Positions 1 through 64,000 of a stretch of DNA of 64,000 nt are shown here, piece by piece. The stretch lies in contig NC_057718.1 of assembly GCF_004010195.1 (NCBI RefSeq), positions 105,585,024 through 105,649,023 on the forward strand. The letters are read 5' to 3'. The stretch is from Chiloscyllium plagiosum (lineage: Eukaryota). The translations under genes and the position numbers were made by a program. How positions within the stretch are numbered: the stretch's first letter is position 1; every line of letters starts with the position of its first letter. Under the pieces are notes generated by a model, which searched no databases, was not told the DNA's origin, and saw only the letters and a list, made by a program, of their open reading frames with translations.

Positions 1-246
1 GTAGTTCAATTTATTACATTTTGGTAAACAGGTGAATGTGTCATGCAATGAGAAACTGAACCAAGAGTATCAGGCTTGATTGATGAAATAACATTGATGT
101 ACATATTTTGTTCTATAGAAGCTTATACTTTGCTGCAGTCAAAGCTTTAGTCTATACTTACATATGCATTAATAGCAGAAGACAGACAGGACCAACGCAT
201 GCAAGCATTTTATGCAGGTTAAACAGCACAACATAATTAGAATTAC

Positions 247-348
247 CAAAAGAATCAAGGTCAATTTCAATGTTAGTATGTTCCTCTCCACCTCCCAAAA
301 AAGAGCATTCAGCGCCTTCCTCATTAATATCTACCCCAATAGTATCAC
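247..348 (-). CDS. EHBP1: EHBP1 symmetric cassette exon, 102 nt, phase 1/1 (GDTIGVDINEEGAECSFLGGGEEHTNIEIDLDSF)
   Basis: Similar to the EHBP1 segment 'DENDNIEIDTNEEIPEGFVVGGGDELTNLENDLDTP'. Acceptor ttttcttgtctctacag, donor G|gtaatt; length divisible by 3. Confidence 0.85.
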
Positions 349-999
349 CTGTAGAGACAAGAAAATCAGCAAAAGCATTTATTATACATTGAACATCCCA
401 TTTAATGTGAACAGGGCATTTCCACATTAGTGCATGCAGAAGACAGACAGGATGTGCTGCAATGAATACTGTCAGTTTATTATTCTTAGATTTAATTGTA
501 TCACATATGCAAAGACCCAAAAGCACTCAGGATTGATGTCCATGAAACATTACAGGTGTGGCAGAAATGAATAGCATTAACACTAGTAGGTTAGCATCAG
601 CAGAAAGATCTATAGCAATACAAATTCCAGATTTCAAATTTGATTAAATATAGAAGCAGCGAACCGTATTTAAAGGAAAAATATTAGCAAAGAGCACACG
701 CCACAATCCGTTCTTTTCTGTTTTAAGAAACATCATCAGTAGTGGATGTGAGCAAGACTTTGTGCATGCTTAAAACACTTATATGCTGCAAGCTAGGTCT
801 CAGTGGAAAGCCTTAAGTGCTTTTCTTTCCCATATTTACTTCCTAATTGCACTGCCATACTTAATGTGAACTAGCTGGAAGGTAGCTTCTGATATTTCAA
901 GCAAGTGCAGATTGACAGTTTGGTTGGTACAGGTGCTGGCAGTATGAGCATCAGAAGTTACTACCTTCAGCATTTTTATTATTTTTGGTTTGGAGCTGC

Positions 1000-1804
1000 A
1001 AACTATAAGCTGAGAGCAGAAGGTGATCTTTGACCTGTGACAAGCAACTGGTTTTAAATGAGAGAGACAAACAGACTAAATTTGTTATAAGGCTAGGCCT
1101 GGAATTTATTTGCAGGTTGGTTTTTGTCCTATAATTGTCTATAGATATTTTAACACTGGAAAGGCATTATGCTCAAACAGATGGCAGATGCTTGAATGTT
1201 AACACGACCTGCCTCACAAGGAAGATAGCATTAAGAGACAGAGAAACCAACGTTTGCACTGTTTTGAACATTTTTTGTCAGAAGGAATGTGGCAACCATA
1301 GCTACAGGACAGAAATTCAATTGCTTCCTGGTTGTCCTCTCATAATCAATTTATTGACAGTTTGGAGAATAGAATCTTAGATATAAGCATTCACAGAATG
1401 TTCCTTGCTTTAGAAACCAAGCAGAATACAATCCCATGTTCCTATGAAATTGCGAATTGTGGAAACTGCTTAAGTGAACTGGACAATTACATCTCTCTTT
1501 TGATTTATTCCTTAAATGTGTGCGTGCTGTGTATCTGTCTGTCTGTGAGAGAGCAGGGCTAGAATCCAAGAAGATTGGGTTTAAATTATAGACATTAGTT
1601 AGGTTACTTTGTTGTTTAACATTGGTCAGCTAAAGCTGCTGTATTAAATAACAAATTGTTAATTATTTTATTTCAGCTATAAACTTGATCGCTATTATTG
1701 ATTATTCACAAAATCTGGTACTGATTATTCAAAAGTTTGGTTATGAATCACTGGGGAAATTGGGAGGGTTAGTTAATTTGGCTGTCTGTCACCAAATCAT
1801 GACA
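1000..1804 (+). mobile_element. Possible solo LTR (left boundary uncertain)
   Basis: Ends ...catgaca with AT-rich polyA-like signal upstream; no internal domain visible. Confidence 0.25.
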
Positions 1805-2299
1805 CTATAGTGGTGCCACAAGGCTGGGAACCAATGGTGCTGATGTACAATGATTCTAGATGCTGTCAACATTACTTCTGAGAATGTAACACTCACACTG
1901 AGCAGAGTAAAGTCTGGTCCAAAGAAACCTGGTGCAGTCAGGGGAACCCACTACGAGACAAGTGTTCCAGTGGACATTAAAAATCCAGCTGCCTTAATGT
2001 TTAGATGCTGTCAACTATCTGAGACCCACATTCCAGGATAGTGTTAACATCGTACAAATCAGTGATACATTTGCAACAACTCTGTTATAGAAGCTGCTCA
2101 GCTACTTCACTGTTTTATTTCAGTATATTCTGGTAAAGAAAAATACCTTGCATTTTGTTTATTTAGACTCATGACCTTAGGATATGCCAGGAATATTCCA
2201 GTTCAAGCCACTCCTTGTTAAATACTCTTCTTTCCCTTCTTGTTGTGGGAGGAGGGGTTCTTGTGAAAAATCAAGTAGCATTGCTGATGGGGAAGGGGG

Positions 2300-2408
2300 G
2301 CTGAGTGGGAAGAGAGGGATTGAGCTCAATGATCAGCCATGGTCATAATGAATGGTGGAGCTGACTCGAGAGGTCAAATGATGCATTCCTGCTCCTATCT
2401 TCTATGCT
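2300..2408 (+). mobile_element. CR1 LINE 3' UTR fragment
   Basis: gatcagccatg...aatggtggagc...ctcctatcttctatg resembles the 3' end of the CR1 at 21710 (reverse strand). Confidence 0.55.
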
Positions 2409-2694
2409 CATGCAACATCAACTCGAGGCTCAGGTTAATTTCCATCTCACTGCCCGAGTTTCATTGAAATGTTCATATTTTTCTGTCAGTAGTAGTTATC
2501 TAGTAGTAATTAGCAATGTAAGTGTGAATGAAGATTCTATACTGAGGCAGAGTCACAAAAGGACTGTACCATTTGCAGCAAGAATAAAATAGATGCTCAG
2601 ACAGAAAAATGACTGAGTTAAGATTGTGGAAAGCCTTCACCTGCAGATTGGGAATCTGGGGATGGAGCGTTAGTAGAGTTAAAATTTCACTAAC

Positions 2695-2842
2695 CTCCAG
2701 CTGCCTTTGATCTTTCTCTCAACTTTTCAGTATTCAGTTCATTGTAGCTGGGAAGATCAGACATCTTAACACCAGATCGAGCTTCTGCAATTAGCTGACG
2801 AGCTCTCTCTCTCAACTGGCGACGTCGCTCTTCATCTTGGTG
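2695..2842 (-). CDS. EHBP1: EHBP1 internal coding exon, 148 nt, phase 0/1 (HQDEERRRQLRERARQLIAEARSGVKMSDLPSYNELNTEKLRERSKAAG)
   Basis: Manual translation (not in ORF track) matches EHBP1 'QQDEERRRQLRERARQLIAEARSGVKMSELPSY...KLKERSKASG'. Acceptor tcttccag, donor G|gttagt; phase fits the upstream exon. Confidence 0.95.
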
Positions 2843-4585
2843 CTGGAAGATATTGAATAGCTGCCATCACGGTAATTGACAAAAACTCAATTTCATTGCA
2901 AAATTGATCATCATGATAACAGGCATGATGCTTCAGACAGCATTACCAAGAACTCTTCCTGTGTAGTGTACAGTATTCTACTTTAACCTGAAATTGTTCA
3001 AAATGGAGCTGGAGTAAAAATATTACATTCAGATTTCACCAAATCAAACTCATTAATTCCATACGTACTTTAATACATAAAGCAAACTGAAAACACAGCA
3101 ACATCTGCCAATGCAGCAATATGATTATTTAATCACACTAGAAATCTCACCAGTTTGTTACATATACGCACAACACTTATTCACAATTTAAGTTCATCAT
3201 CCCATCAATTCTAAAATTATTTTGTGATAGCATGCAATTCTGTAACAAACGATAAGGCAGTTAATGTATTCACACCAACAACAACAACACTCTTCAAACA
3301 ACTCTACAAGATGCCCAAGAGGATGTGAAGCTGCTAGTCCTCTGTGGCACATGCTGTTCATTTAGTCTTTCAATACACTGGCACAATTTAGACATGTAAT
3401 ATAATTGACACAAATCAAATATTAGTTTATTAGAAAACCAATACGTGTGTCTTTGCAGGCTAATTACATTTACCATTAATATTTACAGCAACACCTGCTG
3501 GATTATGTAGTTGTGTTTTGTGACAGTATTCTAACTGAAATAGAGAAACGGGAATTTGTTGTACCTAAACATCCAGAAATGGAGATTATATTAGTTACAA
3601 CAAAGCGCATCCCATTTACACTCCTTAAAAACAATGCCGTTTCCTCTAGATACTCAGTTAACGGACAACTTAGACAGATTTGATTTGACAAAATTACTTC
3701 ACAAGCATGCTGTTCTTGCATAATAAATTTCACAAAATTGCATTTCAGTTTTAGGTCTAAGTTCTTGAATATGGAGAGCAACAGTCTCAAGAACTTGCAA
3801 CTTCTCTATTTAATGCAAAAAAAACTAAATATAAGAAATCTGAAATAAACATAGAAAAAAAATTGGGAATATTCACTTTTACATTAAGACTATTCCTTAG
3901 AACTCAGTTCTGATGGAAGATTTTATATTCTAGCTTGACTTTCTTTTTACATATGTGGACTGACTTGCAGCACACTTCCAACACTTACTGTGTTTATTAT
4001 TCTCTACAGACTGCACTTACAGCTGTACATGCAAAAACTGCACAGCATTTCATCACTTTCAGCTACAGTGTTGAGGCTGCTTTTGGTGCAATGGTCTTCA
4101 GTGAATAAATACATATTTATAAGGCAACAGGATTAACTTAGTTTCTTTAAAAGGATGTTATAATGCTTTACTGGTCAATCCAGGAAGCTTATAATTGTAA
4201 TAAAAATGTATTCCTATCATAAAAGCAACATGATCTTAAATAGTTATTTCTTCATGATGTAGAGATTACTTAATTTCCCATGCAACCAACCATTTTGTGA
4301 TGTTGAATCTTAAACTGTAAACATATTCCCACTAGGAATGCACTTTGCATTTGGTCCTTTATAGTTCATCAACTAAACCTCTCGCTGCCAACATCATTAA
4401 ACAGTTCCAAGTTTTTCCACTCTGCTCCAACTTATGGGAACTCCATTTGCTGAAATCTCCATGAAAAATTCCCAACAATTTTTTAAAACTTTAGCCTTAT
4501 ATTTATTTCTGCTAGTTTGACACTTATCAAAATAAAATCTCACCTTAACATAGGGCTCTGTATTTACCACTTACACCTCTCCTAG

Positions 4586-5250
4586 GTTGAAAAGTATGGT
4601 GCTGGAAAAGCACATCAGGTCAGGCAGCATCCAAGAAGCAGGAGATGGATCTGGGATGAGGTGGGGGGTAGAGAGATTTGGAAACTGGTGAAGTCAATGT
4701 TGATGTTGTGTGGTTGTCGGGTCCCAAGGCAGAAGATGAAGTGTTCTTCCTCCAACTGGCTTTGATTTGGCGGTGGAGGTCCAGGGTTTGCATACCCTTG
4801 GGGGAGTGGGAGTGGGAGGTGAAGTGGTGATGGGATTAGTTTGTGCATGTGTCCCAGAGATGTTCCCTGAACCACTCTGCGAGTTGGTGCTCGATCTCCC
4901 TGATGTAGATGAGACTACATCGAGAGCAACGGATGCAGTAAATAAGGTGGGAGAGTGTACTGGAAAATCTCTGCTGGATGTGAAAAGATCCTCTAGTGCC
5001 TTGGATGAAGGTGAGGGTGGGGAGGTGTGTGCACAGGCTTTGCACCTTGTGCAGCAGGTGAGGAAAGTGCAGAGTGTAGAGGGTGGGTTAGTAGGGACCA
5101 TGGACTAACAAGGAAGTCATGGAGGGAATGGTGTTTGCGGAACGCAGGTAGGAGTGAGGAGGGAAATATATTTTTGATGATGAGGTCTTACAGTAGGTGG
5201 TGAAAATGGCGGAGGATAATCCACTGTATCTGGAGATGCATGGGGTGGAA
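4586..5250 (-). mobile_element. Penelope-like element 3' fragment (GIY-YIG endonuclease plus pLTR tail, hammerhead region deleted)
   Basis: ORFs 'LIYCIRCSRCSLIYIREIEHQLAEWFREHL' and 'EEEHFIFCLGTRQPHNINIDFTSF'. Tail at 4586-4644 is homologous to the mini-elements. Confidence 0.8.
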
Positions 5251-6230
5251 TGAGGTACTTATTGAGTCACATAAATCCGTGTTGAGCATATCTGTACCCT
5301 CAATTTTTCCTCACTATCCAATCCTCTGATTAAGATGAACTCCCTAAAGTCCTTCCCACACTATTGGTTATGCAGTTTGTTCATTGCATTGCCATAGGTA
5401 TTTGGCCTGTTGAATATCAAGTCTATAAATGTTTTAAACTTTCACTTATGATACTTCTTCATCATTCTAAAATACTTGAGGCACTCAGTTTTTTTTAATG
5501 TGCACTTTATACTTGTACGTAAAATTCATTCTTCACACAAGTACATATTATTTAACTTAGTTTTGTTTGTGAATTGGCTGCATTCCCCCCTCACATTCAA
5601 GTTTTTACTTTGATATGATATATAAATCTCACCAATTTACATTCACATCAAGTTCTAAATAAAAGTTAGGAACAATAGGCATCTAGATTGCCTCACTGAA
5701 GGAAGCATTCTTTCTACATTTGTCACCTTCCTTTAGTACCTTACGGATCTTAATTAGATCTCCTCCATTCTTCCAAACTCCAGAGAGTATCGACTTAAAC
5801 TGCTCAACCTCTCTTCATTAGACACATTCCTGACCTCCAATCCAATGAACCTCCTCTAAGCGGCCTCCAATACAATTGCATCCTTCCTCAAGGAGAAAGT
5901 GAGGTCTGCAGATGCTGGAGATCAAAGTTGAAACTTTATTGCTGGAACAGCACAGCAGGTCAGGCAGCATCCAGGGAACAGGAGATTCGACGTTTCGGGC
6001 ACAGGCCCTTCTTCAGGAATGAGCAGAGAGTGTTCAGCAGGAGAAGATAAAAGGTAGGGAGGAGGGACTTGGAGGAGGGGCGTTGGAAATGTGATAGGTG
6101 GAAAGAGGTCAAGGTGAGGGTGATAGGTCGGAGTAGGATGGAGCTCTTTCCACCTATCACATTTCCAACGCCCCTCCTCCAAGTCCCTCCTCCCTACCTT
6201 TTATCTTCTCCTGCTGAACACTCTCTGCTC

Positions 6231-6266
6231 ATTCCTGAAGAAGGGCCTGTGCCCGAAACGTCGAAT
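6231..6266 (+). ncRNA. Type I minimal hammerhead ribozyme motif (mirror copy on - strand 5985-6020)
   Basis: attc CTGAAGA a gggc-ctgt-gccc GAAA CGTC gaat: stem I attc/gaat, intact core, ACGU palindrome. Confidence 0.85.
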
Positions 6267-6309
6267 CTCCTGTTCCCTGGATGCTGCCTAACCTGCTGTG
6301 CTGTTCCAG

Positions 6310-7021
6310 NNNNNNNNNNNNNNNNNNNNNNNNNNNNNNNNNNNNNNNNNNNNNNNNNNNNNNNNNNNNNNNNNNNNNNNNNNNNNNNNNNNNNNNNNNN
6401 NNNNNNNNNNNNNNNNNNNNNNNNNNNNNNNNNNNNNNNNNNNNNNNNNNNNNNNNNNNNNNNNNNNNNNNNNNNNNNNNNNNNNNNNNNNNNNNNNNNN
6501 NNNNNNNNNNNNNNNNNNNNNNNNNNNNNNNNNNNNNNNNNNNNNNNNNNNNNNNNNNNNNNNNNNNNNNNNNNNNNNNNNNNNNNNNNNNNNNNNNNNN
6601 NNNNNNNNNNNNNNNNNNNNNNNNNNNNNNNNNNNNNNNNNNNNNNNNNNNNNNNNNNNNNNNNNNNNNNNNNNNNNNNNNNNNNNNNNNNNNNNNNNNN
6701 NNNNNNNNNNNNNNNNNNNNNNNNNNNNNNNNNNNNNNNNNNNNNNNNNNNNNNNNNNNNNNNNNNNNNNNNNNNNNNNNNNNNNNNNNNNNNNNNNNNN
6801 NNNNNNNNNNNNNNNNNNNNNNNNNNNNNNNNNNNNNNNNNNNNNNNNNNNNNNNNNNNNNNNNNNNNNNNNNNNNNNNNNNNNNNNNNNNNNNNNNNNN
6901 NNNNNNNNNNNNNNNNNNNNNNNNNNNNNNNNNNNNNNNNNNNNNNNNNNNNNNNNNNNNNNNNNNNNNNNNNNNNNNNNNNNNNNNNNNNNNNNNNNNN
7001 NNNNNNNNNNNNNNNNNNNNN
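6310..7021. other. Assembly gap (N run)
   Basis: Run of N. Confidence 1.
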
Positions 7022-9084
7022 GGTAGTGCCGATACAGTCATCAATGTAGCGGAGGAAAAGATGGGGGGTGGGGCCAGTGTAGTTGCGGAAGATGGATTGT
7101 TCCACATACCCTACGAAGAGGCAGGCATAGCTGGGGCCCATGTGGGTGCCCATGGCTACTCCTTTTGTTTGGAGAATTGGGAGGATTGGAAAGAAAAGTT
7201 GTTCAGGGTGAGGACCAGTTCGGTCAGTCGAAGGAGGGTGTCGGTGGAGGGGTACTGGGTGGTACGGCGGGAAAGGAAGGAGCGGAGTGCTTTGAGTCCT
7301 TCGTGATGGGGGATGGAGGTGTACAGGGACTGGATGTCCATGGTGAAGATGAGGCGTTGGGGACCGGGAAAGCGGAAATCCTGGAGGAGGTGGAGGGCGT
7401 GGGTGGTGTCACGAACGTAGGTTCCTCAAGTAAAGGGTCCAAAATTGTGTGCAATACTCCAGTTGCCGTCTCATTGATGCCTTTTTACACTCTATTCCTT
7501 TCATAATAAATGCCCTCCTGATTACCTGCTGTACCTGCATATTAGTTTTCTGTGATTCATGCAAAAGGACACCCAGATACCTCTGCACTACTCTGAAGTT
7601 TCTCTTCATGAATTACTTCAGATACTATGTTGCAATTTTTAAAAAAGTTTCTAATAATCTTATACAGTTCTCACTCATACACTTGATATGAAAAAAATGC
7701 CCATAAAAACCCATTCAGATTTTTTCCAACTTAAGTGTTGAATCTAATGTAAAAGCAAAGTTCTATCTAGACTCTATATCAGATAGCCAATCCTTTAATA
7801 GTATGTTTAAATTGTCAATCAAAGTAAAAAGGAAGAACTCCCAGCTGAGATAATCCACAGAACATGAAATAAATCAATTTTTCTGCAATCCATTAAAATT
7901 CTAGTCCGAAATAATATTAACAATATGATGAAATATTAAGCATCTTGATAACAGAAACAGAGTAGCAGATCTGAGTCAGCTGGGGATATTGTGCCAAAGG
8001 CCAAGAATAACTAACATTGAGACACACAAAATGAAGCAAAACTACAAGGTTAATGCAACAGTGCTGGAACTACTGATAATTGAAATAAAATGCTGGAATT
8101 AATGCTGTTGTTGCAGTAGTGAAATCTATTATAACAGGACAAATATGTGGCTGAATCCAGAGTTAAATTTTAACTTAATTTGAAGTGGTGTAGTTCTCAG
8201 ATAGCAATGGAGATGGTGTAGTTAGTTCTGTCATAGGAGGAGGGAGGGAAGTGAAGTGGTTTTTGTGAAATAAGCACAGATATGCCAAATAATGAACTAT
8301 CGAGATGAGAAAACAATTAAGAGGTACAGTTTGCTCTGAAAAGATATAGAGTGATTTTACGAAGAGGAAAGCTAAATTTAACAGGTAATTTAAATCAAGC
8401 GTTTTTGGCAACTATACAAGATAACTCAATGAGTAGAGGTTGCCATTGAGGCAAGTGTTCATCTTGAGTACGCCTTCATAAATGACCCAAACAACATATT
8501 ACAATTGGAAACTGTCGCACCTTTGAGATAAAACAAGCATAAAATCACACAGTTCACAATAGCATATCTGAAATCCAGATCCAAAGACCAGGAAATGGCC
8601 TAAATAGGACAGAACTCTCAGAAATGAGGGAAGAAATAAATGTCGGAGAAAGTTAGTTTGCATGTCAGTAGAAGACACGAGACTAAATGCTTGCTGTTGA
8701 GTATGCAGGCTAAATCAACATGTAGCATCAATAGGTTCAGACCAAATACACATGATGCTAAATAGATTAACAAGCAACTTAAAAAATAGTAAAGAAGAAA
8801 AATGACCTTAACAAATCTTGCAGACAGGAAGCTGAGAAGGTTCACTGGGATGAAAACAGCAACATGCAGAAACAGGTCAAAAGGTTGATCGTAAGGGCAA
8901 AGAGAGACCTAGAAAAAAGCAAGCTGCAGAGGCAAAGCATAATGAGAATGAAATTCTATCAGTATTATAACAGTAATAGAAATGTCAGAAGAAGGGAGAA
9001 TATTAAAAGATGCAAAAAGGGCAAAAGAGATAATAAATTTCATAAAGAAAGAATGAATGAATTTGTATTTATATAACACTCCTC

Positions 9085-9430
9085 ATAATCATACAGCATG
9101 GAAACAGACCAGAGTCCGACCAGTCCGTGCCGAATATATTACCAAATTAAACTAGTCCACCTTGCAGCACTTGGCCCATATTCCTCCAAACTATTCCTAT
9201 TCATGTAATTATCTAAATGTCTTTTAAATGTTGTAATTGTATCTGCATCCACCATTTCATTTCACACACTAAACACACTGTCTAAAAATGCTGTCCCTCA
9301 TGTCCTTTTTAAATCTTTCTCGTGTCACCTTAAAAACATGCTCCCTAGTCTTGAAGTCCCCCACCCTGGGGAAAAGACCCTTGCTATTCACTTTATCCAT
9401 GCCACTCATGATTTTATAAACCTCTATGAG
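9085..9430 (-). mobile_element. CR1 LINE 3' end
   Basis: Shares the 3' sequence (cagcatggaaacagacc...aaatgttgtaattgta) with other CR1 copies in the window. Confidence 0.7.
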
Positions 9431-9749
9431 ATTAATCTCAGGGCATCACAAAGCTCTTCCAAACAAGTGGATAATGGTAACCAATTTGGGCACAAGCTCC
9501 CACAAACAGCAATGAAAGAGTGTGCTGCTACGGTCAAGATGGCCATCAACAATTGCGACCAGCACTGATGCTAATGACATCACACAGTTGGGGAGGGTCT
9601 TCTGACTGCTCTTCTAGCCCCATCCTGCCCCACATCCATTTCCCCACTCATCCCTCTCCACCTGACCCCCATGCGCCCCCTCCCCCGTCCAATCTCCCAT
9701 GCGCCCGTGTCCCTGTCCGCCCACACTCCCCGTAGGTCACAGCTTAGCA

Positions 9750-12000
9750 TCTAATGTTGGAATTCAATTATTATGGAAATACTAGCAGAAAACTTGCAAA
9801 ATCACAATCTAATCAAGCAGAATCAACGTGGCTTCATGAAAGGAAAATCGTATCTAACTAATTTATTAGAGTTCTTCGAGGAAGTCTCAAGCAGAGTGAA
9901 TATTTGGGAATCAGTAAACGTGTTGTACTTGGATTTCTGGAAGGTGTTGAACAGGGTATCCCATGACAAGGCTAAGTTATAAGATAAGAGCGGATGATGT
10001 TTGAGGTAGGATGTTATAGAATCATAAGAGTCATAGAGATGTATAGCACAGAAACAGACCCTTCAGTCCAACTTGTCCATGCTGACCAGGTATCCCAACC
10101 CAATCTAGTCCCACCTGCCAGCACCTGGTCCATATCTCTCCACACCCTTCCTAATCATATACCCATCCAAATGTGTTTTAAATGTTGCAATTGTACCAGC
10201 CTCCACCACTTCTTGTCAGCTCATTCCACATACGCACCACCCTGTGTGTGAAAAAGTTGCCCCTTAGGTCTCTTTTATATCTTCCCCTCTCACCCTAAAC
10301 CTATGCCCTCTCGTTCTGCACTTCCCCACTCCAGGGAAAGAAACTTTGTCCATTTACCCTATCCATGCCCCTAATGATTTTACAAACCTCTGTAAGGTCA
10401 CCCCTCAGCCTCCAATATTCCAGAGAAAACAGCCCTCGCCTATTCAAACTTTCCCTACAGGGTAAATCCTCCAACCCTGGCAACATCCTTGTCAATCTTT
10501 TCTGAACCCTTTCAAGTTTCACAACATCCTTCCAATAGCAAGGAAATCAGAATTGCATGCAATACTCCAAAAGTGGCTTAACCAATATCCTGTACAGCTG
10601 CAACATGACCTCCCAATTCCTGTACTCAATACTCTGACCAATAAAGGAAAGCATACCAAACGCCTTCTTCACTATCCTATCTACCTTCGACTCCACTTTC
10701 AAGGAGCTATGAACCTGCACTCCAAGGTCTCTTTGTTCTCCCAAGACCTTACCATTAAGTGTATAAGTCCTGCTAAGATTTGCTTTCTCAAAATGCAGCA
10801 CCTCACATTTATCTAAATTAAACTCCATCTGCTACTCATCAGCCCATTGGCCCATCTGGTCAAGATCCCTTTGTAGCCCGAGGTCACCTTCTTCATTGTC
10901 CACTACACCTCCAATTTTGGTGTCATCTGCAAACTTACTAACTATACCTGTTAAGCTCACATCCAAATAATTTATATAAATGACAAAAAGTAGTGGACTC
11001 AGCACTGATCCTTGTGGCACTCCACTGATCACAGGCCTCCAGTCTGAAAAACAACCATCCACCACCACCCTCTGTCTTCTACCTTCGAGCCATTTCTGTA
11101 TCAAAATGGCTAGTTCTCCCTGTATTCCATGAGATCGAACCTTAGTAACCAGTGTTGTGGAACAGAGAGACTTAAGGGTTCAGGTACATAATTTTTTAAA
11201 TTTTGTGTCACAGGTAGGGTGGTTAAGGCGGCGGTCAGCACGGTTGCCATCATTGCTCAGACTTTTGAGTATGGGAGTTGGGATGTTATGTTGAGGTTGT
11301 ATTGATCTTTGGCGAGGCCTCTTTTGGAGTACTGTGTGCAAGTGGGATTGGTTTAGTTCTGAAAAGATTACAGGATGTTGCTGAGAATGGAGGGTTTGCG
11401 TTATAAAAATAGGCTGTATAGGCTAAGAATTTTTTCACTGGAGCATTGGAGGTTGAGGGGTATCCTTATTGAGGTTTATAAAATCATGAGGAGCATAAAT
11501 AAAATGAATAGCAAAGGTCCATTCCATAGAGGGGGGATTTCAAAATTCAGGGCATATGTTTAAGGTGAGAGGAGAAAGTTTTAAAATGGACATGAGGGGC
11601 AATGTTGTTACACAGAGAGTGGGTTGTGTTTGGAATGAACTGCCAGAGGAAGTGGTGGATGCAGGTACAGTTACAACATTTAAAAGACATTTGGATAAAT
11701 ACATGATAGGAAAGGTTTGGAGAGATATGGGCCAAATGTAGGCAAGTGGGATTGGTTTAGTTTGAGAACATGGTCAGGTGCAACTTTTTCACACAGAGGG
11801 TGAAACGTGTATGGAACAAACTGCTAGAGTTGGTGGTGGAAGCAGGTACAATTGCAACATTTAAAAGTCATCTGAATGGGTACATGAATAAGAAGGGTTT
11901 TGTGGGATATGGGCCAAATTCTCACAAGTAGAACTAGATCAATTTAGGATATCTAGTTAACATGGACAAGTTGGACCAAAGGGTCTGTTTCCACGCTGCA
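9750..12000. mobile_element. Nested CR1 cluster: + RT fragment 9750-10015, - copy 10020-11150, + 3' fragments 11150-12000
   Basis: Motifs 'QRGFMKGKSYLTNLLEFFEEV', 'GVPQGSVLSPLLF...KFADDTK', 'MEFNLDKCEVLHF' and 'FTQRV..WNELPEEVV'. Confidence 0.85.
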
Positions 12001-12039
12001 TAACCCTTTAACAACAAGGAATTGTTTGACGATTGATCA

Positions 12040-12736
12040 CTAGTACATAGATCAATGACAAAGGTCTTATTTCCAACAGTCTTATGACTGTTGTCACATA
12101 ACTGAACAGTATGGGGCAGGAAACAAGATAGAGAAGGGTGATGGTCTTCATCAGCTCAGAAACTGACTCTGTTGTCTGTAGTTAAAATTCATTTTAACCT
12201 GAAGAAAATCAGCTAACCTTTATTCTACAGTTGGTGTAAATATGACTTTTAAATGATAAATCAGAGACAATTCACAAATGACCTAGCTACCCTGTGCCTC
12301 TTGCAAACCAGTGGAAGAATTTGGAAAAGGGAAGCCAAAAATAAACTTTGGGATCAGTAAGAACAACATAACAGAATTTGTGAACAAAGAGACTGAACTG
12401 TCTTTCCAGTTTTTCTCCTTTGTCCCTGAGGTTTTTTTCTACTTGCCTGAATAGCTGACTGTTGTTATTGTGTGTAAGAGGGAATTCATAAGGGGGTTAG
12501 AGTTTAATCAGTAGTGTTATATGTCAATGGTTCATAAGTGTTTATCTGTAGCTAGAGTATAATTACTTATAATAAAGAGTCATTTTTGTTAAATACAGAA
12601 ACCTGATCGTGCTTTCTATCAACCAGAGTCTGACAATCAGATATATTGGGGAATATTGTGCGCTTATTTCAAAAGTTTTAAACGTTTTTGACAAATCCAG
12701 GAATAGTAGGGCTTTGTTTCCTGGTGAGGTGTGACA
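12040..12736 (+). mobile_element. Possible solo LTR
   Basis: aataaa signal near 12571 and ends ...gtgtgaca; no coding remnant. Confidence 0.3.
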
Positions 12737-12891
12737 CAAAAGACTGGGGATCCTGGAATAAAGGCGTCTTGTAACGCAATCTCCATAGAGAAACAGGGAT
12801 TTTTTTCTTAAATTTGTTTTAAAATATTGTTTGGAATGTTATTCAAATTTTTAAAAACTGAAAATAATCTGTTAATTGTATAAATTAAGTG

Positions 12892-13558
12892 GAAGGAACC
12901 TCGATCATCCGAATATCAATTATCCGAAGAGGATCTTAAGGTCCCGATAGAAACATTATGTCAAAGAGCTGTTTCAACCCTGATCGCATCTTTTGTTTAC
13001 AGGTACAATGATTAAAAACGATCTCGGCTCACTGAAATGCTGCTGAGAATAGTCCTGGACAGTCCAGGCACCGTCTCTAAATGACTGACCTCCCGCCCTC
13101 TCTCTCTCTCTATACACTTTCCCTGGAGTTCTACACAGGGGTGAACCCTAAACCCCCCTTCCCCAGATAATCTCTCCAACATTGTCCTGTACAGGGCAAA
13201 GTTGGAACCTGTCAAAACGTTGTGTGTGCTATTTGGAGAATCACCACCCAAAGGCAGCAGCAGTCTTACTGTTGGTGTCTAGTCCAGCTGCCACGGGCGG
13301 GGGAGGGGCGGTCACGGACAGGGGTTGGGCGGTGGGTGGGGTGTGGGAGGACAGGATTGGAGCAGACGGTGTTGGGGAGTGGGCGTGGCCACAGAGTGGG
13401 AGCGGATGGGGTTGCGGTGTGCTTTTGCCTCGTCTCCTGAACAGGCAGCAGACTTCACATAAAACTCCGAGCCTCAGAGGAAATCAATTAACCAAATAAT
13501 CAATTATCTGAACGAAATAGTGCCCGACCACCTTGTTTGGATAATCGAGATTCCTCTG
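12892..13558. mobile_element. Non-autonomous Tc1/mariner (pogo/Tigger-like) MITE
   Basis: Imperfect TIRs aggaacctcgatcatccgaa (12894-12913) and ttggataatcgagattcctctg (13537-13558) followed by TA; subterminal aattatc(c/t)gaa repeats. Confidence 0.65.
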
Positions 13559-14184
13559 TATGTGCAAGTGTGGTGCATTCATTGAATAATCATTGATGTA
13601 CATATGAAAGGACACAGATGGATTGTGGAGTTAGGAGCTATACATTTGCAATTTTTCACTTTGTTAAATAGTTTGACTTGACGGTTAGTCTTCTCCTTCA
13701 GCAAATAGCTCTGAAAAATGTATCTGCTAGTTCTTTCTTGTAGGTAACTAACATGTGATATGTTGAATTTTTGTGTTGTAAAATTCAACAATGCTGCCCT
13801 TGTACAGCACTAACCCACATCCAAGAAAAGCCGAATGATTGCACTTCACCTTGTCACTTGTCCCAAGCCCTCAGCATCATCATTCTCCAGAACTGTATTG
13901 CCATCCCTGTTACTATTCCCAAGAACATCTCTACCAGTCCCAGTAAAATCCTAGTAACTCCTTCCCATGTGCTCAAACAATCCAGGACAGTTTTCCCTGT
14001 GCTGCCAAATCCCAACCTATCCACCTAGAGTTCTTTAAAACTACCAAATTTGTCTCACTCTGCAGCTTCAGCTGCTCAGTCCAAAACAATTCGCCCAACA
14101 GCATCGAATTCACGATTGGAGACAATAACAGAGAGTGGTGAACTCGGCCCAGACAATCACAAAGTCCAACCTCCCATCTACAGA

Positions 14185-14403
14185 GGAGAAAGTGAGGTCT
14201 GCAGATGCTGGAGATCAGAGCTGAAAATGTGTTGCTGGAAAAGCGCAGCAGGTCAGGCAGCATCCAGGGAACAGGAGAATCGACGTTTCGGGCATAAGCC
14301 CTTCTTCAGGAATCCTGAAGAAGGGCTTATGCCCGAAACGTCGATTCTCCTGTTCCCTGGATGCTGCCTGACCTGCTGCGCTTTTCCAGCAACACATTTT
14401 CAG
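14185..14403. mobile_element. Palindromic mini-Penelope insert, 14-bp TSD ctcccatctacaga
   Basis: Perfect 94-bp arms 14218-14311 and 14313-14406 plus a 33-nt unpaired tail. TSD at 14171-14184 and 14404-14417. Confidence 0.92.
14310..14347 (+). ncRNA. Type I minimal hammerhead ribozyme motif (mirror copy on - strand 14277-14314)
   Basis: gaatc CTGAAGA a gggc-ttat-gccc GAAA CGTC gattc. Confidence 0.88.
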
Positions 14404-15299
14404 CTCCCATCTACAGAATCCATTTACCGCTGTCAAGGAAAGGCTGCCAGCATTCTCAAAGATCCATCCCACCCTGGCAATGCTTTTATACAACTTCTAC
14501 CATCGAGGAGAAGGTACAGAAGCCTGAACACATGCACCAGCCGGTTTTGTAACAGTTTCTACCCTACTGTTGTTAGAATACTGAATGGACTCTCAAACTC
14601 TTAACATTTGCCTGTACCTGTGTTTTTGCTTTTGCTGTTGTTTGCCTTTTATTTACTTATCTATGCTACTTAACTCTGTGATCTGCCTGTATTGTTTGCA
14701 AGACAAAGCTTTTCACTGTGCCTCGGTACACTTGACAATAAATTCAATTCAATTCACAGACTCCAAAACTGTTATGGAGTGCACCTTGAACATGGTACAC
14801 ACTTCAGGTACTGCATATCTGTATATTCACAGTCAGAACTTTTGAAGTAGCAGGTGGGTACATTACAATGCGATTTGAGAGATTTAAGCAAGTCGTCGTT
14901 GCATTTAAATAAAGATCTTTAAAGTAAAAACACAATATAATAACAGAAGGAAGGCATTTAGCACCCTTGTCCCTAGAATGGCTCTGCTGTTCAAGCCTAA
15001 TTTAGCTTAAACTATGTAGTTGGCTTTAAAGTGAAACCTGCAGTTTAAAATTTTGCTGTTGTGAGCTTTGAGCAAGTTTATGTTCAAGAGGTGCACTGAA
15101 AGAGCAGCCTAATTTAAGTGGCTGAAACTAGATCCTCAAGAATAGACTAAGACAAGCCCTTTGCATTGGAGGCATATGTAAGTAGCCAACTTAATGAGAC
15201 TTGTACCTAAGAGTGTGACTTACATGAGTGTCAGAGTTGAGCATCTCAAGTAGTTCAATGGAGGAAGCTGCGACAATACTATGGCATTAATAGGGGCAT

Positions 15300-15870
15300 T
15301 TTGTCTTGGCTTTTTTTAAATGAACAGAGGTGCTGAGTGGATTGTTCCAAGCCAACAAAGTAAACAGCTTGTGGGGCCTTGGGTTTATTTTTAAAGTTGG
15401 AACAATAGAAGCAGCTTGAATGGATGGAATCAGGTTCCCATAGAACCAGGGTTTTAGTTTAGCCTTCAGCAGTTGGTGGAGCTGTGAAGCCAGTTATGGA
15501 AGATACCATATCTTTCTCTCTGTTATAGAGAAGAGTTGGGTTCTCTTTCTTCTGCTAGAATCACGTGAGACAATCTGTTTTACTGAATTTGCCTTTGCCA
15601 AGGGCATATTCATGGGATGTTACTTTATTGGAACAGTTGCCATTTAGTATTATTGTGTTAAGCTTTCCAATAAGGTTACATCAATTCTGCTGTCTTTTAC
15701 TTACATTATAACGACAGGATAAGAATAAAGTGTGTTTTACTTAAAAGGAGAGCAGTATAACCAATAAAATAACATCTGGGACACAGCACCTTATGCTTGC
15801 CTTGAATTGAGATAAAAATTAAGGTATGGGCTAGGATATATTTGAGGAGGATTTGGTCTGGTCCATAACA
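15300..15870 (+). mobile_element. Possible solo LTR
   Basis: aataaag near 15724 and ends ...ccataaca. Confidence 0.3.
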
Positions 15871-16209
15871 AAATAGAGGGATGTTTGGCTGCTCTTTCAT
15901 AAACGAAGCAGCTGATTGGTAAGTTCTTCGATTAGGTAGTTCAAACCTGATATGTGATCACGGATAGGAGGGTGTGATTAAGGGAGGCAGACATGGAGTC
16001 CAAAGGGCAGCTATCAGAAACCTTTGTCCCTGCAACTGTCCAACAATACAAATTTCTGGCAAACTATGTCTGTGAGAGCAGGGGTTGCAGCAAATTAGCT
16101 GACCATGACACAGTGGCCCACGGGCCATTCAAGAAAGGGGAGGAACTAGGAATGTAGTAGTGCTAGAAAATGGTATAATCAGGGAGATAGATACTATTCT
16201 CTGCAACTA

Positions 16210-16355
16210 GGAGAAAGTGAAGACTGCAGATGCTGGAGATCAGAGTCGAGAGTGTGGTGCTGGAAAAGCACAGCAGATCAGGCAGGAAAATCGATGTTTT
16301 GGGCAAAAGCCCTTCATCATGAATGCCCTTTTCCAGCACTACACTCTCGACAGTG
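16210..16355. mobile_element. Mini-Penelope insert (degenerate hairpin), TSD ttctctgcaac
   Basis: Starts ggagaaagtga; short inverted arm cttttccagcactacactctcgac. TSD at 16197-16207 and 16356-16366. Confidence 0.8.
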
Positions 16356-16696
16356 TTCTCTGCAACCATGAGTGAGAGATCTGAAGGCTGTGTTGCCTGC
16401 CTGGGGCTGTGGTGGGGGGGAGGGATGCTACCAGTTGTTGTCACCCATGTTGATACGACATTGATAAGAACGGAAAAGAGCTTGCTGAAAGACTTTGAAC
16501 ACGCAGAAGCTAAACAGAAAAGCAGACCCCTCCAAGGATTAGAAGAACTCAAACAAAGAATTAGGAGGGTTAAAAAGGGACCATGAAATTTCTTCGGCAA
16601 CAGGATTAAGGAAAATCCTAAAGTGTTTTATACACATATAAGGAGCAAGAAGATAACTAGAGAAAGAGTCACTCCATTCATGGACACAGAAGGGAA

Positions 16697-16840
16697 TTTT
16701 TTTTTAGATTAGATTCCTTTACAGTGTGGAAACAGGTCCTTCGGCCCAACAAGTCCACACCGACCCGCCGAAGCACAACCCACCCATATCCCTACATTTA
16801 CCCCTTACCTAACACTACGGATAATTTAGCATGGCCAATT
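16697..16840 (-). mobile_element. HE1-type SINE, 3' half
   Basis: Reverse complement matches the 3' half of the SINE at 29030. Confidence 0.8.
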
Positions 16841-17687
16841 CCCCATACCATGTGAATTTATGTGTACATTTGGAGGAAGTGGGTGAGGTTCTTAAGGAAT
16901 ACATTGCAACAGTATTCACAAAGGAAAAGGATGGGGTGAATGAGTCCAAAAGTAGAGGGCATAGGGTCAGGGTGAGAGGGGAATGATATAAAAGGGACCT
17001 AAGGGGCAACCTTTGCATGCAGAGGGTGGTGCATGCATGGAATGAGCTGCCATGGGAAGTGGTGGAAGCTGATACAATTACAGCATTTAAAAAGCATCTA
17101 GGTGGATATATGAAAGGGTCTGTTTCCGTGCTGTATATCTCTATGACATGGTGGATGGCGAGTCTTGGGAGGGGGTATAGTGATATTCTAGGGCATGCCA
17201 CCATAAAAATGGTGATGGTGTTGGGTATTTTGGAAAGCATTAAAGAAGACAAGTTCTGGGATCTATCCCAAAATGCTAAGGGAGGCAGGTTAAATAATTG
17301 CTGAGGCCTTGTACTAAATCTTTGTATCCTCTTTCATCACAGAAGAGGTCCCAGAGAACTGGAGAATTGCCAACATTGTTCCTTTGTTTGAGAAGGGTAA
17401 CAGGACAAATCCAGAAAATTATAGGTCAGTGGGCCTTACATCAGTGTTAGGGAAATTAATGGAGAATATTCTTAGGGATTGGATTTACTCACATTTAGAA
17501 AACTATGCATGTATTAGCGATTGGCAGCATGTCATTGTGTGGGGAAGGTGGTGTCTTACAAATTTGATTGAGTTTTCTGAAAAAGTGACAAAGACGATTG
17601 ATGAAGGCAGGGCAGTTAATGTTGTCCATACGGACTTTAGCAAGATGTTTGACAAGGTCCCTCATGTCAGGCTGATACAAATGTTGA

Positions 17688-17912
17688 CAGTGTGGTGCTG
17701 GAAAAGCACAGCAGGTCAGGCAGCATCCAAGGAGCAGGAGAATCAACGTTTCAGGCATAAGCCCTTTGTCAGGAATGAAATTCATTCCTGATGAAAGGCT
17801 TATGCCCGAAACATCGATTCTCCTGCTCCTCGGATGCTGTCTGACCTGCTTCGCTTTTCCAGCACCACACTGTCAACTCGGATCTCCAGCACCTGCAATC
17901 TTCACTTTCTCC
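17688..17912. mobile_element. Palindromic mini-Penelope insert in a CR1 RT, 15-bp TSD tgatacaaa(t/a)gttga
   Basis: Imperfect ~95-bp arms centred near 17780 with decayed hammerhead cores. TSD at 17673-17687 and 17913-17927. Confidence 0.88.
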
Positions 17913-20759
17913 TGATACAAAAGTTGAAGTTACATGGGTTTTGTGGTGAGCTGTGGTAAGATGGATGCAGAACTGCCTTGGTCATAGATGACAGAGTAAT
18001 AGTGGAAGGGTGTTTTTGTGACTGGATATATGTGACCAGTGGTGTTCTGTAGGGATCAATGCTGGGGCCCTGTTGTTTTATTAATATATTTAAATATTTG
18101 GAGGAGAATGTAGGTAGCCTGATTAGTAAGTTTGCAGACAACACAAAGACTGGGGACATTGTGGATAGTGAGGACTACCAGAAGGTAGAACAAGATGTAA
18201 ATAAACTTGAAAATTAGGTGGAAAAATGGCAGATGGAGTTTAATATAGACAAATGCAAGGTGATGGATTTTGGGAGATCTAACGCAGGAGGGAAGTATAC
18301 AGTAAATGGCAGAATCCTAAGTAGCATCAATATACAGAGGCATGCAGATATTCAGGTCCACAGTTCCATGAAAATTGCAACACAAGTGGATAAGCTGGTC
18401 AAGAAGGCATATGGTATGCTTGTCTTCATTGGTCTAGGCATAGAGTATAAAAATTGGCAAGTCATGTTGCAGCTGGATAGAACTTTAGCTAGGCCTCTTT
18501 GGAATACAGTGTACAGTTCTTGTTGCCACATGACAAGTGTGGAGGCTTTGGAGAGGATACAGAAGCACTATGCGCCAGGATGTTGCTGGGTTTCGACAAT
18601 ATTAGCTATGAAGAGAGATTGGATAAACTTGATTTGCTTCCAATTGAACTTTGAAGCTAAGGGGCGACCTGATTGATGCTTATAAAATAATGAAAGGGAT
18701 GGATAGAATGGATAATCAGTCTTTTTTCCCAGCATAGAAATGTCAACTCCTGGGGGACATAGGTTTAAGGTAAAAGGGGGTACATTTAAAGGGACATATG
18801 AGAGGCAGGTTGTTTATTTTTAAACACAGAGGGTGGTAAGTGCCTGGAAATGTGCTGCCAGCAGTGGAGGAGGCAGGTACAATAGCAACGTTTAAGAGGT
18901 ATCTTGACAGAAACATGAATAGAGGGATATGGACTGTGTAAAGGCAAAAGACTTTTAGTTTAAAAAGGCACCATGAATCTGTATAGTTATGGTGAGCTTA
19001 ATGGCCTGTTCTCCTGCTGTATTGTTCTGTGATTACTTTCACATTATACCCAAGCCGAGAGCAAACTGGCTTAGGGTAAATAAATTCAAAGAGTTAAATG
19101 CACAGCTTGGAAACTGGTGTAGGTAGAATGGATTTCAGTTCATGAGGCATTGACAGCAGTACTGGTGGAGAAAGGAGTTGCCCTAGTGGGTTGGCCTTTA
19201 CTTGAACTCTGCTGGGACAGTGCCCTGGCAAATCAAATAACTAAGGTTGTAGAGAGGGCTTTAATCTAATGTGGGGGAGGGTTCTGGAGAGGCAATTTGT
19301 GGTGGCTTTGCAGGGCTGCAATTTTGATATCCAAAGTATGATTAGAAGGGACAGAGTGTACAAGCATAAAAAAGCAACATATAGGTCAAAGTGTGAATAA
19401 AATGGTAAAAAGGCAAAAGGGCAAAAAGGCTCTGTACCTAAATGAATGTACAATCTGGAACAAAATAAATAAATTAACAGCAGAATACAGGTTGATGGCT
19501 ATGTTCTTACTGCCATTACGGAGATATGATTACAAAGAGATTAAAGCTGTGAACTAAATTCATATTTCATCTGCTAGTTAGCCATTCCTCAATCAAAACA
19601 AATAGATTACCCCAATACTATGAACTCTTTTCTTGTACATTAAACTTTTTATGTGGCACATTATTAAATGCCTTTTGGAAATCCAAATGTATTATATTTA
19701 CTGGTTCACCTTTATCAATCCTGCTTGTTAATATCCAAAAACTCTAATAAATTTGATGAATATGAAAAAAAACTTTAAAAATAGATGTTAATAAATATGG
19801 ACAGCTTTTCTAAGTTTATTGCAAGTGCTGAAATTATCACCAGCCAATTACATAATTGTTGGGTTTTATATATTCAAACAATTTCCATGCCTTTTAGGTC
19901 AGTTGATCCAATCAGATAAAGTTCCAATAAACCTTCTATAACATTACTGCTGCAGGCAGTGAGAATACAATACTAAGTTAGCCCCCCGTAACCTTCTGCA
20001 AAAGCGCTCTGGAAAAACTTGCAATGATTCCTGTATAAATCACAATGCCGCTTCAGGACTACCAAATAGCTGCATTATCCTTGTGAGAGACACAATATCA
20101 ACCATGGTATAATTCTGAGAGCCCATAGTTTGTTTTGAATTTCTTTACAAATTAAACTATCCACATTGCACAAACTAACAGGCTCTCTGAGTCAATTAAA
20201 GGCTGTCACCTGAGCTCCTAAGATTAAGTGACATCTACATATCTCTGAGTTTGCTTTTTTAGTTTGCAATGCTACCTGAATCCCTTGATTGTTACTCAAT
20301 TCCACGTATTTACTGTACATGTATAATACTATGAATGACACCAAGAATTCTACTCTACAGAAAATTTCACTCTACAGATATCGAGGTCTTCACTTCAATG
20401 AAGATATAGCACGAATGGTTTTCCACATCACAGGATAAAATTTATACAAAACTCCTTCTAATTCAGAGGGTTTTATAAGTGGTTTACAGAAAAAAGATGG
20501 TGTTATATATTCATAACACCCATCAGAATTGTATATTAAATAAAGAGGTTATGTTGTATTGATGACCATTATAACAACATACCAATCAAGTGTATGTACT
20601 TAATTTTGCTGTTAAAACTAGTTTGAAGTAAGGATAGTCTACATACAATTTGAAGAATCCCAAATACAAAACAATATAAAACAACAAAATAACAGGTCTA
20701 TTAAAATGATATTTCAAATCTCCCCCAATGTTTGAATGGATATATGTGCTGCATGGCAG

Positions 20760-20950
20760 TCAAACAGATCAGGAAATCTCAGGTTTCATTGCTCATCTAT
20801 AATTGAATTAACTGATCATAGTTCAGACAGCAGTAAGGGCACCACATAAGGTCAAGGAGGGGAAAACATAGCCTCGGGCTCACATTCCTGATCACTGTGC
20901 ATTAATCATGGCCTCAATGTTAGGTAACAGCAGGATCACTTTTAACTACA
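20760..20950 (+). mobile_element. Ancient tRNA-SINE-like relic (related relic near 55985-56200)
   Basis: Degenerate similarity between the two segments (caggaaa...ggtt..., cctcag/cctcgg...cctgatca). Confidence 0.3.
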
Positions 20951-21709
20951 GTATTGTCCTTACATTGGTTGAATACCTTTCTGAAAGTCAAAACTATAAA
21001 GTTAGAGATAAACAGGTGAGGGACTGGAAAGTTGCTATACACAAGAAATATTCACTAGCATTGAATAATACAATGTAAGGTTGCCAGTTGGTCCATTGTG
21101 TTTGTGCTGGCATGTGTAATCAAGTTTGGAAAAGTGACAAAACTGGAGGAAAAAACTTGAAAATGGCAGTGGATGGATGGACGGACAGAAAGAGGATTTA
21201 CCTTGTTCGATATCAAAATACATTTATTTCGCATTTGCAGGTTGAAAATGTGGCAGTGTAGCTCATAAGCAGCTATGAACTACATTGCTCAGAATGACTG
21301 AAACTATTCCTTTAATGAAAGCTCTTAAACGTAGACTTGATTTTTTTTCAAGAAAAAGGGTGATCACTGCTTCCGTTATTGGAAAATGAACTTTCATTCA
21401 AGATCATGGCATTTTAATGAGAGATGTGGTCAGATTTTTATGGATATTAATCTGGAATCAGATGTGTATTTTATTTTATAAAGCATGAGAAGTTCAGAGA
21501 CCATCCACTGGATAAGTATTTGATTAACACATTTGCCACGTACACAAAGGTGACCTTTACTCAGATAAAATTAATAAGGATTCTGCTCTGCTTTATAAAT
21601 GGTGCAACATTTTTTTCCCTTCTTTGAGAGTGAAGAGTAGAAATAGAAAGCCATTAAAACATCCTATAGTTGATTAACACCTGCAGATAAATGAAGAAAA
21701 GCTGGAATT

Positions 21710-22600
21710 AGACCATAAGACATAGGAGCGGAAGTAAGGCCATTCGGCCCATCGGGTCCACTCCGCCATTCAATCATGGCTGATAGGTATTTCAACTCCA
21801 CTTACCCGCATTCTCCCGTAGCCTTTAATTCCTTGTGACATCAAGAATTTATCAATTTCTGCCTTGAAGACATTTAGCGTCCCAGCCTCCGCTGCACTCT
21901 GCGGCAATGAATTCCACAGGCCCACCACTCTCTGGCTGAAGAAAAGTCTCCGCATTTCTGTTCTGAATTTACCCCCTCTAATTCTAAGGCTGTGTCCACG
22001 GGTCCTAGTCTCCTCGCCTAACGGAAACAATTTCCTAGCGTCCACCCTCTCCAAGCCATATATTATCTTGTAAGTTTCTATTAGATCTCCCCTTAATCTT
22101 CTAAACTCCAATGAAAACAATCCCAGGATCCTCAGCCGTTCCTCATATGTTAAACCTACCATTCCAGGGATCATCCGTATGAATCTCCGCTGGACACGCT
22201 CCAGTGCCAGTATGTCCTTCATGAGGTGTGGGGCCAAAAACTGTACACAGTACTCTAAATGGGGCCTAACNNNNNNNNNNNNNNNNNNNNNNNNNNNNNN
22301 NNNNNNNNNNNNNNNNNNNNNNNNNNNNNNNNNNNNNNNNNNNNNNNNNNNNNNNNNNNNNNNNNNNNNNNNNNNNNNNNNNNNTCCTCAGTACTATCTG
22401 CCTGTCCACCTAACTTCGTATCATCGGCAAACTTCGCTAGAATGCCCCCAGTCCCTTCATCCAGATCATTAATATATAATGTGAACAGCTGCAGCCCCAA
22501 CACTGAACCCTGCGGGAGACCGCTTGTCACCGGCTGCCATTCCGAAAAAGAACCTTTTATCCCAACTCTCTGCCTTCTGTCAGACAGCCAATCCTCAATC
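21710..22600 (-). mobile_element. Young CR1 LINE 3' portion (spans gap 22271-22384)
   Basis: Open frames 'GLPQGSVLGLQLFTLYINDLDE...KFADDTK' and 'LERVQRRFIRMIPG...LRGDLIETYKI...FFSQRVVGLWNSLP'; CpGs retained. Confidence 0.9.
22271..22384. other. Assembly gap (N run)
   Basis: Run of N. Confidence 1.
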
Positions 22601-24894
22601 CATATGTGTAGATCAGACAAATTATAGAGAACCAGATGGGAATCAAAAGATTTTAGATCCCAAGGAAAGGTCTTAAGAGTTGAACCACCAAGAGACACTG
22701 AATTCTCCAGAGTGTTGTCTGGCCTGCTGAGTATTCTCAAGTGAATTTTAATTCCAGTGACAAGATATCTGCATAGTGAACCTGCACTAACACAGAGTTA
22801 TGAAAAACAGAAAATAATCACTGAACTCAAATACTGCTGAGAGATTGCCAGTGAGTGAAAGAGTGTGAGAATGGAATCCAGATTTATCGTTCACCATCAG
22901 TGCTGGAATCCCTCCTTTAAACTTTGCTTGTCTACTTAAATTCATCTCACCAAGTTTTAGATTTGCAGACTAGTAAAATCTAAAAAAAACTGAAGAAAGG
23001 GCATAATTGCAACTAATAAAAAAGGAAATCAAAGCAAATGAGAACAGGCAGATGTATTATACGATAAAATAAAGAATCAAGAATGAGAGGTCTGTGTTGT
23101 AAAAACAGCTGTAAAGGGATTAAAGGATTAACTCTTGGTCAGGGCATTTTGCATGGTACAGTATTCATGGAGATAATGATAAAGCAATTCACACCCAGGT
23201 TAGGTGTAAAAAGATTTAGATGTGTTTGCATATTGAGTGCCAGTTAGTTGCCATATCAGAAATATTTTAGGGGAAAATTTCAAATCCCAAATCACAGTTA
23301 ACTGTCAATTTACATCCCAACACAAATTTTAATAGCTTCAACAATACAGTGAAATAAATGTAACAGAAGCACTGCCTCTGGACAAACCAAGTCTCTCAAG
23401 TTTTTCAGATGACTGCACAATCTCAACAGCGACAATGCCAGCAAATCAAAATATGGCCATCAGCAGTTTGGCCACTATTTTGCAAAGATTTCACAGTGCC
23501 AGCAGCCTTAGGCTACACTGCAAGGAGAAATCTTGTAATGATTCCTCAAAGTGAAAGTTAACATTAGACATTGGATTTTTATTGCCAAATGCTGAAAATG
23601 CTTAGATGATTCATCAAACTAATACAGCAAGCTGGGTTCAATTTTTAAGTGATGTTGATTCATGTTTAAGCCAAAAAAACCCTGGAGTTTCAATTTACTT
23701 CCTTGGTTACCCCACTTGGCTATTTTCTGAGAGCTGACAGGAAAAACATTAGAGCAAAGGTCTAACAGTCCTGAAGTACAGAGTGCTGATAAACTTCCTT
23801 CCAGCTATCATTAAGCATTAGCTTGCAACATTATTGAGAGCTACAGGTGGAAGCACAGCTCTGATTAACAGGTTTAATGTTGAAATCATCAACATTGCAC
23901 TGGAACCTTATTCACACTACCAAATAAACTGTAGCATCATGATTAGAAAAACGATCTCAATAACTGCCTCCCAGGAAAGAGCTCACATAATAGTCTGTAG
24001 AAAATAGACAATTGTAGACACACAGGGTGTTCAGCAGGTACCTCAAGTGGCATAGAACATTGAAAAGTATAACACAGTACAGACCCTTCGGCCCTTGTTG
24101 TGCCAGCCTTTTATCCTACTTGAGCACAGCATGTCATAAAGTACGAGAATGCGACTGCCCTGTCAATAACACCAACACACAAGACCGAATAAAATGCACT
24201 CTTACTTAGCGTTAAGTGTGAAACTTCAACTGGAGTGGTTTGTTTATCTGAAATCAGCCCATTAAAACTAAATGGAAAGAATAGGCAAAGATCATGATTA
24301 CAATGATGCTCACTATTTTTGCAAATAGGAAGCCAATTGGTTTAGGAGCATTAAAGAGCCTTCTTAAGTTGAAAGAAATAAATCGTGTAAATCTGGAAAA
24401 TACTATTAAAATGGCAGGAGCAAAACAGGTCTAAATGATAGGGAGAGCAGAGGAGTATGAAGGAAAGAATGCTGCAGAAAATTTGGTGAAATAGCCAAGC
24501 TGTATTTACAACCTTTACATCTATTTAGATACTATTACCATAAGCTATCATGTATAAAAATAATGTTTATTTGGACTATGCTTTAATATTTCATTTATAA
24601 ACCTAACAGATCATACTAGGATTTTACAGATCAATTTTTAGGTTTCAGCTGGAGTACTGTGGACAATTCTGAGTTCTACACTTTAGGAACTATGGTAAAG
24701 GGCAGGTTTATTGGGATGTTACCAGTAAGGTGAGGGCTTCACTTATGGGAAGAGACTGGAAAAGTTTGGAACACACAAAACAGAAACTGTGGAGAAACTC
24801 AGCAGGTCTGGCAGTATCTATGGAGAGGTAAACAGTTAATGCTTGGAGGGACTGGATAGCAAAGATGATTCTCAATAGGAGCGTGAGTAACAGG

Positions 24895-27320
24895 GTAGTT
24901 ATTAGCTAGGACCTTAACATCCCCAATATTGACTGGGAATACTATAGTTCAAGTAGTTTAGATGGGTCAGTTTTTGTTCAATGTTTGCAGGAGGGTTTTC
25001 TGACACAGTATGTAGATAGGCTAACAAGGAACAATGCCATATTGGATTTGGTACTGGGGAATGAACCCGGCCTGTGTTAGATTTGGAGGTAGGTGAGCAC
25101 ATTGGCGATACTGACCATAATTTGGTTATGTTTACAAAAGCAATGTGCAGGGATAGGTATATACCACAGGGAAAGAGGTATAATTGGGGGAAAGGCAATT
25201 ATGATGCGATTAGGTAAGATTTAGGATGGGGAAGGAAACTACAGGGGATGGACACTCTTGAAATGTGGAGCTTATTCAAGGAACAACTACTGCGGGTCCT
25301 TGATAAGCATATATCTATCAGGCAGGGAAGCAGTTATCGAGAGAGGGAGCCATGGTTTACAAAAGAAATTGAAGCTCTTGTCAAAAGGAAGAGGAAGGCT
25401 TATGTGAGGATGAGGCATGAAGGCACAATTAGGGGACTTGAGAGTTATAAGTTAGCCAAAAAAGATCTAAAGAGAGGGCTAAAAAGAGCCAGGACGGGAA
25501 TGATAAGTTGTTGGCGGATAGGACCAAGGAAAACCCTAAGGCCTTTTATAGGTATATTAGGAATAAAAGAATGACTAGAGTAAGATTAGGGCCAACCAAA
25601 GACAGTTGAGGAAAGTTGTGTGTGGAATCTGAGGACATAAGGGAAGCGCTTGATGAATACTTTTTGTCAGTATTCAGATCGGAAAAGGGAAACGTTAGTG
25701 AGAATACAGAGATACGGGCTATAAGATTTAGATGGGATTGAGGTTGACAAAGAAGAGGTTTTAGCAATTTTGGAAGATGTGAAAATAGATAACACCCCTG
25801 GGCTGGATGTGATTTATCTTCAGATTCTCTGGGAAGTCAGGGAGGAGATTGCAGAGCCTTTGGCTTTGATCTTTATGTCAGCATTGTTGACAGGTGTATG
25901 CCAGAAGATTGGAGGATAGTAAATGTTGTTCCCTTGTTTAAGAAGGGGAGTCGGGACACCCCTGGTAATTACAGGCCAGTGGGCCTTACTTTGGTTGTGA
26001 GTAAGGTATTAGAAAAGGTTATAAAAGATAGGACTTATAATCATCTGGAAAGGAATAATTTGATTAGGGATAGTCAACACGGTTTTGTAAAGAGTAGGTG
26101 GTGCCTCACTAACATTGAGTTCTTTGAGAAGGTAACAAATCAGGCGGATGAAGATAAGGCGGTTGATGTGGTGTACACGGACTTCAGTAAAGCATTTGAT
26201 AAGATTCCACACGGTAGGCTAATGCACAAAATCAGGAGTTTCAGGATGGAGGGTGATTTAATGGTTTGGATCAGAAATTGGCTAGCTGAAAGAAGACAGA
26301 GGGTGGTGGTTGATGGGAAATGTTCATCCTGGAGCTCAGTTACCAGTGGTGTGCCACAAGGATCTGTTTTGGGACCACTGCTGTTTGTCGTTTTTATAAA
26401 TGATCAAGATATGGGTGTAGAAGGATGGGTTAGTAAATTTGCAGATGACGCTAAGGTAGGCAGAGTTGTGGACAGTGCCGAAGGATGTTGTGGGTTAGAG
26501 GGACGTAGATAAGATGCAGAGCTGGGCTGAGAAGTGGCAAATGGAGTTTAATGCGGAAAAGTGTGAGGTAGTTCACTTTGTAAGAAATAACAGGAATGCA
26601 GAGTACTGGGCTAATGGTAAAATTCTTGGTAGTGTAGATGAACGGAGAGATCTCGGTGTCCACGTGCATAAATCCCTGAAAGTTGCCACCCAGATTAATA
26701 GGGTTGCTAAGAAGGAATATGGTGTGTTGGCATTTATTGGTAAGGGGATTTTGGAGCCACAAGGTCATGCTTCAGCTGTACAAGACACTGGTAAGGCCGC
26801 ATCTGGAGTTTTGCGTGCAGTTCTGGTCACCACATTATAGGAAGGATGTGGAAGCCTTGGAACGAGTTCAGGCAAAATTTACTAGGCTGCTGCCTGGTAT
26901 GGAAGGAAGGTTTTATGAGGAAAGGTTAAGGAAATGGAGGCTGTTGGAGAGAAGAAGGTTGAGAGGTGACTTAATTGAGACGTGTAAGATAATCAAAGGG
27001 TTAGATAAGGTGGATAGTAAGAACCTTTTTTCATTGGGTGGTGAAGGCTAACACAAGGGGACATAGCTTTTAATTGAGGAGTGATTGATTTAGAAAAGAT
27101 ATTAGGGGTAGTTACTTTACTCAGAGAGTAGTAGGGGTGTAGAATGTCCTGCCTGCCTGAGTAGTAGACTCACCAATGTCAAGAGCATTTAAACGGTCAT
27201 TGGACATACATATGGATAATAATAGAACGAGGTAGGTTAGATGGGCATCAGATTAATTTTGCAGGTCGGTGTAAAATCGAGGGCTGAAGGGCCTGTAGTG
27301 CGCTGTAACATTCTATGTAG
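24895..27320 (+). mobile_element. CR1 LINE ORF2 (end of endonuclease to 3' UTR), frameshifted
   Basis: 'PEDWRIVNVVPLFKKG...NYRPVGLT...DFSKAFDKIPH...GVPQGSVLGPLLF...KFADD' and downstream motifs. Confidence 0.92.
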
Positions 27321-28660
27321 GAGTCCAAGGATCCTTATTCAGAACTGAACAAGGACCACTGCAATTGAAACATTAACTGTGTTAAATCATGGCCCCTTGT
27401 GATTGACTCTTTAACGAAGGGGAACTGTTGCTTTCTCTCCATCCTATCCATGCCCCTCATAATCTTATCCATCTCAGTCAGGTCCCCTCTTCAGTGCTTC
27501 AGCTGTGGTCTAATCAACGTTTTATACAGCTCCAGCATAACTTCCCTGCTTTTATAATTTATGCTATGACTGATAAAGAGAAGTATCGTATGTGCCTTCT
27601 TAACATCATGTTAAACTGCCCTACCATCTTCTGGGGTCTGTGGACAAACACCTGAAGATTCCTCTGAGGTTCCTGGTGCCCTGCCATTCATTGAGTACTG
27701 CACATTGTCTCACATTTATGAAGACTAAATTCCATCTGCCACTGATCGGACAATTTGGCCAATCCATTTCTATCCTCCTGTAACCAAAAACCTTCTTTCT
27801 CACTGTCAAGCGCCCAGTGAATCTTTGTGTCATCCACAAACTTACTTATCCCCTCCCACCCCACCACATTTTCTTCTACAGCATTTGTATCTATCAGGAG
27901 CAAGAAGGGACATAGCACAGATCCCTATCGTATGCCTCTGGACACTAGTCTCCAGTCACACAAACAACTTCCTATCACCACCCTCAATTTTGAGATCCAA
28001 CTTACCAGGTTACCCTGGATCCCACGTGCTTTTATATTTTTTATCTGACTCCCATGTGGGACCTTGTCAAAGACTTTGCTGAAATCCAAAAAAACTACAT
28101 CAACTACACTACCCTCATCTACACACCTGGTTACCTCCCCAAAACATTACATTTGTTAGGCATCACCTCCCTCTGACAAAGCTGACTATCCCTGATCAAT
28201 ATGGGACCATACTTCTCCAAGTGGAGATTAATGAAATCCTTCAGAATTTTCTCCAATAGTTTCTCTAACACTGATGAGACACTCACAGATCTCTAATTCC
28301 TTGGTTTATCCCTACCATCACCATTCTTATAAATTGGAACTACATGAGCTGTCCTCCAGTCCTCTGGCACCTCTCCAAAGCCAGACAGGAATTAAATATT
28401 TGGGTCTGAGCCCTTGTAATTTCCTCCCTGGTCTCCCACAGGAGCCTGGCATACAAATCATTGGGATCTGGGATTAGTCTACTTTTAAATCTCTAATACT
28501 TCCTCACTCGCTATGTCAAACTGCTCAGGGACTTCACAGACCCTTCCCCCAAATTCTGTACCTACATCCTCCTCCCTATAGAGTGAAGAGGGATTTGTTT
28601 AATCCACTACCAAAATCCAGAATGGCAATGTGGGTCAACCCACAGCAGGTGGATTGTAGC

Positions 28661-29441
28661 TAGGTTGAATCCAGAGTTGAGAGGATTGGATTATGAGGAG
28701 AGATTGAGTAGCCTGGGACTATACTCTTGAAATTTAGAAAAATGGAGGGGGATCTTTTGAAATATATAAAATTACGAAGGGAGTAGGTAAGATAGAAGCG
28801 AGAAAGCTGTTCACTGGTGGGTTATGCTAGATCCAGGTAGCAAAGCCTCAAAAGAAGGGGGAACAGATTTAGGACTGACTTGAGGAAGAACTTCTTCATC
28901 AAAAGAATTCCTTGCCCAGTGAAGCAGATGAAATTACCTTGTTGAATGTTTTTAAGGCAAAGGTAGATAGATTTTTGAATAGCAAAGGAATTAAGGGTTA
29001 TGCTGAGCAACGGGTAAGTAGAGCTAAGTGGGTGGCACGGTGGCACAGTGGTTAGCACTGCTGCCTCACAGCGCCAGAGACCCGGGTTCAATTCCCGCCT
29101 CAGGCGACTGACTGTGTGGAGTTTGCACGTTCTCCCCGTGTCTGCGTGGGTTTCCTCCGGGTGCTCCGGTTTCCTCCCACAGTCCAAAGATGTGCAGGGT
29201 CAGGTGAATTGGCCATGCTAAATTGCCCGTAGTGTTAGGTAGGGGGTAAATGTAGGGGTATGTGTGGGTTTCGCTTCGGCGGGTCGGAGTGGACTTGTTG
29301 GGCCGAAGGACCTGTTTCCACACTGTAATGTAATGTAATCTAATCTAAATCAATGAAAAGACAGGCCATGATCTTACTGAATGCGGAGCAAGCTCAACAG
29401 GCCAGATGGCCTACTTCAAACTCCTATTTCTAATGTTCTTA
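28661..29441 (+). mobile_element. CR1 3' fragment, TSD tgtagc, containing a SINE
   Basis: CR1 3' motifs; tgtagc at 28655-28660 and 29442-29447. Confidence 0.7.
29030..29350 (+). mobile_element. Full-length HE1-type V-SINE
   Basis: tRNA A box (tggcacagtgg) and B box (gggttcaattccc), V-domain (gtggagtttgcacgttctccccgtgtctgcgtgggtttcctccgggtgctccggtttcctcccac), CR1-like tail with (tgtaa/tctaa)n. Confidence 0.9.
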
Positions 29442-30999
29442 TGTAGCAATTAAAGAAGGCAGCTCACCACCACCTTCTCAAGGGCATCTAGAGATAGGCA
29501 TTAAATGCTGGCCAGCCAGTGACCCTCACATCATTAATCAAAGGAAAGTCCTCTGGCTTCATGCACAGATTGCCTCCTTTGTCCCTAATGGGCCTTACTA
29601 TTCACTTGGTTATCTTCTTCCCTTTGATATACTTTTAGAATATATTGTGGTTCCCCTTAATCTTACCTACCAGTGTTTTGTTATGCCTCCTTTTTGCTTT
29701 CCTAATTGTTTTCTAAAGTTCCTCCCTACACTTTCTATACTTCACTAGGGCCTCCATTGATTTGCTCCCTTTGTACCTGTCAAAAGCCTCTCTTTTCCTT
29801 CTTATTCAGTCCTGGATATTCCTTGGCATACAGGGTTCTCTGGTCTTGTTGCTCCTACATTTCACCTTAAAGAAAACACGTTGGGCCTGCACTCCCCCAG
29901 TTCATTTTAGTGTGGGGGCCTACTGTTTTGCTGTACATTTATCCAGAAATAGTTGTTCCCAGTCTACTTTAGCTAGATCCTGTCTTATTTTAATAGAAAT
30001 TGCCATTCACCAATCCAAAATTCTTTTTTGCAAACTATTTCCTTTTCTATAACAAACTTAAATCATAGTGTTGTGGCCAGTTTCACTAAAATGCTCTCTC
30101 ACTGCCACCTCAACTTCCTGTCTGCTTCATTCCCCAGAATTAGGTCTAGTACTGTACCATTCCTTGTTGGAATATCTACATGTTGACATAAAAAGGTCTC
30201 CCGAATACAGTTTAGGAAGTCTGCCCCCTCTTAACCCTTTGCACTATGACCATCTGAATAAATGTTGGGGAAGGTAAAATTCCCTAATGTAATTACCCTT
30301 TTGTTTATTCACCCCAGTGAATTATATATTATCTACATTCCTACTCTTGTTTCCTGTTGACTGTTTAGAGGCCTATAATACACTCTCAGCAATGTGACTA
30401 CCTCCTTTTCATTCCTAAGCTCTACCCACAATGTCTCATTTGAAGACCTTCATTTCCCCCCCCCCCCCTTACTGCAGTCACTGATCCCTTAATTAATAAT
30501 GCAATACCATCTCCTCTTTTACACCCTACCCTATCCAGCAGGAGGATCCTACAGCCCGGAATATTGATCTACAGTCCTGCCCCATCCTCAACCACATCTC
30601 TCTGATCGCAACATTGCAATTCCACATTTCAATCCATGTCCTTAATTCATCTGTCTTACCTATAATACTCTTCGCATTAGACACCATCCAGCCTTGCCTT
30701 GCTCCCTTGAAACTCAACAAGCTGAACTCCCTCTACCTTGGTTATTTTCCTAAATTATGTTCTGTTCTTGTGGTACTAAAGGTGTGTTCCCTCACTCTGC
30801 TGAACTAGTTTAAATTCCTCTGAAAGGCACCAGCAAATCCATCTGCAAGGACATTGGTCCCATTCTAGTTCAAGTGCAGACTGTTCTATTCCCCAGAAAT
30901 GATCTTTATGATCCAGGAATCTAAAACTTTCCCTTTTGTACCAAGAATTTGAGCCACACAGTCACCTGCCCTCTTCTTCTATTTCTGTATTCGCGAGCA

Positions 31000-31285
31000 G
31001 GATGGTCACTGTTGTAACACGGGAATCCTGACAAATAGCAATGTAATAATAACCAGATACTCAATCAACATCACAAAACCATGTATCAAATGCTGACGAG
31101 GACACTGGGGAGAATTCTCCTACTCTTCTTTGAAATAGTAATACAGAATCTTTTATATCCATCTGAGGGGCAGACAGGTCCTGGTTTAACAACTTCTGTG
31201 AACTCATTTGAAAGATGTGGCAATAGGTACTGAAGTTCAACTGAATTTGTAACCACCACAATCTCACGCAGTGAATTCCAGATCC
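31000..31285 (-). mobile_element. Degenerate Deu-domain-type SINE relic
   Basis: atcttttatatccatctgaggggcagacagg...ggtttaac resembles the recalled Deu-SINE core. Confidence 0.4.
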
Positions 31286-31289
31286 TAAC

Positions 31290-32030
31290 TACTCATTATG
31301 AGAATATGTTTTTTCTGATGTCATCATTCCTTTAAATGACTTTAAAATGGTATCTTCTTGTTTTCCCAGTCTACTCTGTCCAGACCTTCGCGATTTTAAA
31401 CACTTTCCTCTCAGACTTCTCTGCCTCCAGGAAAACAGTCCTAACATCTCCAATCTAATTTCATCATTGAAATTCCTCATCCTAGAATCATTCTAATGAA
31501 CCTTTGTTGCATCTTCTTCCATACCTTCTTCAATTCTCCCTCCAGCACTAGACACAATTCTCCAGCTTAGGTCGAACTAGTGTCTTATACCTGTTCAATG
31601 TGACCCCTTATGAGGAAAACGCTGGTTGGGTTGGGTCTGTATCCATTGAAGTTTAGAAGAATGAGAGGTAACCTTGATGAAACAAACAAAAATCTGAAAG
31701 GACTTGACAGGGTGGATGCTGAAAGAACGTTTCCTCTTGTGATGAAGACCAGAACTAGGGGATACAGCTTCAAAAAAAGGGTTAAGTTACAGTATAAGAA
31801 TTTCTTTGTACAGAGGGTTAGAAAATTGTAGAGAGCAACATAGGCAAGGCCATTGAATATTTTTAAGACAGAGGTAGACTTATTCCTTTGTTAGTTAAAA
31901 ATCTAAAGTTATTAGGGTAGACATTAAAGTGAAGCTGAAGCCACAATTAGATCACCGATCGCCTGAGTGAATGGGGTAGCAGGCTTGAGGGGCCAAATTA
32001 CCCACTCCTGCTCTTAATCTGTATGTTTGT
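31290..32030. mobile_element. Two old CR1 3' fragments (- 31290-31590, + 31600-32030)
   Basis: 'RLEMLGLFSWRQRSLRG' and 'FRRMRGNLDET...GLDRVDAERTFPL...TRTRGYS'. Confidence 0.65.
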
Positions 32031-32259
32031 GTCCATGCATCTTGCAGATTTGTTTCTCTACGTCTTTTCCACGAGTTGGTGGCCTATATACTACAGTGAG
32101 CAATTTATTTACATCTTTTCTGTTCCAGCAAACTAGATTGTACCCTTATGACATCCTCCTTCTCCTACACTGCAATGTTCCCTTTCATCAATACTGTAAT
32201 CCCTCCCCATTTTCACCCTTTCCTAAACATGTATCAGGAATATGTAACAGTCAATCCTG

Positions 32260-32383
32260 GAAAAGCGCAGCAGGTCAGGCAGCATCAAAGGAACAGGAGA
32301 ATCGACGTTTCGGGCATAAGCCCTTATTCAGGATTTTCCAGCAACACATTTTTAAGCTCTGATCTCCAGCCCTCACTTTTTCC
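32260..32383. mobile_element. Mini-Penelope insert (antisense arm plus sense tail), perfect 15-bp TSD taacagtcaatcctg
   Basis: TSD at 32245-32259 and 32384-32398; hammerhead core mutated (CTGAATA). Confidence 0.88.
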
Positions 32384-32450
32384 TAACAGTCAATCCTGCT
32401 CTGGAGCTGGCTATCTCTAAAAACCTGATCATCCTATTTCCATAATGGAA

Positions 32451-32782
32451 AGGTGGCATGGTGACTCAGTAGTTAGCACTGCTGCCTCACAGCGCTAAGG
32501 ATCCTCGTTCAATTCCACCCTCAGGTGACTGTGTAAAGTTTGTAAATTCTCCGTGTCTGCATGGGTTTCCTTCGGGTGCTTTGGTTTCTTCCCACAGTCC
32601 AAAGATGTACAGGTTAGGTGAATTGGCTATGCTAAATTGCCCACAGTATCCAGTCATGTGTAGGATAAGTGGATTAGTTATAGGAAATGCATGGTTACAG
32701 GGATAGCAGGTCTGAGTGGGATGATCTTCACAGGGAGGTTTAGATCCAATGGGCCTAATGGCCTGCTTCCACAGAGATTCTA
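32451..32782 (+). mobile_element. HE1-type V-SINE, older copy
   Basis: Colinear similarity to the 29030 copy. Confidence 0.8.
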
Positions 32783-33213
32783 TAATAATCTGCTCCTTTA
32801 GTTCACCAATTTTATTTAACACACTCCATACATTCACATACATGCAAAGTAAATGTGTTGTACACTTCATTTTCTACTTTACCCTGGTCCCACCTAATTA
32901 CTTATGACACCCCCAATCTTTCCTAATATACTGTGTATTTTGATATTCCACTCTGATCTAGCATCTTGGTTCTCATAAGACAAGTTCACCCCCCCTTATT
33001 CTGCAGATCTTTCCAAAGTAATATCATTTGTCCTCAATTTATTATTGATCACTGTCCTGATATGTAACTTGCTATAATTATATATAAACACATGAAAAGT
33101 GAGGACTTAAAGCCACAGGAGTTCAACATGGTTTCCCAAATGGATAACTATCTAGTAAACCTATTATCTTCTATAGGAAACCTGGAGTGACGTTTGATAC
33201 TTTCAACTAATGA

Positions 33214-34241
33214 TTTGGAGATGCCAGTGTTGGACTGGGGTGTATAAAGTAAAAAATCACACAACACCAGGTTATAGTCCAACAGGTTTGATTGGAAGCA
33301 CTAGCTTCCGGAGTGCTGCTCCTTCATCAGGTGGCTGTAAAGTACATAGATGTAAGACAGAATTTATAGCAAAAGTTTACAGTGTGATGTAACTGAAATT
33401 ATACATTGAAAATACCTTGATTGTTTGTTAAGTTTCCCATCTGTTAGAATGACCATGTTAGTTTCACTTCTTTCATATATATATATATATATATATCTTT
33501 CATATACACATGGGAGTGTTCCCTCCCAGTTGGAGAATACTTCACTGGTCCAGGCCATTCAACCTCAGACCTCCGGGTGACCATCCTCCAAGGCGGACTT
33601 CGGGACAGGCAGCAGAAAAGTGGCCGAGCAGAGGCTGATAGCCACGTTTGGTACCCAAAGGGAGGGCCTCAACCAGGATCTTGGGTGCATGTCATATGAC
33701 AGGTGACCTCATTGCATTACACACACTCACCCTTTCACAGACTTAGGCCCCTTTACATACACACACACATACACACACATATATGTTTGTGAGGTGAATT
33801 TGTACTTGCAGTTACATTGTACTTTGCTCAAAGTCTGCATGAATTCATGTAAGATTCTGTTCCTTCATTTTTTAGATTAGAATCAGTCAAAAGATTATGG
33901 GACTGACAGCAGTACACAGGGAGCTAACACCTCCAACACATTATACGGGCTGACACCAATTGTTAAAGTTCACCTGAGAATGTAACTTTTTAAAAGGTTT
34001 TGCAATTTAAATATGAAAGAAGTGAAACTAACATGGTCATTCTAACAGATGAGAGACTTAACAAACAATCAAGGTATTTTTCAAAGTATAATTTCAGTTA
34101 CATCACACTGTAAACTTTTGCTATAAATTCTGTGTCTTACAATTGTGTCCTTCACAACCACCTGATGAAGGAGCAGTGCTCCGAAAGCTAGTGCTTCCAA
34201 TTAAACCTGTTGGACTATAATCTGGGGTTGTGATTTTTAAC
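33214..34241 (+). mobile_element. Second Penelope-like family: inverted pLTR, GIY-YIG C-terminus, pLTR
   Basis: Inverted arms ~33245-33478 and ~34010-34243. 'SLPVGEYFTGPGHSTSDLRVTILQGG...AEQRLIATFGT..EGLNQDLG'. TSD ttcaacta(a/t)tga at 33202-33213 and 34242-34253. Confidence 0.82.
34159..34193 (+). ncRNA. Type I minimal hammerhead ribozyme motif (mutated mirror on - strand 33299-33333)
   Basis: cac CTGATGA a ggagc-agt-gctcc GAAA GCTA gtg; AGCU palindrome. Confidence 0.8.
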
Positions 34242-35504
34242 TTCAACTATTGAAATCACATGGATATGGACATGTCCTCTTTGCTTTCTGCTGTTCTATA
34301 TAGTGTAAATATGTCCCTAATTGTCCAGGCAGGCCAAATACTCCTTTGGCTAAATGCTAGGTGTGAAAGAGTGTAGTTTGACTGATATACCCATAAGTTA
34401 TAACAGCATACCACTGAAAAGCCTTTGTAGCTTTAAATGTTTAATGAGATGGTCTGTCTCAAATGAAATAATTCCACATCATATACAGCAGAAAACACAT
34501 CCCAATTTCATTGCAACTGAAAATGTTTTTAATTGGTAAGCAATTTAAAATAGATATGTAACATTGACTGCCAGAAATCACTAGCTGCAGAAAGCCCCTT
34601 TTACTTTGATGTGAGCAGATTTTCATTGTATATTGCTCCTCAGTTTCAATCTTTGTAACCAGCTTAAAAATGTGTTACATAGCAAACACGAATCATTTAC
34701 CTTTTTCAGCTGCATAAATCTGCTATTATCACTTGGACATAGCATCTTCATCACTTGCCTTCCTTGGTGTTTTTGATTAGAAAGCCGATGAAAATACAAG
34801 TCTGCCATTATCTTTTTTCCATCTTTCATGAACAAATGTGAATTCAGAAATGTTAAAAATGCAGTGCTCTATCATGGATTTGCACCTTGGGCAACAACTT
34901 AAATCAAGTCCTTGTTATTGGTTCTTCAACATGCATGGCGCTACTCTCCTTGCTGACCTACCCAAAATGTGCTGAACAGCTACAACTACAGAGCTAATGG
35001 CATATAATTTACAACAATATTCAGAAATCACAAAAATGCTGACAAGCAAAAATGGTGTGGTCCCATTCAGTAAGGTTGCAGAAAAGATGAGAGACCCTGG
35101 TGCACTTTGTTAAATACACACTTGGTCTCAACTTAAAATGATGAAATGGCCATGAATTAGAAAAGTATTTGGTATTCTGGTTGTGTCTGAAGTATGTGGA
35201 TGTCCACCAAGAACATCTTTTGTAAATGGGTTAGCAAAGGAATTTCAATCAACCACAATGGAATCATGAAGGTACAGTGTTGCCACCGTTAGTTCTGCAC
35301 TTTAAAAGGACTGCAGAAAGGAAGAGGCAATCTGCTACTGCCAAACAAAGAGTTAAATGGATCCAACATCTCAAAAGAAGATTGCTCTACTGGATCTTCA
35401 TTTGATCAATGTAAAGATAATCTGTGTATCTTGGAAATAAGATTATTAACTGTCATCTATGAAAGAACATACTTATAAACTGAAAGAAAAATTCAAGGTA
35501 TAGC

Positions 35505-36093
35505 AGTTGGGAGGTCATGTTGCGGCTGTACAGGACATTGGTCAGGCCACTTTTGGAATAGTGTGTGCAATTCTGGCCCCCGCCTATCGGAAAGATGTTG
35601 TGAAACTTGAAAGGGTTCAGAAAAGATTTACAAAGATGTTGCCAGGGTTGGAGGATTTGAGCTATAGGGAGAGGCTGAACAGGCTAGGGCTGTTTCCCTG
35701 GAGCGTCGAAGGCTGAGGGGGTGATCTCATAGAGGTTTATAAAATCAGGAGGGGCATGGATAGGATAAACAGACAAAATCTTTATCCTGGGGTGGGGGAG
35801 TCCAGTACTAGATGGCATAGGTTTAGAGTGAGAGGGGAAAAATATAAAAGGGACCGAAGGGGCAACATTTTCATGCAGAGGGTGGTGCGTGTATGGAATG
35901 AGCTGCCAGAGGGAGTGGTGGAGGCTGGTACAATTACAGAATTTAAAAGGCATCTGGTTGGGTATATGAATAGGAAGGGTTTGAAGGGATATGGGCCAGG
36001 TACTGTCAAATGGGACTAGATTAGGTTGGGATTTCTGGTTGGCATGGACGAGTTGGACCGTTGGGTCTGTTTCCGCATTATACATCTCTATGA
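35505..36093 (+). mobile_element. CR1 LINE 3' end
   Basis: 'YRKDVVKLERVQKRFTKMLPG' and 'FMQRVVRVWNELPEGVVEAGT'; tail ctctatga. Confidence 0.88.
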
Positions 36094-36679
36094 CAGGAAC
36101 AAGGCTAGAAACCATCACATGCAACCATTGTAGATTGCCAGTAGTACTCTTAAGGTCATAGTGACTCTACACTTTAGGGTATTCAAGTCAAGTTATAGAA
36201 GCTAGAGATGACAAAGATAGGATTTGGAGCCCAGCTTATAGATAAAAATGATTTTAACTCAAATCATTATTCTGTAAATTTTTTGAACAGTATTTTATCT
36301 TGAATTTAGCAACAAATTAAGACTGTGTGCACATGTGCTCACATGCATAAGTGTGTGCATCTAGACACAGGTCTGGAGCTGTATTGCTAGCTGACTTATG
36401 TTAATCGTGAAATATGGCATAAGGGCATTAACTTCTCTCATATCAACTTATACTTCTAAGTGTACCTTTAATACAGCAATATTCCCCATGCTAACTTTAA
36501 AATGCTCAGAGGACTACAATAATACTACACACTGGGCCAGAATGTTTCTATATCTGGTACAAAGTCCAGGTAATGACAGACTTTGTGTTATTATTAATAT
36601 ATGTGTTCAACCACTGAGCGGTAATCTCATGGGATGGATTACAAGTTTACATAGAAAATGTCTTAGTTTAACGGTGTAA

Positions 36680-38100
36680 AGACAGCAATCCTTCCCTCAA
36701 TGTCAGAAAATGAAGAAGCTGGTTATCAACTTCAGGAAATAGAGTGGAGGACAGACACCTGTATTAATGGTGCTGAGGTGGAGGTGGATGAGAACTTCAG
36801 GTTCCTCGGAGTAAATATCATCAACAATCTGTCCTCGTCCATCCACATCGACTCTACAGTCAAGAAAGCACATCAATGCTCCCACTTCCTCAGAAGGCTA
36901 AGAAATTCAGCATGTCCACAATGACTCTTACCAATTTTATATCTGCACCACAGAAAGCATCCTATCTGGAAGCATTACAGCTTGGTGTGGCAACTGTTCT
37001 GCCCAAGACTGCAATACATTACAGAGAGTTGTGAATGTAGCCCAGTCATAGAGATATACAGCATGGAAACTAACCCTTCGATCCAACTCATTCATGTCAA
37101 CTAGATATCCTAAATTGATCTAGTCCCATTTGCCAACATATGACCCATATTTCTCTAAACCCTCACTATTCATATACCCATCCAGGTGCCTTTTAAACAT
37201 TGTAATTGTACAGCCCCCACCACTTGCTCTGGCAGCTCCTTCCACTACAAAGAAAAAAGTAAGGTTACACTATAAAAAGTCACTTAGCTGCTCCCCTACT
37301 ATGAGCTCTCTCACGCAGGTTTTTTCCAAGGTCAGCTCTGAATTTCTCTGTTTATTAATTTTTCTTAGATGACTTCAATGTCCAGAACTACTTGAAATCA
37401 AACAGCAGTGCAGGTTTATTTCCCTGTTTGAGTCACTTCTCATGTGATCACTACCTTTGTCTGTCTCCCTTCTTTTTAAAGTGCTGTTGTTTTCATCTTT
37501 TGTTTTCCCCAAAATTCCAAAACAATGCAACAGGTTATAAAACATTAATTACTGCTCCTAATATTTGAGGAAATCAGCTCCAACACTGATAACACCTCAA
37601 AAAAATGCAGCTTTTACAGTCACAATATTTTCCCGGCCTCCATCTTGGATTACCCAGAACTCTTCACAAAAACCAGCCTTCCTTCCATTGACTCCGCCTA
37701 TACTTCCATCGGGAAAGCAGCTGACATAATCAAAAACCCTTCCACCCTGCTTGTATTCTCTTCCATCGGGCAGTAGATGCAAAAGTTTGAAAACACATAC
37801 CAATAGATTTCAGAACAGCTTCTTCCCGCTGTTATCAGACTTATAAATGAGCCTCTCATATCAAAAATGATCTTTTTCTGCACCTCACTTTGCCTGATGT
37901 TAAATATTTCTATGATTTTCTTGAGTTATACTTTCAGTTTATATCCATGCCTATAAACTGAAATATAGCTGTAACACTATATTCTGCATTATGTTCTCTT
38001 ACCTTGATGTATTTATGAGAGAATGATTTGTCTGATTAGCACGCAAAACAATACATTTCACTGCATCTTGAAACATGACAATAATAAATCAAATCAAATT
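36680..38100 (+). mobile_element. Rex1/Babar-like LINE 3' part, interrupted at 37048-37660 and ~37889-37965
   Basis: 'INGAEVEVDENFRFLGVNI...KKAHQCSHFLRRLR'; continues after the insert; tail aataaatcaaatcaaat. Confidence 0.75.
37048..37660 (-). mobile_element. Bipartite non-autonomous element: unknown head plus CR1 3' tail (second copy 60854-61245)
   Basis: CR1 tail 37048-37245; head ~37450-37660 homologous to 61020-61245; one block interrupting the Rex/Babar frame. Confidence 0.65.
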
Positions 38101-51865: not shown

Positions 51866-52937
51866 CCTACCTTCACAAAACAGTGCTGACTATTCCAAAT
51901 CAAATTTTTCCTTTCTAGATGATTACAAATGCTATCTATTACAATCTGTTCCAAAACTTTGCCCACAACAGAAGTAAGGCTCACTGGTCTATAATTACCA
52001 GGGTTGTCTTTACTCCCCTTCTTGAACAAGGGAACATTTGCTATCCTCCACCTTCCGGCACTATTCCTGTAGACAATGACGACAATAAAGAGCAAAGCCA
52101 AAGGCTCTGCAATCTCTTCCCTCAATTCCCAGACAATCCTAGGATAAATCCCATTCAGCCCAAATGACTTATCCATTTTCACACTTTCCAGAATTACTAA
52201 CACCTCCTCCTAATAAGCCTCATCCCATCTACTCTAATAGCCTGTATCTCAGTATCTCCTCAACAACAGTCTTTTTCCTGCTTGAATACTGATGAAAAAT
52301 ATTCATTTAGAGCCTCCCCTATCACCTCTGACTCTATGCACAACTTCCCACTGCTGTCCTTGATTGGGCCTAATCTTACTCTAGTCATTCTATAGGTATG
52401 TCAGGACTAAAATAAAGTTTTAGGGTTTCCTTGATCCTATCTGCCAAAGACTTCTCACGTCCCCTCCTGGCTCTTCTTAGCTCTCTCTTTAGGTTCTTCC
52501 TGGCTAACCGTAACTCTCAAACACCCTAACTGAGACTTCACACCCTCATCTTTACATAAGCCTCCTTCTTCCTCTTGACAAGAGATTCAATTCTTTAGTA
52601 AACCATGGTTTCCTCACTCGACCATTTCCTGCCTGCCGGGCAGGTACGTACTTATCAACAACACACTGTAGCTGCTCCTTGAACAAGCTCCACTTTCAAT
52701 TGTGCCCATCCCCTGCAGTTTCCTTCCCCATCCTATGCATCGTAAATCTTGCCTAATCGCATCATAATTGCCTTTCCCATGCTATAACTCTTGCAATATC
52801 TACCTATCCTTTTCCACCCGTAAAGTAAACACAATAAAAATGGTAGAACATAGAATATAGAAAAGTACAGACAGAACAGGCCTTTTGGCCCACGACGTGC
52901 CAAGGATTAATCCTAAAAAATTGTGGTCACTATTACC

Positions 52938-53350
52938 TGCAACAACTATTTCTGTCCCTGCTCTATGTCTCCAAAATGGCTTTTCCAGCAACACATTTTT
53001 CAGCTCTGATCTCCAGCATCTGCAGTTCTCACTTTCTTCTAGTTGATTTTAACCTACTGCGAATCCTCTTGCAAGGACGCCTTCCTTGAAGAAGGTCTCT
53101 TCCTCCCTCTACAAGGATTTCAGTGAGTCCCTCTCTCACTGCACCCCCCAGGTCATCTCCTCTGCCCTGAAGCTCTTCAGCCACGTCCTCAAATAGACTC
53201 GCTACCACAGCCACATCTCCATTCCTGAAGAAGGGCTTATGCCCAAAACATTGATTCTCCTGCTCCTTGGATGCTGCCTGACCTGCTGCACTTTTCCAGC
53301 AACACATTTTTCAGCTCTGATCTCCAGCATCTGCAGTCCTCATTTTCTCC
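52938..53350 (+). mobile_element. Penelope insert with direct tail repeat, ORF 5' fragment and templated 5' patch; TSD actattacc
   Basis: Tail copies at 52979-53039 and 53291-53350; 'ALKLFSHVLK*TRYHSHIS'. TSD at 52929-52937 and 53352-53360. Confidence 0.8.
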
Positions 53351-54950
53351 TACTATTACCAAAGTGCTCACTTACACTCAATTCTAACACCTGGCCTGGT
53401 TCATTATCCAGTACCAAATCCAATGTGGCCTTGCCTCTTGTTGGCCTATCTATATACTGTGTCAGGAAACCGTCCTGCACACATTGGACAAAAACTGACC
53501 CATCTAAAGTACTTGAATGATAGCATCTCCAGTAAATTTAAGAAATTAAAGTCCCCCATAACAACTACCCTTTTTTTCTCACTTCTATCCAGAATCATCT
53601 TTGCAATCCTTTCCTCTGCATCTCTGGAACTTTTCAGAGGCCTATAGAAAACTCCCAACAGGGTGACCTCTCCTTTTCTGTTTCTAACCTCAGCCCACAC
53701 TACCTCGCAGTCGAGTCCTCATCAAATGTCCTTTCTGCCACCGTAATACTGTCATTGACTAGCAATACCATATCTCCCCCTCCTACTGAAACATCTAAAC
53801 CCCAGAACCTGCAACAACCATTTCTGTCCCTGCTCTATGTCTCCAAAATGGCTACAACATTGAAGTCCCAGGTATCAATCCACGCTGCAGGTTCACCTAC
53901 CTTATTCCAGATGCTCCTGGTTTTGAAGCAGACACTTTTCAAACCACCTTCCTGCTTGCCGGTACACTCTTGCGACCTTGGGACCTTATTTATGACCTTA
54001 CTACTCTCAATCTCCTGTACACTGGAACTACAATTCAGGTTCCCATCCTCCTGCTGAATTAGTTTAAACACTCCTGAAGAGCATTAGCCAATTCCCCCAC
54101 CCCCCAGGATATTGGTACCCCTCTGGTTCAGGTGTAGACCATCCTATTTGTAGATGTGCCACCCACCCCAAGTGCATTTAAGGGACACAAAAAGAAAGCT
54201 GGAGGTTCTTTAGCCAGAACCTGCATATATCTGAGCTGTTGTCATATTTAGAAGAAAGGTCCAAATTTCTTTTTGTGAGTGGTAGTGACTGACAATTCTA
54301 ATCTTTTACATGTAAGATGGAATCCTAATTAAGCAATTTTATCTGTTTACATTGCAGATGTTCTGCAGAGACATAGAGTCTGTTGGTGATCAGAGATTAG
54401 CAGGTTGGATAAAAGATGGTGCCTGGAGTCCAGGAAATAACATCCGTGCATGATGTTTATCAGAAACGTTCCTACTTTAAGCAAGATTCTTCCTTCTCCC
54501 AAGTGCTTCAATTTCTAAGTCCAGTCTCCTACTGACCATTGATATCCTTCACCTTTTGCAGTAGCAGATGCTCCTGGGCAAATCTCAACTCCTTTTACTG
54601 TATTACAGCAGCTAAAGTTCAAAGCAGCCACCTGTATTATGCCCCCAGTGACCAGGTATCGAAGGGTAAAGTCTGTCTGGATATCTGTTCAGGCTGAGAA
54701 TCTGTGCTGGCCCCAAACTGTTGGCCTGTAAAGATCTATCCAGCGAGTGTAGAAAATAACTATTCTCAAGAAATAGTTCTCAGAAAAGCACAAATGATTA
54801 TATGGAAATTATCAGAAATAGATAAAAACATTGGATTAATGCTATTGGGTACATAATGCACACTGATATCCTCTGCCAGTACATTTATTTGAAAATTAAC
54901 AGATGATTAAATGGGAAGAAAGTACCAAATAAAAGATCAGGAGTATTCAA

Positions 54951-54954
54951 TTAT

Positions 54955-54984
<30 letters not shown>
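54951..54984. repeat. (AT)n microsatellite
   Basis: Direct reading. Confidence 0.9.
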
Positions 54985-54985
<1 letters not shown>

Positions 54986-56293
54986 GACTGAATACTCAAA
55001 GTGCCTTTACGTCTAGATGAACTAATGTGTAATATTAAAATATTTAAAAACAATTGCCCATTAGTTTAAAACAAATGCATTGTCTTTAATTGGGATACCT
55101 GGCTTGTAAACTGTAAAATTACAGTTTGCTTTCGACATTCTGTTCATACTTTTAATGACAGTGTGCAGACATTGAACAATTTATACACAAACTTTAATAC
55201 TTATGTAACTAGTACAAATATTTATTTGTCCTTATTTTTGATGGCATTATTAAATCACTGTCTGAAAAACTGTATTTTTTTCCACCCAATTCACTATAAT
55301 ACTTTCGTGCCCTCTATAATATGCCCTTGTCGATTTTATTATATGGTGCAACCCTCCTCTTGGAATATCAACTATACTTCAACAATACCGTTTAACATTA
55401 TCACCCACCAAACAGCCTGTGTGTCTGAAATAGAATAGGTTTCATTTATGTAAGAAAAAATGAAGCTGGAGATAAAAGTTCCGATTCTGAATTTATATCA
55501 CAAGGAAGCAGAACACTTTAATCATACATTTTAACTGTAATCTTCAAATAATGCATTTCAAAGACTGTATGCAGTCTTGCATAAAAGCAAAGATTAACCA
55601 AACATACCTTTTAAAAGGAACAAAATTAGACTTAAACTTGCAGGTAAAATGAAATGCCACTTACCACTGCTTTCGGTTTTCATTTGCGTTTTGCACCACA
55701 ATTTTGCAACTGTAGGTTTTATTGACTATTTCAACCAGTATTTGGTTGTAAAATATGACATTTTTCTGTGCAGCACTCCCAAATTTACAAACCTGATAAA
55801 GCATCAAATGTTGCCACTACAAACAATTCCTATTCTCACCTGCTTGTATTTATTTTATTGATACATTCTGCAATTTTGTGTTTTAAATTCATGACTTAAT
55901 TACTCAATGCTTAAAAATGTTAAGTGTTCATCATGTAGAATGTCATTCTGTTTCTAGGTAACCCGACTCACTTATCTTGTGAGTAGCTGACCAGGAAAGG
56001 TTCAGTTTGAACCCCAACCTATGCAGTGTTACAGCAGGACATTGCACCCAGATTGGCCTCAGCAAATTCAACAGGATCCCTGCTTCTGATCAGCACCAAT
56101 TGTGGAAAATGCATGTAAATTAATACACAGGAAGGCCAGGATTAAATTCGGCTGTGTCACCTTAATATATTGCTGCCATCCACTGTCAAGGTTCACATCT
56201 GAATTATATCTGACTTGAGACCTTAACTGCATCTTTCCATAGAAGCCACCCAACTGGCTGAGCCATGTTGTCTCGAAGTAGTTAGTGACTGTG

Positions 56294-56410
56294 GACAAAC
56301 AGGAGGCTGGAAGAACATAGCAAGCCAGGCAGCATCAGGAGGTGGAGAAGTCAACATTTTGAGTATTACCCCTTCTTCAGGACTAAATGTGGGGGTGGGG
56401 GGCACTACAA
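56294..56410 (-). mobile_element. Divergent mini-PLE arm with decayed hammerhead (56349-56384)
   Basis: Minus strand reads agtc CTGAAGA aggggtaatactc AAAA TGTT gact; possible TSD tgactgtg at 56286-56293 and 56411-56418. Confidence 0.6.
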
Positions 56411-56924
56411 TGACTGTGTTTTTCTGCGCAGGACCTGCTAAAGGTTAAATATCATACAGGCAAAAGGATTTAAATGCATTAAAATTTGAAGAAAAGGAGT
56501 TCTTGCCTAACATCTTACACAACACAAAGTCCCTACATTTTTCAGGGAACATTGATGCCTAGTTTCTTCAACATCTTTGTTTTTACTGTGTCTGAGATAT
56601 CGCTCCTGAGTAAAATTGCTGAGATCTATGGAGCTCCTTAGAGATACAGCCACCTGTTGCAGTCCCCTCTTTCTCTTAATGCTGTCTTACTCACTTGCCA
56701 GTAGAGGCAGTTCTGCTAGACCACACATGACTGCAGCCAAGCAATGAGAGTCAGCTAATAAAAATGTGACACAGAGATAACTCGCTGCTTAAACAAAGTG
56801 AACATTCCAGAGTGATAAACCACACAAGTTAATCAGCATGCTGAAATGAGAAACCAACAACTAACAGTGTAGTGATTTATTTAAATACTGTAAGTGAGGG
56901 CAATTTCTACCATCAAGCAGCCCT

Positions 56925-57515
56925 AGTCATAGAGATGTACAACACGGAAACAGACCCTTCGGTTCAACTCGTCCATGCTGACCAGATATCCTAACCTAAT
57001 CTAGTCTGATTTGCCAGCACTTGGCCCAGATCTCTCTAAACCTTTCCTATTCATAAACCCATCCAGATGCCTTTTAAATGTTGTAATTGTACCAGCCTCC
57101 ACCACTTACTTTGGCAGGTCATTCCATACACGCACCACTTTGTGTGAAAAAGTTGCTCCTTAGATCCATTTTAAATCTTTCCCATCTCACCTTAAACCTA
57201 TGCCCTCTAGTTCTGGACTCCCCAGCCCAGGGAAAATACCTTGTCTATTTATCCTATCCATGCCCCTCAGGATTTTACAAACCTCTTCAAGGTCACCCCT
57301 CAGTCTCAGAGGTAAAACAGCCCCAACCTATTCAGCTGCTCCCTTTAGCTCAAACCCTCCAATCCTGGCAACATCCTTGTAAATCCTTTCCTAACCCTTT
57401 CAAGTTTCACAACATCCTTCTGATAGGAAGGTGACTAGAATTGCACACAATATTCCAAAAGTGGCCGAACCAATGCCCTGTACAGCTGCAACGTGACCTC
57501 CCAACGCCTATATTC
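56925..57515 (-). mobile_element. CR1 LINE 3' end
   Basis: Reverse complement matches the 35505-36093 copy. Confidence 0.85.
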
Positions 57516-58489
57516 AGCACATAGAGTGAAGTGTCAGGGCATTCTAAAATTGAAAACTGGCTCTGCAAGCAATACAAGATCCGCATTTAAATAAAACATT
57601 CCAATTTCTAAATGATTCCTGTATCCACTCCTGATGCAAACCTGTTCACCTAAGGCAATAAATCAAGCAGCAAACTCCTTAATGACAAGGTTTCTATGCT
57701 TCCTGCCCACAAAAGTGTGGCCTGAGCAAGCCAGTTAACAGCCAAATGAACGACAACTGTGTACCAGATTCATAGCCCCATGTTTTGGGGAAATCAAATT
57801 TTAATAACATAAATAATTTAGTTTAAATCATTTTCTGTGGCTAAATGGGGAGTAGGGGAGAAATTGATAGTAATAAGAATGCAGAGTTTGTACAGCGGGT
57901 GGCAAAGATGATGACTTCAGATTTCTCCATTTTAACTGGAAATTGCAGCCATACGAATACTCAACATCAGACAAGTACAACAGTAGAGTGGATGCAAAAG
58001 ACTGAAGTTAAATTATATTCTTTAAAATAAATGTTTGGAATTTTAATGGCTTAACAGCTTGGTGATGAACAGGGGTCTCTGTAATACAACATTGACTATC
58101 CCACTGAAGTGGAAAATCTTGAAACTAGTGAGGCAGTTGGTTATTTTATATAAAAAGCTAATAGCATAAACCATGTCATGTTCCAGCCTGGGAAAAGCAG
58201 TTACAGACCTTTAGTTGAGGTACATTTCGTTGTAATTCTCGAGAAAATCAGCCTTTCCAGAGCACACAGTTTGCAAGCATTTTAACAAAACCCTCTCCTC
58301 CATATCCCTGCCAAAAGGTGTAACATATTCTGATAGAATTTAACAACCTGCTCTCTGTTTGGAGAAGCAAAGAACTCAGATGCCACAAAAATTAAATTTA
58401 GGACATTCAATTACTCCATGTTAGCAATACAGTAACACGTTGCACGTGAAACACTATAACATTCCTAAAGTAGCTAGTTTCCAAAAAAG

Positions 58490-60530
58490 AGCTAATTAGG
58501 GACCAGAGCTGAAAATGTGTTGCTGGAAAAGCGCAGCAGGTCAGGCAGCATCCAGGGAACAGGAGAATCGACGTTTCGGGCATAAGCCCTTCTTCAGGAA
58601 TCCCTAATTAGGGACCAAAAAGGGGATTTCTGCACAAAGTCAGAGGGCTTGGATAAGGTACTGAATGAATACTTTCTGTCTTCACTAAGAAAATAGACAC
58701 TACCAAAGCCAGAGTGACATAAGGTCGTTGAAACACTGGACAGCTCAAAATTAATTAATAGAAAAGCCTGGCTGTACTTAAATTTACCAAGATGAGAATA
58801 TCTGAAACCAAGGATACTTGGGGAAATAAGTGTGCAAATTAGAGACACACTGATCATACCATATTGCAATCCTCCTTAGGTACGGATGGTGCCAAAAGAT
58901 GGGATAATTGCACTGTTACACCAGTGTTCAAAAGATTGGTTCAAGGACAGATATTTTCTAATCAAATTGTTCAGAGATGCTATTACATGCCTCTGAAGGA
59001 TATGAACCTGGGTCACCTGGCTCAGAAGGATTCAACGATAAGTTAAGCAACTACAGGCCAGTGAGTTTAACCTCCGTGGTGAGGAAAATTATATAAATGT
59101 GAATTAGAACAAAATTAATAGCCATTTAGATGAGTTGAATTAATTAAGGAAAACCAATTTGGATTTGTTAAGGACTAATTGCACTTAAGTAACTTGATTG
59201 AGTTTAGTGATAAGCATCATGCTGTTGATCTGGTGCAGATGGTCTTCCAAAATGCATTTGAAAAAGAACTACATAACAGGTAAAATGAAACCTCATGGAA
59301 TAAAACGGACATCAAAGGGATTCTTGTAGTGCTGTGGTAGTATCCCTACCTCTGAGCCAAGAGATCTGGGCTCAAGTCCCTCCTGTTCCAGACCTGCAAA
59401 ATAACATCGCTGAACAAGTTGATTTATAAAGTATCTAAATTGGACATTGGATGGAAACAAAACTATCTGAGTATTGGGAAACAGAGAGTAGTGGCAAATC
59501 ATTGCTTTTGGGGCTGGAGGAAGATATGAAGTGGGATTCCCCAGGATCAGAATTGGGACCATCGTTTTTCTTTATCTATATTAAATGACCTGGACATTGT
59601 TGTGAAAAGCATAAATTCAAAGGTTGAGGATGACACAGAATTTGGAAGTATAGTGAACTACAAGTAGGACAGACAGAATTCAGGAGGACATAAGTTGGTG
59701 GAAAGGGCTGACAATAAGAAGAAATTCAGTGTAGTTGTGTAAAACAACAGCCTTTCAGGAAGAATGAAGGGAGGCAATATGTAATAAAGGGTACAACACT
59801 AAATGGTGTGGAAGCAAAGGGAATTTGAGGTATATGTACATAAATCATTGAAGGTGACACAACAGGTTGAAACTATATTAATAAGTCACATGGGATGTTA
59901 AGTTTAATAAATAGAGGCATGCAGTACAAAAATAGAGATTATGATGAGCCTTTATCAAACATTCTTGGCATGACACTTTAGGACAAATGTCAATGCACCA
60001 GAAAAGGTACAGAAAAGATTTACAAGTATGGCTCCAGGGATGAGAGACTTCAGTTTAAAGGATACATTGGAAAAGTTAGGGCAGCTGTCCTTAGAGAAGG
60101 CGAGAGGACCTTTGATAGAAGTATTCAAAATCATAAGTATTCTCAACAGACTACAATGGGAGAAACTGGTTCTCACTTGCCCACCAATGGGAACAGAGGA
60201 CACCGATTTTAGATGAATGGCAAAAGGACCAATGGCAACATGAGAATAAACTTTTCATGCGAAAGGTTGGGATCTGCAATGTATCATCTGACAGTGTGGT
60301 GGAGGCAGGTTTGCTTGAGTGATTAGGGTCTGGAATGTACTGCCTGAGTGTGGTGAAGATAGATTCTATCAAAATTTTCAAAATGGGACAAGATAATTAT
60401 TTGAAGAAATAAAATGAAGGGCCTCAGAGAAAGTGTGCAATCAGACTAGCTGAATTGTACTTGCAGAGAGCCAGAAGAGACATGACAGCCCAAATGTCTT
60501 CCTTTTATGTGGTAACTATTCTAAGATTTG
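58490..60530 (+). mobile_element. Old degenerate CR1 ORF2 with mini-PLE and SINE-like inserts
   Basis: aactacaggccagtgagtttaacc (NYRPVSLT), gacctggac...gatgacaca and 'MAPGMRDFSLKDTLEKLGQLSLEK'. Confidence 0.7.
58506..58603 (-). mobile_element. 98-bp single-arm mini-Penelope with intact hammerhead core (58565-58602), 14-bp TSD ctaattagggacca
   Basis: Identical to 14218-14315. TSD at 58492-58505 and 58604-58617. Confidence 0.9.
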
Positions 60531-60557
60531 ATATCAAAGAACAGAAACCAACATATG

Positions 60558-60787
60558 TTTAGATCAGACTGGTGCTGGAAAAGCACAGCAGGTCAGGCAG
60601 CATCCAAGGAGCAGGATAATTGACGTTTTGGGCGTAAGCCCTTCATTAGGAATCATTCCTGACGAAGGGCTTTTGCCCGAAACGTCGATTTTCCTGCTCC
60701 TCGGATGCTGCCTGACCTGCTGTGCTTTTCCAGCACCACTCTGATCTAAACTCTGGTTTCCATCATCTGCTGTCCTCACTTTTGCAT
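60558..60787. mobile_element. Palindromic mini-Penelope insert, 15-bp TSD agaaaccaacatatg; + strand hammerhead 60655-60690
   Basis: Arms centred near 60654; attc CTGACGA a gggc-tttt-gccc GAAA CGTC gatt. TSD at 60543-60557 and 60788-60802. Confidence 0.88.
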
Positions 60788-60853
60788 AGAAACCAACATA
60801 TGCCAATATAAAACATGAAAGTTTTAATCTAAGATTGTTTAATGTATCACATA

Positions 60854-61245
60854 GAATCATAGAGACGTACAGCATGGAAACAGACCCTTTGGTCCAACCC
60901 GTCCATGTCAACCACATATCCCAACCCAATCTAGTCCCACCTGCCAGCACCCGGCCCATATCCCTCCAAACCCTTCCTATTCATATACCATCGAAATGCC
61001 TTTTTCTCTCCTTCCTGCACTGACCTCACTATGTGCTTCCTTCGTCTGTTCTTCTCCCTTTTAAAACTGCTGTTGTTTTGATTTGTTTTTCCAAAGTTCC
61101 AAAACAATGCAACAGCATATAAAACAGTAATGACTGCTCCTGGAATTCGAGGAAATCACCTCCAACACCTAAAATATCTCAAAAAAAAGAGCAGCTGTTA
61201 CAGATGGAAACTTTTCCTGTCCTCCATCTTGGATTACCCAGAATC
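60854..61245 (-). mobile_element. Bipartite element (head plus CR1 3' tail), second copy
   Basis: CR1 tail 60854-61000; head homologous to 37450-37660. Confidence 0.65.
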
Positions 61246-61295
61246 CTTTCTCTCCATGACACCGAACTCCTTTGTTCCGTGAGCATGATCTTAAC

Positions 61296-61428
61296 CTCCA
61301 CAACCACCTGGTGAAGGACCGGTACTCCGAAGCTAGTGCTTCCAAATAAACCTGTTGGACTATAACCTGGTGTTGTGAGAATTTTACCGTTGTCCACCCC
61401 AGTCCAAAGCCGGCACCTCCAAGTCATG
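61296..61428 (+). mobile_element. pLTR fragment of the second PLE family (degenerate hammerhead)
   Basis: Matches 34153-34243 and the reverse complement of 33210-33335. Confidence 0.75.
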
Positions 61429-62063
61429 GTAACCTAAATAGTAACTCACCCAATGTTTATTTATCAGCAAATGACTTTACAACCTTAAAGAGTTTCAATG
61501 TAGCAGAATACTACGTTGTGCTTTACAAGTCATAAAACAGTGTCACTTCACACTTACAGTAAACAATGCCACAAGCTTTCTATCAGTATTATTACCATGG
61601 CATGACTAAGATGATATGGCTGCTAATGAACATGGCTTCTGACATCAAAAGCAGTTTGAGTTCACGGAAAGGAACTGGTTGAATGAAAGAAAGCAGCAGA
61701 GGGTGTAACGTAATGGAGGAGCTGGGGTGGAAGGTGTTAATAGGGAATGGAGTGCCCTAGGGCTTGGTGATGGGGTTCCTGCTGTTTCTGATCTACAGCA
61801 ACAGTTTAAGACACAGAATCCTAATGTAAACTGATTATGTTTGCTGATGATACTAATTAGAGGGATTGGCTGTTGAAAGAGATGAAGCACCCAGGGACCT
61901 AAAGTAGCAATTAGACAAAATGTGCAATTGGGATAATCAGTGGTAGATGAAATTTGATCAGCTAAATGCCAGCAAAATGCTTGGAACAAATAGAGTCAGC
62001 AATGTCATCAGAGGTCTGCTTCGATTTGACATTGTCCCAGTAACTGCAATGTAAAACTGTTAC

Positions 62064-62207
62064 CTCATTTAGCTGTTTGTTGCGAGTTGATATTACTGAT
62101 TGGATAGCTGACTGTTTACTTCCTCCTTTTAAAGCTGCATCCCTCCTCGCCTGTTCCAGAAGGAGTCTTGCTCGCTCTTTCAGTTCTTCCTGTCTTGTTG
62201 CCATTCT
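62064..62207 (-). CDS. EHBP1: EHBP1 internal coding exon, 144 nt, phase 0/0 (RMATRQEELKERARLLLEQARRDAALKGGSKQSAIQSVISTRNKQLNE)
   Basis: Peptide resembles vertebrate EHBP1 'RQEELKERARVLLEQARRDAALKAG...NRQLSD' (recalled). Acceptor tttatctttaaacag and donor GAG|gtaaca on the minus strand. Confidence 0.93.
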
Positions 62208-62719
62208 CTGTTTAAAGATAAAAATGTTAAATTCATTAAAACCTGTTTATTTTACACTGAACATATCAGTAAGTAATATTCTGTTTGCAGACATTATTAT
62301 AAAAGTGTGACTGTATCATAAATAGCAAGAAATGCTAAAAACTAATATTGGGCAGATTTTCCCAGATAACCTCAATCATGGTTTTAGTTCAATTGCAAAC
62401 TATTATGTATGCATTAAATCAACGAGATCATAATTATTTTTTCCACTTTTGGTTAATAACGGGACTACTAAAAACACCCTGTGAAAGACTTTGCAGTATA
62501 GAGGTATATGAATTAAAAATAACTGTCTCGCAATATGCTTCCACAACTGTGTTGCACTGAAAAAGGAAAGCAGATCTTGGATCATCAAATGTTTCCACAT
62601 TTGCATACTGAGGATTGACTAGCCAAGGATCGTTTACTGGGAGGAAAATAAAATCATATTTCATTTTTCTCCTATTCATCTACAACAACCAGATACTGTT
62701 TATCATTCAAGGCTTGCGA

Positions 62720-63270
62720 ATGTCACAAGCTAGATATTTATTGCTAATTACCCTCGAGGAGGTGTGGTGAGCTGTCCCTTGAATCGCTGCACTCCATGTG
62801 CTGTAGGTGCACCCACAGTGTTACTCAGAAGGGACTTCCAGGATTTTGACCCAGTGACAGTGAAGGAACAGTAATGTATTTCCAAGTCAGGATGGTGAAC
62901 TTGCACGAGATGGTTCTCCAATTCATGTGCTGCTCTTGTATTTCTCGTTAGATTTTGTCCATTTAGAATCTGCTGTCTATGGAGACTTAGTGGGTTGTGC
63001 ACCCTGTAGATGGTACATGCTTGTGTCAATGTGAGTCAGTGATGGACAGAATGAATGTTAAAGGTGTTAGATGGGATGCCAATCAAACAGGCTGCTTTTT
63101 TCTGGATGCTGTAAAGTTTCTGGAGTGTTGTTGGAACTGCACTCATCCAGCCAAGTGGTGAATATTCCATCACACTCCTGATTTGCACCTGGAGGATAGT
63201 ATTTGGCAAGCAAGAGGCGAGCTATTCACTACATAATTACTAACCTCTAACGTTCTCTTGTAGAACAGTA
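62720..63270 (-). mobile_element. LINE 3' fragment (CR1/L2 group, family distinct from the main CR1)
   Basis: 'SFTVTGSKSWKSLLSNTVGAPTAHGVQRFK'; related + strand piece at ~28605-28660 and 29448-29530. Confidence 0.55.
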
Positions 63271-63289
63271 CTTACATTTTAGTTTCTCT

Positions 63290-63740
63290 TCAATGGAGCA
63301 CTTCAGCTATAAACAGAGGCTGCATAAGCTAGGGTTGTTTTCTTTAGATCATAAATGGTGGAAAGGCATCCTGATTGAAGTTTGTCAGATGATGAGGGGC
63401 ATGGAAAGCATGAAGAGAAAGCGCTGCTCCCTCTAGTTGTATAGTCAATAACAAGCAGGCATAATTATAAGGTGAAAGGCAGGAGGTGTAATTGGGACTT
63501 GGGGAAATTCTTTTCAACCAGAGGGCAGGGGGAAGTTGAAATGCACTGCCAAGGATGGTAGTTGAGGTGGAAGACCTCACAACCTTTAAAAGTACTTGGA
63601 TGAGTACTTGGAAATGTCAAAACATTCAAGGCTACGGGCGCAGTGCTGGAAAGTGGGATTAGAGTAGATTTAAAGTAGATTTTGTTTGTACAGGTTTGAT
63701 GGACCTCTTCCAAACTGTACAATTTTGGAAAGTGAGACCA
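63290..63740 (+). mobile_element. Old CR1 3' fragment
   Basis: cagctataaacagaggctg...ctagggttgttttc and ttcaaccagaggg motifs. Confidence 0.6.
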
Positions 63741-64000
63741 GTCCACAGGCATTGGCTTCAACGTCTGGTGGTTTCCCTCTACACAGTCTACTTAAGAACT
63801 CATGAAGCAGCCTCACTGCCTTCCCAAGGTCCCCATGACTTATTTCGTCTCTTCAAGCTTCTTTTGCTCCACAATATATATAGTCGATGCACCACATAAC
63901 AATACAGTCCAATTCTTGTCATCACTTTAGTGAATACAATTGCATATTGTCTATGGCTTTAATCTCCTATAATTGGATATCCATACAGTCCACAGTATTG

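What the first reader, a model, noticed from the sequence alone, without database searches (positions are those of the whole stretch)
5985..60690. Hammerhead structure covaries across at least three PLE families
The core CUGANGA...GAAA is kept while helices change compensatorily. Stem II: gggc/gccc (loops ctgt, ttat, tttt), ggagc/gctcc, aggtc/gacct. Stem I: attc/gaat, gaatc/gattc, cac/gtg, and in decayed copies agtc/gact and agct/agct. Loop III is always a 4-nt palindrome in intact copies (ACGU or AGCU). Older copies lose the core mainly by CpG decay (cGAAAcg to cAAAAca). This supports a functional ribozyme in the source elements; palindromic loop III is the known signature of dimer-dependent minimal hammerheads.
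Basis: partly seen in the sequence, partly recalled or inferred. Interest (0 to 1): 0.7.

Follow-up and report, generated by a model that had tools for sequence, protein, structure and literature searches.

The report
Penelope retroelement minimal hammerhead relics
The repeated motif is a real minimal hammerhead-ribozyme sequence carried at the tail end of Penelope-like jumping genes, an already described feature; its stems change in matched pairs between families, so it likely worked in the source elements, while the scattered copies here are probably inert leftovers.

Summary
Real, but a known kind. The window holds 8 exact minimal-hammerhead motifs (simulated sequence: mean 0.04). One family alone has 87,506 exact genome copies. 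Families A, B and C sit behind RT plus GIY-YIG frames with a CX2-5CxxC linker, i.e. Neptune-type Penelope-like elements. Cervera & De la Pena 2014 (PMC4209133) already describe these motifs, their covariation, the palindrome and dimer cleavage. Covariation holds in 28 hand-picked copies: 7 of 10 pairs change on both sides, including a core C3-G8 to U3-A8 swap. Corrections: gaatc/gattc is an inverted-junction artefact, and the native main subfamily has a U.U mismatch in stem I. 'Loop III' is two variable bases between core A15.1 and U16.1. G12 CpG decay explains 14 of 48 core lesions, not most. One lead: copy 5' ends pile up at the motif's 5' edge, not at the cut site. This scan found the same kind repeatedly on other DNA.

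The parts
6231..6266 (+). Family A1 minimal hammerhead, intact core, stem I 4 bp; one arm of a fold-back insertion
5891..6130 (-). Family A1 copy with tail and native upstream pLTR; hammerhead 5985-6020 (C3 at 6016)
14184..14420 (.). Head-to-head pair of family A2 copies joined at 14313; the junction creates the spurious gaatc/gattc stem I of the + copy
17685..17914 (.). Head-to-head pair of partly decayed family A copies
34159..34193 (+). Family B minimal hammerhead (stem I 3 bp, stem II 5 bp, 15.2-16.2 GC); inverted partner with decayed core at C3 33330(-)
47834..48848 (+). Broken PLE ORF: RT C-terminal part, linker and GIY-YIG endonuclease (profile positions 526-896)
4740..7425 (-). Second broken PLE ORF (RT pieces 7425-7016, endonuclease pieces 5259-4740), interrupted by the A1 fold-back and an assembly gap
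48999..49134 (+). Decayed family A copy (G12>A) lying inside the family C pLTR
49195..49232 (+). Family C minimal hammerhead in the pLTR behind the 47834-48848 ORF; inverted partner at 47560-47678(-)
50121..50159 (-). Family F decayed hammerhead (stem I AGCT/AGCT; G12>A)
53220..53351 (+). Decayed family A copy (G12>A)
56349..56384 (-). Family G decayed hammerhead (stem I AGTC/GACT; G12>A)
58501..58601 (-). Family A2 copy, core intact, stem I with U.U mismatch
60557..60785 (.). Head-to-head pair of family A copies; + copy core intact (C3 60659), stem I with U.U mismatch

Best explanation
These are minimal type I hammerhead motifs in the terminal repeat (pLTR) of several likely Neptune-clade Penelope-like retroelement families, scattered as short tail-end copies through a genome that is likely a shark's. 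In the source elements the motif was likely under selection to fold as a hammerhead. It would cleave weakly after C17 only when helped, either by a second copy pairing through the 4-base palindrome in a tandem transcript or by the element's own protein, as shown for other PLEs. Copies were likely made by reverse transcription starting in the tail from uncleaved RNA and are now probably decaying neutrally. Shown: motif, copy numbers, link to RT/GIY-YIG frames, paired changes, decay pattern. Inferred: cleavage, dimer or protein help, clade name, neutrality.
For: 8 exact motifs against 0.04 expected. Genome counts: A 87,506, B 3,900, C 298, reversed controls 0. A motif follows within 750 nt in 21 of 40 scorable endonuclease ends against 24 of 382 random windows (many of these loci were fetched with a family C query, and 2 rows are the window's own place). 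B motif follows in 17 of 28 B-endonuclease loci; L274 has YIDD, a CX4CxxC linker and an endonuclease, profile E 2e-92. 28 copies of related families: 93.6% of cells paired, 7 of 10 pairs with two-sided change, slid controls at most 43.9%. U3-A8 in 95 of the first 100 of 1,140 family H matches. 5' ends lie within 2 nt of the cut site in only 4/167 A, 0/52 B and 0/24 C copies. 3' ends of young A copies are bimodal near +62 and +98, as for the PLE tail (PMC8557442, PMC11167929).
Against: No cleavage assay. Rfam finds no hammerhead. The most abundant subfamilies have a U.U mismatch in a 4-bp stem I. RNAalifold recovers only stem II. The hammerhead fold is the predicted minimum for only 3 of 6 single copies, one of them the junction artefact. 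The 28 aligned copies were picked for intactness and are related; by my reading of the alignment they reflect about 6-7 independent events. The 'further pair types' measure did not beat shuffles (487/500). Pfam RT and GIY-YIG hits are below curated cut-offs. No tree with named Neptune references was built. Non-CpG core sites mutate less (3.0%) than tail sites (5.2%), which I put down to base composition and pooled subfamilies but did not control.
Confidence: 0.85

Rival explanations
1. The fold is kept for a non-catalytic job (protein-binding site, promoter element or RT stop), and cleavage is lost or dispensable, at least in the abundant A2-A4 subfamilies.
For: U.U mismatch in stem I of the most successful subfamilies. 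Copies derive from RNA spanning the cut site. In the anole element, hammerhead mutants did not affect insertion in vitro and no RNA-seq reads ended at the cut site (PMC11167929, passages read).
Against: The catalytic core is invariant across family majorities. The U3-A8 swap keeps a pair that matters for catalysis (C3G/G8C rescue in PMC11167929).
Confidence: 0.1
2. The genomic copies themselves are host-selected working ribozymes.
For: 54 of 87 sampled full-length A motifs keep the core. Non-CpG core sites mutate less than tail sites. Family A RNA reads exist.
Against: Core loss rises with age (G12 changed in 8% of young and 24% of older copies). Most copies are solitary or head-to-head; the latter would give a long hairpin rather than a two-copy ribozyme (inference).
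Confidence: 0.04
3. The apparent covariation is shared descent or chance with no structural constraint.
For: Few independent lineages; selected copies; one quoted pair is an artefact.
Against: Two-sided changes at three stem I pairs, two stem II pairs shared by several copies and the 3-8 core pair, all at the positions the known fold predicts; slid controls fail.
Confidence: 0.01

Closest known systems
Minimal hammerheads (min-HHR) of metazoan Penelope-like elements (Cervera & De la Pena 2014, PMC4209133)
   Same: Type I core without helix III, one extra base between 9 and 10.1, G10.1-C11.1, palindromic 15.2-16.2, short helix I, many families with compensatory changes, mostly single truncated copies, opposite-strand pairs, a U3-A8 variant.
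   Different: Host is likely a shark (sharks are not named in the two parts of the text I read; supplements not opened). Copy number is about ten times the 4,000-9,000 reported for coelacanth and Xenopus. Helix II is 4-6 bp against 7-8 bp in Schistosoma.
Poseidon element PAc of Anolis (Frangieh et al. 2024, PMC11167929)
   Same: Hammerhead in the pLTR, two 3' end points about 35 nt apart (tail), copies apparently made from uncleaved RNA.
   Different: The families here carry the CX2-5CxxC linker of Neptune/Nematis; protein-assisted cleavage was not tested here.
Non-LTR retrozymes (PMC7229834, listing only; bioRxiv 10.64898/2026.07.22.740005, first part and passages)
   Same: PLE-derived, type I hammerhead, reported in one chondrichthyan.
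   Different: Retrozymes are head-to-tail tandem arrays; the window's copies are single or head-to-head and tied to ORF remnants.

Membership tests
PLE min-HHR | Core CUGANGA / GAAA / UH without helix III | tested here: met
PLE min-HHR | Extra base between 9 and 10.1, and G10.1-C11.1 pair | tested here: met
   Extra base in all 8 exact window motifs; G-C in 7 of 8, A-U in 49199
PLE min-HHR | Palindromic 15.2-16.2 | tested here: met
   CG or GC in the family majorities; 33 of 54 core-intact A copies, the rest mostly CpG decay
PLE min-HHR | Compensatory changes between families | tested here: met
   selected copies, not tree-corrected
PLE min-HHR | Self-cleavage as dimer or with protein help | not testable with these tools
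   No assay; poly(A) single-cell reads are uninformative
EN+ Penelope-like element | Single ORF with RT followed by GIY-YIG endonuclease, upstream of the motif | tested here: met
   only broken frames seen; Pfam hits below cut-off, relatives carry PF00078 and often PF01541
EN+ Penelope-like element | 5'-truncated, inverted copies and optional 30-40 bp tail | tested here: met
Neptune clade | CX2-5CxxC linker between RT and endonuclease (shared with Nematis) | tested here: met
   L164 frame, L274 frame; definition from PMC8557442
Neptune clade | RT phylogeny with named Neptune references | not tested
   No named reference sequences in hand
Non-LTR retrozyme | Head-to-tail tandem units, each with a hammerhead | tested here: not met
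   Window copies are single or inverted
Rfam hammerhead families | Match at gathering score | tested here: not met
   expected for a motif without helix III

The most novel reading that the evidence does not exclude
In the Neptune-type families the transcript begins at the first base of stem I (an initiator-like TCA-TTC / TCA-GTT; consensus recalled). The tens of thousands of 100-135 bp copies would then be run-off cDNAs from the tail to the 5' end of uncleaved RNA, fold-backs would arise by snap-back at that end, and the ribozyme would be a switch that clips the first ~32 nt and cap off the element's mRNA rather than a cutter of tandem precursors.
Probability: 0.2. Interest if true: 0.45.

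Novelty: new member of a known kind. Interest (0 to 1): 0.13.

Why it matters
As a class it adds little: minimal hammerheads in PLE pLTRs, their covariation and palindrome are published. The genome is a useful natural data set, though. With about 90,000 exact copies and a ladder of related families (including a U3-A8 core variant and subfamilies with a broken stem I), it could test the still open question of what the PLE hammerhead does. The pile-up of copy 5' ends at the motif's edge is the one lead that bears on mechanism.

Tried and rejected
Rfam: no hammerhead at gathering or at E up to 10; the microRNA-like hits at 6015-6235 come from the fold-back insertion. PDB sequence search with the RT frame: 0 hits. 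Pfam on four window fragments: nothing relevant. Sequencing runs: no RNA holder listed on record. Raw poly(A) single-cell reads of X22 laid 1,087 reads in both orientations with no place where many molecules begin or end, X23 laid 0; this library cannot show a ribozyme cut and reads may come from any copy, so no conclusion. Co-folding two copies: the 4-base helix is worth only -1.7 to -2.5 kcal/mol and the predicted minimum used it in 1 of 3; thermodynamics alone does not decide dimer formation. Rejected: gaatc/gattc as covariation; retrozyme arrays; templating from cleaved RNA. Left open: structure-blind majority motifs for families G and H from tail-only genome hits (counts 2,042 and 2,822), so G rests on 3 aligned copies and 2 of the 4 H rows were found by the motif itself. 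R-scape was not available. Family B was left out of the pair count because its tail clusters apart. Literature: 6 searches found no paper on shark PLE hammerheads or on 5' ends clustering at the motif; the library lacks most subscription papers and no supplements were opened, where shark examples may be listed.

Full report
Observation. All eight named motifs are in the window at the stated places. A strict descriptor (exact core, one extra base, stem II of at least 3 bp, two bases between A15.1 and U16.1) finds 8 motifs, against a mean of 0.04 in 100 simulated windows; 60 evenly spaced 10-kb genome stretches give 51 against 0-2. A tail-seeded search lists 21 further or overlapping copies in the window, most 100-135 bp long, several as head-to-head pairs. 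Exact genome counts are 87,506 for family A, 3,900 for B and 298 for C, with reversed controls at 0. Rfam has no match, as expected for a motif without helix III.

What carries the motif. The window has two broken ORFs that match a profile built from 70 relatives of a genomic RT frame: 47834-48848 (+) and 7425-4740 (-). That frame (612 aa) has 790 relatives, many with RT and GIY-YIG Pfam domains; the best named ones come from Chiloscyllium punctatum, so the host is likely a shark (inference). Pfam hits on my own frames are below curated cut-offs. Of 48 endonuclease ends, 8 could not be scored; 21 of the other 40 have a motif within 750 nt, against 24 of 382 random windows. By sequence these are 10 A, 7 C, 3 E and 1 G; two A rows are the window's own place counted twice, where an A copy lies inside a C repeat, and many loci were fetched with a C query. 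For B, 17 of 28 endonuclease loci have the B motif 466-716 nt downstream, and L274 holds RT, a CX4CxxC linker and endonuclease ahead of it. The linker marks Neptune or Nematis (PMC8557442, passages and section 6 read). Neptune is inferred, without a tree, because the vertebrate survey found Neptune and Poseidon (bioRxiv 10.64898/2026.07.22.740005, first part and passages read).

Covariation. I aligned 28 real copies, given by coordinates, of the families that share a tail (A1-A4, C, C2, F, G, H) and counted 10 pairs. 93.6% of cells pair; 7 of 10 pairs have a two-sided change (10 of 500 shuffles reach that; 0 of 500 reach the covariation score); slid structures pair at most 43.9%. The count of further pair types did not beat shuffles (487 of 500). 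The copies were picked for intactness, 7 came from motif searches, they are related, and one of the 7 pairs rests on the single copy 49199. By my reading there are about 6-7 independent events. The best single piece of evidence was not in the finding: family H swaps the core pair C3-G8 for U3-A8 in 95 of the first 100 of 1,140 matches, none showing C3-G8. Thirty tail-found F copies, though worn, mostly keep the F stems (read by eye). RNAalifold recovers stem II only.

Corrections. The stem gaatc/gattc at 14310 arises because the inverted neighbour supplies the 5' strand: 0 of 30 fetched copies of this form (of 698) have native upstream DNA and at least 23 abut an inverted copy. With native upstream DNA the strand is ATTC in 32 of 34 sampled A copies and faces GATT in the main subfamily (8,791 exact copies). 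The most abundant subfamilies therefore have a U.U mismatch in a 4-bp helix; only A1 is fully paired. 'Loop III' is A15.1, two variable bases and U16.1; it is palindromic in 33 of 54 core-intact A copies. CpG sites decay about six times faster than other core sites (74/429 against 26/863), but G12>A accounts for 14 of 48 core lesions and is the only lesion in 8 of 33 broken copies. The 49195 stem differs from its family's form.

How it likely works. Shown elsewhere: Schistosoma min-HHRs do not cleave as monomers and cleave weakly as dimers (PMC4209133, parts 1-2 of 4 read); the anole PLE hammerhead cleaves only with the element's protein, cleavage is dispensable for insertion in vitro, and RT starts internally at two tail sites (PMC11167929, passages and section 3 part 2 read). 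Seen here: 3' ends of 72 young A copies are bimodal near +62 and +98, and 5' ends avoid the cut site (4/167 A, 0/52 B, 0/24 C). Inferred: selection kept a conditional ribozyme in active elements; copies were made from uncleaved RNA and now decay. Head-to-head pairs would transcribe as long hairpins, not two-copy ribozymes (inference). Non-CpG core sites mutate less than tail sites (3.0% against 5.2%), so neutrality is likely but not proven. Poly(A) reads do not bear on cleavage.

One lead. 5' ends fall within -5..+4 of C3 in 72 of 167 A, 19 of 52 B and 8 of 24 C copies, but 2 of 11 D and 0 of 10 E; only 2 A copies end between -40 and -16. Local alignment can stop where a conserved motif ends, which may inflate this for old copies; but 20 of 35 young copies with an inverted partner directly upstream show the same. 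A transcription start at the first base of stem I would explain it (initiator consensus recalled; untested); RT stalling or template switching at the structure would too. My searches found no description of it.

Verdict. Real, correctly recognised, partly over-read, and of a kind published in 2014. Eight earlier notes of this scan reached the same reading on other DNA; they are unchecked and not counted as support. New member of a known kind; interest 0.13.

Noticed in passing
L276:1468-1537 (-), L207:4816-4885 (+); G000 genome-wide: Family H carries U3-A8 in place of C3-G8, with stem I AGCT/AGCT; 1,140 pattern matches, 95 of the first 100 with U3-A8. Same variant as reported in Schistosoma PLEs. 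No copy recognised in the window.
   Followed up: yes
random loci L071-L130 and L181-L240: 5' ends of A, B and C copies cluster at the 5' edge of the hammerhead, not at the cut site; D and E do not.
   Followed up: partly
L094:2161-3010; L221:6085-6157: Two further hammerhead families (D, E) with longer stem II and a U as the extra base; L094 has two same-strand E copies 226 nt apart, a candidate for two-copy cleavage.
   Followed up: partly
window 6015-6235: Sub-threshold Rfam microRNA hits are produced by the perfect fold-back of the A1 insertion; an assembly gap (6310-7021) follows it.
   Followed up: yes
window 25188-27155 and 50544-52778: Two decayed, mutually inverted LINE-type RT fragments (CR1-like; label recalled).
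   Followed up: no
window 29028-29338, 32452-32728, 46401-46709, 51550-51858: A separate ~300 bp repeat in four copies, SINE-like (label recalled).
   Followed up: no

What the first reader, a model, noticed from the sequence alone, without database searches (positions are those of the whole stretch)
14171..14417. Miniature palindromic retro-insertions carrying back-to-back hammerhead ribozyme motifs
Seen: a 219-bp non-coding insert with a 14-bp TSD. It is a perfect 94-bp hairpin plus a 33-nt unpaired tail (ggagaaagtgagg...), with CUGAAGA/stem II/GAAA-CGUC on both strands meeting at the hairpin centre. Related TSD-flanked units occur at 16210, 17688, 32260, 48999, 50408, 58506 and 60558. Their sequence matches the terminal repeat attached to Penelope RT/GIY-YIG at 4586-5250 and 5893-7421. 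Known: PLE pLTRs carry minimal type I hammerheads and often insert with an inverted pLTR and a short tail. Inference: this is a dense non-autonomous ribozyme-hairpin form, either a retrozyme-like mobile RNA or a stereotyped abortive PLE integration product.
Basis: partly seen in the sequence, partly recalled or inferred. Interest (0 to 1): 0.85.

Follow-up and report, generated by a model that had tools for sequence, protein, structure and literature searches.

The report
Penelope insertion hairpins recording transposition mechanism
This 219-base hairpin is one of many thousands of tiny head-to-head Penelope retrotransposon insertions, each joined differently at its centre, so it is likely a by-product of two-sided copying from a capped RNA end rather than a mobile ribozyme, and it offers a genomic record of how these elements likely insert.

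Summary
In detail: 219-bp insert, exact 14-bp TSD, 94-bp perfect stem (last 3 bp are TSD), 33-nt tail, one minimal hammerhead per strand. The retrozyme reading does not. At least 8,984 such centres exist genome-wide, but 27 unselected ones show 23 junction types. Thirty loci sharing the focal centre come in both mirror forms (14 vs 15) and several subfamilies, both arms matching. Longer versions (0.5-3.9 kb) have the same outer ends; head-to-tail tandems number 50. About 75% of arms stop in an 18-nt window just upstream of the ribozyme core, peaking at an initiator-like site and often preceded by an extra G (67 of 100 vs 18 of 100 one base on, counted by eye). Only 1 of 100 starts at the ribozyme cut. 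Best reading: each copy is an independent insertion of a Neptune-like Penelope element; both target strands likely prime cDNA at two internal sites of uncleaved RNA, the cDNAs run off at a capped 5' end and are end-joined. The architecture is known; this mass miniature form and the cap signature were not found in the searches made.

The parts
14171..14184 (.). Left target-site duplication (14 bp), inside a LINE-like host repeat
   Evidence: other copies of the host repeat carry one copy of it
14185..14217 (-). 33-nt Penelope 'tail', present on one arm only; likely the stretch between the two RT start sites
   Evidence: PMC11167929 for the start-site meaning in the anole element
14185..14313 (-). 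Tail-bearing arm, q128 to q0 (q0 = 14313, the inferred RNA 5' end)
14278..14313 (-). Minimal type I hammerhead motif; predicted cut between 14282 and 14281; stem I has one U-U mismatch
   Evidence: sequence
14310..14347 (+). Second minimal hammerhead motif, on the opposite strand; predicted cut after 14342
14313..14403 (+). Inverted arm, q2 to q92; three further bases pair with the TSD (microhomology); base 14313 is shared by both arms
14404..14417 (.). Right target-site duplication
17672..17927 (+). Older full palindrome, arms 90% alike, different centre, 16-bp TSD (1 mismatch)
60543..60802 (+). Older full palindrome, arms 91% alike, different centre, 15-bp TSD
16197..16372 (-). Lopsided unit: full tail arm plus 33-nt inverted piece, TSD
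32245..32398 (+). Lopsided unit: inverted arm q2-78 plus short tail arm, 15-bp TSD
50394..50527 (-). Lopsided unit with two short arms, 12-bp TSD (1 mismatch)
58492..58619 (-). TSD-flanked monomer q0-97 without tail; two extra G on the sense strand between TSD and q0
52979..53350 (+). Partial tandem: tail runs on about 180 nt into the 5' coding part of the element, then a second unit enters at q-1/q0
5892..7421 (-). Longer composite copy: 169-bp-arm palindrome of the same repeat, assembly gap 6310-7021, RT remnant
4588..5255 (-). Decayed linker/GIY-YIG remnant with truncated terminal repeat
47900..49133 (+). Decayed 5'-truncated Penelope copy (RT thumb to endonuclease) ending in the repeat at 48999; no TSD found

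Best explanation
The unit is a TSD-flanked, head-to-head pair of the terminal repeat of a Penelope-like retrotransposon, and each such hairpin was likely built anew at insertion by two-sided target-primed reverse transcription. Shown: architecture, copy diversity, end positions, microhomologies, extra G. Inferred: the endonuclease makes a staggered cut about 14-16 nt apart; one target 3' end primes at the tail end (q128), the other about 35 nt further in (mode q89-97), each with 1-4 nt of pairing to the RNA; the template is uncleaved RNA that starts at an initiator-like site at q0, just before hammerhead stem I, and continues past the tail into the coding region; RT copies only about 90-130 nt, runs off the 5' end, often adding a C opposite the cap; the two same-polarity cDNA ends are then joined by short microhomology or bluntly, one usually trimmed. 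When RT starts at the same sites in the 3' repeat of the long RNA, the same steps would give the 0.5-4 kb inverted-repeat copies. The hammerheads are passengers of the repeat, not the cause of the hairpin.
For: Independent formation: 23 junction types among 27 unselected short palindromes; of 30 loci chosen for the focal 29-nt centre, the tail is on one side in 14 and on the other in 15, 1 unassignable (one search scored 13 vs 15 of 28 paired), inserts 173-226 bp in 28 of them; both arms carry the same loop-II subfamily tag in 41 of 41 assignable pairs, 5 of 46 not assignable. Same outer ends and TSDs in 0.5-3.9 kb copies (L024, L047, L099, L106, L126). Two start sites: 3' ends of 47 young arms fall at q120-129 (24) or q85-101 (18), 5 lower. 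Priming: inverted-arm start overlaps the TSD end by >=2 nt in 26 of 44 loci vs 6.6% for shuffled TSDs; base after the tail is T, the first base of the RNA continuation, in 43 of 59; 1,560 tails run 8 nt into that continuation. Fixed 5' end: pooled 24% of 68,538 arms extend into the body and 76% stop in q-7..q10 (4 of 100 and 48 of 100 rows), against 4 of 100 stopping in the equal-sized q17-34; modes q0 (22) and q1 (19) of 100; monomers and template-jump tandems also start there, so it is not a palindrome effect. Extra G: 67 G, 17 A, 16 T before q0 (60 of 93 after dropping 7 ambiguous centres) vs 18 G, 39 T, 43 C before q1; Fisher p=5e-8, and p=6e-6 against the G-rich antisense arm. Four subfamily references keep pyrimidine-C-A-T-T-C-C at q0 while upstream sequence differs. 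Literature: the anole Penelope protein cuts and extends both target strands, starts RT at two internal sites that bound the tail, is predicted dimeric, and does not need hammerhead cleavage in vitro (PMC11167929).
Against: No direct TSS or cap data: the one RNA run laid (2% of a poly(A) single-cell run) showed no pile of read starts and 0.9 of reads run on into unrelated sequence. An extra G could come from terminal-transferase activity at any template end, and in at least two rows the G also belongs to the target. In vitro the anole protein showed no strand difference in start site, whereas here nearly every palindrome has one tail (not explained). In unselected loci the body-extending share is higher, 15 of 47, and long palindromes often sit at assembly gaps, so short forms are over-counted. 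No full-length master copy was seen. Row counts from pattern searches are by eye and come from the first 100 places of contig C1 (C1-C2).
Confidence: 0.68

Rival explanations
1. Fold-back or self-priming: one strand (a cDNA from the tail, or an antisense RNA as proposed for rotifer Penelopes) ends near q0, snaps back and is copied to give the inverted arm.
For: Proposed for head-to-head Penelope palindromes in PMC3846280 (passages). Arms of young copies are nearly identical (median 96% within vs 90% between loci). The common q1/q9 centre could form as a 3-bp, 5-nt-loop hairpin.
Against: Fold-back from the tail strand requires the tail arm to reach furthest; the inverted arm reaches further in 13 of 25 unselected cases. 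Centres with 0-2 unpaired bases (q0/q2, q1/q6) cannot fold in cis. The inverted arm's outer end pairs with the target 3' end, as expected of a primed start. Tail-less monomers exist.
Confidence: 0.12
2. A discrete non-autonomous family or retrozyme-like RNA: a master hairpin is transcribed, self-cleaves or circularises, and is reinserted by the Penelope protein.
For: The focal 29-nt centre occurs exactly 1,380 times; TSDs; intact hammerhead cores, stem II kept while loop II varies (66 of 75 cores with 4 of 4 pairs).
Against: Same centre in both mirror forms and at least five subfamilies; 23 of 27 junction types; 50 head-to-tail neighbours vs 8,984 head-to-head (different patterns, so the ratio is rough); one dimer-requiring hammerhead per strand, buried by the hairpin; 1 of 100 ends at the cut site; tails decay into the coding continuation, not into flanks of other minis.
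Confidence: 0.06
3. Same independent two-sided insertion, but the q0 end is not a capped start: it is an endonuclease cut at ATT in the element's own DNA, a splice boundary, or an RT stop at hammerhead stem I.
For: The anole protein prefers ATT near its ORF-repeat junction; in D. virilis the intron end maps at helix I (PMC4209133).
Against: No AG acceptor precedes q0 in four subfamily references and no shared upstream exon follows from the 100 rows; a DNA cut would not add G; a structural stop would be expected at the 3' side of a helix.
Confidence: 0.1
4. Long inverted-repeat insertions were shortened later by deletion at the hairpin tip, or by assembly collapse.
For: Long copies exist and often flank N gaps.
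Against: Monomers and tandem entries share the q0 end and extra G; young minis have identical arms; centre variants are seen in raw reads.
Confidence: 0.04

Closest known systems
EN+ Penelope-like elements with inverted 5'-truncated copy, 30-40-bp tail and TSD (PMC8557442, PMC3846280; passages)
   Same: Head-to-head inverted terminal repeat, one-sided 33-nt tail, TSD, palindrome at the inverted junction, partial tandems, RT then GIY-YIG.
   Different: Here the body is absent in most copies: about three quarters of arms stop at the repeat's 5' edge, giving roughly 100,000 hairpins of 150-260 bp (extrapolated from 22 in 800 kb); TSD 14-16 bp rather than 8-10.
Poseidon of Anolis carolinensis in vitro (PMC11167929; main text read)
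   Same: Two internal RT start sites bounding the tail, near the 5' end of the coding region; both strands extended; hammerhead cleavage not marking ends.
   Different: Linker motif points to Neptune/Nematis; 1-4-nt primer microhomology is seen here; the parts read do not describe head-to-head miniatures, a capped run-off end or one-tail asymmetry.
Minimal type I hammerheads of metazoan PLEs (PMC4209133; results and discussion read)
   Same: Core, extra base after position 9, G10.1-C11.1, palindromic 15.2-16.2, no helix III; opposite-strand pairs 100-700 bp apart were noted in Schistosoma mansoni.
   Different: Here the two motifs abut; helix II is 4 bp; activity untested.
Non-LTR retrozymes (PMC7229834 passages; bioRxiv 10.64898/2026.07.22.740005 parts 1-3 of 5)
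   Same: Small, non-coding, hammerhead-bearing, derived from PLE terminal repeats.
   Different: Defined by head-to-tail tandems with mostly canonical hammerheads and circular RNA; these are head-to-head and minimal.
L1 twin priming and cap-derived 5' G (twin priming recalled; untemplated G from PMC3287187 passages)
   Same: Both target strands prime; microhomology joins; extra G at full-length 5' ends.
   Different: L1 inversions do not duplicate the sequence (recalled); here both arms copy the same 90 nt.

Membership tests
EN+ Penelope-like element (insertion of) | RT and C-terminal GIY-YIG joined to the same terminal repeat | tested here: met
   RT motifs at 7022-7165; GIY-YIG E=1.7e-4, 22.3 bits, just under the 22.6 cut-off, in L126; four window fragments gave no Pfam hit
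EN+ Penelope-like element (insertion of) | Inverted terminal repeat at the 5' side, optional 30-40-bp tail, TSD | tested here: met
EN+ Penelope-like element (insertion of) | Full-length repeat-ORF-repeat copy in the genome | tested here: inconclusive
   Only pieces seen; 1,463 matches to the 5' coding motif; L024 is a 3.9-kb unit with a gap
Neptune/Nematis clade | CX2-5CxxC linker before GIY-YIG | tested here: met
   CX4CxxC in L126; definition
Neptune/Nematis clade | RT phylogeny | not tested
   No reference RT set held
Minimal type I hammerhead | Core, extra base after 9, G10.1-C11.1, palindromic 15.2-16.2, short helix I | tested here: met
   75 of 113 arms reaching q0 keep the core; of these 66 have stem II 4 of 4, 69 stem I at least 3 of 4, 10 stem I 4 of 4, 52 the CG
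Minimal type I hammerhead | Self-cleavage as a dimer or with protein | not testable with these tools
   needs in vitro assay
Rfam hammerhead families | Covariance-model match | tested here: not met
   none at E<=1
Non-LTR retrozyme | Head-to-tail tandem units, two hammerheads on one strand | tested here: not met
   50 close head-to-tail joins vs 8,984 head-to-head centres; one motif per strand
Non-LTR retrozyme | Unit ends or joins at the cleavage site | tested here: not met
   1 of 100
Non-LTR retrozyme | Circular RNA intermediate | not testable with these tools
   only a poly(A) run was laid
Discrete non-autonomous family copied from a master | Fixed internal junction, polarity and length | tested here: not met

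The most novel reading that the evidence does not exclude
These hairpins are a fossil record, about 100,000 events deep, showing that Penelope elements insert by obligatory twin priming: a dimeric protein primes both target strands at two fixed internal sites on capped, uncleaved sense RNA, which explains the inverted repeat, the one-sided tail and the TSD in one step, and makes miniature hairpins the main product because the start sites also lie 130 nt from the cap.
Probability: 0.5. Interest if true: 0.68.

Novelty: new variant of a known kind. Interest (0 to 1): 0.48.

Why it matters
How Penelope elements make their inverted repeats and tail is described as undefined (PMC8557442), with antisense self-priming proposed in 2013 (PMC3846280) and two-strand extension shown in vitro in 2024 (PMC11167929). 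This genome gives tens of thousands of short, readable junctions that discriminate between the models, point to an exact RNA start to test, and indicate that hammerhead cleavage does not define the template. It also warns that dense back-to-back hammerheads need not be a mobile ribozyme. About 100,000 near-perfect hairpins could be a source of double-stranded RNA in the host; that is untested.

Tried and rejected
Rfam scan: no hammerhead hit; miRNA hits are generic long-hairpin matches. DNA search of the own genome with the insert returned nothing because common words are skipped; uninformative. Pfam on four decayed window fragments: nothing; one search used a shifted frame and is uninformative. 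alone hides body-extending arms because its first letter excludes C; one search was run to complete it. The tail-end test used an offset reference and was redone. Older subfamilies were left out of the young-arm count because their upstream body is unknown and would inflate the q0 peak. L119 and L125 were dropped as duplicates of L062 and L063. No RNA holder was listed for the stretch; not evidence. No earlier finding matched. Candidate full-length 5' ends L126 and L127 proved to be short tandem joins; further candidates were not seen, so a master copy remains unexamined. Rejected: retrozyme, master-hairpin family, miRNA, DNA-transposon MITE (one-sided tail, 14-16-bp TSD, RT-linked repeat), assembly artefact. 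No paper describing this miniature form or a cap-derived G in Penelope copies was found in searches; subscription papers, Repbase/Dfam entries and all supplements (notably Figs S1-S2 of PMC11167929) were not seen and may describe it.

Full report
Coordinates. q numbers run along the element's sense strand: q1 = window 14312 on the minus strand, q0 = 14313, the C of CUGA is q4, the predicted cut lies between q31 and q32, the tail ends at q128. The window lies in a 3.56-Gb genome; a 78%-identical protein relative is recorded from a bamboo shark, so the host is probably a cartilaginous fish (inference).

Observation. The insert, TSD, stem and tail are as described, with two refinements: 3 of the 94 stem pairs involve the TSD, and the quoted tail is the antisense of the element's 3' tail. 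Each strand holds one minimal type I hammerhead with the features listed in PMC4209133. Rfam does not detect it. Of the seven other sites named, two are full palindromes, three are lopsided, one is a monomer and one is the end of a longer copy without a found TSD. The target is itself a repeat, and other copies of it in three other runs carry the 14-mer once with no insert, which confirms an insertion.

Parent element. The repeat ends RT and GIY-YIG remnants in the window and in L126, a 1.3-kb inverted-repeat insertion with a 15-bp TSD, a CX4CxxC linker and a GIY-YIG match. That linker marks Neptune/Nematis; no tree was built. In rare tandem joins the tail continues into a shared coding-like sequence, so repeat plus tail is also the 5' end of the element's RNA, as in the anole element.

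Abundance. 60 random 10-kb stretches held 87 clusters of hits; 80 stretches held 22 short palindromes (25 less 3 from the window), about 100,000 if extrapolated. One tight pattern finds 8,984 centres; the focal centre occurs 1,380 times.

Not one family. Among 27 unselected short palindromes there are 23 junction types. Thirty loci picked for the focal centre have the tail on either side of the asymmetric centre base (14 vs 15, 1 unassignable), belong to at least five subfamilies, and span 173-226 bp (28 measured). Both arms share the subfamily tag in 41 of 41 assignable pairs (5 of 46 unassignable); the own partner was the best or tied-best match in only 22 of 46, as expected for young near-identical families. 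Copies of 0.5-3.9 kb have the same outer ends and TSDs. TSD lengths in 79 pairs: 49 of 14-16 bp, 9 not found by the script.

Not a retrozyme. Close head-to-tail joins number 50. A transcript through the unit has one hammerhead and is predicted to fold as the long hairpin, -199 vs -146 kcal/mol with the ribozyme enforced on the plus strand. Of 100 listed arms reaching q35, 4 stop in q17-34 and 1 at the cut (by eye; two further rows were diverged and counted as continuing).

A fixed RNA 5' end. together cover all 68,538 arms matching a 16-nt core; 4 of 100 and 48 of 100 listed rows continue into the body, a pooled 24%. In one search the ends were q0 22, q1 19, q2 9, q3 8, q4-5 6, q6 10, q7-11 8, q-1 to q-3 14, body 4 (by eye). 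In random loci 15 of 47 young arms extend into the body, 25 stop in q-5..q11, 6 later, 1 at a gap. Monomers and tandem entries also begin at q0. The base before q0 is G in 67 of 100 non-C cases but G in 18 of 100 before q1; several rows show G where the other arm's next base is not G. An untemplated 5' G in L1 and SVA is attributed to copying the cap. The q0 context resembles an initiator (consensus recalled, not from a call) and is kept across four subfamilies; D. virilis Penelope has an internal promoter with an initiator. A capped start at q0 is therefore likely but not shown; the RNA run laid gave no start pile.

Two primed ends. Young arms end at q120-129 or q85-101 (42 of 47). The inverted arm's outer end overlaps the TSD end by at least 2 nt in 26 of 44 loci vs 6.6% in shuffles, and the tail end tends to match the RNA continuation (43 of 59 at the first base; this could also reflect endonuclease preference). 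Which arm reaches further at the centre is even (11 vs 13, 1 equal), which fits two separate cDNAs joined end to end and not fold-back from the tail strand, the kind of self-priming proposed in PMC3846280. Why there is almost always one tail per insertion is unexplained.

Comparison and verdict. Inverted repeat, tail, TSD and minimal hammerhead are all known Penelope features, and opposite-strand hammerhead pairs were noted in Schistosoma. What was not found in searches is the miniature form as the main product, its stop at a fixed 5' end with an extra G, and the junction statistics. Papers seen: PMC11167929 and PMC4209133 parts 1-2 of 4; the 2026 bioRxiv preprint parts 1-3 of 5; passages only of PMC8557442, PMC3846280, PMC8969392, PMC7229834, PMC2377424, PMC3681739, PMC3287187; no supplements. 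Verdict: real feature, new variant of a known kind; independent insertion products about 0.9, full twin-priming and cap model 0.68; interest 0.48.

Noticed in passing
window 52979-53350; L126 1155-1475; L127 1137-1500: After the tail, the shared continuation reads as a short open frame of about 42 codons starting at q49, overlapping a second start codon in another frame; the long ORF may sit behind an upstream ORF.
   Followed up: partly
window 14221-14232 (minus strand, q81-92): The second start-site region ends in a pyrimidine-rich run plus AG that looks like a 3' splice site; relation to the inverted arm's start untested.
   Followed up: no
window 14120-14700: The target is a high-copy LINE-like 3' fragment (deep coverage; C-terminal peptide resembles L2/Rex-type ORF2, recalled).
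   Followed up: partly
L001 1391-1650: An old-subfamily palindrome with the tail on both arms and about 25 bp of inverted flank, an exception to the one-tail rule.
   Followed up: no
window 6310-7021; L006, L024, L047, L099: Assembly gaps sit inside long inverted-repeat Penelope copies, so long forms are under-assembled.
   Followed up: partly
window 33409-34080: A separate 76-bp inverted repeat, 95% complementary, 520 nt apart, not matching this family.
   Followed up: no
window 47520-47588, 24790-24824, 49249-49277, 50087-50111, 56306-56382: Older, more diverged relatives of the same terminal repeat from other Penelope families.
   Followed up: no
window 17318-18676, 21770-22797, 25793-27051, 51823-52209: Decayed CR1-like LINE RT fragments (family recalled from motifs); the 17688 hairpin is inserted in one.
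   Followed up: no
G000 C18:4168165-4168342: Two identical head-to-tail joins 139 bp apart: a rare short tandem array of the repeat, the nearest thing to a retrozyme arrangement seen.
   Followed up: no
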